Assembly (NCBI RefSeq): GCF_964355755.1
Contig: NC_092670.1
Coordinates: 14,494,795 to 14,558,794 of the forward strand
Origin: Antedon mediterranea
Taxonomy: Eukaryota; Animalia; Echinodermata
DNA: 64,000 nucleotides
Direction of reading: 5' to 3'
The first letter of the stretch is position 1. Each line of letters starts with the position of its first letter. A program made the position numbers and the translations under genes. The notes below the pieces were generated by a model. It did not search any database. It had not been told where the DNA came from and worked only from the letters and a program-made list of their open reading frames with translations. Shown here piece by piece: positions 1 to 64,000 of this stretch.

Positions 1-40
1 ATTTTAGGCCCTCCAGATTTTTTTTTAAAAGATAACTTAC

Positions 41-141
41 CCTGGACTTGTTACCCGTTGTATTTTTAACTTAAAATCAACAGAGTTCATGTCTGGTGGT
101 TTCCACTTTAAAACTCTATCATTTCGACCAGGTGAATATTT
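41..141 (-). CDS. RNGTT: RNGTT exon 12
   Basis: [24 protein letters not shown] (motif V). Confidence 0.92.
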
Positions 142-3100
142 CTACAAAAAAGGGTCAATAAGAAAATGAATTAAGACAAAATAACAAAAATAGCTCAAAT
201 GTGAAAAAATTGTTGATAATTGGGTTGGATGATGTACAAATTAGCCATTTCTACTATAGTACAGTAGTGTATGTACTGCTCCAGTAGCTTAAATAGAGGG
301 CGGTAGATATGTTATTATTGTAGACATACTTACATCTTTAAATGGCTGGAAAATAAGCCCATCAGTTTCATGACCTAAAGTACTTGCTTGTGAAAAATTA
401 TCTCCTTCTAAAATCTAAACAAATATAGAAGTTGACAACAGAACGTTATAATTATAATGTGAATACTAGTGACAGGATACAGTACTCAAAAGGCAGACAT
501 TTTGATTTCATACCCATTCATTCCACTGGGCTATGACTTTAAAAGGTTTTACTGTAACAAGGGGTTATAGGTGGGAAGGCATTCATCATGAGCTAGGCCT
601 ATTACTATCATTTCCACTTCTAGGCTCTAGTTCAAAACGGGCACTTCAGCTGTAGTAGATCATATTAAGTTGCCCTTACCTTTCTAGCCCCTACCAGATC
701 CCAAAATGGCTTAGCCCTAATACTGAATGGTTCGTTTGTGCGATCTATTTGTCCACTTTCAATGTGCTGCTTCCGGACTTGAATTATTTCTTTATCGATG
801 CATAGTAACCTTCGACCAAAGTCACAATCACCCACTGGCTGACCCTGTAGAAATTGTTAAAGGTTTTTTCAAAATTGGAATCAAATATTAAAACTTTAAG
901 TTTATTATGTAGAATACAAGCAAATTATCAAAATATGCACAATTTTGAAATAAAATTGCATCCATTTATTGCTGTAAGAATAAAAGGGCATTCACACCTG
1001 TTCCGTTTCACAGAACGAAGAACGGCACCGTTTTGTAAGAAAATCGAAAAGCGTTAAAACAATAGCAGCGTTTACACCAAATCCGTTCCGTGAAAAATGA
1101 ACGGCCGGTGAAAAACAACGGAACGGACAGATCGCTCATAATTTTATAGAAACGGTGCCGTCTTCCGTTCCGCGAACCGGAACAGGTGTGAATGCCCCTT
1201 TAGTGATAGGATTTGAACCTGTGACCTTTCATATAAAGGGTAGGTAACATATGATAGACCACAAAGCCATATTTTACTTTTAACAAAATACAACCTTTAT
1301 AAATGAAAATTCTTACCTCAAATTTAATAACATCATAAATTAAATATCTAGGCGTTGATACACCTGCTACAGTATCTATTATCATCTCCTAGAATAAAAA
1401 AAGAGATTAAAATTACAAGCATCATTTATTACATTCAATGAATAACTTAGTAATTGATTTAGCTTTTTGCTTATTTTATTTTGCATCTCTACTGAGTTCC
1501 AGCCACTGATAGCCACAGCATTGTATTTTTTTTCAGTAATTTTCCTTTGACTTTATATCATATATGTATTTAAAGATACAGAAATTGTATGAAATCGTTT
1601 GTTGAAGATTAATAGGTGTTCTACTGTATACTAATCATTATTTACTACTTTATAGCCAAAAATAATACCCCATCTAGTAATGTGTTACTAATATGGCCAT
1701 CTTCTTTCCTCTTTGGAAACGTCAGTTGAGGCAGAGTAAACACGGTGTTGTCACGATCAAACATATATACACGTTCTTTGCCATCAATTAGCATCATATA
1801 CCTAGAAACAAGAATAAGTTTTCTAACTAATCTAACTCATTTCAACTAAACGAAATAACAAACTTGATAAAGTGTCATCTAAAATAACTTTGTACATTCA
1901 AAATGTAATTAAAAATGTATTTATTTTACCTAACACCATCAGCCTTCCAACTAACTTTATATAAATTTTCTTGTAAAAATTTCAGATTTTTCATGTCCAT
2001 CGACACCGGCTGACTTCCTGGAAACTCCTGACTAAAAGATGAAAATCAAATGTTTAAAAGTATTTAGTGAGCGAGGAAAAAACAAATTGAAAAAGAATTA
2101 CAGAGCTGCCTTCAAACCCAGGTAGGTCGTAGGTCGATTTATTTTTACTAAACTGGGTCAATTTGCAATATAATTGTATAATTCAGTTTTTGTTTGTTGG
2201 TTTGTTTTATAAGTTACAATAAAATGGCAGATTCAGAAGAGACATAATATGAATCTTATTAAAAAACCGATCTCCCTTAATTAGATTGCTATGGTTTTGA
2301 AGGGCAGCATACATGTAAACTCACCGACGCCAACCACACATGTGGTTTATTTTTGTTCTCAGCCTATTTACTACAACATAATCAGTGACTATACTGACAC
2401 CAACAACATCACCATCCATAAACTTTAATGAAAGAAAAGAAGCAATATAACGTAAATTAATTAATAGATAATGAGCGTTTTATCATAGTAAATCCCCTAC
2501 ATAGACGAGCGGTAACGATAAGCAGAAAACCGCGTAGCTTGTCCCACATAAAATCTGTTATCCTCAGCGGAAACCACCTTTCCACTCCGTGTGTGTAAAT
2601 GGACACAAGAAATAACATCTATATTTTTATTACCGTTACCGCTAGTTGGTGTAAATTGGTGTTTAAGGGGACATCTTTTGGGCTCAACAGAGTGTCTCCT
2701 GAATTAATTGGCAATTTGCCTAAATTGAGAATTATTATTAGTCTGTTTAAGTATTCAGTGAAAATCTACTGTATTTTTTATAAAGTTTCCAGGCTTCAAG
2801 GGTTACTTTGTGTCAAGCAGTATGAATGTTCAAAATCTAAAGCTCTGTCTACACTATCAAACTTTATGTGACAAAACAATATGATGTGCCCATGTATGGA
2901 CATGATGATGTCATATCACTACCATTTGGGCACATCACACTTTTTGTGTCAAACTAATTTGATAGTGTAGACAGTCTACAGTGAGGGGCTAGTAACAATA
3001 GAGTGTGCCTCAATATATGTAGGTACAGTAGGTGCAGCAGGACAATCAAACTTGAGAAGGTTTTTTTTACCTGTTTTGGTCCAGCATCCAGTCTGGCTCT

Positions 3101-5096
3101 CTTATGAGGCCTCTCATCACTATTATTGGATTCATCATCATCCCCAGCATTACCCTCTATAAATAGACAAACATAATATAAGTTAATGTGTTTATTTATA
3201 AAGGTTTTAATGATTATGTTTTTTATCTTACAACATTTGGTTATCTCAATTGTTCATTGTATATATTCCAATGTAGACCAACAAAAATGCTTCTGTGTGA
3301 CAAATGCAGAGGTGATTGTATTAATGAACGAACCTAAGCACCAACTAGGAAGAGGAGGAGCTGGTGGTGCATCCTCTTTTTCACCATAACGTTCAAACAA
3401 CTCTACAATATAATGCCCTTTGTATATGCCAGGTGGCCTTATATTAGCAAAAACACCAACTGCAGCATCAATACTGAAACAAAATCAAAAATATGATTCA
3501 TTCTCCAAATTACCATTTTTAACTTTAACATATTATGTTAAATCTTAGATTTTCTAAAGAGCAAAGCAATCTACTGTAACAACAGGACACTGAGCTCGCC
3601 TTGCCAAGATAGGAACAGTCCTTTGATCTTATGTCTGGCTGCGATAAATACCAACAGTAGTAAACTATGTACATATTATCCGCGACGTGCGATGCCTGTT
3701 AAGGGGACTGAGCATGTCACAGCCACAGAGCTCAGCATCCGGTTTCCTTGGTTAAAAGTACCTCTGAGGTGCAGGTGTACATTATCATTGCTTGAGGATA
3801 AACCATGCATGCATGTTTACATTATATTACATGATAAAAGCATTACCTCCAATCCATCATTTCTACTAAATATGCCGAGATAAGAAAACCACTGCGGTTA
3901 AAACCATGAGTGCAATGAACACCAATTAACTCATCTGGGTTTTTACTAACAAAGCTTGAACAGAGTTGAATGAATGCATTAGTTTGATCTAAGTTTGGTG
4001 CTTCTCCATGCCTGAAAAAAAAAAAAAAAATATTACCAGGAGTTGATCCTGGATTTTTGTAAACATAATATATTGGCGTCATAAATAGATATCATAGTCA
4101 TATTAGCTGCAACTGATTATCTATTTTAAAATTAAGAATCTGGTTAGACAACTACTGGCTAACAAGTGATTGGAAAGTACCTCTGGGCTGAACATACATA
4201 TTTTATTATTATTTACAAGAGTATGTTTTGAGGTGCAGGTGTACATTATCATTGCTTGAGGATAAACCATGCATGCATGTTTACATTATATTACATGATA
4301 AAAGCATTATCTCCAATCCAGAGAAGTCTATTTTACAAAAGTAGGTAAAACCTGCGAGGCAAGGTGCAACATATTATAAATTAATTGTAAACAAAGCTAC
4401 ATTTGGCAATTCTCCACAAAAATAAATAAATAAAAGTATACCCTCTGCACTGGAGTTTAACATGTTTAACATCTTTATCTTCAAATTCCTGTTTGTCGTA
4501 GAATCTTGTAGTGTTAGTCAAATCAATCACAATTCCCATCTTTATCTTCATGCTACTCAGGTATGTAAAAAGCATTGATGGTTGAAATCGGTTTTCTTCG
4601 GGTACTTGACTATCATAACGACTGCTTAATGGCGTTTTAAAAACCAGAAATTTTCCTAAAATAAAACATAAATATTTTGCTGATAGTTACTAATAGTACT
4701 AATAATACTTAGGCTAGGATGGTTGTAATTTAAAAGAATTAATATAGGCCTATCTGCTCAGTGGCAGTATACTAGACGCCTTGTTGTTTTACAGCTAGCT
4801 ATATTATCCGGATTCCCTATTATCCTACTACCTAGGCTAGGCCCAGTATTGCAGCTAGGCTAGCCATTTCAACTCACCTGCCACACTGACTTCACTACTG
4901 CTGAGCAAAGGGGCTGCCTACTCTCTCTACAACAAGCCTAGGCAGCAGGCTAGCTTAGTAGCTAGGCTTACCTTAGTCTATTTATAGACTATATGACTAG
5001 GCCTAGACATACAATTTCAAGCTAAATCAATGACAAACCTGCAATAACCTGTCCTCCCTTTCGGGGACAGTGTAGCCACCTGTCGGGTACGGCCAT
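41..5096 (-). CDS. RNGTT: mRNA capping enzyme (RNA triphosphatase + guanylyltransferase), 12 coding exons, 3' part lies outside the window
   Basis: Manually spliced GT-AG exons join in frame: 5096-5039, 4655-4442, 4011-3847, 3473-3334, 3156-3071, 2422-2325, 2031-1930, 1801-1669, 1388-1317, 844-680, 414-334, 141-41. The protein reads [14 protein letters not shown]..., triphosphatase P-loop [28 protein letters not shown], GTase motif I KADG, LLDGE, DGLIF, LKWKP. Confidence 0.96.
334..414 (-). CDS. RNGTT: RNGTT exon 11
   Basis: [12 protein letters not shown] (motif IV). Confidence 0.9.
680..844 (-). CDS. RNGTT: RNGTT exon 10
   Basis: [21 protein letters not shown]...[12 protein letters not shown]. 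Confidence 0.92.
986..1197. mobile_element. MITE-like non-autonomous DNA transposon in an RNGTT intron
   Basis: TIRs GGGCATTCACACCTGTTCCG / CGGAACAGGTGTGAATGCCC with imperfect extension to ~50 bp; superfamily not assigned. Confidence 0.75.
1317..1388 (-). CDS. RNGTT: RNGTT exon 9
   Basis: [24 protein letters not shown]. Confidence 0.92.
1669..1801 (-). CDS. RNGTT: RNGTT exon 8
   Basis: [18 protein letters not shown]...TLLDG. Confidence 0.92.
1930..2031 (-). CDS. RNGTT: RNGTT exon 7 (GTase motif I)
   Basis: [10 protein letters not shown]...[11 protein letters not shown]. Confidence 0.93.
2105..2308. mobile_element. Possible MITE in an RNGTT intron
   Basis: Imperfect TIRs GCTGCCTTCAAACCCA / TGGTTTTGAAGGGCAGC. 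Confidence 0.5.
2325..2422 (-). CDS. RNGTT: RNGTT exon 6
   Basis: [10 protein letters not shown]...HMCGWR, GTGAGT donor. Confidence 0.85.
2845..2974. mobile_element. Short foldback MITE in an RNGTT intron
   Basis: CTGTCTACACTATCAAA / TTTGATAGTGTAGACAG plus inner arms TGATGTGCCCA / TGGGCACATCA. Confidence 0.7.
3071..3156 (-). CDS. RNGTT: RNGTT exon 5 (linker)
   Basis: Phase-compatible acidic/basic linker [28 protein letters not shown]. Confidence 0.8.
3334..3473 (-). CDS. RNGTT: RNGTT exon 4
   Basis: [30 protein letters not shown]...APPLPSWCL. Confidence 0.92.
3847..4011 (-). CDS. RNGTT: RNGTT exon 3 (triphosphatase active site)
   Basis: HGEAP...[16 protein letters not shown]...MDW, HCx5R motif. 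Confidence 0.94.
4229..4320. repeat. 92-bp near-identical copy of 3765-3856 (end of RNGTT exon 3 plus start of intron 3)
   Basis: Direct comparison; the only difference seen is at the splice donor. Confidence 0.9.
4442..4655 (-). CDS. RNGTT: RNGTT exon 2
   Basis: [23 protein letters not shown]...[11 protein letters not shown]...KLQCRG with AG/GT boundaries. Confidence 0.92.
5039..5096 (-). CDS. RNGTT: RNGTT coding exon 1
   Basis: ATG at 5096, [21 protein letters not shown] donor at 5038. Confidence 0.9.
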
Positions 5097-5359
5097 TATG
5101 TTGTTTAAACTAATGAAAAAAACACTTTTGAATTTTGAAAAAACATCGCGTATCGACAAAAACGTACTTTTTGTATTGACATAAATTGGAAGTGTAACCT
5201 TTAACCTTACACTACGAGGACCCAGAAGTACATTTTATAACTGGTAGCCTCTACATGTTTTTTTCTTAGTCAAAAGTAATTTATTCTGGGCCTTTGTAAA
5301 TATTATTTACATGTGTTTTTTTAAAGAAAAAACCGCTCGCGGGAGGTTTTTTGAAGTTA

Positions 5360-5804
5360 TTGGTTATCCGCACTTGGCGGATAACCCCTTGTTATTGTCA
5401 CGATCTTTTTTTTTTTTTTTGGTTATCCGCACTTTGGCGGATAACCTCTTGTTATTGTCAGGATCTTTTTTTTTTTTTTTGGTTATCCGCACTTGGCGGA
5501 TAACCCCTTGTTATTGTCACGATCTTTTTTTTTTTTTTTTTTGGTTATCCGCACTTGGCGGATAACCCCTTGTTATTGTCAGGATCTTTTTTTTTTGGTT
5601 ATCCGCACTTGGCGGATAACCCCTTGTTATTGTCAGGATCTTTTTTTTTGGTTATCCGCACTTGGCGGATAACCCCTTGTTATTGTCAGGATCTTTTTTT
5701 TTTTTTTTTGGTTATCCGCACTTGGCGGATAACCCCTTGTTATTGTCAGGATCTTTTTTTGGTTATCCGCACTTGGCGGATAACCCCTTGTTATTGTCAG
5801 GATC
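5360..5804 (+). repeat. Eight stacked Helentron left termini (~44-bp core plus variable T-tract)
   Basis: GGTTATCCGC-ACTTG-GCGGATAACC-CCTTGTTATTGTCAGGATC-(T)n at 5362, 5421, 5481, 5543, 5597, 5650, 5710, 5761. Confidence 0.92.
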
Positions 5805-6968
5805 TTTTTTTTTTTCTTTTTTTTCTTTTTTCTTCTTTCTTTCCCAGAATTTTGTTGCGCGTGTATCTCAAAATCTTCTTAACATAACATTGTATAACTT
5901 TATCAGAAGATTGACCTCTATCTGAAGATGTCGTAATAAGGTTTTCGGTCCAGTCTGAGTTGCGCAGCGTAAGTTACGCGCGATTTTATGAATTTCAATG
6001 ATTGATCGTAGATTAAAAACCAAAAGTAATTTTGTATTGAAACTTGGTGAAAATTTAAGTCATATTAAGCGCAAACTTTCTATGGATTAAAAATGGCATG
6101 TTGCACAGAAAGTTACGCGCGCACGCGCGTTTAAAATTTCAAAATGCGAAAAATCAACTTCTAATCAACTTTCTACGCGTTTCATGTCATTTTGAGCATT
6201 TCAAAAATTACCACACGTGCGCAATTTTTTTACGCGCACGTACGCACGTAGCGCAAAAACATCATTTTTTGGCTTGATTTTTGTTTTTCCTGTCTTTTTT
6301 TAGTAGATTTACCAACTTTCAAACAATTTCGACTTAAAATCACGTCATACGAGCACGTAGAATTGAAAAATTTGCGCGCGTTTTTGATGAAAAAGTTCAA
6401 AAATTCGTGAAAATTATGCCTTTTTTTAAAATGTCATAGATTCTAAACTACGTGGTGAACTTTTTTAAAATTACAGATTCTGGAAGTAGATGAGTTGTTG
6501 TTATCGAATCATGCATCAATATAGCTAACCGGACATTGTGACGTCATCGTATGGCCACTCAAATATAAAATATAGGATTTTTTTCACTTTCGTCTTAGCT
6601 CATCACATTTAATAGAGCGCATCTCCACTTATTCGTTTTCCATTGCCCTCCATTTCTTTATATTGTCTAGGTCAATCAATTATCTTTCGCATGATTCACC
6701 ATTTTAAAATTTTTCATGACGTCATCATGTGCAAAAGCGTCATTAACTTTGGTCACTTATTTTCACCTATTCTGAACTGTATGTAGTACGTATACAGAAT
6801 ATAGTGTTATACTGTATATATTTAGACGTGACACAAAATAGAGAGCGCACTAACATTTTTTCATTGGCATAATCGTTTTTCTGTGCGCAATATTCTAACG
6901 TATGATGTGCACGTGGCGTTTGCGAGGCGGATAACCTAACTCGTCCGTAGTGACGAGTTCAAATCTAG
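5759..6968 (+). mobile_element. Complete non-autonomous Helentron (HINE/DINE-1-like), ~1.2 kb
   Basis: 5' subTIR with inverted copy; 3' subTIR GCGGATAACC, stem-loop AACTCGTC-cgtagt-GACGAGTT, CTAG; flanked by T-runs. Confidence 0.85.
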
Positions 6969-9811
6969 TTTTTTTTTTTTTTTCTTTTTTTTCTTTTTTC
7001 TTCTTTCTTTCCCAGAATTTTGTTGCGCGTGTATCTCTAAATCTTCTTAACATAACATTGTATAACTTTATCAGAAGATTGACCTCTATCTGAAGATGTC
7101 GTAATAAGGTTTTCGGTCCCGTCCGAGTTGCGCAACATAAGTTACGCGTGATTTTATGAATTTCAATTATTGATCATAGATTAAAAACCAAAAGTCATTT
7201 TGTATTGAAACTTGGTGAAAATTTAAGTCATATTAAGAGCAAACTTTCTATGGATTAAAAATGGCAGGTTGCGCAGAAAGTTACGCGCGCACGCGCGTTT
7301 AAAATTTCAAAATGCGAAAAATCAACTTCTAATCAACTTTCTACGCGTTTCATGTCATTTTGAGCATTTCAAAAATTCCTACACGTGCGCAATTTTTTTA
7401 CGCGCGCGTGCACACGTAACGCAAAAACATCATTTTTTGGCTTGATTTTTGTTTTTCCTGTCTTTTTTTAGTAGATTTACCAACTTTCAAACAATTTCGA
7501 CTTAAAATCACGTCATACGAGCACGTAGAATTGAAAAATTTGCGCGCATTTTTGATGAAAAAGTTCAAAAATTCGTGAAAATTATGCCTTTTTTAAAAAA
7601 GTCATAGATTCTAAACTACGTGGTGAACTTTTTTAAAATTGCAGATTATGGAAGTATATGAGTTGTAGATATCAAATCATCCATGAATATGGCTAACCGG
7701 ACATTGTGACGTCATTGTATGGCCACTCGAATATAAAATATAGGATTTTTGTCTCTTTCGTCATAGCTCAACACATTACATAGAGCGCATCTCCACTTAT
7801 CCGTATTCCATTTTCTCCCATTTTTTTATATTGTCTAGGTCAATCAATTACCTTTCGCATGATTCACCTTTTTTAAAATTGTGATGACGTCATCATGTTC
7901 AAAAGCGTTAAAAACTTTGGTCACTTATTTTCACCTATTCTTCACTGTATATAGTACGTATACAGTATTGTGTATACTGTATATACTTAGGCGTGACGCA
8001 AAATAGAGAGCGCACTAACATTTTTTCAATGGCATAATCGTTTTTTCTGAGTGCAATATTCTAACGTATGACGTGCACGTGGCGTTTGCGCTGCGGAAAA
8101 CCTAAATCAAATTTGTTTATTATATTTATTTATTTATTTTTTTTTGATTACGAGTGAATTTTTAAAATGCGCCAAATTAATTTCTATTTAATTTGCGTAC
8201 ATTTCAGGTCATTTTGAGCATTTCAAAATTGTCTAAATTGTTTGTGTTTTGCGCACGCACTTGTGCACACAGCTTGTACAAAGCGTAGAAAAATGTGTTT
8301 TGCAATTGATTTTTGTTGGTCATAGGTCTACGTTCACGATTTCTTTCATTTTCATGACTTTTTATTGCAAATTAACGATGCACGTGCATGTTAAACTTTA
8401 GAAATCGTGTGCTAAATAAAGGGTAATATAATACGAATTTGTGCAAAAATTTACCTATTTTGATTCAATTCTAGCTCCTCAAGATGGCAGTTTACCCCGT
8501 TTTTAAAAATGTATTGTAGAAGCTAATGAGTTGTAGATATCAATTAATGTACAAATTTTACCTAAAGGATGTTCTGACGTCATCATATGGCCTCTCAAAT
8601 TTTAAAAATAGATTTTTTTTTCTATTTTGTATTAGTTAATCCCATTTAACTGTGCGCATCACGCTAATGCGTTTTAATGTTCTTGATCAATCAATTTTCC
8701 TTCACACATGAGTTAACAAAGTGACCCACGTGATTAAAACTTATGGAAATTGTTGAATTGTAGATATGAAGTCATATACAAATGTTGTCTATCTAATTTC
8801 ATGACGTCATTATATGGCCGGTTGAATTTAAAAAGTCAGATTTTCATCTCTTTCGTAAAAATTAATCGTGTTTAAAATAGAGCGCATCTCAGGTTAACGT
8901 TCCCAAAATTCTTTAAATTTGTATTAATGTAATTATTTGGATAATTAAATTATATAACATATAATGTATTCTGTAATATGCTGTCATAAAAATTTTCTTA
9001 TTGGATTGCTATGATGTCATGCTATGGCCAGTAATTGGAAAAGTAGGATTTTTATTTGTTTTTTGGCATAGTTCATCACTTCAACATAATACGCATCTCA
9101 GTTGTACGTGCCAAATTTTCAGAATTATTATTTATATTATATTATTTAATTATGCTCATTGAAATGAATTATTTTCCGAAAATGGACATACTTTTATGTT
9201 TCATTTTGATGACATCAAACAATGTTTTCTCCCGTAATTTCAGTTCTAAACACCATAATATACTACAGTACAACCAGTTACATGTGTGAATAATAATAAT
9301 AACAATTTCTTGTCTCCTCTGCTCTGTGATTTGATCTTATGGATTACTGACATTTATCTCAGTTGCCAGTGAAGCTTGCTCCAATAGATAAAATATTTCT
9401 GATAAAGCTAATATTATCACACCATAACTGTTAAAAATAATCTTTTATTTCAAACAAATAATAAGTATGAAATGTATGTATTTATAAAAGCTTTCATTGG
9501 TTATTGCAAATTGTACACAATTTTAAAAATTATAATAGGCTGTTTATACTATACAGTAGTTTATTTGGTGATCAGTAATTTTACTTCCTACATTATATAC
9601 ATGTTAATTTGGATTCATTAAACGCATATTATTAATCTATTTATAGAAGATTCTTAATTTTTAACAATCATTAATACAATTAATAATTTAATCATTTGCC
9701 GCGTTTAGACAATTGCTATGAAAGAGCTGCATTAATGAATAAATATCCGGATCCTATTATAATTGAAGAGATGAAACCATTCTATTGAACACCTAAAAGC
9801 CAAAAGAAAAT

Positions 9812-10575
9812 AAATTGATTATTCTTGCAAATGAGAAAATTACTGTGAACCTGGATAGATAGAACAAATAAAATAAAAAACAATTATACTGAATTATGTA
9901 TATACCTAATGAAGTATTGGTAATCGTATAAAAAAAAACGTATTTTCTTCTTCTGTAAAATGTAACTTTTTAGTTTTAACATTACTTGAATACCGATAGA
10001 TATTGAAAGATTATTATGTGCAGAGATTGCAACATTGCATATTCAAATTCAGAACAATATCTATAATAATATAACTCACATAAAAACAAGATTAAAATGT
10101 GTTTACTCACCAGATATTGTTTCTCCTATACAGGAGAATGACATGGGTTGAAGTTACAGATTATTCGCTGCCTCTCTTGCATAGATAATAAATTGATTAT
10201 TCTTCCACATGAGTAAATTACTGTATTAGTAATTTCATGTGGACCTGGATAGATAGAAAAAATAATATAAAAAACAATTATACAACTGAAATTATGTATA
10301 GACCTAATGAAGTATTGGTAATCGTATAAAACAAAACGTATTTTATTCTTCTGTGAAATGTAACTTTTTATTTTCAACATTACTTGAATACTGGTAGATA
10401 TTGAACGATTATTATGTACAGAGATTGCAACATTGCATATTCAAATTCAGAACAATATCTATAATAATATAACACATAAAAACAAGATTAAAATGTGTTT
10501 AGACACCAGATATTGTTTTTCCTATACAGGAGAATGACAATGGTTGAAGTTAAAGATTACTCGCTGCCTCTTGTG
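9812..10575. repeat. Two copies of a ~380-400 bp tandem repeat downstream of the A1 ORF
   Basis: ACCAGATATTG at 10109 and 10505; AATTGATTATTCTT at ~9812 and ~10191. Confidence 0.85.
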
Positions 10576-10707
10576 TATAGAGGGTCATAATGATTTTCAG
10601 CTTGTTTTTATCGAATTGTTTTTTTTAATTTGTATCCAGTTCTATTTTCAATTCCTAAAAAGTTTTTACAGAAATATAATTCAAATACTTAAAAACCATT
10701 GATGCAA

Positions 10708-13700
10708 TTAAAATTTAATTTGAATGGCTTCATGATAGCTATAATAAATTGGAATTACTTCAGTCTGTACTGAATCAAGACCTTTGCTATAAACATGATC
10801 AATCAATGTATTGTTTTCAGTTGTAGAACATGTAACATGTTGTTTGTACTCATTCTCTGCCATTAAATTGTTCACTCTGGAAGATTGTTTGAAAAGATTT
10901 TCATTAAAATCACCCATTACAATACATTTTGTGCTCATTTTATGTAACTCTTCCAAATGTTTTCTCAAATTTTGACAGAATTGATTAATATCATAACTTG
11001 GGGGTCGATAAATTACTGACACGGCTACAGAAATCGGACTTGTTATTAAAAATGAAACTGCTTCTATATCATTATTACCTATGTTTAATCTACTTGAAGA
11101 CGTGTTCTTGGCATACACTGCAACGCCACCATGAGCCTGATGTTTTATTTTGGAACTGAGATCATTTGTATTAGAATACGAATCATACCTTGCTTGGTGA
11201 TACAATTTATACGGCTCAATGCGTACGTCAAAAACATCATCATCCTTGTTTAACCATGTTTCAGTTAGACATATGATATTAGAATTCATAAACAAATCAT
11301 TACACTGAAGATCAACAAAATGTTGTTTAAGCCCTTGAATGTTATGTAACATTATTGAAAATCTAGAAGCCGAATCATGACCTTGTTTATCACATTGTAC
11401 GTATGAATCCATATTATTTAAGCACTTCTTTATGTTTGGATCACAATAAATCAGACTAGGTTTAAAATTTTCAATGGTAAGTCCAGTTATTGAAGTAACA
11501 CGACTGAGGCCTACATATGCTTGACCATGCGTAAAAGTATCTTTAAGGCAAACCACTGCTTTATCCATTGTCATTCCTTGCACTTTATGAACTGTGCATG
11601 CATATGCTAATTTGAGAGGAAATTGTTTTCGACTGTATTTTTTTCCCATAGATTCTTTAAACATTTCAATTGCCTGAATACCAATGTCATTATTGTCAAA
11701 TTTTACTTTAATAGATACTGGTCCGTTGTTATGATCAGGTTTGACTATTTCATCAACATGTCCCATACATCCATTCGTTAAGCCTTTTTTAACATCTACA
11801 TTTTTAATCAACATCACTCTGGCATTAATTGCAATCCACAAATAATTTAGTAAACTAGTTTGACGTGAATTCCGAGGTTTGTCACAATTTTTGCTCTGTT
11901 TCTTGCTATTTACTACACTATCTTCTGCTTTAATGCATACAATGTCTGTACAGGTTTTGTGCAACATTTTTTTATTCCATTCATCAACTTGTTTGTTGCG
12001 TGGGTAAATATGAACAGCATCTTCACATTCTTCACCTGTTTCACGTGATTTTAGAACTAATAAATCGTTATCAGACAAACAATCATGTTTTTCTTTTGTA
12101 CGCAATTTGTTTAACAATAAAGCAAATTGTTTATCCTCTTTTTGCCTCATGATTTGATCTAACTGTACTTGCTTAAAGTTATCTATCCACAGTGAGCTTT
12201 CCAATGTGTCTTTATATAACGAACTGCCCATCACCGGGGGTAACTGATAAAAATCACCAACAGCAATTACTGAAATGTTACCAAATGGACTATCGTTGCG
12301 TACTTGTTTTATTTGCCTTAATCGTCCGTGGATATACCAAAGTAACCTTTGATTTACCATTGATATTTCATCTATAATAACAATTTGCAACTGGCCCAAT
12401 TTATTACGAAGTGCACTTATTTTTTCTTCTCCAAGTGGTTGATACGGAAGTGAAATATTAATCGGTATAGACAAAGCGCTATGAATTGTTTGGCCTTTAA
12501 TATTATATGCTGCGATTCCTGTAGGAGCTAATTTCAATATTGACAAATCATCGGGATTTTCCATAATCTTTCCAAGAATACGTGTCGCTTCATTATAAAT
12601 ACAATTTACCAAATGACTTTTTCCTGTACCAGCACCTCCAGTTATGAAAGTGTAAAATGCTTCAGGTTTTTTACCATTAACTTTGTCTAAACACCATTGT
12701 CTTGTCTTATAAAATATATGTTGTTGTTTTTCATTTAAAGATCGAATCATTTTGTTCAATTCTGGTCTTGGAATATTAGATGAATTAGACTCTACTTTAA
12801 ATGTATGATTTTTTTGAATTCCAAAATCTGGAATGAAAAATTCATCTTCTTCATCATCAACCTCTACATTTGGCTTTGGGTTGTCTAACCTTTCTTTTTC
12901 GCTTTCTGGACATAATAAGCTCCATGCATCTTCTTGTGGTCCAAATTTTGATAAACATTCCTGTGCTTCTTCAACGTCATCAGCACTTTTTTCATATTGT
13001 TCCATGTTTCCATGAACTATTGACTTTACCGTTTGTAATTGACAGCCACATAATTTCACACATCCTTTCTCATGAAATTGTTCATACGTTTCAAAATTTG
13101 GAGGTTTTAACTGTTCATCTTTTCGAATTGGTAGAAATAACTGAAGTATACTCAAAAAATATTTCTCAGGTGCTGTATCCATTGGAAATCGAGGGTATCT
13201 TACTATAGCATTACTAGTCCGTGTTCTTTTTTGGATGAATCCCAACTGTTTTTTTAACTGAAATACATTCTTTTTTTTTTTGTTTCCTTTCATTTCTGAT
13301 GAACTCAATATTCTATATTCCGAACAAAATTTTGCAAGGCACATTTTATTAAATTCAGAACTATTAGGTCGAGCTTTATATTTGTCGATCTTATTTGGCA
13401 ACCATGCACTTACATCATCATCTTCTTTGTTTTTAATTACACTTAGTGGTAAACTCATTCTGACAGGATTAGGTCCTACTGGGATAAATTCAACTTTCCT
13501 TGAACATTCTTTTAATCTTAAACTACAAACACGATAAATACTTTCTTGTGCAGACACTTCTCGATTATTCATATAAACATTACCAAGTTTTCGAAAACTT
13601 TGCCTAGCATCTTCATTGCCTTCTTTTACTTCTGATGCTGCATGATTTAACAGTAAACCCATTTCACGTTCAGATTTTGACATATATCCTATAACGTAAA

Positions 13701-16700
13701 TTATACATGCATATACATTTGTAATATATTGAATATCCATATTAGCATTCCATGCTCTCAATAAGGAAGGATTATATTGATTTACCCACACATCTTGAGG
13801 GTTTCTCTTTATAACAATTTTTTCCTCAGTAGCTACACAATTATTTGCTTTCTCAAATGCAGTCTGTGTAATACCTAAACTTTGGAAAAGTTCTATTGCA
13901 TTTTTATATGTTTCTTCATTAGTCACAGCATCTTTTACTGAGGTTAACAGCTCCATTGCTTGTTTATTGTCATCATTATCATCATTGTCTTTATCCACAA
14001 TTGTAGGTCTCATAACAAATGTATTTCCAGAAGGTTGTCTGGGAAAGTTAAATCTGCAATTTGTTCCCTTTTTTTTACATGATTTAGAATGTCTTTTACT
14101 GTGAATTTGCACACTTTTAACAATTTCATTCAGTTCAGGATCTACAGTTTCACATGGCACAGCACAAGAAATATATTTATCGACAAAATTAATAACTTCA
14201 TTATCTTTATCTGTACCAAAAATAGGAGCATTTTCAACCCATACTAACATATGAACATGTGGACTTCCTCTCATTTGAAATTCAATTCGGTAAAAATAAT
14301 CTACGACTTTACCAATAGGCTGTGCTTCAGACAAAATTACATTTTTCAAAAAAGTATGAAAGCGTTTATCAAACATTCTGGCAACAGTCACTGGATTTGA
14401 TTTCAACAAATTACATTTATCTGCCCATTCTAATTCTTCAATGTTTCTTTGGTCTCCAGACTGACTTAGCAATGTCGTCATTATTTCTTTCCAACGGAAA
14501 TCAGCACTTGAGAATGAAAGAAAGAATGTTGGTTTTCCAATCTGTCTAACCATTGCTATTATATCTTTTTGTGTAGCTTGCCAGTACGGTGGAGTTCCAC
14601 GAATTTGTTTTAGAAATTTATAACCCCTATCAGATTTTAAAATCTCCTGAATTTTGGTAACATTTTTTAAATCGGATACAGTAACTTTGCTAAAATCATC
14701 TTTTTTACTTGACCCTTTTCGCAATGCAATGGAAATACTTGATAAAATTTGTTGAAGTTCATATAAAGATTGAGCATAAAATATGAATTCTGTATTTTGT
14801 GCAAACCTGTTATCTATATGCATTAATCTATTGTGAAAATAACGTCCAAGTGTTATTTTAACATCTCTCGTATCATGGAATGTTGGTTGTCCTGTTGGAA
14901 ATAACACTGGAAATGATTTTGCTTCATTGCTTTTATTACTTAATAATGCAATAGGGCTATTATTTTCACACGGTGCACAACAAATTATGTCATTAAAATA
15001 TTCATCAACCAGATTTTGTCGCCTGTCAACAGGTTGGAAACTTGTATCAAAGATAGCACCACACAATCGGTCTTCTACTTCTTCCTCTTCTTCTTCATTG
15101 TTTTCTACACATGTGTGATTTTCATGTACATTATTATTTGCATTTTCGATGTTTTCTTCAGATAAATAATTATGCCATTCTTCATTAATAGCTATATCAA
15201 AATAGCACTTGTTATGGTCTTGTAAATATCTAAGAGCTTGAATAACATTAGCAGTGTTAACAAATTTATATTTGTAATAACCTTTGTAAGACAACTTTCG
15301 CTTCAATTTTACGGATATTAATTGATCATCAACCTGTGGTCTAGGCAGCATTTTTACAGTTTCAATAGTATTTGATGGTACACATACGACTGGTCCATGT
15401 ATTCCATGCTGTCCACCTTTCGGTAAATTCATTAATTTCATAAAAGGAATGTTTAATCCAATCAAATGCTGCTCTAAATTATTTAAACACCCGAGCTCAG
15501 GAGGAATATCATATAGTTGTAAATTGTTTGAATTAGCTTCTGCAGGAACTTTCCCTTTTAGCATTTTCCTGTGGCATGTGAAACAAATCCATAAATGACA
15601 CCTTGGTGACTCGACAAATTGACAAGGTTTATTACATTCATTATTGCAAATATGCAAATACTTTTCATTTATACAAGCCTGATTTTTGTATTTAGGTTTG
15701 ATGCACTTCATAACTTGATCTTTGAATAACAATTTAAAGCATACGCAACAAACATTTTCAGGACCACGAGAAACTGTTTTCTTGAAGTTTTCTAAAACAA
15801 TATTAAAATTAGTGTTTTCTGTTTTGATTTTTTTCCGATTTTTCATATTTTTCTTCATGATTTTTTTCCGGAACACTTCATCACCATGATACTTTTCTGT
15901 AAATCTTTTCTTACATCTTTGACGAAATTTTGAATTCTCTCGATATTTCTCTGCCAATTTCTGCTTACAGTTTTGTCTAAATTCCAAATTACTCCGATAC
16001 TTTTCTGCCAATTTGTCTTTGCATTTTTGTCTAAATTTCAAATTACTCCGATACTTTTCTGCCAATTTGTCTTTGCATTTTCTTCTAAATTTTAAATTAC
16101 TCCGATACTTTTCTACCAGTTTGTCTTTAAAGTTTTGTCTAAATTTCAAATTACTCTGATACTTTTCAGCCAATTTTTCTTTACAGTTTTGTCTAAATTT
16201 CAAATTACTCCGATACTTTTCTGCCAGTTTGTCTTTCCATTTTTGTCTAAATTTCAAATTAGTCCGATACTTTTTAACAAATTTTTCTTTACAGTTTTGC
16301 CTAAATTTAAAATTACTTTGATACTTCTCTGTCAATTTTTGGGTAATGTTTTCTCTGAATTGTGAATTAGTACAATACTTCTGTGCTAAATTTTGCTTCA
16401 AATTTTTTCGAAATTGTGTATCATTGTGATACCTTTCCTGATTTCTTTGTTTATTATTTTGTATAGTTTTATGTCTAAACATTGTATCATTGTTGTATCT
16501 ATTCTTCACTGTTTCTTTTTTGGTTGTTCGGTAATCCAAATCAATATTGTAGTTATGTTTAGCTTTATTTCGTACCTTAACATTATATTCAGGTTCACAT
16601 CTATACATTTTGTGTTGTCTTTTTCTGTTTTCCTTCCTTTTTTGGAATTTATAATCATCATCAGCATATCTTATTTGTTGTGCCTCCTTTACTTTACGTT

Positions 16701-19700
16701 TCTTTTCTTCTCTGTATGCAGGATCAATTTGATATTTGTTTCTATTTTCATTTTTTTCTATTGAATTATCTTTTTCTTCTCTTCTTCTTTTCATTCTCTG
16801 ACGATTCTTTTCTTTTTGCTTTCTATTTTCATAAGATATTTTTCTTTTCCTTCTCAATGTTTTTACTTCATTTCCAGAACAAGGTCCCTCAACAGTTTTA
16901 CTCCTTTTGTGTTTTGGTTCTTTGTCTTCAAATGTGTGACATTCTTTTCTCATTTGCTTTCGTTTCTTTGTTGTATAATTCTTTTGGGATGTCACATCCA
17001 TATCAAGTTGTCCTGTTGTTTCTTGAAAATTATTTTGACTGACATTTACAGATTCCACTACATTAAAATGCACATTCATGGTGTACAAAATATATATACC
17101 ATTGTCAGTTGTAACATCATCTATTCTTCCCGGCTTTTTAGCAGAAAACAATTGCCACGTCAAAAGTTGATCATTAAATGAATAAATATCTGTATTAAGC
17201 AAGTTTGCCATTGCACCTATTTCAGTATTGGATGCCCACGTTCCATTATCCATTACTCTTTTTTTAAACACATATTCCTTAACTGATCTATATTCGTGAC
17301 TAAATGTATTAATAAATAAGTCATCAGTTTCCAATAAATGATTAGTAATTGCTCTTCTTAAAAGTAAATGATTATCTTCAGTCCCAGAAATAACGTATGA
17401 AATTGCACGATAAAAACAATTACCATCACCTGTAATATTTGTAATTTGAAGAGGATGTCCAATCTGACTAGCTCTGTTAATACCACAATTCATATCGGTA
17501 TGTTCACAATGAATGCCTAATTTATTACACATGTTTTTCTTTTGTTCTTCTAAGATCGGGACAAATTTAAAATTCTCGTCAGGTTTTTTTCCATACTGAA
17601 CATTAACAATTTCAATATCATTATCATTTTGCCATCCATTAGTTGATGAGTCATTATGTTTTTGGCCTTTAACGTTAGAATCAATATTCTTGTCTGGTAA
17701 TCTTGTACTACATTTATACTGATAAGACGTACTAGGTTCATCAACATTTTCGTTTCCCAAGTTTCTTTGTTCACAATTATCATCAAGCACAGAAGCGGAA
17801 CATAACATCATAGACTTATTTTCAATATTTACACCAGTCAGTTCAAACTCGGTGTCATGTAAATTACAGTTCATTGACCTTGCTAATCTTATACAATAGT
17901 CGTACACACCTTGCCAAGATGGACTGTAAAGTAAAATACTCTTTCCATGCTCACTAACACAACCAAATCGATCTCTTGCATGTGGATCAAATATAAGGAA
18001 ACCATTTACACGTTTAATAATAGAAAATGTGCTTCTGTTAAAATTCATAAAAAATGCATCATGTTGGTTTAATTCTTGTTCAAGAGCTTGCTTTAATGAC
18101 AAGGCTCCATATTCAGCCATAAATTCGAGATTCCCATCTATTATGCCAAAAACTGATTCTTTTGGAGATATTACAAATGTGTTATCCAAGATATCCAATT
18201 CTTTCGGCAGTTCAGAAATCATCAAAAGGTCCTCGTGCATAGTGGAATCTTTTTGAATGTAACGGTACAACTCATTTCCAAGAGTCAATATTGTATCAAG
18301 GTCTTTGGTGTAAAATTCATTTCCATTCATCTTTGTAGAATAAAGAATAGCTACAAGACTATTTGCAACACACTGTTTACCACCTGCAAAGCCAAATCTA
18401 TAATTCCCTTGATTAAAACTACCCTGTGCTACAGTTATATTATTATCATTACTATTATATAGTTGTAATTCATTTATTGATTGTGTATTCTGCCTTATTG
18501 GTGCATTCTTTTGTTTTGATCTCTCATCGATTATCAATTCTTCCGAAAAATTATTTTTTGTTAAAACTTCAATATCCACATCGATAGCATGTTGGTCACA
18601 TTTAGGTTTAGTATGGGACCTAATTTTTTCAGTCACTGCTTTTTTAGATCCGTCATCAATTATCGATACTTCGTTTTCGTCAAATTCACAACTTGCACAT
18701 GTTTGATTTTTATGATCTGTAACATTACTATCAAATCTATTAGTTCTGTCATTCATTTTGCTACTATTTTGTGATTTCACATCCTCAGTCGCTGTGTTGT
18801 CGTTTTCTTCAGTACATTTCATTTTAAAGTCGTCATCAGTTTTCATTTCTGAATTGTCATTTTTACCTTTCTTTAAAATAATATCTTCGCCAATCCGTTC
18901 CATAGTATCGCAATCATTCTTGTGGTGTTTTAAATTCAGGTTCATATTATCTTGTGATTCTTTGTTATCAATCTTCTTACTTTTGACAAAACGACCCTTG
19001 CTATTTCGTTTCGAACCACCACCTGATTGTTGTTGTATTCCGTTTGTTACCTTTGTATTTTTCAAAACATCACACATAGGCTTACCATTCGTTTCGTCAT
19101 TTTCCTTGTATTCTCTATAAGTACTTGTATTCATGTTCCATTCCATTTTGTTATTATTTCGTCTTTCATAGAAATCTTTTACACCTTTGCCGATATATTT
19201 TACACCTGGTTCTATACTTATACCATTTATAACGCGCTTTCTCCTTTTCTTATTTCCTCTATTTTTACATCTTTTTTTTCTGTTGTCGGTTCTTTTCTTT
19301 GATCTGACCCTTATCCAATCATTACCAAGTAAATCTTCACTTCCTGTTTGTTGACATTTTTTTAATTTGGCATTATTACGTTTTTCCTTATTTTTCGTTA
19401 AGTCTGCAGTGACAGATTCATCAGGTTCTAGAATCGTATATCTATTGAAATGACAGGGAATACCTATTTCACCCAATATGTTATCAACAAAATTACTATA
19501 CCCACACATTGAACAAATCCAAATTACTCTGGAATCACATAGTTTGTCTTCAAAAACATCTCTTACACATTTCACATGAAAATATTGACTACAACAGTCA
19601 CATGTTATGCAATTGTCGTCTGCTTTCACTTCAATACTACACAAATCGCATGTATCATCAAACTCTGAAGCGACCTCTGTACCATAAGATAATATGTTTA

Positions 19701-20028
19701 TGATATCATCAATTATTTCTTTAAATTCCGTTGTATCTTTGATAACTTCACAATCGACATTACATGTATCATCATTTTCCAGTTTTATAGTGCTCATGTC
19801 TTTGACATTCTTAGATAAGCAACATTGGTCAAGTAGGTCCAAGATTTCATCAATGACTGTTTCAAATTCTGTTGTATCTATAATACCACTATCAACATTA
19901 CCAGCTGTATTGACATTATTGTACTCTTTATTTGTATTTTCTTTATTATTCTTAAAAAAGCACCATAACATTAAGAAGAACATTAAAAACAACATACCAA
20001 TAATAAAGGTTATTAATAGTGTATCCAT
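10708..20028 (-). CDS. Helentron RepHel-EN transposase, 3106 aa (TM, PHD, peptidase C76-like DUB, OTU, 18-aa repeats, HUH Rep, PIF1 helicase, AP endonuclease)
   Basis: Rep EFQMRGSPHVH and YVIGYMSK; helicase GGAGTGKS, IDEISMV, GDFYQLPPV, TVHKVQG, GQAYVGLSR; APE HNIQGL, LTETWL, YRPP, GDFN, IDHVY, SYH; OTU GDGNCFYRA..W..HF; C76-like GSFNQG..QC..FDPH. Confidence 0.95.
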   Translation of the reverse strand: MDTLLITFIIGMLFLMFFLMLWCFFKNNKENTNKEYNNVNTAGNVDSGIIDTTEFETVIDEILDLLDQCCLSKNVKDMSTIKLENDDTCNVDCEVIKDTTEFKEIIDDIINILSYGTEVASEFDDTCDLCSIEVKADDNCITCDCCSQYFHVKCVRDVFEDKLCDSRVIWICSMCGYSNFVDNILGEIGIPCHFNRYTILEPDESVTADLTKNKEKRNNAKLKKCQQTGSEDLLGNDWIRVRSKKRTDNRKKRCKNRGNKKRRKRVINGISIEPGVKYIGKGVKDFYERRNNNKMEWNMNTSTYREYKENDETNGKPMCDVLKNTKVTNGIQQQSGGGSKRNSKGRFVKSKKIDNKESQDNMNLNLKHHKNDCDTMERIGEDIILKKGKNDNSEMKTDDDFKMKCTEENDNTATEDVKSQNSSKMNDRTNRFDSNVTDHKNQTCASCEFDENEVSIIDDGSKKAVTEKIRSHTKPKCDQHAIDVDIEVLTKNNFSEELIIDERSKQKNAPIRQNTQSINELQLYNSNDNNITVAQGSFNQGNYRFGFAGGKQCVANSLVAILYSTKMNGNEFYTKDLDTILTLGNELYRYIQKDSTMHEDLLMISELPKELDILDNTFVISPKESVFGIIDGNLEFMAEYGALSLKQALEQELNQHDAFFMNFNRSTFSIIKRVNGFLIFDPHARDRFGCVSEHGKSILLYSPSWQGVYDYCIRLARSMNCNLHDTEFELTGVNIENKSMMLCSASVLDDNCEQRNLGNENVDEPSTSYQYKCSTRLPDKNIDSNVKGQKHNDSSTNGWQNDNDIEIVNVQYGKKPDENFKFVPILEEQKKNMCNKLGIHCEHTDMNCGINRASQIGHPLQITNITGDGNCFYRAISYVISGTEDNHLLLRRAITNHLLETDDLFINTFSHEYRSVKEYVFKKRVMDNGTWASNTEIGAMANLLNTDIYSFNDQLLTWQLFSAKKPGRIDDVTTDNGIYILYTMNVHFNVVESVNVSQNNFQETTGQLDMDVTSQKNYTTKKRKQMRKECHTFEDKEPKHKRSKTVEGPCSGNEVKTLRRKRKISYENRKQKEKNRQRMKRRREEKDNSIEKNENRNKYQIDPAYREEKKRKVKEAQQIRYADDDYKFQKRKENRKRQHKMYRCEPEYNVKVRNKAKHNYNIDLDYRTTKKETVKNRYNNDTMFRHKTIQNNKQRNQERYHNDTQFRKNLKQNLAQKYCTNSQFRENITQKLTEKYQSNFKFRQNCKEKFVKKYRTNLKFRQKWKDKLAEKYRSNLKFRQNCKEKLAEKYQSNLKFRQNFKDKLVEKYRSNLKFRRKCKDKLAEKYRSNLKFRQKCKDKLAEKYRSNLEFRQNCKQKLAEKYRENSKFRQRCKKRFTEKYHGDEVFRKKIMKKNMKNRKKIKTENTNFNIVLENFKKTVSRGPENVCCVCFKLLFKDQVMKCIKPKYKNQACINEKYLHICNNECNKPCQFVESPRCHLWICFTCHRKMLKGKVPAEANSNNLQLYDIPPELGCLNNLEQHLIGLNIPFMKLMNLPKGGQHGIHGPVVCVPSNTIETVKMLPRPQVDDQLISVKLKRKLSYKGYYKYKFVNTANVIQALRYLQDHNKCYFDIAINEEWHNYLSEENIENANNNVHENHTCVENNEEEEEEVEDRLCGAIFDTSFQPVDRRQNLVDEYFNDIICCAPCENNSPIALLSNKSNEAKSFPVLFPTGQPTFHDTRDVKITLGRYFHNRLMHIDNRFAQNTEFIFYAQSLYELQQILSSISIALRKGSSKKDDFSKVTVSDLKNVTKIQEILKSDRGYKFLKQIRGTPPYWQATQKDIIAMVRQIGKPTFFLSFSSADFRWKEIMTTLLSQSGDQRNIEELEWADKCNLLKSNPVTVARMFDKRFHTFLKNVILSEAQPIGKVVDYFYRIEFQMRGSPHVHMLVWVENAPIFGTDKDNEVINFVDKYISCAVPCETVDPELNEIVKSVQIHSKRHSKSCKKKGTNCRFNFPRQPSGNTFVMRPTIVDKDNDDNDDNKQAMELLTSVKDAVTNEETYKNAIELFQSLGITQTAFEKANNCVATEEKIVIKRNPQDVWVNQYNPSLLRAWNANMDIQYITNVYACIIYVIGYMSKSEREMGLLLNHAASEVKEGNEDARQSFRKLGNVYMNNREVSAQESIYRVCSLRLKECSRKVEFIPVGPNPVRMSLPLSVIKNKEDDDVSAWLPNKIDKYKARPNSSEFNKMCLAKFCSEYRILSSSEMKGNKKKKNVFQLKKQLGFIQKRTRTSNAIVRYPRFPMDTAPEKYFLSILQLFLPIRKDEQLKPPNFETYEQFHEKGCVKLCGCQLQTVKSIVHGNMEQYEKSADDVEEAQECLSKFGPQEDAWSLLCPESEKERLDNPKPNVEVDDEEDEFFIPDFGIQKNHTFKVESNSSNIPRPELNKMIRSLNEKQQHIFYKTRQWCLDKVNGKKPEAFYTFITGGAGTGKSHLVNCIYNEATRILGKIMENPDDLSILKLAPTGIAAYNIKGQTIHSALSIPINISLPYQPLGEEKISALRNKLGQLQIVIIDEISMVNQRLLWYIHGRLRQIKQVRNDSPFGNISVIAVGDFYQLPPVMGSSLYKDTLESSLWIDNFKQVQLDQIMRQKEDKQFALLLNKLRTKEKHDCLSDNDLLVLKSRETGEECEDAVHIYPRNKQVDEWNKKMLHKTCTDIVCIKAEDSVVNSKKQSKNCDKPRNSRQTSLLNYLWIAINARVMLIKNVDVKKGLTNGCMGHVDEIVKPDHNNGPVSIKVKFDNNDIGIQAIEMFKESMGKKYSRKQFPLKLAYACTVHKVQGMTMDKAVVCLKDTFTHGQAYVGLSRVTSITGLTIENFKPSLIYCDPNIKKCLNNMDSYVQCDKQGHDSASRFSIMLHNIQGLKQHFVDLQCNDLFMNSNIICLTETWLNKDDDVFDVRIEPYKLYHQARYDSYSNTNDLSSKIKHQAHGGVAVYAKNTSSSRLNIGNNDIEAVSFLITSPISVAVSVIYRPPSYDINQFCQNLRKHLEELHKMSTKCIVMGDFNENLFKQSSRVNNLMAENEYKQHVTCSTTENNTLIDHVYSKGLDSVQTEVIPIYYSYHEAIQIKF
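15885..16440 (-). repeat. 54-bp (18-aa) coding tandem repeat LAEKYRSNLKFRQNCKQK, ~9 units
   Basis: Visible in translation and DNA. Confidence 0.9.
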
Positions 20029-20231
20029 TATGTATGGTTAATCAAATCCAGAAATTGTTTTCAAATTCTATACAATTGATGTATTCTACTTCGTAATTAC
20101 TTTATACAAATATGTTTTTTTTCCTGCTAAACTTATATTTATCTTTCCAAATTGTGTTTCGAGACAACTAATGTTTATATTCACTACGCCTAACTTTTTT
20201 GGTTCTGCAAAAGCCTTGATAAAGTTTCTAT

Positions 20232-20277
20232 AGATAATAGAAAGATAGATAGATTTAGATAGATAGATAGATAATAG
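20232..20277 (+). repeat. Imperfect (GATA)n microsatellite, also at ~44504-44549
   Basis: agatagatagatttagatagatagatagata. Confidence 0.8.
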
Positions 20278-20410
20278 ACTGCTGTCTATAAAAAGATTTG
20301 AGATTTCGTTTTATTCATCCAGTGGAGATTTTGCTTAAAATAATTCATCCAGTGGAGATTTTGCTTTAAATTTGCTTTCGTTGTTGCTGATTTGGAATAC
20401 TTATAATCGG

Positions 20411-20490
20411 TTAATCCTCGTTGGTACTCTCTTTCGGAGAGCAGGATCTCTTTCGGAGATCCGGGTCTCTTCTGAGACCCAGCGGATTAA
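20411..20490 (-). other. Three adjacent hairpins closed by an outer stem (putative structured 5'UTR element)
   Basis: Minus strand TTAATCC..GGGTCTC/GAGACCC, GGATCTC/GAGATCC, TGCTCTC/GAGAGTA..GGATTAA. Confidence 0.6.
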
Positions 20491-21060
20491 TTCTTCAAAA
20501 CTCTGCAATAAAAGAGAAAGAAAAATTATTAATAATGTTATATATATTTTTTCTCTACCCCATGACTTATAAGAGAAAATTCTTGCATAGTATTAGTAGG
20601 CATGCTCAAGCAGCATAATTGTAATACTCATGATATAATCATTCACTTCACAATCTTTGTGCGATTTAATCGCTTAATTAAACTCATTAGTCGTTAACGA
20701 TGATAGATCAAAGAAACATACTATGTTGTGAGTCATAACTTGAAAATAATGTAGTCCAAACTATATGATTCTAGTTGGTATCTTTTACATAACCCAATTT
20801 TTTTTATAGGTTAAAATAAACTACAAAAACTAATGTATTTTTTTTAATAAGGCCCTGTCATAGGTATCATGTAAAATGAATAATGATTAATCGGCAGCAC
20901 ACGTGACTCATAATACACAAAATACTGTATAACACATTTCATGGTACCTGTAGTAGATTTTACCGATTTTAAATGATGTAAACTTTATTTTGCATTTTTA
21001 ACAATTTGTAATGTATTTGTTTTATCACATCTTGATATTAACTGTATCAAGGGGTGTAAT

Positions 21061-21592
21061 TGCTTCTTAATCAATGTCTGAAAAATTAATAAATTTCCTC
21101 AAAATGACTTTGGGTATGAGACGGCTGATTAGGGCCTACATGTAGTCTCAATGCTAATTTCATTTAATATTCACAAACAATAAAATCTGAATTATGTAAA
21201 TGTTTCATAATAGAAAATGCCTACAAAATAACAGGCAACAGTTCACAAAGTAAGGAAAATATGTTTTCTCCGTTTAACAGATAATCTACTAATACTCACA
21301 GCTGTAGCTGACACTGTAGGCCTATATTTCCTACAATCTAAAAAATACAAGTAAAAACATTAATAATGGCAATAAACAACATAAAAACTTTTTCCAAATC
21401 AACATGCTTCTTAATCAATGTCTGAAAAATTAAGAAATTTCCTCAAAATGACTTTGGGTATGGGCCGGCTGATTACATGTGGTCTCAATGCTAATTTCAT
21501 TTAATATTTTAATCACAAACAATAAAATCTGAATTATGTAAATGTTTCATAATAGAAAATAATGCCTAAAAAATAAAAGGCAACAGTTCACT
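21061..21592. repeat. ~190-bp direct repeat pair (21061-21247 and ~21405-21592), also in A2 at ~45333-45863
   Basis: TGCTTCTTAATCAATGTCTGAAAAATTAA...GGCAACAGTTCAC occurs twice. Confidence 0.85.
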
Positions 21593-21777
21593 CCCAATCA
21601 TGAGGCCATTAATCATCTCTACAAATTATTTATTTTAATTTATGTACACTACTTACGATATTCTAGAGATTATGAAGTAAAAACAATGTTATTACACTAT
21701 TGTTTATCTCTTCCAACAGCTACAAGACAAAAATATATTCTATAAAATATATTATAAAAATCAAAAATCAACATTTG

Positions 21778-22466
21778 GGCGCTAGTTCTGTTTCGCACCT
21801 GTCATTTATTTCGATTCAAAATTTGTTTAGTAACTTTATCGTGAGTACCACACCTTAGAATTAGGCCTCAAATACTTTTATGAAGGAGATCACACAAAAA
21901 GTAAAAAATAAATCCTTTAAATTGATGAATTTACAGACGTGTTTCTCGCACATCGGTTCGTGAATTTCGCATAGGCCTACGCCATGTTCAATGTTGTTGT
22001 GTCTATGGAGCGCCAATTGACATTGGCAAAATATATTAAAATTGAACGTAATTTTCACTAATAAATGCATTAAATATACGCATTATAATAATTGAGTTTT
22101 CAGCTCTCTATTATGATTGCTCTTTTGGCGCTCCATAGAAACAACAACATTGAACACAAAATTCACTAATCGATGTGCGATAAGCACGTCTGTAAATTCA
22201 TCAATTAAAAAAATGTATTTGTTACTTTTTGTGTGATCTTCTTCGTAAAAGTATTTTTGCGGCCTAATTCTAAGTTGTGGTACTCACGATAAAGTTACTA
22301 GGCCTAAACAAATTTTGAGTCGAAATATATGACAGGTGCGAAACGGAACTAGCGCCAACAGTATTTTTGCGGCCTAATTCTAAGTTGTGGTACTCACGAT
22401 AAAGTTACTAGGCCTAAACAAATTTTGAGTCGAAATATATGACAGGTGCGAAACGGAACTAGCGCC
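21778..22466. mobile_element. Foldback/MITE with ~240-bp TIRs and 8-bp TSD nested in A1
   Basis: GGCGCTAGTT...AACTAGCGCC flanked by AACATTTG at 21770-21777 and 22467-22474; the last ~110 bp of the right TIR are tandemly duplicated. Confidence 0.85.
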
Positions 22467-24248
22467 AACATTTGTAACAATGAGATAAGACAGGTGCGAA
22501 AGGGAACTACGCTGACCTACACTACTACTAGGACTACTAGACTGACCTACAACATGCTATAATTGTAAGCTCATTCAACGAGTCGTTGTTTCTTCTCTTT
22601 AATTAAGAACTTATAAACTAAAAACTAAAGTTAATATATATATCCAAGGTGCAAAAGGAAACTAGCACCGTTTAGTCCTACTAAAAACAGGCTAGGCCTA
22701 GGTACACTGTGTAGTTCATATTTAACATACACATCAGGCCATACACGATTGTCGTGCTGCTCCGGAAGCCATCGGGCAGAAAAACTTCACGACGTTTGTC
22801 ATCTCTCAAACTACAGCCTTCCCGTATGGTGTATAGCACACTAAACACATGCCTCTATATCAATCATATTAGGCCTAGCTAGCCTAGAGGGTAAGTAGAA
22901 ATTACAAAACAACTACAAATTAAACAATCCACATAATTTCTTACCTATTTCTAAACAAACTTGAGTTTGTTATCAAGTTTGTTATTTCTTAATATTCTTT
23001 ATATATAAAATAGTATTTGTAATACAGTATTATCAAAGTTATTAATAAAGTTTTCTTGTATCTTGTATCAGAACGACTCTGTACAAACCAACCAACATGG
23101 AGTTATCAACACATGAAGTATGGCATGCAATCCTCGCCAAAATTACCAATATGTAACGAATAACGGAAATTAGTTGTGCATCGCGTATCTCTAAAACGTG
23201 TAAACATAACATTTCATAACTTTGACAGCATATGGGCATTTACGTGAAGTTGTGCACCTCCTATTTTTAAATGACTTCAGAGTTGCGTAACATGACTTAC
23301 GCGCGTTTTTACGAAATTCGCGAATTTAACATAGATCGAAAACCATATAACAATTTAAAGTTTAATTTATATCTTGCGCTAACTGACTATGGAAAAATGG
23401 CATGTTTCACGCGAAGTTACGCGCGCACGTGCGTTTAAAATCTAAAAACGCGAAAAATCAATTTCTAATCAATTTTCTACGCGTTTCATGTCATTTTAAA
23501 CATATAAAAATTCCCACGCGCGCGCATTTTTACGCGCGCGTGCGCATGTAGCGTTATTGTTGTTTTTCCAGCCTTTTCTAGTAATTTTACCAATTTTAAA
23601 ACAATTTCGACTTAATATCACGTCATACGAGCACGTAGAATTTGACAATTTGCGCGCGTTTTTGATAAAAAAGTTAAAAAATTCGTCAAAATTATGCTTC
23701 TTTTTAAACAGTCATAAATTCTAAACTACACGGTCAACTTTTTGTGGATGACATATTCTGGAAGATGATGAGTTGTAAATATCGGATCATGCATCGATAT
23801 GGCTAACCGGACATTTTAACGTCATCGTATGGCCACTCGAATATAAAATATAGGATTTTTGTCTCTTTCGTCATAGCTCGTCACATTTAATAGAGCGCAT
23901 CTCCACTTATCCGTATTCCATTGCCTTCCATTTTTTTTGTATTGTCTAGGTCAATCAATTATCTTTCGCATGATTTACCATTTTTTGAAATTGTTATGAC
24001 GTCATCATGTGCAAAAGCGTCAGTAACTTTGGTCACTTATTTTCACCTATTCTGCACTGTATGTTGTACCTATACAGTATATAGCGTATACCGTATATAC
24101 TTATACGTGACGCAAAATAGAGAGCGCGCTAAATTTTTTTTCAATGGCATAATCGTTTTTCTGCGCGCAATATTCTGACGTGTGGCGTGCGAGTGGCTTT
24201 TGCGATGCGGATAACCTAACTCGTCCGTAGTGACGAGTTCAAATCTAG

Positions 24249-25460
24249 TTGGTTATCCGCACTTTGGCGGATAACCTCTTGTTATTGTCAGGATCTTTTT
24301 TTTTTTTTTCTTTTTTTTCTTTTTTCTTCTTTCTTTCCCAGAATTTTGTTGCGCGTGTATCTCAAAATCTTCTTAACATAACATTGTATAACTTTATCAG
24401 AAGATTGACCTCTGTCTGAAGATGTCGTAATAAGGTTTTCGGTCCAGTCCGAGTTGCGCAGCGTAACTTACGCGCGATTTTATGAATTTCAATGATTGAT
24501 CATAGATTAAAAACCAAAAGTAATTTTGTTTTGAAACTTTGTGAAAATTTAAGTCATATTAATCGGAAACTTTCTATGGATTAAAAATGGCAGGTTGCGC
24601 AGAAAGTTACGCGCGCACGCGCATTTAAAATTTCAAAATGCGAAAAATCAATTTCTAATCAACTTTCTACGCGTTTCATGTCATTTTGAGCTTTTCAAAA
24701 ATTCCCACGCGTGCGCAATTTTTTTACGCGCGCGTGCACACGTAGCGCAAAAACATCCTTTTTTTTCTTGATTTTTGTTTTTTCAGCCTTTTCTAGTAAA
24801 TTTATCAATTTTAAATCAATTTCGACTTAAAATCACGTCATACGAGCACGTAGAATTAAACAATTTACGCGCATTTTTTATGAAAAAGTTCAAAAATTAG
24901 TCAAAATTATGCCTTTTTTTAAACAGTCATACATTCTAAACTACGTGGTGAACTTTTTTATAATTACATATTCTGGTAATAGATGAGTTGCAGATATCAA
25001 ATCATGCATCAATATGGCTAACCGGACATTGTGACGTCATCATATGGCCACTCGTATATAAAATATAGGATTTTTGTCTCTTTCCTCGTAGCTCGTCACA
25101 TTTAATATAGCGCATCTCCACTTATTTGTTTTCCATTTCCGCCCATTTTTTTATGTTGTCTAGGTCTATCAATTATCTTTCGCACGATTCACAATTTTAA
25201 AAATTGTGATGCCGTCATCATGTTCAAAAGCGTCAATAACTTTGGTCACTTATTTTCACCTATTCTGCACTGTATGTAGTACGTATACAGTATATAGTGT
25301 ATACCGTATATACTCAGACGTGACGAAAAATAAAGAGCACGCTGAAATTGTTTCAATTACTTAATCGTTTTTCTGCGCGCAATATTTTAACGTACGACGT
25401 GCACGTGGCCTTTGCGCTGCGGATAACCTAACTCGTCCGTAGTGACGAGTTCAAATCTAG
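24249..25460 (+). mobile_element. Complete non-autonomous Helentron unit
   Basis: Left hairpin terminus at 24249, right terminus CTAG at 25460. Confidence 0.85.
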
Positions 25461-28400
25461 TTGGTTATCCGCACTTGGCGGATAACCCCTTGTTATTGTC
25501 AGGATCTTTTTTTTTTTTTTTTTTATTTTTCTTTTTTTTGGTTATCCGCACTTGGCGGATAACCCCTTGTTATTGTCAGGATCTTTTTTTTTTTTTTATT
25601 TTTCTTTTTGGTTATCCGCACTTGGCGGATAACCCCTTGTTATTGTCAGGATCTTTTTTTTTTTATTTTTTTTCTTTTTTTTCTTTTTTCTTCTTTCTTT
25701 CCACGAATTTTGTTGCAAGCATATCTCTAATTCTGGCTAACAAATGATTGTATAACTTTGTCATAAGATTGAACTATATCTGTAGATGTGCAAGAAACTT
25801 TGTTTTTTGATTTTCGAGTCGCGCAGCGTAAGTTACGCTCGATTTTATGAATTTCAATGATTGATCATAGATTAAAAACCAAAAGTCATTTTGTATTGAA
25901 ACTTGGTGAAAATTTAAGTCATATCATGCGCAAACTTTCTATGGATTAAAAATGGCATGGTTTTAAAAAGTTACGCGCGCACGCGCGTTTAAAATTTCAA
26001 AATGCGATAAATCAATTTCTAATCAACTTTCTATGCGTTTCATGTCATTTTGAGCATTTCAAAAATTCCCACGCGTGCGCAATTTTTTTACGCGCGCGTG
26101 CGCACGTAGCGCAAAAACATCTTTTTTTTGCTTGATTTTTATTTTTTCAGCCTTTTCTAGTAAATTTATAAATTTTCAATCAATTTCGACTTATAATCAC
26201 GTCACACGAGCACGTAGAATTGGATAATTTGCGCGTGTTTTTGATGAAAAACTTCAAAAAATCGTCAAAATTAGACCTTTTTTTAAACTGTCATAACTTC
26301 TAAACTACGTGGTGAACTTTTTTAAAATTACATATTCTGGAAGTAGATGAGTTGTTTTTCTCGAATCATGCATTGATATGGCTAACCGGACATTGTGACG
26401 TCATCGTATGGCCACCCGAATATAAAATATAAGATTTTTTTCTCTTTCGTCATAGCTCGTCAAATTTAATAGAGCGCATCTCCACTTATCCGTATTCCAT
26501 TTCACTCAATTTTTTTATATTGTCTAGATCAATCAATTATCTTTCGCATGATTCACCATTTTTAAAATTGTGATGACGTCATCATGTTCAAATGCGTCAA
26601 TAACTTTGGTCACTTATTTTCACCTATTCTGCACTGTATGCAGTACGTATACAGTATATAGTGTATACCGTACACACTTAGACGCGACACAAAATAGAGG
26701 GCTCACTAACATTTTTTCAATGGCATAATCGTTTTTCTGCGCGCAATATTCTAACTTAGGTGTCATGCGCGTGGGTTTTGCGAGGCGGATAACCTAACTC
26801 GTCCGTAGTGACGAGTTCAAATCTAGTTCTCTTTTTTTTTCTATTTTCTTCTTTCTTTCCACAAATTTTGTTGCTAGTGTATCTCTAAATCTTCTTAACA
26901 TAACATTGTATAACTTTATCAGAAGATTGACCTCTATCTGAAGATGTCGTAATAAGGTTTTCAGTCGCGTCCGAGTTGCGCAGCGTAAGTTACGAGCGAT
27001 TTTATGAATTTCAATGATTGATCATAGAATAAAACCTAAAAGTTTTTTTGTATTGAAACTTGGTGAAAATTTAAGTCATATAATGCGCAAACTTTCTATG
27101 GATTAAAAATTGCATGCTTCACAAAAAGTTACGCGCGCACGCGCGTTTGAAATTTCAAAATGCGAAAAATCAATTTCTAATCAACTTTCTACGCGTTTCA
27201 TGTCATTTTGAGCATTTCAAAAATTCCAACGCGTGCGCAATTTTTTTACGCGCGCGTGCGCACGTAGCGCAAAAACATCATTTTTTTGCTTGATTTTTGT
27301 TTTTCCTGTCTTTTTTAGTAAATTTACCAACTTTCAAACAATTTCAACTTAAAATCACGTCATACGAGCACGTAGAATTAAACAATTTACGCGCATTTTT
27401 GATGAAAAAGTTCAAAAATTTGTCAAAATTATGCCTTTTTTTAAACAGTCATAGATTCTAAACTACGTGGTGAACTTTTTTAAAATTACATATTCTGAAT
27501 GTAGATGAGTTGTAGATATCGAATCATGCATCGATTTGGCTAACCGGACATTGTGACGTCATCGTATGGCCACACAAATATCAAATATAGGATTTTTGTC
27601 TCTTTCGTCATAGCTCATCACATTTAATAGAGCGCATCTCCACTTATCCGTATTCCATTTTCCCCCATTTTTATATATTGTCTAGGTCAATCAATTATCT
27701 TTCGATTGATTCACCATTTTTAAAATTGTTATGACGTCATCATGTCCAAAAGCGTCAATAACTTTGGTCACTTATTTTCACCTATTCTACACTGTATGTA
27801 GTACGTATACAGTATATAGTGTATACCGTATATACTTAGACGTGACACAAAATAGAGGGCGCACTAACATTTTTTTCAGTGGCATAATCGTTTTTCTGCA
27901 CGCAACATTCTAACGTATGACGTGCACGTGGCTTTTGCGCTGCGGATAACCTAACTCGTCCGTAGTGACGAGTTCAAATCTAGTTTTTTCTTTTTTTTCT
28001 TTTTTCTTCTTTCTTTCCCAGAATTTTGTTGCGCGTGTATCTCAAAATCTTCTTAACATAACATTGTATAACTTTATCAGAAGATTGACCTCTATCTGAA
28101 GATGTCGTAATAAGGTTTTCGGTCCAGTCTGAGTTGCGCAGCGTAAGTTACGCGCGATTTTATGAATTTCAATGATTGATCGTAGATTAAAAACCAAAAG
28201 TAATTTTGTATTGAAACTTGGTGAAAATTTAAGTCATATTATGCGCAAACTTTCTATGGATTAAAAATGGCATGTTGCGCAGAAAGTTACGCGCGCACGC
28301 GCGTTTAAAATTTCAAAATGCGAAAAATCAACTTCTAATCAACTTTCTACGCGTTTCATGTCATTTTGAGCATTTCAAAAATTACCACACGTGCGCAATT

Positions 28401-31400
28401 TTTTTACGCGCGCGTGCGCACGTAGCGCAAAAACATCATTTTTTGGCTTGATTTTTGTTTTTCCTGTCTTTTTTTAGTAGATTTACCAACTTTCAAAAAA
28501 TTTCGACTTAAAATCACGTCATACGAGCACGTAGAATTGAAAAATTTGCGCGCGTTTTTGATGAAAAAGTTCAAAAATTCGTGAAAATTATGCCTTTTTT
28601 TAAAATGTCATAGATTCTAAACTACGTGGTGAACTTTTTTAAAATTACAGATTCTGGAAGTAGATGAGTTGTAGATATCGAATCATGCATCAATATAGCT
28701 AACGGGACATTGTGACGTCATCGTATGGCCACTCAAATATAAAATATAGGATTTTTTTCACTTTCGTCTTAGCTCATCACATTTAATAGAGCGCATCTCC
28801 ACTTATCCGTATTCCATTGCCCTCCATTTCTTTATATTGTCTAGGTCAGTCAATTATCTTTCGCATGATTCACCATTTTAGAAATTGTGATGACGTCATC
28901 ATGTCCAAAAGCGTCAATAACTAGGGTCTCTTATTTTCACCTATTCTGCACTGTATGTAGTACGTATACAGAATATAGTGGATACCGTATACACTTTGAC
29001 GTGACGCAAAATAGAGAGCGCACTAACATTTTCTCGATGGCATAATCGTTTTTCTGCGCGCAATATTCTAACGTATGATGTGCACGTGGCGTTTGCGAGG
29101 CGGATAACCTAACTCGTCCGTAGTGACGAGTTCAAATCTAGTTTTTCTTTCTTATTCTTCTTTCTTTCCCAGAATTTTGTTGCGCGTGTATCTCTAAATC
29201 TTCACAACATAACATTATATAACTTTATCAAAAGATTTACCTCTATCTGAAGATGTCGTAATAAGGTTTTCGGTACCGTCCGAGTTGCGCAGCGTAAGTT
29301 ACGAGCGATTTTATGAATTTCGAGAATTTCATTTAGATCGAAAACTATTAAACCATTTAAATTGAAACTTGGCAAAAGTTTAATTTATATCATGCGCTAA
29401 ATTTCTATGGAGAGAAAATTGCATGTTTTACAGAAAGTTACGCGCGCACGCGCGTTTAAAATTTCAAAATGTGAAAAATCAATTTCTAATCAACTTTCTA
29501 CACGTTTCATGTCATTTTGAGCATTTCAAAAATTCCAACGCGTGCGCACTTTTCTTACGCGCGCGTGCGCACGTAGCGCAAAAACATCTTTTTTTTGCTT
29601 GATTTTTGTTTTTCCAGCCTTTTCTAGTAAATTTACCAATTTTCAATCAATTTCGACTTAAAATCACGTCATACGAGCACGTAGAATTGAACAATTTGCG
29701 CGCGTTTTTGATGAAAAAGTTTAAAAATTCGTGAAAATTATGCCTTTTTTAAAAAAGTCATAGATTCTAAACTACGTAGTGAACTTTTTTTAAATTACAC
29801 ATTCTGAAAGTAGATGAGTTGTAGATATTGAATCATGCATCAATATAGCTAACCGGACATTGTGACGTCATCGTATGGCCACTCAAATATAAAATATAGG
29901 ATTTTTGTCTCTTTCGTCATAGCTCATCACATTTAATAGAGCGCATCTCCACTTATCCGTATTCCATTTCTCCCCATTTTTACATATTGTCTAGGCCAAT
30001 CAAATATCTTTCGCATGATATATCGTTTTTAAAATTGTGATGACGTCATCATGTCCAAAAGCGTCAATAACTTTGGTCACTTCTTTTCACCTTTTCTGCA
30101 CTGTATGTAGTACGTATACAGTATATAGTGTATACCGTATATACTTAGACGTGACACAAAATAGAGGGCACACTAACATTTTTTTCAATGGCATAATCGT
30201 TTTTCTGCGCGCAATATTCTAACGTATTACGTGCACGTGGCTTTTGCGCTGCGGATAACCTAACTCGTCCGTAGTGACGAGTTCAAATCTAGTTTTTTTT
30301 TTATTTTTTTTCTTTTTTTTCTTTTTTCTTCTTTCTTTCCCAGAATTTTGTTGCGCGTGTATCTCTAAATCTTCTTAACATAACATTGTATAACTTTATC
30401 AGAAGATTGACCTCTATCTGAAGATGTCGTAATAAGGTTTTCGGTCCCGTCCGAGTTGCGCAGCGTAAGTTACGCGTGATTTTATGAATTTCAATTATTG
30501 ATCATAGATTAAAAACCAAAAGTCATTTTGTATTGAAACTTGGTGAAAATTTAAGTCATATTAAGCGCAAACTTTCTATGGATTAAAAATGGCAGGTTGT
30601 GCAGTAAGTTACGCGCGCACGCGCGTTTAAAATTTCAAAATGCAAAAAATCAACTTCTAATCAACTTTCTACGCGTTTCATGTCATTTTGAGCATTTCAA
30701 AAATTCCTACACGTGCGCAATTTTTTTACGCGCGCGTGCGCACGTAACGCAAAAACATCATTTTTTGGCTTGAATTTTGTTTTTCCTGTTTTTTTTTAGT
30801 AGATTTACCAACTTTCAAACAATTTCGACTAAAAATCACGTCATACGAGCACGTAGAATTGAAAAATTTGCGCGCGTTTTTGATGAAAAAGTTAAAAAAT
30901 TCGTGAAAATTATGCCTTTTTTAAAAAAGTCATAGATTGTAAACTACGTGGTGAACTTTTTTAAAATTACATATTCTGGAAGTTGATTAGTTGTAGATTT
31001 CGAATCATGCATCGATATGGCGAACCGGACATTGTGACGTCATCGTTTGGCCACTCAAATATGAAATATAGGATTTTTGTCTCTTTCGTCATAGCTCGTC
31101 ACATTTAATAGAGCGCATCTCCCCTTATCCGTATTCCATTGCCCTCTATTTTTTATATTGTCTAGGTCAATCAATTATCTTTCGCATGATTCACCATTTT
31201 TAAAATTTTTATGACGTCATCTTGTTCAAAAGCGTCAATAACTTTGGTCCCTTATTTTCACCTATTCTGAACTGTACGTAGTACATATACAGTATATAGT
31301 ACATACTGTATATACTCAGACGTGACACAAAATAGAGAGCGCACTAACATTTTTTCAATGTCATTAATCGTTTTTTTTTTGCGCGCAATATTCTAACGTA

Positions 31401-31466
31401 TGACGTGCACGTGGCTTTTGCGCTGCGGATAACCTAACTCGTCCGTAGTGACGAGTTCAAATCTAG
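25461..31466 (+). mobile_element. Three stacked left termini followed by five ~1.15 kb non-autonomous unit bodies
   Basis: Left cores at 25463, 25540, 25610; right-end CTAG at 26826, 27983, 29141, 30292, 31466. Confidence 0.88.
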
Positions 31467-34036
31467 TTTTTTTTTTTCTTTCTTATTCTTCTTTCTTTCC
31501 CAGAATTTTGTTGCGCGTGTATCTCTAAATTTTCTAAACATAACATTTTATAACTTTATCAGAAGATTGACTTCTATCTGAATATGTCGTAATAAGGTTT
31601 TCGGTCCCGTCCGAGTTGCGCAGCGTAAATTACGCGTGATTTTGTGAATTTCGCGTATTTACCATAGATCGAAAACCAAAAAACAATTTAAATTGAAACT
31701 TGGCAGAACTGTAATTAATATCATGCGCTAACTTTCTGTGGATTAAAAATGGCGCTTTTTGAAGAAAGTTACGTGCGCACGCGCGTTTAAAATTTCAAAA
31801 TGCGAAAAATCAATTTCTAATCAACTTTCTACGCGTTTCAGGTCATTTTGAGCATTTCAAAAATTCCCACGCGTGCGCATTTTTTTTACGCGCGCATGCG
31901 CACGTAGCGCAAAAACATATTTTTTTTGCTTGATTTTTGTTTTTTCAGCCTTTTTTAGTAAATTTACAAATTTTCAATCAATTTCGACTTAAAATCACGT
32001 CATACGAGCACGTAGAATTGAATAATTTGCGCGAGTTTTTGATGAAAAAGTTAAAAAATTTGTGAAAATTATGCCCTTTTTTAAACAGTTATAGATTGTA
32101 AACTACGTGGTGAACTTTTTTAAAATTACATATTCTTGAAGCAGATGAGTTGTAGATATCGAATCATGCATCGTTATTGCTAACCGGATATTATGACGTC
32201 ATCGTATGGCCACTCGAATATAAAATATAGGATTTTTTTCTCTTTCGTCATAGCTCATCACATCTAATAGAGCGCATCTTCACCTATCCGTATTCCATTT
32301 CCCCCTATTTTTTATATTGTCTAGGTCAATCAATGACCTTTCGCATGATTTACAATTTTTAAAATGTTTATGACGGCATCATGTGCAAAAGCGTCAATAA
32401 CTTTGGTCACTTATTTTCACCTATTCTGCACTGTATGTAGTACGTATACAGTATAGTATACTGTATCTTCTTAGACGTGACACAAAATAGAGAGCACACT
32501 ACAATGTTTTCAATTGCATAATCGTTTTTCTGTGTGCAATATTCTAACGTATGATGTGCACGTGGCGTTTGCGCTGCGGTAAACCTGAATCAAAGTTGTT
32601 TATTTTTTTCTTTTTTTTCTATTCTTCTTTCTTTCCACGAATTTTGTTCGCAGCGTATCTCTACTTCTGGTCAACATAAGATTGTATAACTTTGTCCTTT
32701 AGATGTGCAATGATGTTAGAGTCGCGCAGCGTAAGTTACGCGTGATTCTATGGAATTTTATGGTTGCTCATAAATTTTTAAGACAAACTTTACGAAAGTT
32801 TATTTCATAATATTGTGCAACTTTTGAAATGATAAAAATGGCGTGCTACGCAAAAAATTAGGCGAGTACGAGTGAAATTTTAAAATGCGCAAAATTAATT
32901 TCTATTTAATTTGCGTACATTTCAGGTCATTTTGTGCGCACAGCTCGTACAAAGCGTAGAAAACGTGTTTTGCAATTGATTTTGTTCTTATGCCTACGTT
33001 TTATAGTAGATTTCATTCATTTTCACGAATTTTTATTGCAAATTAACGATGCACGTGCATGTTAAAGTTTAGAAATCGTGTGCTAAAGAATGGGTAATAT
33101 AATACAAATTTGTTCAAACATATTCCTATTTCTATTCAGTTATAGCTCCTCAGGATGGCAGGTTACCCCATTTATTTTTTATCTATTATGGAAGCTAATG
33201 AGTTGTAGATATCAATTAATGTACAATTTGTACCTAAGGGATGTTCTGACGTCACCATATGGCCACTCAAATTTTGAAAATAGATTTTTTTCTCTTTTGT
33301 ATTAATTAATCCCATCTAATGCGTTTAAATGTTCTTGACAAATCAATTTTCTTTCACACATTAGTTAACAAAGTGACCCATGTGATTAAAACTTATAGAA
33401 ATGGTTGAATTGTGGATATGAAGTCATATACAAATTATGTCCATCTGATTTCATGACGTCATCATATGGCCAGTTGAATTTAAATAGTCAGATTTTCATA
33501 TATTTCGTAAAACTTAATCGTGTTTAAAATAGAGCGCATCTCAGGTTAACTTGCTCCAATAGTTATAACATTTCTGATAAAACTAATATTATCACAGCAT
33601 GACTGTAAAAATAATCTTTTATTTCAAGCAAATTGAAGAAAACATACAAATCTGTATAAAATGTTCCGTATACCGGTATTTATATAAGCTTTCATTGGTT
33701 ATTGCAAATGGTACAAAATTGTCAACATATAGTAGGCTGTTTATACTATACAGTAGTTCATCAACATTTTGGTGATCAGTAACTTTACTTAGTACATTAT
33801 TACATGGTAATTTGTTAGTTTAGGATTCATTAAACGCATATTTATTGATCTATTTATAGAAGATTCTTATTTTTTATCAATCATTAATATGATTAATAAT
33901 TTAATCTTTAGCCGCGTTTAGACAATTGTTATGAAAGAGCGAATGACTGCATTAGTGACTGCTAAGAATCCGGATCCCATTATAATTGAAGAAATGAAAC
34001 CATTCCACTGAACACCTGAAAACGAAAACAAAATAA

Positions 34037-34800
34037 ATTGATTATTCTTGCAAATGAGTAAAGTACTGTATTAGTAATTTCATGTGGACCTGCATAGATA
34101 GAAAAAAAAACTGAAAGTATGTTTGGACCTAATGAAGTATTGGAAATCGTATAAAACAAAATGTATTTCTTCTTCTGTAAATTGTAACTTTTTATTTTTA
34201 ACATTACTTGAATACCGGTAGATATTGAAAGATTATTATGTGCACAGATTGCAACATTGCATATTCAAATTCAGAACAATATTTATAATAATATAACTCA
34301 CATAAAAACAAGATTAAAATGTGTTTACTCACCAGATATTGTTTCTCCTATACAGGAGAATGACATGGGTTGAAGTTACAGATTATTCGCTGCCCCTCTT
34401 GCATCGATACTAAATTGATTATTTTTCCAAATGAGAAAATTACTGTATTAGTAATTTCATGTGGACCTGGATAGAAAAAAAAAGAATATAAAAAAACAAT
34501 TATACAACTGAAATTATGTATAGACCTAATGAAGTATTGGTAATCGTATAAAACAAAACGTATTTTCTTCTTCTGTGAAATGTAATTTTTATTTTCAACA
34601 TTGCTTGAATACTGGTAGATATTGAACGATTATTATGTACAGAGATTGCAACATTGCATATTCAAATTCAGAACAATATCTATAATAATATAACTCACAT
34701 AAAAACAAGATTGAAATGTGTTTAGACACCAGATATCGTTTTTCCTATACAGGAGAATGACATGGGTTGAAGTTACAGATTACTCGCTGCCTCTTGTGCA
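34037..34800. repeat. Two copies of the ~380-400 bp repeat downstream of the A2 ORF
   Basis: ACCAGATAT at ~34331 and ~34728. Confidence 0.8.
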
Positions 34801-34931
34801 TAGAGGGTCATAATGATTTTAAGCTTGTTTTTATCAAACTGTTTTTTTCAAATTTGTATCCAGTTCTATTTTCAATTCCTAAAAAGTTTTTACAGAAATA
34901 TAATTGAAATACTTAAAAGCCATTGATGCAA

Positions 34932-37900
34932 TTAAAATTTAATTTGAATGGCTTCATGATAGCTATAATAAATTGGAATTACTTCAGCCTGTACTGAATC
35001 AAGACCTTTGCTATAAACATGATCAATCAATGTATTGTTTTCAGTTGTAGAACATGTAACATGTTGTTTGTACTCATTCTCTGCCATTAAATTATTCACT
35101 CTGGAAGATTGTTTGAAAAGATTTTCATTAAAATCACCCATTACAATACATTTTGTGCTCATTTTATGTAACTCTTCCAAATGTTTTCTCAAATTTTGAC
35201 AGAATTGATTAATATCATAACTTGGGGGTCGATAAATTACTGACACTGCAACAGAAATCGGACTTGTTATTAAAAATGAAACTGCTTCTATATCATTATT
35301 ACATATGTTTAATCTGCTTGAAGACGTATTCTTCGCATACACTGCAACGCCACCATGAGCCTGATGTTTTATTTTGGAACTGAGATCATTTGTATTAGAA
35401 TAAGAATCATACCTTGCTTGGTGATACAATTTATACGGCTCAATGCGTACGTCAAAAAAATCATCATCCTTGTTTAACCATGTTTCAGTTAGACATATGA
35501 TATTAGAATTCATAAACAAATCATTACACTGAAGATCAACAAAATGTTGTTTAAGCCCTTGAATGTTATGTAACATTATTGAAAATCTAGAAGCCGAATC
35601 ATGACCTTGTTTATCACATTGTACGTATGAATCCATATTATTTAAGCACTTCTTTATGTTTGGATCACAATAAATCAGACTAGGTTTAAAATTTTCAATA
35701 GTAAGTCCAGTTATTGAAGTAACACGACTGAGGCCTACATATGCTTGACCATGCGTAAAAGTATCTTTAAGGCAAACCACTGCTTTATCCATTGTCATTC
35801 CTTGCACTTTATGAACTGTGCATGCATATGCTAATTTGAGAGGAAATTGTTTTCGACTGTATTTTTTTCCCATAGATTCTTTAAACATTTCAATTGCCTG
35901 AATACCAATGTCATTATTGTCAAATTTTACTTTAATAGATACTGGTTCGGTGTTATGATCAGGTTTGACTATTTCATCAACATGTCCCATACATCCATTC
36001 GTTAAGCCTTTTTTAACATCTACATTTTTAATCAACATCACTCTGGCATTAATTGCAATCCACAAATAATTTAGTAAACTAGTTTGACGTGAATTCCGAG
36101 GTTTGTCACAATTTTTGCTCTGTTTCTTGCTATTTACTACACTATCTTCTGCTTTAATGCATACAATGTCTGTACAGGTTTTGTGCAACATTTTTTTATT
36201 CCATTCATCAACTTGTTTGTTGCGTGGGTAAATATGAACAGCATCTTCACATTCTTCGCCTGTTTCACGTGATTTTAGAACTAATAAATCGTTATCAGAC
36301 AAACAATCATGTTTTTCTTTTGTACGCAATTTGTTTAACAATAAAGCAAATTGTTTATCTTCTTTTTGCCTCATGATTTGATCTAACTGTACTGGCTTAA
36401 AGTTATCTATCCACAGTGAGCTTTCCAATGTGTCTTTATATAACGAACTGCCCATCACCGGGGGTAACTGATAAAAATCACCAATAGCAATTACTGAAAT
36501 GTTACCAAATGGACTATCGTTGCGTACTTGTTTTATTTGCCTTAATCGTCCGTGGATATACCAAAGTAACCTTTGATTTACCATTGATATTTCATCTATA
36601 ATAACAATTTGCAACTGGCCCAATTTATTACGAAGTGCACTTATTTTTTCTTCTCCAAGTGGTTGATACGGAAGTGAAATATTAATCGGGATAGACAAAG
36701 CGCTATGAATTGTTTGGCCTTTAATATTATATGCTGCGATTCCTGTAGGAGCTAATTTCAATATTGACAAATCATCGGGATTTTCCATAATCTTTCCAAG
36801 AATACGTGTCGCTTCATTATAAATACAATTTACCAAATGACTTTTTCCTGTACCAGCGCCTCCAGTTATGAAAGTGTAAAATGCTTCAGGTTTTTTACCA
36901 TTAACTTTGTCTAAACACCATTGTCTTGTCTTATAAAATATATGTTGTTGTTTTTCATTTAAAGATCGAATCATTTTGTTCAATTCTGGTCTTGGAATAT
37001 TAGATGAATTAGACTCTACTTTAGATGTAGGATTTTTTTGAATTCCAAAATCTGGAATGAAAAATTCATCTTCTTCATCATCAACCTCTACATTTGGCTT
37101 TGGGTTGTCTAACCTTTCTTTTTCGCTTTCTGGACATAATAGGCTCCATGCATCTTCTTGTGGTCCACATTTTGATAAACATTCCTGTGCTTCTTCAACA
37201 TCATCAGCACTTTTTTCATATTGTTCCCTGTTTCCATGAACTATTGACTTTACCGTTTGTAATTGACAGCCACATAATTTCACACATCCTTTCTCATGAA
37301 ATTGTTCATACGTTTCAAAATTTGGAGGTTTTAACTGTTCATCTTTTCGAAATGGTAGAAATAACTGAAGTATACTCAAAAAATATTTCTCAGGTGCTGT
37401 ATCCATTGGAAATCGAGGGTATCTTACTATAGCATTACTAGTTCGTGTTCTTTTTTGGATGAATCCCAACTGTTTTTTTAACTGAAATACATTCTTTTTT
37501 TGTTTGTTTCCTTTCATTTCTGATGAACTCAATATTCTATATTCCGAACAAAATTTTGCAAGGCACATTTTATTAAATTCAGAACTATTAGGTCGAGCTT
37601 TATATTTGTCGATCTTATTTGGCAACCATGCACTTACATCATCATCTGCTTTGTTTTTAATTACACTTAGTGGTAAACTCATTCTGACAGGATTAGGTCC
37701 TACTGGGATAAATTCAACTTTCCTTGAACATTCTTTTAATCTTAAACTACAAACACGATAAATACTTTCTTGTGCAGACACTTCTCGATTATTCATATAA
37801 ACATTACCAAGTTTTCGCAAACTTTGCCTAGCATCTTCATTGCCTTCTTTCACTTCTGATGCTGCATGAGATAACAGTAAGCCCATTTCTCGTTCCGATT

Positions 37901-40900
37901 TTGACATATATCCTATAACGTAAATAATACATGCATATACATTTGTAATATACTGAATATCCATATTAGCATTCCATGCTCTCAATAAAGAAGGATTATA
38001 TTGATTTACCCACACATCTTGAGGGTTTCTCTTTATAACAATCTTTTCCTCAGTAGCTAGACAATTATTTGCTTTCTCAAATGCACTCTGTGTAATACCT
38101 AATCTTTGGAAAAGTTCTATTGCATTTTTATATGTCTCTTCATTGGTCACAGCATCTTTTACTGAGGTTAATAGCTCCATTGCTTGTTTATTGTCATCAT
38201 TATCATCACTATCTTTATCCACAATTGTAGGTCTCATAACAAATGTATTTCCAGAAGGTTGTCTGGGGAAGTTAAATCTACAGTTTGTTCCCTTTTTTTT
38301 ACATGATTTAGAATGTCTTTTACTGTGAATTTGCACACTTTTAACAATTTCATTCAGTTCGGGATCTACAGTTTCACATGGCACAGCACAAGAAATATAT
38401 TTATCGACAAAATTAATAACTTCGTTATCTTTATCTGTACCAAAAATAGGAGCATTTTCAACCCATACTAACATATGAACATGTGGACTTCCTCTCATTT
38501 GAAATTCAATTCGGTAAAAATAATCTACGACTTTACCAATAGGCTGTGCTTCAGACAAAATTACATTTTTCAAAAAAGTATGAAAACGTTTGTCAAACAT
38601 TCTGGCAACAGTCACTGGGTTTGATTTCAACAAATTACATTTATCTGCCCATTCCAATTCATCAATGTTTCTTTGGTCTCCTGACTGATTTAACAATGTC
38701 GTCATTATTTCTTTCCAACGGAAGTCAGCACTTGAGAATGAAAGAAAGAATGTTGGCTTTCCAATCTGTCTAACCATTGCTATTACATCTTTTTGTGTAG
38801 CTTGCCAGTACGGTGGAGTTCCACGAATTTGTTTTAAAAATTTATAACCCCTATCAGATTTTAAAATCTCTTCAATTTTGGTAACATTTTTTAAATCGGA
38901 TACAGTAACTTTACTAAAATCATCCTTTTTACTTGACCCTTTTCGCAATGCAATGGAAATACTTGATAAAATTTGTTGAAGTTCATATAAAGATTGAGCA
39001 TAAAATATGAATTCTGTATTTTGTGCAAACCTGTTATCTATATGCATTAATCTATTGTGAAAATAACGTCCAAGTGTTATTTTAACATCTCTCGTATCAT
39101 GGAATGTTGGTTGGCCTGTTGGAAATAACACTGGAAATGATTTTGCTTCATTGCTTTTATTACTTAACAATGCAATAGGACTATTATTTTCACATGGTGC
39201 ACAACAAATTATGTCATTAAAATATTCATCAACCAAATTTTGTCGCCTGTCAACAGGTTGAAGACTTGTATCAAAGGTAACTCCACATAATCGGTCTTCT
39301 ATTTCTTCTTCTTTTTCTTCTTCTTCAGTGTTTTCATCTTCATTAGTAGTTTCACTTTCGATGTTATCTTCAGATAAATAATTGTGCCATTCTTCATTAA
39401 TAGCTATATCAAAATAGCACTTGTTATAATCTTGTAAATATCTAAGAGCTTGAATAACATTGGCAGTGTTAACAAATTTATATTTGTAATAACCTTTGTA
39501 AGACAACTTTCGCTTCAATTTTACAGATATTAATTGATCATCAACCTGTGGTCTAGGCAGCATTTTAACAGTTTCAATAGTATTTGAAGGTACACATACA
39601 ACAGGTCCATGTATTCCATGCTGTCCACCTTTAGGTAAATTCATTAATTTCATAAAAGGAATGTTCAATCCAATCAAATGCTGCTCTAAATTATTTAAAC
39701 ACCTAAGCTCAGGAGGAATATCGTGTAGTTGTAAATTGTTTGAATTGGCTTCTGCAGGAACTTTCCCGTTTAACAATTTCCTGTGGCATGTAAAACAAAT
39801 CCATAAACGACATCTTGGTGATTCGTTAAATTGACAAGGTTTATTACATTCATTGTTGCAAATATGCAAATACTTTTCATTTATACAAGCCTTATTTTTG
39901 TACTTAGCTTTGGTACACTTCATAACTTGATCTTTAAATAACATTTTAAAGCATACACAACAAACATATTCAGGACCACGAGAAACTGTTTCCCTGAAAT
40001 TTTCTAAAACAAACTCAAAATTACTGTTTTCTTTTTTCTTTTTTTCCCTGTTTTTCATGTTTTTCTTCATAATATTTTTTCGGAACTCTTCATCACCATG
40101 ATACTTTTCTGCAAATCTTTGCTTACACCTTTCCTTAATACTTTGACGAAATTTTAAATTACCTTGATATTTTTCTGCCAATTTTTGTTTACAGTTTTGT
40201 CGAAATTCCAAATTACTCCGATACTTATCTGCCAATTTTTGCTTGCAGTTTTGACGAAATTTCAAATTATTTCGATACTTATCTGCCAATTTTTGTTTGC
40301 AGTTTTGACGAAATTTCAAATTTCTCCGATACTTATCTGCCAATTTTTGTTTGCAGTTTTGACGAAATTTCAAATTACTCCGATACTTATCTGCCAATTT
40401 TTGTTTGCAGTTTTGACGAAATTTCAAATTACTCCGGTACTTATCTGCCAATTTTTGTTTGCAGTTTTGACGAAATTTCAAATTACTCCGATACTTCTCT
40501 GCCAATTTTTGCGTAACGTTTTTTCTGAATTTTGAATTATTACGATACTTCGCTGCTAATTTTTGCTTCAAATTTTGTCTGAATTTTGAATCAATGTGAT
40601 ACTTTTCTGCATTTTTTTGTTTATTATTTTGTCTAGTTTTATGTCTAAATATTATATCATTATTGTATCTATTCTTCAATTTTTCTTTCAAATTTTGCGC
40701 AAATTTTTCATTACATTTATAATTTAACAGAATGTTGACTTGTTTGGTTGTTCGATAATCCAAATCAATATTGTAGTTATGTCTCGCTTTATTTCGTACT
40801 TTTATATTATATTCAGGTTCACATCTATACATTTTGTGTTGTCTTTCTCTGTTTTGCTTCCTTTTTTGGAATTTATAATCATCATCAGCATATCTTACTT

Positions 40901-43900
40901 GTTGTGCCTCCTTTACTTTACGTTTCTTTTCTTCTCTGTATGCAGGATCACTTTGATATTTGTTTCTATTTTCATTTTTTTTTATTGAATAATCTTTTTC
41001 TTCTCTTCTTCTTTTCATTCTCTGACGATTCTTTTCTTTTTGCTTTCTATTTTCATAAGATATTTTTCTTTTCCTTCTAAATGTTTTTACTTCATTTCCA
41101 GAACAAGGTCCCTCAACACTTTTACTCTTTTTGTGTTTTGGTTCTTTGTCTTCAAATGTGTGACATTCTTTTCTCATTTGCTTTCGTTTCTGTGTTGTAT
41201 AATTCTTTTGAGATGTCACATCCATATCAACTTGTCCTGTTGTTTCTTGAAAATTATTTTGACTGACATTGACAGATTCCACTACATTAAAATGCACATT
41301 CATGGTGTACAAAATATATATACCATTGTCAGTTGTAACATCATCAATTCTTCCCGGCTTTTTAGCAGAAAACAATTGCCACGTCAAAAGTTGATCATTA
41401 AATGAATAAATATCTGTATTAAGCAAGTTTGCCATTGCACTTATTTCAGTATTGGATGCCCACGTTCCATTATCCATTACTCTTTTTTTAAACACATATT
41501 CCTTAACTGATCTATATTCGTGACTAAATGTATTAATAAATAAGTCATCAGTTTCCAATAAATGATTAGTAATTGCTCTTCTTAAAAGTAAATGATTATC
41601 TTCAGTCCCAGAAATAATGTATGAAATTGCACGATAAAAACAATTACCATCACCTGTAATATTCGTAATTTGAAGAGGATGTCCAATCTGACTAGCTCTG
41701 TTAATACCACAATTCATATCGGTATGTTCACAATGAATGCCTACTTCTTTACACATGTTTTTCTTTTGTGCTTCTGAGATTGGAATAAATTTAAAATTCT
41801 TGCCAGGTCTCTCTCCATACTGAACATTAACAATTTCAATATCACTATCACTTTGCCATTCATTACTTGATGAGACATGACCTTCTTTATTATGTGTTTT
41901 GCCTTTAACTTTATAATCAATATTCTTGTCTGGTAATCTTGTACTACATTTATACTGATAAGACGTACTAGGTTCATCAACATCGACGTTTCCCAAGTTG
42001 CTTTGTTCACAATTATCATCGAGCACAGAAGCGGAACATAACATCATAGACTTATTTTCAATATTTACACCAGTCAGTTCAAACTCGGTTTCATGTAAAT
42101 TACAGTTCATTGACCTTGCTAATCTTATACAATAATCGTACACACCTTGCCAAGATGGACTGTAAAGTAAAATACTCTTTCCATGTTCACTAACACAACC
42201 AAATCGATCTCTTGCATGTGGATCAAATATAAGAAATCCATTTACACGTTTGATAATAGAAAATGTGCTTCTGTTGAAATTCATAAAAAATGCATCATGT
42301 TGGTGTAATTCTTTTTCAAGAGATTGGTTTAATGACAAGGCTCCATATTCAGCCATAAATTCGAGATTCCCATCTATTATGCCAAAAACTGATTCTTTGG
42401 GAGATATTACAAATGTGTTATCCAAGATATCCAATTCTTTCGGCAGTTCAGAAATCATTAAAAGGTCCTCGTGCATAGTGGAATCTTTCTGAATGTAACA
42501 GTACAACTCGTTTCCAAGAGTCAATATTGTATCAAGGTCTTTGGTGTAAAATTCATTTCCATTCCTCTTTGTAGAATAAAGAATAGCTACAAGACTATTT
42601 GCAACACACTGTTTACCACTTGCGAAGCCAAATCTATAATTTCCTTGATTAAAATTACCCTGTGCTACAGTTATATTTTCATTACTATTATATACTTGTA
42701 ATTCATTTATTGATTGTGTTTTCTGCTTTTTTCGTGTATTTTTTTGTTTTGGTACATTATCGATTATCAATTCTTCCGAAAAATTATTTTTTGTTAAAAC
42801 TTCAATATCCACATCGATAGTATGTTGGTCACATTTAGGTTTAGTATGGGACCTAATTTTTTCAGTCACTGCTTTTTTGCATCCGTCATCAATTATCAAT
42901 ACTTCATTTTTCTCAAATTCACAACTTGCACATGTTTGATTTTTATGATCTGTACCATTACTATCAATTATTCTACTTCTGTCAATCATTTTGCTATTAT
43001 TTTGTGCTTTCAGATCGTCGGTCGCTGCGTTGTCGTTTTCTACAGTACATTTAATTTTAAAATCCTCGTCAGTTTTCGTTTCTGAATTGTCATTATTACC
43101 CATGTTCTTTATATTTTTGTCAAACCGTTCCATAGTATCGCAATCATTCTTTAAATTCAGGTCCACATTACCTTGTTCTTTTTTGTTATCAATCTTCTTA
43201 GTTTTGACAAAACGACCATTGTTATTTCGTAAACGTTTCGAACCACCACCTGATTGTTGTTGTATTCCGTGTGTTACTTTTGTATTTTTCAAAACATCGC
43301 ACATAGGCCTACCACTGTCGTCAATTATTGTTTGTGAATTTCCCAATACATTCGTTTTAGCATTTTCTTTGTTGTATTGTCTGTAAGTATTTGTATTCAT
43401 ATTCCATTCCATTTTGTTATTATTTCGTCTTTCATAGAAATCTTTTACACCTTTGCCAATATATTTTACACCTGGTTCTATACTAATACCATTTATAACC
43501 CGCTTTCTCCTTTTCTTATTTCCTCTATTTTTACATCTTTTTTTTCTGTCGGTTCTTTTCTTTGATCTTACCCTCATCCAATCACTACCAAGTAAATCTT
43601 CACTTCCTGTTTGTTGACATTTTAATTTGGCATTATTACAACGTTTTTCTTTATTTTTCGTTAATTCTGGAAAGTCTGCAGTGACAGATTCATCAGGTTC
43701 TAGAATCGTATATCTATTGAAATGACAGGGAATACCTATTTCACCCAACATGTTATCAACAAAATTACTATTCCCACACGTTGAACAAATCCAAATTACC
43801 CTGGAATTACATAGTTTGTCTTCAAAAACATCTCTTACACATTTCACATGAAAATATTGACTACAACAGTCACATGTTATGCAATTGTCGTCTGCTTTCA

Positions 43901-44300
43901 CTTCAATACTACACAAATCGCATGTATCATCAAACTCTGAAATGACCTCTGTACCATAAGATAATATGTTTATGATATCATCAATTATTTCTTTAAATTC
44001 CGTTGTATCTTTGATAACTTCACAATCGACATTACATGTATCATCATTTTCCAGTTTTATAGTGCTCATGTCTTTGACATTCTTAGATAAACAACATTGG
44101 TCAAGTAGGTCCAAGATTTCATCAATGACTGTTTCAAATTCTGTTGTATCTATAATACCACTATCAACATTACCAGCTGTATTGACATTATTGTACTCTT
44201 TATTTGTATTTTCTTTATTATTCTTAAAAAAGCACCATAACATTAAGAAGAACATTAAAAACAACATACCAATAATAAAGGTTATTAATAGTGTATCCAT
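34932..44300 (-). CDS. Helentron RepHel-EN transposase, 3122 aa, intact
   Basis: Same domain motifs as the A1 ORF. Confidence 0.95.
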   Translation of the reverse strand: MDTLLITFIIGMLFLMFFLMLWCFFKNNKENTNKEYNNVNTAGNVDSGIIDTTEFETVIDEILDLLDQCCLSKNVKDMSTIKLENDDTCNVDCEVIKDTTEFKEIIDDIINILSYGTEVISEFDDTCDLCSIEVKADDNCITCDCCSQYFHVKCVRDVFEDKLCNSRVIWICSTCGNSNFVDNMLGEIGIPCHFNRYTILEPDESVTADFPELTKNKEKRCNNAKLKCQQTGSEDLLGSDWMRVRSKKRTDRKKRCKNRGNKKRRKRVINGISIEPGVKYIGKGVKDFYERRNNNKMEWNMNTNTYRQYNKENAKTNVLGNSQTIIDDSGRPMCDVLKNTKVTHGIQQQSGGGSKRLRNNNGRFVKTKKIDNKKEQGNVDLNLKNDCDTMERFDKNIKNMGNNDNSETKTDEDFKIKCTVENDNAATDDLKAQNNSKMIDRSRIIDSNGTDHKNQTCASCEFEKNEVLIIDDGCKKAVTEKIRSHTKPKCDQHTIDVDIEVLTKNNFSEELIIDNVPKQKNTRKKQKTQSINELQVYNSNENITVAQGNFNQGNYRFGFASGKQCVANSLVAILYSTKRNGNEFYTKDLDTILTLGNELYCYIQKDSTMHEDLLMISELPKELDILDNTFVISPKESVFGIIDGNLEFMAEYGALSLNQSLEKELHQHDAFFMNFNRSTFSIIKRVNGFLIFDPHARDRFGCVSEHGKSILLYSPSWQGVYDYCIRLARSMNCNLHETEFELTGVNIENKSMMLCSASVLDDNCEQSNLGNVDVDEPSTSYQYKCSTRLPDKNIDYKVKGKTHNKEGHVSSSNEWQSDSDIEIVNVQYGERPGKNFKFIPISEAQKKNMCKEVGIHCEHTDMNCGINRASQIGHPLQITNITGDGNCFYRAISYIISGTEDNHLLLRRAITNHLLETDDLFINTFSHEYRSVKEYVFKKRVMDNGTWASNTEISAMANLLNTDIYSFNDQLLTWQLFSAKKPGRIDDVTTDNGIYILYTMNVHFNVVESVNVSQNNFQETTGQVDMDVTSQKNYTTQKRKQMRKECHTFEDKEPKHKKSKSVEGPCSGNEVKTFRRKRKISYENRKQKEKNRQRMKRRREEKDYSIKKNENRNKYQSDPAYREEKKRKVKEAQQVRYADDDYKFQKRKQNRERQHKMYRCEPEYNIKVRNKARHNYNIDLDYRTTKQVNILLNYKCNEKFAQNLKEKLKNRYNNDIIFRHKTRQNNKQKNAEKYHIDSKFRQNLKQKLAAKYRNNSKFRKNVTQKLAEKYRSNLKFRQNCKQKLADKYRSNLKFRQNCKQKLADKYRSNLKFRQNCKQKLADKYRRNLKFRQNCKQKLADKYRNNLKFRQNCKQKLADKYRSNLEFRQNCKQKLAEKYQGNLKFRQSIKERCKQRFAEKYHGDEEFRKNIMKKNMKNREKKKKENSNFEFVLENFRETVSRGPEYVCCVCFKMLFKDQVMKCTKAKYKNKACINEKYLHICNNECNKPCQFNESPRCRLWICFTCHRKLLNGKVPAEANSNNLQLHDIPPELRCLNNLEQHLIGLNIPFMKLMNLPKGGQHGIHGPVVCVPSNTIETVKMLPRPQVDDQLISVKLKRKLSYKGYYKYKFVNTANVIQALRYLQDYNKCYFDIAINEEWHNYLSEDNIESETTNEDENTEEEEKEEEIEDRLCGVTFDTSLQPVDRRQNLVDEYFNDIICCAPCENNSPIALLSNKSNEAKSFPVLFPTGQPTFHDTRDVKITLGRYFHNRLMHIDNRFAQNTEFIFYAQSLYELQQILSSISIALRKGSSKKDDFSKVTVSDLKNVTKIEEILKSDRGYKFLKQIRGTPPYWQATQKDVIAMVRQIGKPTFFLSFSSADFRWKEIMTTLLNQSGDQRNIDELEWADKCNLLKSNPVTVARMFDKRFHTFLKNVILSEAQPIGKVVDYFYRIEFQMRGSPHVHMLVWVENAPIFGTDKDNEVINFVDKYISCAVPCETVDPELNEIVKSVQIHSKRHSKSCKKKGTNCRFNFPRQPSGNTFVMRPTIVDKDSDDNDDNKQAMELLTSVKDAVTNEETYKNAIELFQRLGITQSAFEKANNCLATEEKIVIKRNPQDVWVNQYNPSLLRAWNANMDIQYITNVYACIIYVIGYMSKSEREMGLLLSHAASEVKEGNEDARQSLRKLGNVYMNNREVSAQESIYRVCSLRLKECSRKVEFIPVGPNPVRMSLPLSVIKNKADDDVSAWLPNKIDKYKARPNSSEFNKMCLAKFCSEYRILSSSEMKGNKQKKNVFQLKKQLGFIQKRTRTSNAIVRYPRFPMDTAPEKYFLSILQLFLPFRKDEQLKPPNFETYEQFHEKGCVKLCGCQLQTVKSIVHGNREQYEKSADDVEEAQECLSKCGPQEDAWSLLCPESEKERLDNPKPNVEVDDEEDEFFIPDFGIQKNPTSKVESNSSNIPRPELNKMIRSLNEKQQHIFYKTRQWCLDKVNGKKPEAFYTFITGGAGTGKSHLVNCIYNEATRILGKIMENPDDLSILKLAPTGIAAYNIKGQTIHSALSIPINISLPYQPLGEEKISALRNKLGQLQIVIIDEISMVNQRLLWYIHGRLRQIKQVRNDSPFGNISVIAIGDFYQLPPVMGSSLYKDTLESSLWIDNFKPVQLDQIMRQKEDKQFALLLNKLRTKEKHDCLSDNDLLVLKSRETGEECEDAVHIYPRNKQVDEWNKKMLHKTCTDIVCIKAEDSVVNSKKQSKNCDKPRNSRQTSLLNYLWIAINARVMLIKNVDVKKGLTNGCMGHVDEIVKPDHNTEPVSIKVKFDNNDIGIQAIEMFKESMGKKYSRKQFPLKLAYACTVHKVQGMTMDKAVVCLKDTFTHGQAYVGLSRVTSITGLTIENFKPSLIYCDPNIKKCLNNMDSYVQCDKQGHDSASRFSIMLHNIQGLKQHFVDLQCNDLFMNSNIICLTETWLNKDDDFFDVRIEPYKLYHQARYDSYSNTNDLSSKIKHQAHGGVAVYAKNTSSSRLNICNNDIEAVSFLITSPISVAVSVIYRPPSYDINQFCQNLRKHLEELHKMSTKCIVMGDFNENLFKQSSRVNNLMAENEYKQHVTCSTTENNTLIDHVYSKGLDSVQAEVIPIYYSYHEAIQIKF
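40095..40610 (-). repeat. 54-bp (18-aa) coding repeat, ~8 units, homogenised LADKYRSNLKFRQNCKQK
   Basis: Translation and DNA. Confidence 0.9.
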
Positions 44301-44682
44301 TATGTATGGTTAATCAAATCCAGAAATTGTTTTCAAATTCTATACAATTGATGTATTCTACTTCGTAATTACTTTATACAAATATGTTTTTTTTCCTGCT
44401 AAACTTATATTTATCTTTCCAAATTGTGTTTCGAGACAACTAATGTTTATATTCACTACGCCTAACTTTTTTGGTTCTGCAAAAGCCTTGATAAAGTTTC
44501 TATAGATAATAGAAAGATAGATAGATTTAGATAGATAGATAGATAATAGACTGCTGTCTATAAAAAGATTTGAGATTTCGTTTTATTCATCCAGTGGAGA
44601 TTTTGCTTAAAATAATTCATCCAGTGGAGATTTTGCTTTAAATTTGCTTTCGTTGTTGCTGTTTTGTAATACTTATAATCGG

Positions 44683-44762
44683 TTAATCCTCGTTGGTACT
44701 CTCTTTCGGAGAGCAGGATCTCTTTCGGAGATCCGGGTCTCTTCTGAGACCCAGCGGATTAA
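44683..44762 (-). other. Triple-hairpin element, A2 copy
   Basis: Matches 20411-20490. Confidence 0.6.
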
Positions 44763-46069
44763 TTCTTCAAAACTCTGCAATAAAAGAGAAAGAAAAATTA
44801 TTAATAATGTTATATATATTTTTTCTCTACCCCATGACTTATAAGAGAAAATTCTTGCATAGTATTAGTAGGCATGCTCAAGCAGCATAATTGTAATACG
44901 CATGATATAATCATTCACTTCACAATCTTTGTGCAATTTAATCGCTTAATTAAACTCATTAGTCGTTAAAGATGATAGATCAAAGAAACATACTATGTTG
45001 TGAGTCATAACTTGAAAATAATGTAGTCCAAACTATATGATTCTAGTTGGTATCTTTTACATAACCCAATTTTTTTTATAGGTTAAAATAAACTACAAAA
45101 ACTAATGTATTTTTTTTAATAAGGCCCTGTCATAGGTATCATGTAAAATGAATAATGATTAATCGGCAGCACACGTGACTCATAATACACAAAATACTGT
45201 ATAACACATTTCATGGTACCTGTAGTAGATTTTATCGATTTTAAATGATGTAAACTTTATTTTGCATTTTTAACAATTTGTAATGTATTTGTTTTACCAC
45301 ATCTTGATATTAACTGTATCAAGGGGTGTAATTGCTTCTTAATCAATGTCTGAAAAATTAATAAATTTCCTCAAAATGACTTTGGGTATGAGACGGCTGA
45401 TTAGGGCCTACATGTAGTCTCAATGCTAATTTCATTTAATATTCACAAACAATAAAATCTGAATTATGTAAATGTTTCATAATAGAAAATGCCTACAAAA
45501 TAACAGGCAACAGTTCACAAAGTAAGGAAAATATGTTTTCTCCGTTTAACAGATAATCTACTAATACTCACAGCTGTAGCTGACACTGTAGGCCTATATT
45601 TTCTACAATCTAAAAAATACAAGTAAAAACATTAATAATGGCAATAAACAACATAAACACTTTTTCCAAATCAACATGCTTCTTAATCAATGTCTGAAAA
45701 ATTAAGAAATTTCCTCAAAATGACTTTGGGTATGGGCCGGCTGATTACATGTGGTCTCAATGCTAATTTCATTTAATATTTTAATCACAAACAATAAAAT
45801 CTGAATTATGTAAATGTTTCATAATAGAAAATAATGCCTAAAAAATAAAAGGCAACAGTTCACTCCCAATCATGAGGCCATTAATCATCTCTACAAATTA
45901 TTTATTTTAATTTATGTACACTACTTACGATATTCTAGAGATTATGAAGTAAAAACAATGTTATTACACTATTGTTTATCTCTTCCAACAGCTACAAGAC
46001 AAAAATATATTCTATAAAATATATTATAAAAATCAATACAAATTGTGATCAAAACAGCCACAACATTTG

Positions 46070-46644
46070 GGCGCTAGTTCTGTTTCGCACCTGTCATTTA
46101 TTTCGATTCAAAATTTGTTTAGTAACTTTATCGTGAGTACCACACCTTAGAATTAGGCCTCAAATACTTTTATGAAGGAGATCACACAAAAAGTAAAAAA
46201 TAAATCCTTTAAATTGATGAATTTACAGACGTGTTTCTCGCACATCGGTTCGTGAATTTCGCATAGGCCTACGCCATGTTCAATGTTGTTGTGTCTATGA
46301 AGCGCCAATTGACATTGGCAAAATATATTAAAATTGAACGTAATTTTCACTAATAAATGCATTAAATATACGCATTATATTGAGTTTTCAGCTCTCTATT
46401 ATGATTGCTCTTTTGGCGCTCCATAGAAACAACAACATTGAACGCAAAATTCACTAACCGATGTGCGATAAGCACGTCTGTACATTCATCAATTAAAATA
46501 ATTTATTTGTTACTTTTTGTGTGATCTTCTTCGTAAAAGTATTTTTGCGGCCTAATTCTAAGTTGTGGTACTCACAATAAAGTTACTAGGCCTAAACAAA
46601 TTTTGAGTCGAAATAAATGACAGGTGCGAAACGGAACTAGCGCC
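46070..46644. mobile_element. Foldback/MITE nested in A2 at the same site as in A1
   Basis: Same TIRs; TSD AACATTTG / AATATTTG; lacks the terminal duplication. Confidence 0.83.
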
Positions 46645-48406
46645 AATATTTGTAACAATGACATAAGACAGGTGCGAAAGGGAACTGACCTACACTACTA
46701 CTAGGACCTACAACATGCTATAATTGTAAGCTCATTCAACGAGTCGTTGTTTCTTCTCTTTAATTAAGAACTTATAAACTAAAAACTAAAGTTAATATAT
46801 ATCCAAGGTGCAAAAGGAAACTAGCGCCGTTTAGTCCTACTAAAAACAGGCTAGGCCTAGGTACACTGTGTAGTAGACCTATTTGTTCATATTTAACATA
46901 CACATCAGGCCATACACGATTGTCGTGCTGCTCCGGAAGCCATCGGGCAGAAAAACTTCACGACGTTTGTCATCTCTCAAACTACAGCCTTCCCGTATGG
47001 CGTATAGCACACTAAACACATGCCTCTATATCATAGGCCTAGCTAGCCTAGAGGGTAAGTAGAAATTACAAAACAACTACAAATTAAACAATCCACATAA
47101 TTTCTTACCTATTTCTAAACAAACTTGAGTATGTTATCAAGTTTGTTATTTCTTAATATTCGTTATATATAAAATAGTATTTGTAATACAGTATTATCAA
47201 AGTTAATAAAGTTTTCTTGTATCTTGTATCAGAACGACTCTGTACAAACCAACATGGAATTATCAACACATGAAGTATGGCATGCAATCCTCGCCAAAAT
47301 TACCAATATGTAACGAATAACGGAAATTAGTTGTGCATCGCGTATCTCTAAAACGTGTGAACATAACATTTCATAACTTTGACAGCATATGGGCATTTAC
47401 GTGAAGTTGTGCACCTCCTATTTTTAAATGACTTCAGAGTTGCGCAACATGACTTACGCGCGTTTTTACGAAATTCGCGTATTTAACATAGATCGAAACC
47501 ATATAACAATTTAAAGTTTAATTTATATCTTGCGCTAACTGACTATGGAAAAATGGCATGTTTCACGCCAAGTTACGCGCGCACGTGCGTTTAAAATCTA
47601 AAAACGCGAAAAATCAATTTCTAATCAATTTTCTACGCGTTTCATGTCATTTTAAACATATAAAAATTCCCACGCGCGTGCATTTTTACGCGCGCGTGCG
47701 CATGTAGCGTTATTTTTGTTTTTCCAGCATTTTCTAGTAATTTTACCAATTTTAAAACAATTTCGACTTAATATCACGTCATACGAGCACGAAGAATTTG
47801 ACAATTTGCGCGCGTTTTTGATGAAAAAGTTCAAAAATACGTCAAAATTATGCTTTTTTTTAAACAGTCATAAATTCTAAACTACACGGTCAACTTTTTG
47901 TGGATGACATATTCTGGAAGTTGATGAGTTGTAAATATCGGATCATGCATCAATATGGCTAACCGGACATTTTAACGTCATCGTATGGCCACTCGAATAT
48001 AAAATATAGGATTTTTGTCTCTTTCGTCATAGCAGCTCATCACATTTAATAGAGCGCATCTCCACTTATCCGTATTCCATTGCCTTCCATTTTTTTGTAT
48101 TGTCTAGGTCAATCAATTATCTTTCGCATGATTTACCATTTTTTGAAATTTTTATGACGTCATCATGTGCAAAAGCGTCAGTAACTTTGGTCACATATTT
48201 TCACCTATTCTGCACTGTATGTAGTACCTATACAGTATATAGCGTATACCGTATATACTTATACGTGACGCAAAATAGAGAGCGCACTAAATTTTTTTTC
48301 AATGATATAATCGTTTTTCTACGCGCAATATTCTAACGTGTGGCGTGCGCGTGGCTTTTGCGATGCGGATAACCTAACTCGTCCGTAGTGACGAGTTCAA
48401 ATCTAG

Positions 48407-51400
48407 TCTTTTTTTTCTTTTTTCTTCTTTCTTTCCCAGAATTTTGTTGCGCGTGTATCTCAAAATCTTCTTAACATAACATTGTATAACTTTATCAGAA
48501 GATTGACCTCTATCTGAAGATGTCGTAATAAGGTTTTCGGTCCAGTCCGAGTTGCGCAGCGTAACTTACGCGCGATTTTATGAATTTCAATGATTGATCA
48601 TAGATTAAAAACCAAAAGTAATTTTGGTTTGAAACTTGGTGAAAATTTAAGTCATATTAATCGGAAACTTTCTATGGATTAAAAATGGAAGGTTGCGCAG
48701 AAAGTTACGCGCGCACGCGCATTTAAAATTTCAAAATGCGAAAAATCAATTTCTAATCAACTTTCTACGCGTTTCATGTCATTTTGAGCGTTTCAAAAAT
48801 TCCCACGCGTGCGCAATTTTTTACGCGTGCGTGCGCACGTAGCGCAAAAACATCATTTTTTGGCTTGATTTTTGTTTTTCCTGTCTTTTTTTAGTAGATT
48901 TACTAACTTCCAAACAATTTCGACTTAAAATCACGTCATACGAGCACGTAGAATTGAAAAATTTGCGCGCGTTTTTGATGAAAAAGTTCAAAAATTCGTG
49001 AAAATTATGCCTTTTTTAAAAAAGTCATAGATTATAAACTACGTGGTGAACTTTTTTTAAATTACAGATTCTGGAAGTAGATGAGTTGTAGATATCAAAT
49101 CATCCATGAATATGGCTAACCGAACATTATGACGTCATCGTATGGCCACTCGAATATAAAATATAGGATTTTTTTCTCTTTCGTCATAGCTCGTCACATT
49201 TAATAAAGTGCATCTCCACTTATCCGTATTCCATTTCCCTCAATTTTTTTATATTGTCTAGGTCAATCAATTATCTTTCGCATGATTCACATTTTTTGAA
49301 ATTTCTATGACGTCATCATGTGCAAAAGCGTCAGTAACTTTGGTCACATATTTTCACCTATTCTGCACTGTATGTAGTACCTATACAGTATATAGCGTAT
49401 ACCGTATATACTTATACGTGACGCAAAATAGAGAGCGCACTAAATTTTTTTTCAATGGCATAATCGTTTTTCTGCGCGCAATATTCTGACGTGTGGCGTG
49501 CGCGTGGCCTTTGCGCTGCGGATAACCTAACTCGTCCGAAGTGACGAGTTCAAGTCTAGTTGGTTATCCGCACTTGGCGGATAACCCCTTGTTATTGTCA
49601 GGATCTTTTTTTTTTTTTTATTTTTCTTTTTCTCTTTTTTTTTCTATTTTCTTCTTTCTTTCCACAAATTTTGTTGCTAGTGTATCTCTAAATCTTCTTA
49701 ACATAACATTGTATAACTTTATCAGAAGATTAACCTCTAACTGAAGATGTCGTAATAAGGTTTTCAGTCGCGTCCGAGTTGCGCAGCGTAAGTTACGCGC
49801 GATTTTATGAATTTCAATGATTGATCATAGAATAAAAACTAAAAGTTTTTTTGTATTGAAACTTGGTGAAAATTTAAGTCATATCATGCGCTAACTTTCT
49901 ATGGAGAGAAAATGGCATGTTTTAAAGAAAGTTACGCGCGCACGCGCGTTTAAAATTTCAAAATGCGTAAAATCAATTTCTAATCAACTTTCTAGGCGTT
50001 TCAGGTCATTTTGAGCATTTAAAAAATTCCCACGTGTGCGCAATTTTTTTACGCGCGCGTGCGCACTTAGCCCAAAAACATCTTTTTTTTCCTTGATTTT
50101 TGTTTTTTCAGCCTTTTCTAGTAAATTTACCAATTTTCAATCAATTTCGACTTAAAATCACGTCATACGAGCACGTAGAATTGAACAATTTGCGCGCGTT
50201 TTTGATGAAAAAGTTCAAAAATTCGTCAAAATTATGCCTTTTTTAAAACAGTCATAGATTCTAAACTCTGTGGCGAACTTTTTTAAAATTTCAGATTCTG
50301 GAAGTAGATTAGTTGTAGATAACAAATCATGCATCGATATGGCTAACCGGACATTGTGACGTCATCGTATGGCCACCCGAATACAAAATATAGGATTTTT
50401 TTCTCTTTCATCATAGCTCGTCAAATTTAATAGAGCGCATCTCTACTTATCCGTATTCCATTTCCCTCAATTTTTTTATTTTGTCTAGGTCAATCAATTA
50501 TCTTTCGCATGATATACCGTTTTTAAAATTGTGATGACGTCATCATGTCCAAAAGCGTCAATAACTTTGGTCACTTATTTTCACCTATTCTGAACTGTAT
50601 GTAGTACGTATACAATATATAGTGTATACCGTGTATACTTAGACGTGACGTAAAATAGAGAGCGCACTAACATTTTTTCAATGGCATAATGTTTTTCTCT
50701 GGGCAATATTCTAACGTATGACGTGCACGTGGCTTTTGCTCTGCGGATAACCTAACTCGTCCGTAGTGACGAGTTCAAATCTAGTTCTATTTTCTTCTTT
50801 CTTTCCACAAATTTTGTTGCTAGTGTATCTCTAAATCTTCTTAACATAACATTGTATAACTTTATCAGAAGATTGACCTCTATCTGAAGATGTCGTAATA
50901 TGGTTTTCAGTCGCGTCCGAGTTGCGCAGCGTAAGTTACGCGCGATTTTATGAATTTCAATGATTGATCATAGAATAAAACCTAAAAGTTTGTTTGTATT
51001 GAAACTTGGTGAAAATTTAAGTCATATAATGCGCAAACTTTCTATGGATTAAAAATTGCATGCTTCACAAAAAGTTACGCGCGCACGCGCGTTTGAAATT
51101 TCAAAATGCGAAAAATCAATTTCTAATCAATTTTCTACGCGTTTCATGTCATTTTGAGCATTTCAAAAATTCCCACGCGTGCGCAATTTTTTTACGCGCG
51201 CGTGCGCACGTAGCGCAAAAACATCATTTTTTTGCTTGATTTTTGTTTTTCCTGTCTTTTTTAGTAAATTTACCAACTTTCAAACAATTTCAACTTAAAA
51301 TCACGTCATACGAGCACGTAGAATTAAACAATTTACGCGCATTTTTGATGAAAAAGTTCAAAAATTTGTCAAAATTATGCCTTTTTTTAAACTGTCATAG

Positions 51401-51929
51401 ATTCTAAACTACGTGGTGAACTTTTTTAAAATTACATATTCTGAATGTAGATGAGTTGTAGATATCGAATCATGCATCGATTTGGCTAACCGGACATTGT
51501 GACGTCATCGTATGGCCACACGAATATCAAATATAGGATTTTTGTCTCTTTCGTCATAGCTCATCACATTTAATAGAGCGCATCTCCACTTATCCGTATT
51601 CCATTTTCCCCCATTTTTATATATTGTCTAGGTCAATCAATTATCTTTCGATTGATTCACCATTTTTAAAATTGTTATGACGTCATCATGTCCAAAAGCG
51701 TCAATAACTTTGGTCACTTATTTTCACCTATTCTACACTGTATGTAGTACGTATACAGTATATAGTGTATACCGTATATACTTAAACGTGACACAAAATA
51801 GAGGGCGCACTAACATTTTTTTCAGTGGCATAATCGTTTTTCTGCACGCAATATTCTAACGTATGACGTGCACGTGGCTTTTGCGCTGCGGATAACCTAA
51901 CTCGTCCGTAGTGACGAGTTCAAATCTAG
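48407..51929 (+). mobile_element. Three non-autonomous units (48407-49559, complete 49560-50784, 50785-51929)
   Basis: Right-end CTAG at 49559, 50784, 51929; one left terminus at 49560. Confidence 0.87.
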
Positions 51930-51940
51930 TTTTTTTTTTT

Positions 51941-52047
51941 TTGGTTATCCGCACTTGGCGGATAACCCCTTGTTATTGTCAGGATCTTTTTTTTTTTTTT
52001 TTTGGTTATCCGCACTTGGCGGATAACCCCTTGTTATTGTCAGGATC
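51941..52047 (+). repeat. Two stacked left termini
   Basis: Cores at 51943 and 52004. Confidence 0.9.
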
Positions 52048-54878
52048 TTTTTTTTTTTTTTTTTTTTTTTTCTATGTTCTTCTTTCTTTCCACGAATTTT
52101 GTTGGTCGTATATCTCTAATTTTGGCCAACATTAGATTGTATAACTTTGTCATAAGATTGACCTATAGCTGTAGATGTGCAGCCAAGCTTTTGGACGATT
52201 TCGGAGTTGCGCAGCGTAAGTTACGCGCGATTTTATGAATTTAACTGATTGATCATAGATTAAAAGCCAAAAGTCATTTTGTATTGAAACTTGGTGAAAA
52301 TTTAAGTCATATCATGCGCAAACTTTCTATAGATTAAAAATGGCAGGTTGCGCAGAAAGTTACGCGCGCACGCGCGTTTAAAATTTCAAAATGCGAAAAA
52401 TCAATTTCTAATCAACTTTCTACGCGTTTCAGGTCATTTTGAGCATTTCAAAAATTCCCACACGTGCGCAAGTTTTTAACGCGCGCATGCGCACGTTGCG
52501 CAAAAACATCTTTTTTTTGCTTGATTTTATTTTTTCCTGTCTTTTTTAGTAAATTTACCAACTTTCAAACAATTTTGACTTAAAATCACGTCATACGAGC
52601 ACGTAGAATTGAAAAATTTGCTCGCGTTTTTGAAGAAAAAGTTAAAAAATTCGTGAAATTATGCCTTTTTAAAAAAAGTCATAGATTCTAAACTACGTGG
52701 TAAACTTTTTTAAAATTACATATTCTGGAAGTAGATGAGTTGTAGATATCGAATCATGCATGAATATGTCTAACCGGACATTGTGACGTCATCGTATGGC
52801 CACTCGAATATAAATTATAGGATTTTTGTCTCTTTCGTCATAGCTCATCACATTTAATAGAGCGCATCTCCACTTATCCGTATTCCATTGCCCTCAATTT
52901 TTTTATATTGTCTAGGTCAATCAATTATCTTTCGCATGATTCACCATTTAAAATTTTTTATGACGTCTTTATGTGCAAAAGCGTCAATAACTTTTGTCAC
53001 TTGTTTTCACCTATACTGCACTGTATGTAGTACGTATACAGTATATAGTGTATACTGTATATACTTAGATGTGACACAAAATAGAGAGCGCACTGAAATT
53101 GTTTCAATGGCATAATCGTTTTTCTGTGCGCAATATTCTAACGTATGACGTGCACGTGGCGTTTTCGCGGCGGATAATCTAACTCGTCCGTAATAACGAA
53201 TTAAAATTTATTTTTTTTATTTTTCTATATTCTTCTTTCTTTCCACGAAATTTTTCCGCAGCGTATCTCAAATTCTGGCCAACATAAGATTGTATAACTT
53301 TGTCATAAGATTGACCTGTAGCTGTAGATGGCAATAAGCTTCGTTAAATGATTTTAGAGTCGAGCAGCGCAAGTTATGCGCGATTTTATGGAATTTATGG
53401 TTGCTTTTAAATTCTCAACACAAACTTTACGTGTATTTCATAATATTTAGCAACTTTTGTCATGATAAAAATGGCTTGCTACGCAAAAATTACGTAGAAA
53501 TTGAATAGAGCAGATTTGAATTCAATTACATATTTTGTCTATCTATGTCATGACGTCATCATATGGCCAGTGGAATTCAATAAGTCAGATTAGAGCGCAT
53601 CTCAGTTTTATGTTTCCAAAATCCTTCAAAATTGTATTAATTATTTAATAGATAATTAAATTATATAACATATACAGTATATTCTGTAATATGCTGTCAG
53701 CACTGTAACTATATTTATGTCATACTCATAGGATGGCATATTACTTGCCAGCGTGCCCAACATTCTTCAACTTCTAAGAATATAATTATTTAGATAATTA
53801 TTCTATAAAGTTCTTACCTTCATGTTTTATTTTAATGACGTCATCAAGTAAAAAAAATGTAAAATTAGAATAAAAATATGGGTCTCGTAATATTTTGTAT
53901 GCTTCACTGTAATATATATTAGACGTATGACACAAAATAGACACAATTCATTAAAATCTCACTTCTACCTACCTGAATTTCCTCAAAATGTCAACATGTT
54001 GTTGCTCAGAACAATTTTCCTATCGAATGCTGTTTGATCATGCTATGGGGTCATGCTAAGGTAATAGTAATTGGAAAGGTGGGAGTTTTATTTGTTTTTT
54101 TCATATTTCATTACTTCAACATATTACAAATCTCAGTTGTACCTGCCAAATTTCTTTTTTAAATTAAATGTATTATGTTCTCGCTGAGATGAATTATTTT
54201 CCGAAAATGGACATACCTTTATGTTTCATTTTTATGACATCAAACAATGTTGTTCCCGTAATTTCAGTTCTATACACCAAAATATACTACAATACAACCA
54301 GTTACATGTGTGAATAATAACAATAACAATTTCTTGTCTTCTCTGCTCTGTGATTTGATCTGATCAATTATCTCAGTTACCAGTGAAACTTGCTCCAATA
54401 GATATAATATTTCTGATAAAACTAATATCACCACACCATAACTGTTAAAAATAATCTTTTATTTCAAACAAAATAAAAAAAACACACAAATATGTATAAA
54501 GTCTGTGTATTTATAAAAGCTTACATTGGTTATTGCAAATTGCACAAAATTGTTAACATAATAATTATAGTAGGCTGTTTATACTATACAGTAGTTCATG
54601 CACACGTTGGTGATCAGTAATTTTACTTAGTACATTATATACATGTTAATTTGTTAGTTGTGGATTTATTAAACACATATTTATTGATCTATTTATAGAA
54701 GATTGTTATTTTTTAACAATAACCATTAATATGATTAATAATTTAATAATTTGCCGCGTTTAGACAAATGTTATTAAATAGCGAATGACTGCATTAGTGA
54801 CTGCCTAAAAATTCGGATCCCATTATAATTAAAGAGATGAAACCATTCCATTGTACACCTAAAAACCAAAACAAAATG

Positions 54879-56010
54879 AATTGATTATTCTTGCAAATGA
54901 ATAAATTGCTGTATAAGTAATTTCATGTGGACCTGCATAGATAGAAAAAAAAACTGAAAGTATGTATAGACCTAATGAAGTATTGGTAATCGTATAAAAC
55001 AAAACGTATTTTCTTCTTCTGTAAAATGTAACTTTTTATTTTTAACATTACTTGAATATTGGTAGATATTGAAAGATTATTATGTGCACAGATTGCAACA
55101 TTGCATATTCAAATTCAGAACAATATTTATAATAATATGACTCATATAAAAACAAGATTAAAATGTGTTTACTCACCAGATATTGTTTCTCCTATACAGG
55201 AGAATAACATGGTTGAAGTTACACATTATTCGCTGCCCCTCGTGCATAGATAATAAATTGATTATTCTTGCAAATGAATAAATTACTGTATTAGTAATTT
55301 CATGTGGACCTGGATAGATAGAAAAAAATTATTAAAAACAATTATACAACTGAAAAAGTATGTATAGACCTAATAAAGTATTGGTAATCGTATAAAACAA
55401 AACGTATTTTCTTCTTCTGTAAAATGTAACTTTTTATTTTTAACATTACTTGAATACCGGTAGATATTGAAAGATTGCATTTTCAAATTCAGAACAATAT
55501 TATATAACTCACATAAAAACAAGATTAAAATGTGTTGACTCACCAGATATTGTTTTCCCTATACAGGAGAATGACATGAGTTGAACTTACATATTATTCG
55601 CTGCCCCTCTTGCATAGATAATAATTGATTATTCTTCCAAATGAGTAAATTACTGTATTAGTAATTTCATGTGGACCTGGATAGATAAAAAAATAATATA
55701 AAAAAACAATTATACAAATGAAATTATGGATAGACCTAATGGAGTATTGGTGATCGTATAAAATAAAACGTATTTTCTTCTGTGAAATTTAACTTTTTAT
55801 TTTTAACATTATTTGAATACCGGTAAATATTGAACAATTGTTATGTGCACAGATTGCAACATTGCATATTCAAATTCAGAACAATATTTATAATAATAAC
55901 TCACATAAAAACAATATTAAAATGTGTTTAGTCACCAGATATTGATTTTCCTATACAGGAGAATGACATGGGTTGAAGTTACAGATTACTCGCTGCCCCT
56001 TGTGCATAGA
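54879..56010. repeat. Three copies of the ~370-400 bp repeat downstream of the A3 ORF
   Basis: CACCAGATATTG at ~55174, 55541, 55933. Confidence 0.8.
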
Positions 56011-56149
56011 GAGTCATAATTATTTTCAGCTTGTTTTTATCAAATTGGGTTTTTTTTCATGATTTCCAGTTCTATTTTCAATTCTTAAAAAGTTTTTTTT
56101 ATAGTATTCTATTCTGAATTCTATTCACAGAAATATAATTCCAAAACCA

Positions 56150-59100
56150 TTAAAATTTAATGTGAATGGCTTCATGATAGCTATAATAAATTGGAATTAC
56201 TTCAGCCTGTACTGAATCAAGACCTTTGCTATAGACATGATCAATCAATGTATTGTTTTCAGTGGTGGAACATGTAACATGTTGTCGGTACTCATTCTCT
56301 GACATTAAATTTTTCACTCTGGAAGATTGTTTGAAAAGATTTTCATTAAAATCACCCATTAAAATACATTTTGTACTCATTTTATGTAACTCTTCCAAAT
56401 ATTTTCTCAAATTTTGACAGAATTGATTAATATCATAGCTTGGGGGTCGATAAATTACTGACACGGAAACTGAAATTGGACTTGTTATTAAAAATGAAAC
56501 TGCTTCTATATCATAATTAGGTATGTTTAATCTGCTTGAAAACGTGTTTTTGGTATACACTGCAACGCCGCCATGAGCCTGATTTTTCAATTTGGAACTC
56601 AGATCATTTCTATTAGAATACGAATCATACCTTGCTTGGTGATACAATTTATACGGCTGAATATTTACTTCAAAAACATCTTCATCTTTATTCAACCACG
56701 TTTCAGTCAGACATATGATACTAGAATTCATAAACAAATCATTGCACTGAAGATCAGCAAAATGTTGCTTAAGTCCTTGAATATTATGTAACATTATTGA
56801 AAATTTAGAATCCGAATCATGACCTTGATTTTCACATTGTACATATGAATCCATATTATTTAAGCATTTCTTTATGTTTGGATCACAATAAATCAAATTA
56901 GGATTAAGATGTTCAATAGTAAGTCCAGATATTGAAGTAACACGACTGAGGGCTACGTATGCTTGTCCAGGTGCAAATGTATTTTTAAGGCAAACTACTG
57001 CTTCATTCATTGTCAATCCTTGGACTTTATGAACTGTGCATGCATATGCTAATTTGAGAGGAAATTGTTTTCGACTATATTTATTCCCCATAGATTCTTT
57101 AAACATTTCAATTGCCTGAACACCGATTTCATTATTATCAAACTTTACTTTAATAGATACCGGTTTGGCGTTATTATTGGGTTTGACTATTTCATAAACA
57201 TGTCCCATACATCCATTCGTCAAGCCTTTTTTAACATCTACATTTTTAATCAACATCACTCTGGCATTAAGTGCAATCCACAAATAATTTAGTAAACTAG
57301 TTTGACGTGAATTCCGAGGTTTGTCACAAATTTTGGTCTGTTTCTTGGCGTTTACTACACTATCTTCTGCTTCAATGCATACAATGTCTGTACAGATTTT
57401 GTGCAACATTTTTTTATTCCATTCATCAACTTGTTTATTGCGTGGGTAAATATGAACAGCATCTTCACATTCTTCCCCTGTTTCACGTGATTTTAAAACA
57501 AATAAATCGTTATCAGACAAACAATCATGTTTTTCTTTTGTACGCAATTTGTTTAACAATAAAGCAAATTCTTTATCTTCTTTTTGTCTCATGATTTGGT
57601 CTAACTGTACTTGCTTAAAGTTATCTAACCACAGTGAGCTTTCCAATGTGTCTTTATATAACGAACTGCCCATCACTGGGGGTAACTGATAAAAATCACC
57701 AACAGCAATTACTGAAATGTTACCAAATGGACTATCGTTGCGTACTTGTTTTATTTGCCTTAATCGTCCGTGGATATACCAAAGTAACCTTTGATTTACC
57801 ATTGATATTTCATCTATAATAACAATTTGCAACTGACGCAACTGATTACGAAGTGCACTTATTTTTTCTTCTCCAAGTGGTTGATACGGAAGTGAAATAT
57901 TAATCGGGATAGACAAAGCGCTATGAATTGTTTGGCCTTTAATATTATATGCTGCGATTCCTGTAGGAGCTAATTTCAATATTGACAAATCATCGGGATT
58001 TTCCATAATTTTTCCAAGAATACGTGTCGCTTCATTATAAATACAGTTTACCAAATGACTTTTTCCTGTACCAGCGCCACCAGTTATGAAAGTGTAAAAT
58101 GCTTCAGGTTTTTTACCATTAGCTTTGTCTAAACACCATTGTCTTGTCTTATAAAATATATGTTGTTGTTTTTCATTTAAAGATCGAATCATTTTGTTCA
58201 ATTCTGGTCTTGGAATATTAGATGAATTAGACTCTACTTTAGATGTATGATTTTTTTGAATTCCAAAATCTGGAATGAAAAATTCATCTTCTTCATCATC
58301 AACCTCTACATTAGGCTTTGGGTTGTCTAACCTTTCTTTTTCACTTTCTGGACATAATAGGCTCCATGCATCTTCTTGTGGTCCAAATTTTGATAAACAT
58401 TCCTGTGCTTCTTCAACATCATCAGCACTTTTTTCATATTGTTCCATGTTTCCATAAACTATTGACTTTACCGTTTGTAATTGACAGTCACATAATTTCA
58501 CACATCCTTCCTCATGAAATTGTTCGTACGTTTCAAAATTTGGAGGTTTTAACTGTTCATCTTTTCGAAATGGTAGAAATAACTGAAGTATACTCAAAAA
58601 ATATTTCTCAGGTGCTGTATCCATTGGAAATCGAGGGTATCTTACTATAGCATTACTAGTTCGTGTTCTTTTTTGGATGAATCCCAACTGTTTTTTTAAC
58701 TGAAATACATTCTTTTTTTGTTTGTTTCCTTTCATTTCTGATGAACTCAATATTCTATATTCCGAACAAAATTTTGCAAGGCACATTTTATTAAATTCAG
58801 AACTATTAGGTCGAGCTATATATTTGTCGATCTTATTTGGCAACCATGCACTTACATCATCATCTTCTTTGTTTTTAATTACACTTAGTGGTAAACTCAT
58901 TCTGACAGGATTAGGTCCTACTGGGATAAATTCAACTTTCCTTGAACATTCTTTTAATCTTAAACTACAAACACGATAAATACTTTCTTGTGCAGACACT
59001 TCTCGATTATTCATATAAACATTACCAAGTTTTCGCAAACTTTGCCTAGCATCTTCATTGCCTTCTTTTACTTCTGATGCTGCATGATTTAACAGTAAAC

Positions 59101-62100
59101 CCATTTCACGTTCAGATTTTGACATATATCCTATAACGTAAATAATACATGCATATACATTTGTAATATACTGAATATCCATATTAGCATTCCATGCTCT
59201 CAATAAGGAAGGATTATATTGATTTACCCACACATCTTGAGGGTTTCTCTTTATAACAATCTTTTCCTCAGTAGCTACACAATTATTTGCTTTCTCAAAT
59301 GCACTCTGTGTAATACCTAAACTTTGGAAAAGTTCTATTGCATTTTTATATGTTTCTTCATTAGTCACAGCATCTTTTACTGAGGTTAACAGCTCCATTG
59401 CTTTTTTATTGTCATCATTATCATCATTGTCTTTATCCACAATTGTAGGTCTCATAACAAATGTATTTCCAGAAGGTTGTCTGGGAAAGTTAAATCTGCA
59501 ATTTGTTCCCTTTTTTTTACATGATTTAGAATGTCTTTTACTGTGAATTTGCACACTTTTAACAATTTCATTCAGTTCAGGATCTACAGTTTCACATGGC
59601 ACAGCACAAGAAATATATTTATCAACAAAATTAATAACTTCAATATCTTTATCTGTACCAAAAATAGGAGCATTTTCAACCCATACTAACATATGAACAT
59701 GTGGACTTCCTCTCATTTGAAATTCAATTCGGTAAAAATAATCTACGACTTTACCAATAGGCTGTGCTTCAGACAAAATTACATTTTTCAAAAAAGTATG
59801 AAAGCGTTTATCAAACATTCTGGCAACAGTCACTGGATTTGATTTCAACAAATTACATTTATCTGCCCATTCTAATTCTTCAATGTTTCTTTGGTCTCCA
59901 GACTGACTTAGCAATGTCGTCATTATTTCTTTCCAACGGAAATCAGCACTTGAGAATGAAAGAAAGAATGTTGGTTTTCCAATCTGTCTAACCATTGCTA
60001 TTATATCTTTTTGTGTAGCTTGCCAGTACGGTGGAGTTCCACGAATTTGTTTTAGAAATTTATAACCCCTATCAGATTTTAAAATCTCCTGAATTTTGGT
60101 AACATTTTTTAAATCGGATACAGTAACTTTGCTAAAATCATCCTTTTTACTTGACCCTTTTCGCAATGCAATGGAAATACTTGATAAAATTTGTTGAAGT
60201 TCATATAAAGATTGAGCATAAAATATGAATTCTGTATTTTGTGCAAACCTGTTATCTATATGCATTAATCTATTGTGAAAATAACGTCCAAGTGTTATTT
60301 TAACATCTCTCGTATCATGGAATGTTGGTTGTCCTGTTGGAAATAACACTGGAAATGATTTTGCTTCATTGCTTTTATTACTTAACAATGCAATAGGACT
60401 ATTATTTTCACATGGTGCACAACAAATTATGTCATTAAAATATTCATCAACCAAATTCTGTCGCCTGTCAACAGGTTGAAGACTTGTATCAAAGGTAACA
60501 CCACATAATCGATCTTCTACTTCTTCTTCTCTTTCTTCTTCTTCATTGTTTTCATCTTCATTAGTAGTTTCACTTTCGATGTAATCTTCAGATAAATAAT
60601 TGTGCCATTCTTCATTAATAGCTATATCAAAATAGCACTTGTTATGATCTTGTAAATATTTAAGAGCTTGAATAACATTGGCAGTGTTAACAAATTTATA
60701 TTTGTAATAACCTTTGTAAGACAACTTTCGCTTCAATTTTACGGATATTAATTGATCATCAACCTGTGGTCTAGGCAGCATTTTAACAGTTTCAATAGTA
60801 TTTGAAGGTACACATACAACAGGTCCATGTATTCCATGCTGTCCACCTTTAGGTAAATTCATTAATTTCATAAAAGGAATGTTTAATCCAATCAAATGCT
60901 GCTCTAAATTATTTAAACACCTGAGCTCAGGAGGAATATCGTGTAGTTGTAAATTGTTTGAATTGGCTTCTGCAGGAACTTTCCCGTTTAACATTTTCCT
61001 GTGGCATGTGAAACAAATCCATAAACAACACCTTGGTGATTCGACAAATTGACAATGTTTATTACTTTCATTATTGCAAATATGCAAATACTTTTCATTT
61101 ATACAAGCCTGATTTTTGTATTTAGCTTTGATACACTTCATAACTTGATCTTTGAATAACAATTTAAAGCAAACACAACAAACATATTCAGGACCACGAG
61201 AAACTGTTTTCTTGAAGTTTTCTAAAACAATATTAAAATTAGTGTTTTCTGTTTTGATTTTTTCCCGATTTTTCATATTTTTCTTCATGATTGTTTTCCG
61301 GAACCCTTCATCACCATGATACTTTTCTGTAAATCTTTGCTTACACTTTTGCTTACACCTTTGACGGAATTTTAAATTACCTCGATATTTCTCAGCCAAT
61401 TTTTGTTTACAGTTTTGTCTAAATTTCAAATTACTCCTATACTTTTCTGCCAATTTGTCTTTGCATTTTTGTCTAAATTTCAAATTATTCCTATACTTTT
61501 CTGCCAATTCGTCTTTGCATTTTTGTCTAAATTTCAAATTACTCCGATACTTCTCTGCCAATTTCTGCTTACAGTTTTGCCGAAATTTCAAATTATTCCG
61601 ATACTTCTCTGCCAATTTATGCTTAAGGTTTTGTCGAAATTTAAAATTACTCCGATACTTTTCTGCCATTTTTTGGGTAAGGTTTTCTCTGAATTGTGAG
61701 TTATTACAATACTTCTCTGATAATATTTGCTTCAAATTTTGTCGAAATTGTGGATCATTGTGATACCTCTCCTTATTTCTTTGTTTATTATTTTGTATAG
61801 TTTTATGCCTAAACATTGTATCATTGTTGTATCGATTCTTTTTGGTTTCTTTTTTGGTTTTTCGGTAACCCAAATCAATGTTGTAGTTATGTTTAGCTTT
61901 ATTTCGTAACTTAACATTATATTCAGGTTCACATTTATACATTTTGTGTTGTCTTTCTCGGTTTTCTTTCCTCTTTTGGAATTTATAATCATCATCACCA
62001 TATCTTATTTTTTGTGCCTCTTTTACTTTGCGTTTTTTTTCCTCTCTGTATACAGAATCACTTTGATATTTGTTTCCGATTTCATTTGTTTCTTTTGAAT

Positions 62101-64000
62101 TATTGTTTTCTTCTCTTTCCCGTTTAATTCTTTGTCGATTCTTTTCTCTTTCTTTTTTAATTCTATAAGATTGTTTTCGTTTTCTGCTCAATATTTTTAC
62201 TCTGCTTTCTGAACAAGGTTTTTCAACAGTTTTACTCTGTTTGTGTTTTGGTTCTATATCTTCAAATGTGTCACAAGGTTCTTTTTCCGTTTGCTTTCGT
62301 TTCTTTGTTGTAGAATCCTTTACCAAAAACTTCGCCTCTGTATTTGACAGTTTATTGTGGGATGTCACATTCATATCAACTTGTCCTGTTGTTTCCTGAA
62401 CATTATTTTGACTCACATTGACAGATTCTACTACATTAAAATGCACATTCATGGTGTACAAAATATATATACCATTGTCAGTTGTAACATCATCTATTCT
62501 TCCTGGCTTTTTAGCAGAAAACAATTGCCACGTCAAAAGCTGATCATTAAATGAATAAATATCTGTATTAAGCAAGTTTGCCATTGCACTTATTTCAGTA
62601 TTGGATGCCCACCTTCCATTATCCATTACTCTTTTTTTAAACACATATTCCTTAACTGATCTATATTCGTGACTAAATGTATTAATAAATAAGTCATCAG
62701 TTTCCAATAAATGATTAGTAATTGCTCTTCTTAAAAGTAAATGATTATCTTCAGTCCCAGAAATAATGTATGAAATTGCACGATAAAAACAATTACCATC
62801 ACCTGTAATATTCGTAATTTGAAGAGGATGTCCAATCTGACTAGTTCTGTTAATACCACAATTCATATCGGTATGTTCACAATGAATGCCTACTTCTTTA
62901 CACATGTTTTTCTTTTGTGCTTCTGAGATTGGAATAAATTTAAAATTCTTGTCAGGTCTTTCTCCATACTGAACATTAACAATTTCAATATCACTATCAC
63001 TTTGCCATTCATTACTTGATGAGACATGACCTTCTTTATTATGTGTTTTGCCTTTAACTTTATAATCAATATTCTTGTCTGGTAATCTTGAACTACATTT
63101 ATACTGATAAGACGTACTAGGTTCATCAACATCGACGTTTCCCAAGTTGCTTTGTTCACAATTATCATCGAGCACAGAAGCGGAACATAAAATCATAGAC
63201 TTATTTTCAATATTTACACCAGTCAGTTCAAACTCGGTGTCATGTAAATTACAGTTCATTGACCTTGCTAATCTTATACAATAGTCGTACACACCTTGCC
63301 AAGATGGACTGTAAAGTAAAATACTCTTTCCATGCTCACTAACACAACCAAATCGATCTCTTGCATGTGGATCAAATATAAGGAAACCATTTACACGTTT
63401 AATAATAGAAAATGTGCTTCTGTTAAAATTCATAAAAAATGCATCATGTTGGTGTAATTCTTGTTCAAGAGCTTGGTTTAATGACAAGGCTCCATATTCA
63501 GCCATAAATTCGAGATTCCCATCTATTATGCCAAAAACTGATTCTTTTGGAGATATTACAAATGTGTTATCCAAGATATCCAATTCTTTCGGCAGTTCAG
63601 AAATCATCAAAAGGTCCTCATGCATAGTGGAATCTTTTTGAATGTAACGGTACAACTCATTTCCAAGAGTCAATATTGTATCAAGGTCTTTGGTGTAAAA
63701 TTCATTTCCATTCATCTTTGTAGAATAAAGAATAGCTACAAGACTATTTGCAACACACTGTTTACCACCTGCAAAGCCAAATCTATAATTCCCTTGATTA
63801 AAACTACCCTGTGCTACAGTTATATTATTATCATTACTATTATATAGTTGTAATTCATTTATTGATTGTGTATTCTGCCTTATTGGTGCATTCTTTTGTT
63901 TTGATCTCTCATCGATTATCAATTCTTCCGAAAAATTATTTTTGGTTAAAACTTCAATATCCACATCGATAGCATGTTGGTCACATTTAGGTTTAGTATG
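56150..64000 (-). CDS. Helentron RepHel-EN transposase, partial (N-terminus beyond the window)
   Basis: The frame stays open to the edge; the listed start at 63964 is an internal Val (GTG). DUB, OTU, Rep, helicase and APE motifs are intact. Confidence 0.94.
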   Translation of the reverse strand, partial: HTKPKCDQHAIDVDIEVLTKNNFSEELIIDERSKQKNAPIRQNTQSINELQLYNSNDNNITVAQGSFNQGNYRFGFAGGKQCVANSLVAILYSTKMNGNEFYTKDLDTILTLGNELYRYIQKDSTMHEDLLMISELPKELDILDNTFVISPKESVFGIIDGNLEFMAEYGALSLNQALEQELHQHDAFFMNFNRSTFSIIKRVNGFLIFDPHARDRFGCVSEHGKSILLYSPSWQGVYDYCIRLARSMNCNLHDTEFELTGVNIENKSMILCSASVLDDNCEQSNLGNVDVDEPSTSYQYKCSSRLPDKNIDYKVKGKTHNKEGHVSSSNEWQSDSDIEIVNVQYGERPDKNFKFIPISEAQKKNMCKEVGIHCEHTDMNCGINRTSQIGHPLQITNITGDGNCFYRAISYIISGTEDNHLLLRRAITNHLLETDDLFINTFSHEYRSVKEYVFKKRVMDNGRWASNTEISAMANLLNTDIYSFNDQLLTWQLFSAKKPGRIDDVTTDNGIYILYTMNVHFNVVESVNVSQNNVQETTGQVDMNVTSHNKLSNTEAKFLVKDSTTKKRKQTEKEPCDTFEDIEPKHKQSKTVEKPCSESRVKILSRKRKQSYRIKKEREKNRQRIKREREENNNSKETNEIGNKYQSDSVYREEKKRKVKEAQKIRYGDDDYKFQKRKENRERQHKMYKCEPEYNVKLRNKAKHNYNIDLGYRKTKKETKKNRYNNDTMFRHKTIQNNKQRNKERYHNDPQFRQNLKQILSEKYCNNSQFRENLTQKMAEKYRSNFKFRQNLKHKLAEKYRNNLKFRQNCKQKLAEKYRSNLKFRQKCKDELAEKYRNNLKFRQKCKDKLAEKYRSNLKFRQNCKQKLAEKYRGNLKFRQRCKQKCKQRFTEKYHGDEGFRKTIMKKNMKNREKIKTENTNFNIVLENFKKTVSRGPEYVCCVCFKLLFKDQVMKCIKAKYKNQACINEKYLHICNNESNKHCQFVESPRCCLWICFTCHRKMLNGKVPAEANSNNLQLHDIPPELRCLNNLEQHLIGLNIPFMKLMNLPKGGQHGIHGPVVCVPSNTIETVKMLPRPQVDDQLISVKLKRKLSYKGYYKYKFVNTANVIQALKYLQDHNKCYFDIAINEEWHNYLSEDYIESETTNEDENNEEEEREEEVEDRLCGVTFDTSLQPVDRRQNLVDEYFNDIICCAPCENNSPIALLSNKSNEAKSFPVLFPTGQPTFHDTRDVKITLGRYFHNRLMHIDNRFAQNTEFIFYAQSLYELQQILSSISIALRKGSSKKDDFSKVTVSDLKNVTKIQEILKSDRGYKFLKQIRGTPPYWQATQKDIIAMVRQIGKPTFFLSFSSADFRWKEIMTTLLSQSGDQRNIEELEWADKCNLLKSNPVTVARMFDKRFHTFLKNVILSEAQPIGKVVDYFYRIEFQMRGSPHVHMLVWVENAPIFGTDKDIEVINFVDKYISCAVPCETVDPELNEIVKSVQIHSKRHSKSCKKKGTNCRFNFPRQPSGNTFVMRPTIVDKDNDDNDDNKKAMELLTSVKDAVTNEETYKNAIELFQSLGITQSAFEKANNCVATEEKIVIKRNPQDVWVNQYNPSLLRAWNANMDIQYITNVYACIIYVIGYMSKSEREMGLLLNHAASEVKEGNEDARQSLRKLGNVYMNNREVSAQESIYRVCSLRLKECSRKVEFIPVGPNPVRMSLPLSVIKNKEDDDVSAWLPNKIDKYIARPNSSEFNKMCLAKFCSEYRILSSSEMKGNKQKKNVFQLKKQLGFIQKRTRTSNAIVRYPRFPMDTAPEKYFLSILQLFLPFRKDEQLKPPNFETYEQFHEEGCVKLCDCQLQTVKSIVYGNMEQYEKSADDVEEAQECLSKFGPQEDAWSLLCPESEKERLDNPKPNVEVDDEEDEFFIPDFGIQKNHTSKVESNSSNIPRPELNKMIRSLNEKQQHIFYKTRQWCLDKANGKKPEAFYTFITGGAGTGKSHLVNCIYNEATRILGKIMENPDDLSILKLAPTGIAAYNIKGQTIHSALSIPINISLPYQPLGEEKISALRNQLRQLQIVIIDEISMVNQRLLWYIHGRLRQIKQVRNDSPFGNISVIAVGDFYQLPPVMGSSLYKDTLESSLWLDNFKQVQLDQIMRQKEDKEFALLLNKLRTKEKHDCLSDNDLFVLKSRETGEECEDAVHIYPRNKQVDEWNKKMLHKICTDIVCIEAEDSVVNAKKQTKICDKPRNSRQTSLLNYLWIALNARVMLIKNVDVKKGLTNGCMGHVYEIVKPNNNAKPVSIKVKFDNNEIGVQAIEMFKESMGNKYSRKQFPLKLAYACTVHKVQGLTMNEAVVCLKNTFAPGQAYVALSRVTSISGLTIEHLNPNLIYCDPNIKKCLNNMDSYVQCENQGHDSDSKFSIMLHNIQGLKQHFADLQCNDLFMNSSIICLTETWLNKDEDVFEVNIQPYKLYHQARYDSYSNRNDLSSKLKNQAHGGVAVYTKNTFSSRLNIPNYDIEAVSFLITSPISVSVSVIYRPPSYDINQFCQNLRKYLEELHKMSTKCILMGDFNENLFKQSSRVKNLMSENEYRQHVTCSTTENNTLIDHVYSKGLDSVQAEVIPIYYSYHEAIHIKF
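61310..61770 (-). repeat. 54-bp (18-aa) coding repeat, ~7 units
   Basis: Translation and DNA. Confidence 0.88.

Follow-up and report, generated by a model that had tools for sequence, protein, structure and literature searches.

A putatively self-nested pile of HLE2/Helentron elements next to an mRNA capping enzyme gene in Antedon mediterranea

Introduction

How can a single genomic region come to hold long series of left and right ends of one transposon family, some of them apparently separated from their partners by tens of kilobases? This question is raised by a pile of at least 58 kb on contig NC_092670.1 of Antedon mediterranea. It occupies positions 5360 to 64000 of the window, by which we mean the whole 64-kb stretch that was analysed, and its right edge lies beyond. 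Clusters that grow by successive insertion into earlier copies are built by retroelements that target themselves, for instance Dictyostelium DIRS-1 and Chlorella Zepp. Their enzymes and mechanism are unrelated to those of the Antedon pile, and the likeness is one of analogy only. Here we ask whether the pile is a satellite, a set of composite copies or a nest of separate insertions, and what determines the insertion site.

Inventory of the pile

A first-pass annotation had listed the ends of the pile, and all of them could be confirmed. The 15 left ends start at 5362, 5421, 5481, 5543, 5597, 5650, 5710, 5761, 24251, 25463, 25540, 25610, 49562, 51943 and 52004, and the 12 intact right ends lie at 6968, 24248, 25460, 26826, 27983, 29141, 30292, 31466, 48406, 49559, 50784 and 51929. 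Left ends carry a 10-bp hairpin (-11.3 kcal/mol) and right ends a stem-loop before a terminal CTAG. Since the same 42 nt recur unchanged in 11 of the 12 right ends, and with 2 differences in the remaining one, these matches are not due to chance. All ends have the same orientation, and no family end was found on the minus strand of the window. When left ends are counted as opening and right ends as closing brackets, the recount reproduces the depth profile given before (start 8, peak 9, minimum 1, end 3). The sequence also resumes after right ends as had been stated: in 8 of 12 cases with a T/pyrimidine tract and a headless body, in the other 4 with a new left end, which is separated from the right end by exactly two T in three junctions and by 13 T in one.

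Three decayed internal right ends (8093, 32576, 53170) and three transposase ORFs of about 9 kb were absent from that annotation. Autonomous elements, not 1.15-kb units, make up about 46 of the 58.6 kb of the pile.

The neighbouring host gene codes for an RNGTT-like mRNA capping enzyme. In the profile search, 4 of 7 tested frames matched, with DSPc at 3846-4091 (E 2e-8) and mRNA_cap_enzyme at 1648-1836 (E 7e-12), 1929-2045 (E 2e-8) and 292-414 (E 0.009). The outer insertion point of the pile, a short TT, lies 266 bp upstream of the likely start codon, which was placed at 5096 by eye from the translation. The features are as follows.

292..5096, minus: host gene, mRNA capping enzyme (RNGTT-like), intron-containing, extends past the window start
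5360..5361, plus: outer insertion point (TT) of the whole pile, from the sequence and contig breakpoints at 5361
5362..5760, plus: seven stacked left-end stubs, each a 44-45 nt head with 10-bp hairpin followed by a T-tract
5761..6968, plus: intact HINE (non-autonomous), innermost of the first stack, from ends and body alignment
6969..24248, plus: autonomous copy A1, headless, its head likely the stub at 5710, from ends, ORF and tract pairing
8093..8134, plus: dead internal right end of A1, which retains the sub-terminal repeat but neither hairpin nor CTAG, by sequence comparison
10708..20037, minus: A1 transposase, intact frame of 3,109 codons, from ORF and profile search
24251..25460, plus: intact HINE with a variant head (also at 5421), two T after the preceding right end
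25463..25609, plus: two left-end stubs, tracts of the same interrupted type by tract reading
25610..26826, plus: intact HINE inside the tract of the 25540-27983 element (split tract)
26827..31466, plus: headless bodies of four HINEs, with right ends at 27983, 29141, 30292 and 31466, from ends and body alignment
31467..48406, plus: autonomous copy A2, headless, from ends and ORF
34932..44309, minus: A2 transposase, intact frame of 3,125 codons, from ORF and profile search
48407..49559, plus: headless HINE body, mosaic by alignment
49562..50784, plus: intact HINE whose tract (49606-49651) serves as reference for the tract split at 25609/26827
50785..51929, plus: headless HINE body that differs from the one at 26827 in 9 of 1,135 columns
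51943..52003, plus: left-end stub, partner beyond the window, by tract reading
52004..64000, plus: autonomous copy A3 with its own head, runs off the window, from ends and ORF
56150..64000, minus: A3 transposase, open frame with 2,616 codons in the window and the 5′ part outside, from ORF and profile search

Family assignment and autonomous copies

By its transposase domains and end structure the family is assigned to HLE2/Helentron. The A1 frame contains Herpes_teg_N, OTU, DUF6570, Rep (HUH), PIF1 helicase and AP endonuclease domains. Helitron_like_N (E about 3e-36) and PIF1 (E about 1e-28) were matched in all three frames, and Exo_endo_phos, OTU, DUF6570 and Herpes_teg_N scored above the cut-off in each of them. 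A 10-bp sequence at the left end has its complement 42 nt from the right end. This is a sub-terminal inverted repeat as in HLE2, slightly shorter than the 12-15 bp given for Helentrons (PMC4067079). A stem-loop near the right end is likewise typical of HLE2/Helentrons. HLE2/Helentron insertion is expected to fall between T and T, with variable T and no target duplication. In the pile, all 15 left ends follow TT, and 11 of 12 right ends precede TT, the remaining one a single T, while the one tract that can be rebuilt exactly (see below) has two T in excess. The 1.2-kb units contain no ORF of at least 150 aa and share both ends with the three autonomous copies, as is characteristic of the non-coding HINEs.

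In ends, enzyme domains and, apparently, TT target the Antedon family resembles the Helentrons and HINE/DINE-1 elements of Thomas, Vadnagara and Pritham (2014, PMC4067079), for which sub-terminal inverted repeats, a 5′ inverted repeat, a 3′ stem-loop, a TT target with variable flanking T and a Rep-helicase-endonuclease with OTU are described. The accessible text there deals with dispersed copies, and not with insertion into the own tract, deep nests or autonomous copies headed by a whole HINE, as proposed for the Antedon pile. The transposase frames are on the minus strand, and they read away from stem-loop ends on their upstream side. A minus-orientation frame is described for Helentron-Da-40 (PMC4067079), and a stem-loop end upstream of the frame for HLE2-reverse and HelenXT233 (Li 2024, HELIANO, PMC11417382). 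The Antedon copies share the latter position and also the markers of HLE2 subgroup b (DUF6570, Herpes_teg_N, endonuclease), a likeness by domain content. An autonomous HLE2 with two left termini is known from the same source, while its accessible text reports no nested pile for HLE2-reverse or HelenXT233. Metagenomes contain unlabelled relatives at 27 loci (25-52% identity), and no comparable ends were detected among the five largest repeat families listed per locus at the 7 loci that were repeat-scanned.

All three autonomous copies carry a dead internal right end, as opposed to the 11 of 12 invariant live right ends. In A1, scattered body remnants continue downstream of it to about 8890. In A2, the dead end (32576-32600) is followed by a fossil headless body (32599-32937) with 67% identity to the HINE, and in A3 the decayed end (53170-53211, 7 of 42 positions changed) by one with 78% (53207-53396). 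Similarly, internal 3′ ends of maize Helitrons are decayed, 99 of 100 having no intact CTAG (PMC3288121). We consider it likely from these remnants that each autonomous copy, with its HINE head and dead right end, is an older nest that became frozen.

Divergence of the units

Three large blocks are 92-94% alike at a spacing of about 24 kb, and tandem Helitron arrays with many 5′ ends have been described (Xiong 2016, as cited in PMC12628747). Both would fit an ordinary satellite, produced by tandem duplication, unequal crossing-over or rolling-circle concatemers of 60-bp, 1.15-kb and 24-kb units. However, neighbours are no more alike than non-neighbours (body identity 90.55% for adjacent and 90.55% for non-adjacent pairs, p 0.47), the most similar body pairs are 22-24 kb apart, and the ends are pristine while the bodies differ by 7-14%. 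Nor is there neutral decay in the units of the pile. The transposase ORF pairs have dN/dS values of 0.35, 0.31 and 0.29 at a dS of 0.09-0.13, and every gap in their alignment comprises whole codons, with identity varying patchily from 85 to 100%. Neither a stop nor a frameshift occurs in 26,550 coding nt, where about 45 stops would be expected at 3% neutral divergence; if neutral, post-insertion divergence is below about 0.1-0.2%. The ORFs have diverged under selection (dN/dS about 0.3), and the copies were therefore not duplicated in place. The ORF, neighbour-identity and end data thus largely refute a satellite as the main cause, and we regard it as very improbable. The apparent 60-bp and 1.15-kb satellites are, as had been suggested, better read as the two halves of interrupted elements, which is backed by the split tracts and by the body comparisons.

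The bodies are mosaics. That at 48407..49559, for example, is nearest to the 24251 element over its front 373 columns (5 differences), its rear being nearest to the autonomous right arm. As a tree of 15 bodies also leaves 7 of 12 inner branches open, the order of arrival is not readable from it.

Split T-tracts and pairing of the halves

The preferred reading, which we hold to be probable, is that about 15 same-strand copies of one HLE2 family arrived separately from elsewhere, each inserting into the T-tract of an earlier copy about 45 bases inside its left end. The ends, split tracts, mixed subfamilies and intact frames are the observed parts of this explanation. In one case the interrupted tract can be rebuilt exactly: the stub at 25584-25609 and the remainder at 26827-26848 together equal the intact tract at 49606-49651 plus two T. 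The seven stubs at 5362..5760 have 15, 15, 18, 10, 9, 16 and 7 T, in this order. Last-in-first-out pairing gives stub and remainder counts of (7,15), (16,5), (9,10), (10,11), (18,1) and (15,2), which complement each other at distances of up to 45 kb (r -0.957 with an exact p of 6/720, for six pairs chosen after viewing the counts). Inclusion of all eight closed pairs results in r -0.49 (p 0.11), and the first-in-first-out control in r -0.05 (p 0.47). Tract type agrees with the intact copy in 4 of 8 pairs (permutation p 0.36), which is uninformative as a statistic because several types lack an intact reference.

The bracket model of the first-pass annotation stands in that depth never becomes negative and most pairs fit. 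Strict pairing fails for two of the eight closed pairs, by tract type and by left-end variant, and the net three more right ends that it places beyond the window are therefore not a firm prediction. The stub at 25463 misfits the body at 27984, and by its variant the head at 5421 would belong to the body at 48407, which is displaced by one step from the strict order. If the 25463 stub is left out and the pairing shifted accordingly, the variant head is accommodated, but the T-count complementarity disappears (r -0.37, p 0.24). Neither parse accounts for everything.

These two misfits would be expected if heads and tails were mostly uncoupled, multi-headed copies and multi-tailed read-through copies having been made elsewhere and inserted as blocks, slippage having multiplied the 60-bp heads and the balance of ends being partly luck. 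This would also explain the adjacent same-type stubs at 25463 and 25540, the similar succession of parts at 22357-27983 and 46535-51929, in which one body pair reaches 99.2%, and the long head stack, which is rare in simple nesting; copying from the first head to the first right end is published as a model for FoHeli (PMC5148889; see also PMC3288121). We nevertheless judge it unlikely. It predicts neither the T-count complementarity across 45 kb nor the exact tract rebuild, and it still requires self-insertion as the source of the composites.

Target preference

That the family's own 5′ tract, about 45 bp inside the left end, takes insertions agrees with the original proposal; the tract may be preferred because it is the family's own or only because it is a long T run. 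All 14 inner insertions are in tracts that hold 495 of the 15,641 TT/AA sites of the pile. It has close to an even chance of being right that nesting is real and self-recognition plays no part, the enzyme preferring long T runs and the locus being accessible (housekeeping promoter) or reached by local hops. A poly-T preference is published for Helentrons (PMC4067079), and the tracts represent 20 of the 30 runs of at least 9 T/A in the pile. If every T run of the pile is equally likely to be chosen, the 8-long head stack has a p of 0.002-0.15, depending on the run-length threshold, and at 11 T it is no longer rare (p 0.15). On the other hand, the 10 long runs elsewhere in the pile were not hit, no copy is reversed and the outermost insertion is into no more than a short TT. 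Three junctions with exactly two T between right and left end are also poorly explained (model p 0.007-0.04), and in a branching model, for which rates were assumed, a cluster of 15 requires that each tract be hit at a rate well above 0.2.

Age and allelic state

Short-read contigs stop matching at 5361 in three of four runs, all from one sample. A contig from run X1 follows the flank up to this position and continues with 2,889 other letters, without a left end. Because of this contig and the unbroken ORFs, we consider it likely that the pile is young and putatively polymorphic, being absent from another allele. A single row of run X3 contains a head-to-head joint of 8 T, a tract length that does not occur in the window; its depth is 432, versus about 45 for flank contigs, and it is suggestive of self-targeting. 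The left end is covered by contigs at thousands of times the depth of the flank, which is not a copy number. The region is repeat-dense, and its support comes from short-read contigs. That it results from collapsed or scrambled repeats in the assembly is nonetheless hardly credible, with all units distinct, the frames unbroken and a contig from run X4 leading from the flank into the first left end.

Discussion

Self-insertion as such is not new, contrary to the initial view that a self-targeting nest was possibly undescribed: with stacked 5′ termini, it has already been proposed for Fusarium HLE2 (PMC5148889, PMC13342296) and maize Helitrons (PMC3288121). In FoHeli (Chellapan 2016, PMC5148889), stacked short 5′ termini were attributed to it, one copy lies 2 bp upstream of the 5′ end of another, and reverse-frame members exist; up to five 5′ termini are described for Fusarium HLE2 (PMC13342296). 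There, nesting was inferred from several heads on one tail, whereas in Antedon the matching headless bodies are in place and split tracts allow pairing. The Antedon pile is also 8-9 deep, with three autonomous copies participating. For maize Helitrons with multiple termini, nested Helitrons were proposed as intermediates (Dong 2011, PMC3288121). Those are HLE1 elements with AT targets, and the accessible text describes no fixed internal landing tract, in contrast to the tract of the Antedon HLE2 family. A balanced deep Helentron nest in animals was not found in the openly accessible literature, and supplements of PMC5148889 and PMC13342296 may hold deeper nests; the accessible texts of PMC7492417, PMC13085455 and PMC12001565 contain none. 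The habit is thus known from fungi and maize, and the Antedon case is unusually deep and well preserved.

In the nesting that we propose, Rep-helicase would begin at the left end and halt at whichever intact right-end hairpin it meets first, and the resulting copy would then be joined into a T run. Insertion in the tract would separate the old head, which stays upstream, from the old body, now downstream, and supply a fresh tract, so that the target renews itself. Some copies were probably already two-headed or two-tailed on arrival, having been copied from nests elsewhere, or were edited by slippage, which would explain the two misfit pairs. Since so long a head stack is rare under the uniform model, it is plausible that composite copies or slippage supplied additional heads. 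A HINE inserted into the tract of an autonomous element would have become the new head of that element once the right end of the HINE had died.

More tentatively, and with considerable doubt, we suggest that the Helentron homes to its own left end, transposase at the resident hairpin capturing the adjoining T run. Piles of tens of kilobases might then build up in the standing variation of one species with no transposase gene broken, and incoming HINEs with dying right ends might renew the autonomous lineage as new heads, a state that would be frozen in all three copies and have been reached at least twice independently.

How multi-terminus Helitron arrays come about has until now mostly been deduced from the end products, and the pile documents this process in an unusually legible form. 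Annotation tools would call the pile two satellites. Its split T-tracts provide a countable test between nesting on the one hand and rolling-circle concatemers and slippage on the other. The dead internal right ends favour a polarity of starting at the left and stopping at the first right end for reverse-frame HLE2. With at least 58 kb, probably allele-specific and 266 bp from the likely start codon of an essential gene, it represents a large structural variant. Its three unbroken, recombining transposase copies mark a family of animal-type Helentrons that is, by sequence, active, and which is suited to the target-choice assay that the field is missing.

Termini and content of the pile

A pattern search of the window returned 15 left ends and 12 intact right ends, exactly those listed in the first-pass annotation, which had read left ends as opening and right ends as closing brackets. 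Its depth trace was also recovered exactly, starting at 8, peaking at 9, ending at 3 and, with a minimum of 1, never becoming negative. The minus strand, searched throughout the window, carries none of the family's ends. The left end has a perfect 10-bp hairpin, and a T/pyrimidine tract begins 44-45 nt from its start; the right end has a 10-bp repeat complementary to that of the left end, a stem-loop and a terminal CTAG, and 11 of the 12 copies are without any difference across 42 nt. At three of the four junctions between a right end and a left end (24248-24251, 25460-25463, 49559-49562) exactly two T intervene, for which a model gives a chance probability of 0.007-0.04. They could have arisen when a copy inserted beside a resident end or when a circle junction was integrated.

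The largest parts of the pile, three transposase frames, had been left out of that annotation. In this anatomy, where tracts are split, subfamilies are mixed and the frames are intact, three autonomous copies stand together with ten bodies of non-autonomous Helentrons (HINEs) of about 1.15 kb apiece. The pile lies upstream of a host gene, 266 bp from its likely start codon.

292-5096, minus strand: RNGTT, mRNA capping enzyme gene with introns; triphosphatase and guanylyltransferase exons (DSPc/mRNA_cap_enzyme matches)
6969-24248: autonomous copy A1
31467-48406: autonomous copy A2
52004 to past 64000: autonomous copy A3

The minus-strand frames have 3,109, 3,125 and at least 2,616 codons, and each contains Herpes_teg_N, OTU, DUF6570, Rep, PIF1 and AP-endonuclease domains, all over the Pfam cut-off. 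By its domains and ends, the family has the tested features of HLE2/Helentron elements in reverse-frame arrangement, as described in PMC4067079 and PMC11417382, and its TT context is compatible with this placement. The three copies (6969-64000) are recombinant mosaics in which the closest pair changes along the frame; for example, A1 and A2 are 99% identical near the helicase end and A1 and A3 99% near Rep.

The transposase contains a coding minisatellite of 54 bp (18 residues; 15888-16338, 40142-40622, 61347-61749) that varies in length by whole units; its period is shared by relatives from two metagenome loci (L001, 2425-2676; L004, 2-498), whose proteins are 45-49% identical. Directly past the stop codon, each autonomous element has two or three copies of a ~370-bp tandem repeat (9805-10581, 34032-34804, 54875-56026). 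Segments 21778-22356 and 46070-46644 match each other in reverse orientation (78%), which points to an imperfect palindrome, ~580 bp long, on the upstream side of the frame, and A1 has a perfect 110-bp duplication (22250-22470). By eye, the transposase start (about 19500-20028, minus strand) shows a hydrophobic stretch and a Cys/His-rich PHD-like motif, a region for which Pfam gave no match.

For RNGTT, four of the seven frames tested matched DSPc or mRNA_cap_enzyme. One of its introns contains a short element with terminal inverted repeats (2838-2974), which is a high-copy MITE, as its contig depth is very high and its loose ends number in the hundreds. A second short inverted-repeat element was seen by eye in an intron (about 985-1200), and ~90 bp are duplicated nearly identically within the gene (about 3765-3857 and 4228-4320).

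Probable separate arrival of the copies

Tandem duplication is very unlikely as the main origin of the pile, since neighbours are no more alike than other copies and the frames have diverged under selection. Identity among the 13 HINE-type bodies ranges from 86 to 99%; its mean is 90.55% for the ten adjacent pairs and 90.55% for the remaining pairs (permutation p 0.47), and the closest pairs stand 22-24 kb from each other. Between the frames, pairwise dS is 0.09-0.13 and dN/dS 0.29-0.35, all gaps are whole codons, and no stop occurs in 26,550 nt of frame where ~45 would be expected at 3% neutral divergence. From these sequence comparisons, we infer that the copies diverged as active lineages and came in separately. 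Assuming neutrality after arrival, the absence of breaks limits their subsequent divergence to about 0.1-0.2%.

Probable nested insertion

Insertion into a resident tract should leave a stub (the left end cut off) and a headless remainder beyond the insert. The stub 25584-25609 and the remainder 26827-26848, separated by a whole HINE, together equal the intact tract 49606-49651 plus two T. Were the cuts in a T run made at variable positions, a long stub should go with a short remainder when pairs are formed last-in-first-out, the pairing order of the first-pass annotation. The six closed pairs that belong to the first stack, a subset picked after the counts were seen, have (stub, remainder) T counts of (7,15), (16,5), (9,10), (10,11), (18,1) and (15,2), with r -0.957 (exact p 6/720), while the reversed-order control gives r -0.05 (p 0.47). 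In the two omitted pairs the cut falls within a run further along the tract; with them included, the eight closed pairs give r -0.49 (p 0.11).

Several observations speak against a purely nested pile. The tract type agrees with that of an intact copy in 4 of 8 pairs (p 0.36); of the others, two have no intact reference and two are misfits. In tract type, stub 25463 agrees with the adjacent stub 25540 and not with body 27984. The only other occurrence of the variant head of 5421 is at 24251; over 373 columns, the body front of that element has 5 differences from body 48407, its nearest match, and 13 from the runner-up, and pairing 5421 with 48407 is one step away from strict order. Leaving out stub 25463 mends this pairing but abolishes the T-count signal (p 0.24). 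In a toy model that picks T runs uniformly, a head stack of eight arises in 0.2-15% of simulations, depending on the threshold. Given the misfits and the rarity of such a stack, it is likely that some copies brought extra heads or tails or that slippage edited the stacks, so the prediction of three additional right ends is a loose one. We conclude that the pile is real, Helentron and mostly nested as proposed.

Autonomous copies as probable frozen nests

A1, A2 and A3 each open with a full HINE body (89-94%), followed by a dead right end and what is left of another headless body. The dead ends of A1 and A2 are of one version, which has lost the hairpin, and differ from each other at 4 of 30 nt; that of A3 is separate, with 7 of 42 positions changed. 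A HINE may have inserted into the tract of an autonomous element and become its head once the HINE right end died. This layout agrees with copying that starts at a left end and stops once it meets an intact right end, a polarity we favour; decay of an unused right end under relaxed selection would also give dead internal ends. The right arm of the autonomous element (23182-24248, 47339-48406) is in turn a copy of the HINE body, at 81%, which gives each end of the element a long direct repeat. Body 48407 is a recombinant with a HINE front and an autonomous rear.

A possible second allele and other loci

The flank was found in assembled contigs from four sequencing runs (X1-X4) of one sample. 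A 3,960-letter contig of X1 matches 4291-5361 and then runs on through 2,889 letters of sequence other than the left end; contigs of X2 and X3 likewise cease matching at 5361, with 28 letters remaining, and that of X4 enters the left end as far as 5384. An allele without the pile is the simplest reading, a different insertion at 5361 the alternative. One of the matches listed is a head-to-head joint whose T count, 8, does not occur in the window; its depth of 432, compared with ~45 for contigs of the flank, suggests further head stacks elsewhere in the genome.

Target choice and proposed mechanism

All 14 inner insertions lie in tracts, which make up 495 of 15,641 TT/AA sites, and none of the 10 runs of at least 9 T/A outside tracts in the pile was hit. 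The enzyme may recognise its own hairpin, or merely take long T runs at an accessible site; Helentrons are described as favouring TT and poly-T targets with variable T number (in PMC4067079). When rates are assumed and each tract is hit at a rate of 0.2, a branching model puts the probability of a 15-member cluster at 3e-7; targeting would then need some bias, local or sequence-based.

The first-pass annotation knew of no description of such nesting for Helentrons. Models with circles and self-insertion appear in PMC5148889, whose sections 10 and 16 propose self-insertion as the source of stacked 5' termini in Fusarium HLE2, with five termini at most according to a passage in PMC13342296. Nesting has likewise been proposed for maize Helitrons, as intermediates (in PMC3288121), and a review mentions plant arrays rich in 5' ends and oyster Helitron parts inserted in each other (in PMC12628747). 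In the open-access main texts searched, no report of a balanced deep nest with pairable split tracts was found. Insertions would follow one another into a target that each new copy renews; the pile would be young and allele-specific, and autonomous copies would gain new heads.

Follow-up and report, generated by a model that had tools for sequence, protein, structure and literature searches.

How did one copy of a short transposable element come to lie inside another, and does the arrangement record a single event? The question is raised by a stretch of 64,000 nucleotides from the echinoderm Antedon mediterranea (NC_092670.1, positions 14,494,795 to 14,558,794, forward strand; the window), in which an earlier note had proposed one nested insertion at a T|T site that added two Ts. 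Positions below count from the first letter of the window, and features are collected in Table 1.

Reconstruction of the interrupted copy

In the assembled sequence, as had been claimed, the left end at 25540 runs into GATC-T14-A-T5-C-T5 and then into a new left core at 25610. Past the CTAG that closes the inner copy at 26826 follows T2-C-T-C-T9-C-T-A-T4-C, matching the described TT-CTC-T9. Excision of 25608-26826 (TTGG...CTAG) regenerates an uninterrupted tract with no base gained or lost: 25538-25607 joined to 26827 onward is identical to the copy from 49560 onward for 172 nt, 102 nt of which lie beyond the join. When pairs of cuts at both junctions were scanned, 3 of 500 gave at least 170 nt of identity, and these three are one cut in equivalent registers slid by 1-2 T (25608-26826, 25609-26827 and 25610-26828). 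A pairing control combined 10 split left ends with 8 headless bodies and 5 intact copies; three of the 400 combinations, the focal pair among them, stayed identical for at least 30 nt past the join, the next best reaching 15 nt. The two halves of the host meet at the sole complementary base of a 47-nt patterned tract. Because removal restores the sister copy exactly, the segment at 25608-26826, a complete non-autonomous Helentron, very probably inserted by rolling-circle transposition into its sister's T tract, with no target bases duplicated or deleted. The reconstruction is best read as a precise insertion at a T|T site, and both bracket parses of the locus given below keep left end 25538 paired with right end 27983.

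Table 1. Features of the window, with positions, strand and remarks
Feature	Positions	Strand	Remarks
Eight stacked left ends, every one closed by a T run	5360..5810	+	outer edge 5359/5360
Variant left end	5419..5478	+	extra T in loop, one substitution; joins exactly to body 48407
Intact innermost copy of first stack	5759..6968	+	
Autonomous copy 1 without head	6969..24248	+	left arm (its right end decayed, ~8110), ORF, right arm 23173-24248
ORF, 3106 aa	10708..20028	-	Herpes_teg_N, OTU, DUF6570, Rep, PIF1 helicase, endonuclease
Intact copy with variant left end	24249..25460	+	joined CTAG-TT-GG on both sides
Extra left end	25461..25537	+	T18-A-T5-C tract, no fitting body
Left part of host copy	25538..25607	+	TT, left hairpin with subterminal inverted repeat, GATC, T14-A-T5-C-T3
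Inner non-autonomous Helentron, 1219 bp	25608..26826	+	TTGG...CTAG; edges slide by 1-2 T
Left-end hairpin of inner copy	25610..25634	+	10-bp stem, z = -6.3; first arm is left subterminal repeat
Right end of inner copy	26785..26826	+	subterminal repeat 26785-26794, 8-bp stem-loop 26796-26817, CTAG
Rest of host copy	26827..27983	+	remaining tract (T2-CTC-T9-CTA...), body, right end
Three headless bodies in tandem	27984..31466	+	27984-29141, 29142-30292, 30293-31466
Autonomous copy 2 without head	31467..48406	+	layout as copy 1
ORF, 3122 aa	34932..44300	-	90.8% identical to 3106-aa ORF
Headless body	48407..49559	+	with 5419-5478 gives 165 nt identical to copy at 24249; CTAG plus one T before
Intact copy, empty-site model	49560..50784	+	equals host for 172 nt exactly, ~300 nt nearly
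Headless body, true sister of host body	50785..51929	+	
Two more left ends and autonomous copy 3	51941..64000	+	runs off window
ORF, at least 2604 aa	56150..63964	-	frame open to window end

The use of the copy at 49560 as the uninterrupted equivalent of the host held for the first ~300 nt and failed beyond, where that copy belongs to a different lineage. Aligned with 49560-50784 as had been suggested, the reconstruction shows 4 differences in the first 300 columns and 80 after them, for 93.2% identity overall. The body at 50785-51929, by comparison, is 99.2% identical to the host body (26839-27983). Since the match extends over ~300 nt only and the bodies are mosaic, the copy at 49560 can stand for the empty site without being a twin of the host; no full-length uninterrupted twin was seen. 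The bodies differ from each other by 1-15%, and 25 of 78 pairs carry a shared tract at p ≤ 0.0033 (permutation test, uncorrected p). One body (48407-49559) is a three-part mosaic whose last ~200 nt are 97% identical to neighbouring autonomous right arms, which suggests exchange with the adjacent autonomous copy. Shared tracts anchored at the left (10 of the 21 strongest) were considered as a sign of exchange started by the transposase and set aside, since any single crossover would give them.

Two further joins behave like the focal one. The variant head at 5419-5478 joined to the body from 48407 reproduces the intact variant copy at 24249 across 43 kb. The third exact reconstruction, 5708 with 27984, is decided by the T count alone and clashes with the simplest parse of the locus.

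The earlier note had left two origins for the added Ts, the element itself or a TT duplication, and the first is now favoured. All 15 left cores in the window are preceded by at least two Ts and 11 of 12 right ends are followed by at least two, as a duplicated TT target would have it, and the focal junction by itself fits either assignment. The right end at 48406, however, has a single T behind it, yet its host (5419-5478 with 48407 onward) reconstructs exactly and without loss. This disfavours both a TT duplication and a TT at the 3' end, in an argument that draws on one of the 12 right ends. The accessible text of Thomas et al. 2014 (PMC4067079) likewise records no target modification for HINEs, and we consider a duplicated TT target quite improbable. 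Judged from these junctions, the two Ts probably belong to the element, and the data agree equally with both at the left end and with one on either side. If they are divided between the ends, the focal site becomes TTTT|T and that at 48406 TTTT|C, the target that a figure legend of PMC5148889 lists for Helitron2. One junction argues that the terminal Ts are the element's own, a point that PMC4067079, in the part available, leaves open.

Short and autonomous members of one family

The short copies, ~1.2 kb long, begin with TT, a hairpin with a 10-bp stem, GATC and a T-rich tract, and continue with the body, an inverted repeat of the hairpin arm, an 8-bp stem-loop and CTAG. Their subterminal inverted repeats of 10-11 bp, slightly below the 12-15 bp quoted for HINEs in the excerpted PMC4067079, lie at +2 on the left and 42 nt before the right terminus; the 8-bp stem lies 9 nt before the end, and every copy has a long T run ~45 nt behind its left end. 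Inner and host copies are 89.4% identical. The right ends that close ORF-bearing copies, at 24248 and 48406, equal those of the short copies (96.5% identity over the last 66 columns), and the sole ORF that overlaps short copies is a T-rich chance ORF of 101 aa. Subterminal inverted repeats, a 3' stem-loop, ends in common with an autonomous partner and no coding capacity, together with insertion into TT or T-rich sites without target duplication, seen in two diagnostic reconstructions that use paralogous models rather than true empty alleles, place the inner and host copies by sequence as non-autonomous Helentrons (HINE, Helitron2 group). A canonical Helitron1, which starts with 5'-TC, inserts at A|T, lacks terminal inverted repeats and has L in RG(L)PH, was rejected: the elements start with TTGG, carry inverted repeats and have S in the motif, and the hairpin-CTAG end is the only feature alike.

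The three ORFs of the window are ~90% identical to one another, those of 9 kb being intact, and their domain set includes Herpes_teg_N and OTU. All three contain Helitron_like_N and PIF1 domains together with HVH and YVIGYMSK motifs, that is, a Rep HUH and two tyrosines. Each also has an Exo_endo_phos match (E 7e-9 to 3e-11), a C-terminal AP endonuclease of predicted activity, whose last motif is YSYH, a form shared by 31 of the 85 relatives that have a GDFN motif. The motif-2 signatures FYR and RGSPH are present in all three as FYRIEFQMRGSPHVH, F/Y-x-R and the S of RG(S)PH being the Helentron criterion in the portion of PMC4067079 consulted, and DUF6570, a marker of HLE2 according to the excerpted PMC11417382, is found in each at E about 1e-19. 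By predicted domains, motifs and ends, the ORF-bearing copies are Helentrons (HLE2/Helitron2 group). A protein search with residues 1450-2250 of the second ORF (801 residues) gave 476 matches among 5718 candidates, the best from the feather star Antedon mediterranea itself at up to 96-97% identity, followed by sea urchins, molluscs and fishes. By itself this ranking makes a feather star or a near relative the most likely host. Two RepHel proteins of A. mediterranea (P0005 and P0007), annotated merely as uncharacterised and compared at the protein level, share the Pfam set and are 96-97% identical over 83% and 51% of the query. Three long intact ORFs and near-identical copies suggest that the family was recently active. 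It is a candidate for the first Helentron transposition assay; we know of none so far. Biochemistry of Helentrons was called for in 2014 (PMC4067079, as available in part).

The ORFs and their surroundings carry further repeats. Each transposase ORF includes an in-frame 54-bp minisatellite of 7-9 copies, varying between elements (15888-16415, 40142-40622 and 61347-61749). Upstream of the ORFs, inverted similarity links 21778-22356 with 46070-46644 and is also present at 21061-21591 (78% over a 600-nt piece, 89% for a 190-nt pair). Copy 1 alone has a perfect duplication of 110 bp, at 22250-22470. Downstream, a unit of 370-380 bp occurs twice in elements 1 (9805-10581) and 2 (34032-34804) and more than twice in element 3 (55092-56010). 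The start of the second ORF (44180-44300, minus strand) encodes a hydrophobic, membrane-anchor-like stretch of about 20 residues, odd for a transposase, and the true start may lie further in.

Every autonomous copy opens with a body like that of a short copy, its right end decayed, followed by a fainter second body. Near 8110 and near 32595 these inner right ends have lost hairpin and CTAG, and near 53205 both are mutated, so that the decay took two different forms. The two complete autonomous copies end in a 1.07-kb right arm that is 97.8% identical between them. We infer that the 1.1-kb arms are old self-insertions whose carriers kept their mobility since the inner stop signal was lost. Short copies are nearer to the left arms in columns 0-700 and from there slightly nearer to the right arms, the decayed end excepted, a pattern compatible with short copies as "solo arms" produced by recombination between the two arms of an autonomous copy.

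A pile of nested copies and its possible histories

The claim of one nested insertion proved too narrow: the focal event forms a single layer, about 7-8 levels down, in a pile that occupies the window from 5360 to its end. This pile holds 15 left ends and 12 intact right ends; a search of both strands returned 13 left cores of exact length and 12 right ends, all on the plus strand. Ten left ends are split inside their own T tract, each followed by another left end, and eight right ends are followed by a tract remainder and a headless body. Three of the 12 right ends are joined as CTAG-TT-GG, and the remaining one leads into T13 and a head. In a bracket reading, the number of open left ends never drops below zero and is 8-9 at the deepest point.

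The pile can be parsed in more than one way. A strict parse that uses every one of the 15 left ends couples 25461 to 27984 and 5419 to 50785; neither couple reconstructs, and the parse was given up in favour of one spare head. With head 25461 set aside by hand, the variant head 5419 closes at 49559, in keeping with its exact reconstruction, and the focal insertion lies at depth 8; the 43-kb pairing (5419/48407) arises in the bracket parse only when one left end is set aside in this way. Alternatively, 5759-27983 may be a single composite that landed in the tract of head 5708, with 309 nt restored exactly by T count alone and another head left over. The sequence as assembled would accommodate either history, and the focal pair holds in both. 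Head 25461, which has a similar split tract and no matching body, counts against our best explanation.

That explanation would run as follows. The inner copy may have been mobilised by a transposase of its own family, from the local copies or another. The family would prefer T runs, and the T run ~45 nt behind each left end would be a landing site for the following insertion. Round after round, heads would gather in stacks to the left while headless bodies would line up in tandem to the right, the order seen from 5360 on, and later recombination among bodies, probably with transposition of two-headed composites, would have blurred the pile. Among T runs of at least 10 in the pile, 17 of 19 lie inside family tracts, and A runs of 10 are absent. 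A plain liking for long T runs on one strand can therefore explain both the site and the common orientation, and homing into the own tract beyond that preference is doubtful. In a wider scheme that we offer tentatively, the tract behind the left end would act as a landing pad for local re-insertion and the locus would grow inward, like a Russian doll, to tens of kilobases. Rows of 1.15-kb bodies would then form without a rolling-circle concatemer, and autonomous copies would survive hits in their tract only if the terminator of the intruder decays, explaining their 1.1-kb direct-repeat arms.

The nested pair could also be older, made elsewhere or in the neighbouring block, and have arrived within a larger piece through read-through transposition of a composite or through unequal exchange between two blocks of ~23 kb. 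Blocks 5759-27983 and 27984-51929 contain look-alike units in the same order: 5832 pairs with 28006 (97.3%), 7000 with 30328, the ORF of copy 1 with that of copy 2 (94%), 24326 with 48424 and 26848 with 50794 (99.2%). Block duplication or exchange has therefore probably acted as well. The piece 5759-27983 has five left and five right ends, its removal restores 309 nt identical to the copy at 5759, and its arrival as a unit would account for the spare head at 25461. The middles of the blocks, however, differ by 6% and in unit content, another spare head is left among 5479-5648, and the insertion is still needed, merely moved in date and place. We rate this origin as possible, if on the unlikely side.

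In a history without any insertion, slippage would have multiplied the heads, unequal crossover or rolling-circle concatemers would have multiplied the bodies, and the tract halves would fit by chance; this is quite improbable. The heads of the stack do form a near-perfect tandem array of 50-77 nt, the bodies are mosaic, and the three CTAG-TT-GG joints look like those of a concatemer. Concatemers, however, predict head-body-head-body and not eight headless bodies, and the focal halves, like the second diagnostic pair, meet at the one complementary base of the tract.

Insertion into the T tract, which we prefer, was also viewed through public sequencing. Contigs of four runs, searched with 25380-27300 without 25498-25702, show a very abundant and diverse family; none of the matching pieces bridges the junctions. 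Four contigs of run X8 have GATC and a T run directly before sequence like that at 26827, that is, unsplit heads, and the CTAG-TT-GG joint recurs in run X3; such joints would fit transposition by way of a circular intermediate, but they also arise by insertion in front of a head. In run X6 the left core has a depth of 1.7 million against 247 for the flank; summed contig depth, itself no copy number, suggests thousands of family copies. On 4700-5405, loose contig ends show unrelated AT-rich flanks, T runs and one stacked head, and no empty allele was among the matches listed (contigs of four runs, one giving nothing). The left core pattern had no match in metagenome contigs. An apparent liking for TTA in front of dispersed left ends (17 and 14 contigs whose match starts at 5357) was discounted, as it may be alignment extension over T runs. 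A contig of run X6 passes from single-copy flank into the first head by 25 nt, supporting the outer junction of the pile. Homopolymers and near-identical heads are error-prone, and an assembly artefact of a repeat array might be suspected. The bodies are nonetheless 1-15% apart, the 9-kb ORFs are intact, the outer junction is found in that public contig, and errors would destroy exact complementarity, not make it; an artefact is very improbable indeed.

The flank outside the pile carries, at 1648-4686 on the minus strand, exons of an mRNA capping enzyme (DSPc match at 3846-4091, mRNA_cap_enzyme match at 1648-1836, in two of four pieces scanned). Its likely first coding exon near 5025-5100 would put the start of the pile about 260 nt upstream of a housekeeping gene. 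Two short inverted-end elements in introns of this gene (1001-1200 and 2820-2975), seen by eye, are probably MITEs.

Comparison with published Helentrons

Taken singly, the focal event is ordinary; the value of the locus is that it keeps heads and displaced bodies together, with insertion points readable to the base. Helentrons may, on this evidence, give rise to tandem arrays along a second route, by nesting and not by concatemers. Repeat annotation will miscall such piles as a satellite with solo ORFs. If self-homing holds, piles of this kind would preserve the order of dozens of insertions and pin down the register in which the Helentron transposase cuts. A search of openly accessible literature gave no report of a pile this deep, or of the present family in Antedon; deeper stacks may be shown in Figure S11 or Table S6 of PMC5148889.

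For the Helitron2 group, the partly available papers compared here already describe self-insertion close to the left end and T-rich targets that are not duplicated. HINE/DINE-1 elements, whose anatomy, T-rich targets, lack of target change and unassignable terminal Ts are set out in the sections of PMC4067079 at hand, resemble the short copies in their subterminal inverted repeats, whose distance to the left end is 2 nt and to the right end ~40 nt. Alike, too, are the left inverted repeat nested in a repeat, the right stem-loop and the unchanged T-rich target, as well as the partner ORF (Rep, helicase, endonuclease) in minus orientation, as in Helentron-Da-40. In the present family, in contrast, the long T tract directly behind the left hairpin is the family's own target. 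The choice of a T run by the endonuclease is a hypothesis in that text, which describes clusters and tandem arrays; the stack of split heads is a feature of the present locus.

Other arrays and nestings are on record, as far as the excerpts go: Helitron-derived arrays in PMC12001565 and PMC11934779 are of another make, and nested insertion is invoked for Paramecium elements in PMC13085455. The elements in the excerpted PMC11417382 (2024) share with ours the T|T insertion and an ORF with DUF6570, endonuclease, Herpes_teg_N and OTU. A further likeness is an autonomous copy whose two left termini form a direct repeat. The autonomous copies here differ in having 1.1-kb direct-repeat arms, the right end of the inner arm being decayed.

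A close parallel is FoHeli, a Helitron2 of Fusarium whose multiple 5' termini were explained by self-insertion (Chellapan et al. 2016, PMC5148889, as available in part). There, too, short 5' termini are repeated before one body, which was put down to self-insertion near the 5' end and to the transposition of two-headed chimeras; three copies in tandem and a non-autonomous copy inside an autonomous one are likewise reported. The FoHeli copies described have two or few termini, mostly without displaced bodies, whereas up to eight heads stand in a row here and the bodies are present. The Antedon locus adds exact reconstructions, three intact transposase ORFs in one pile, an animal host and an endonuclease.
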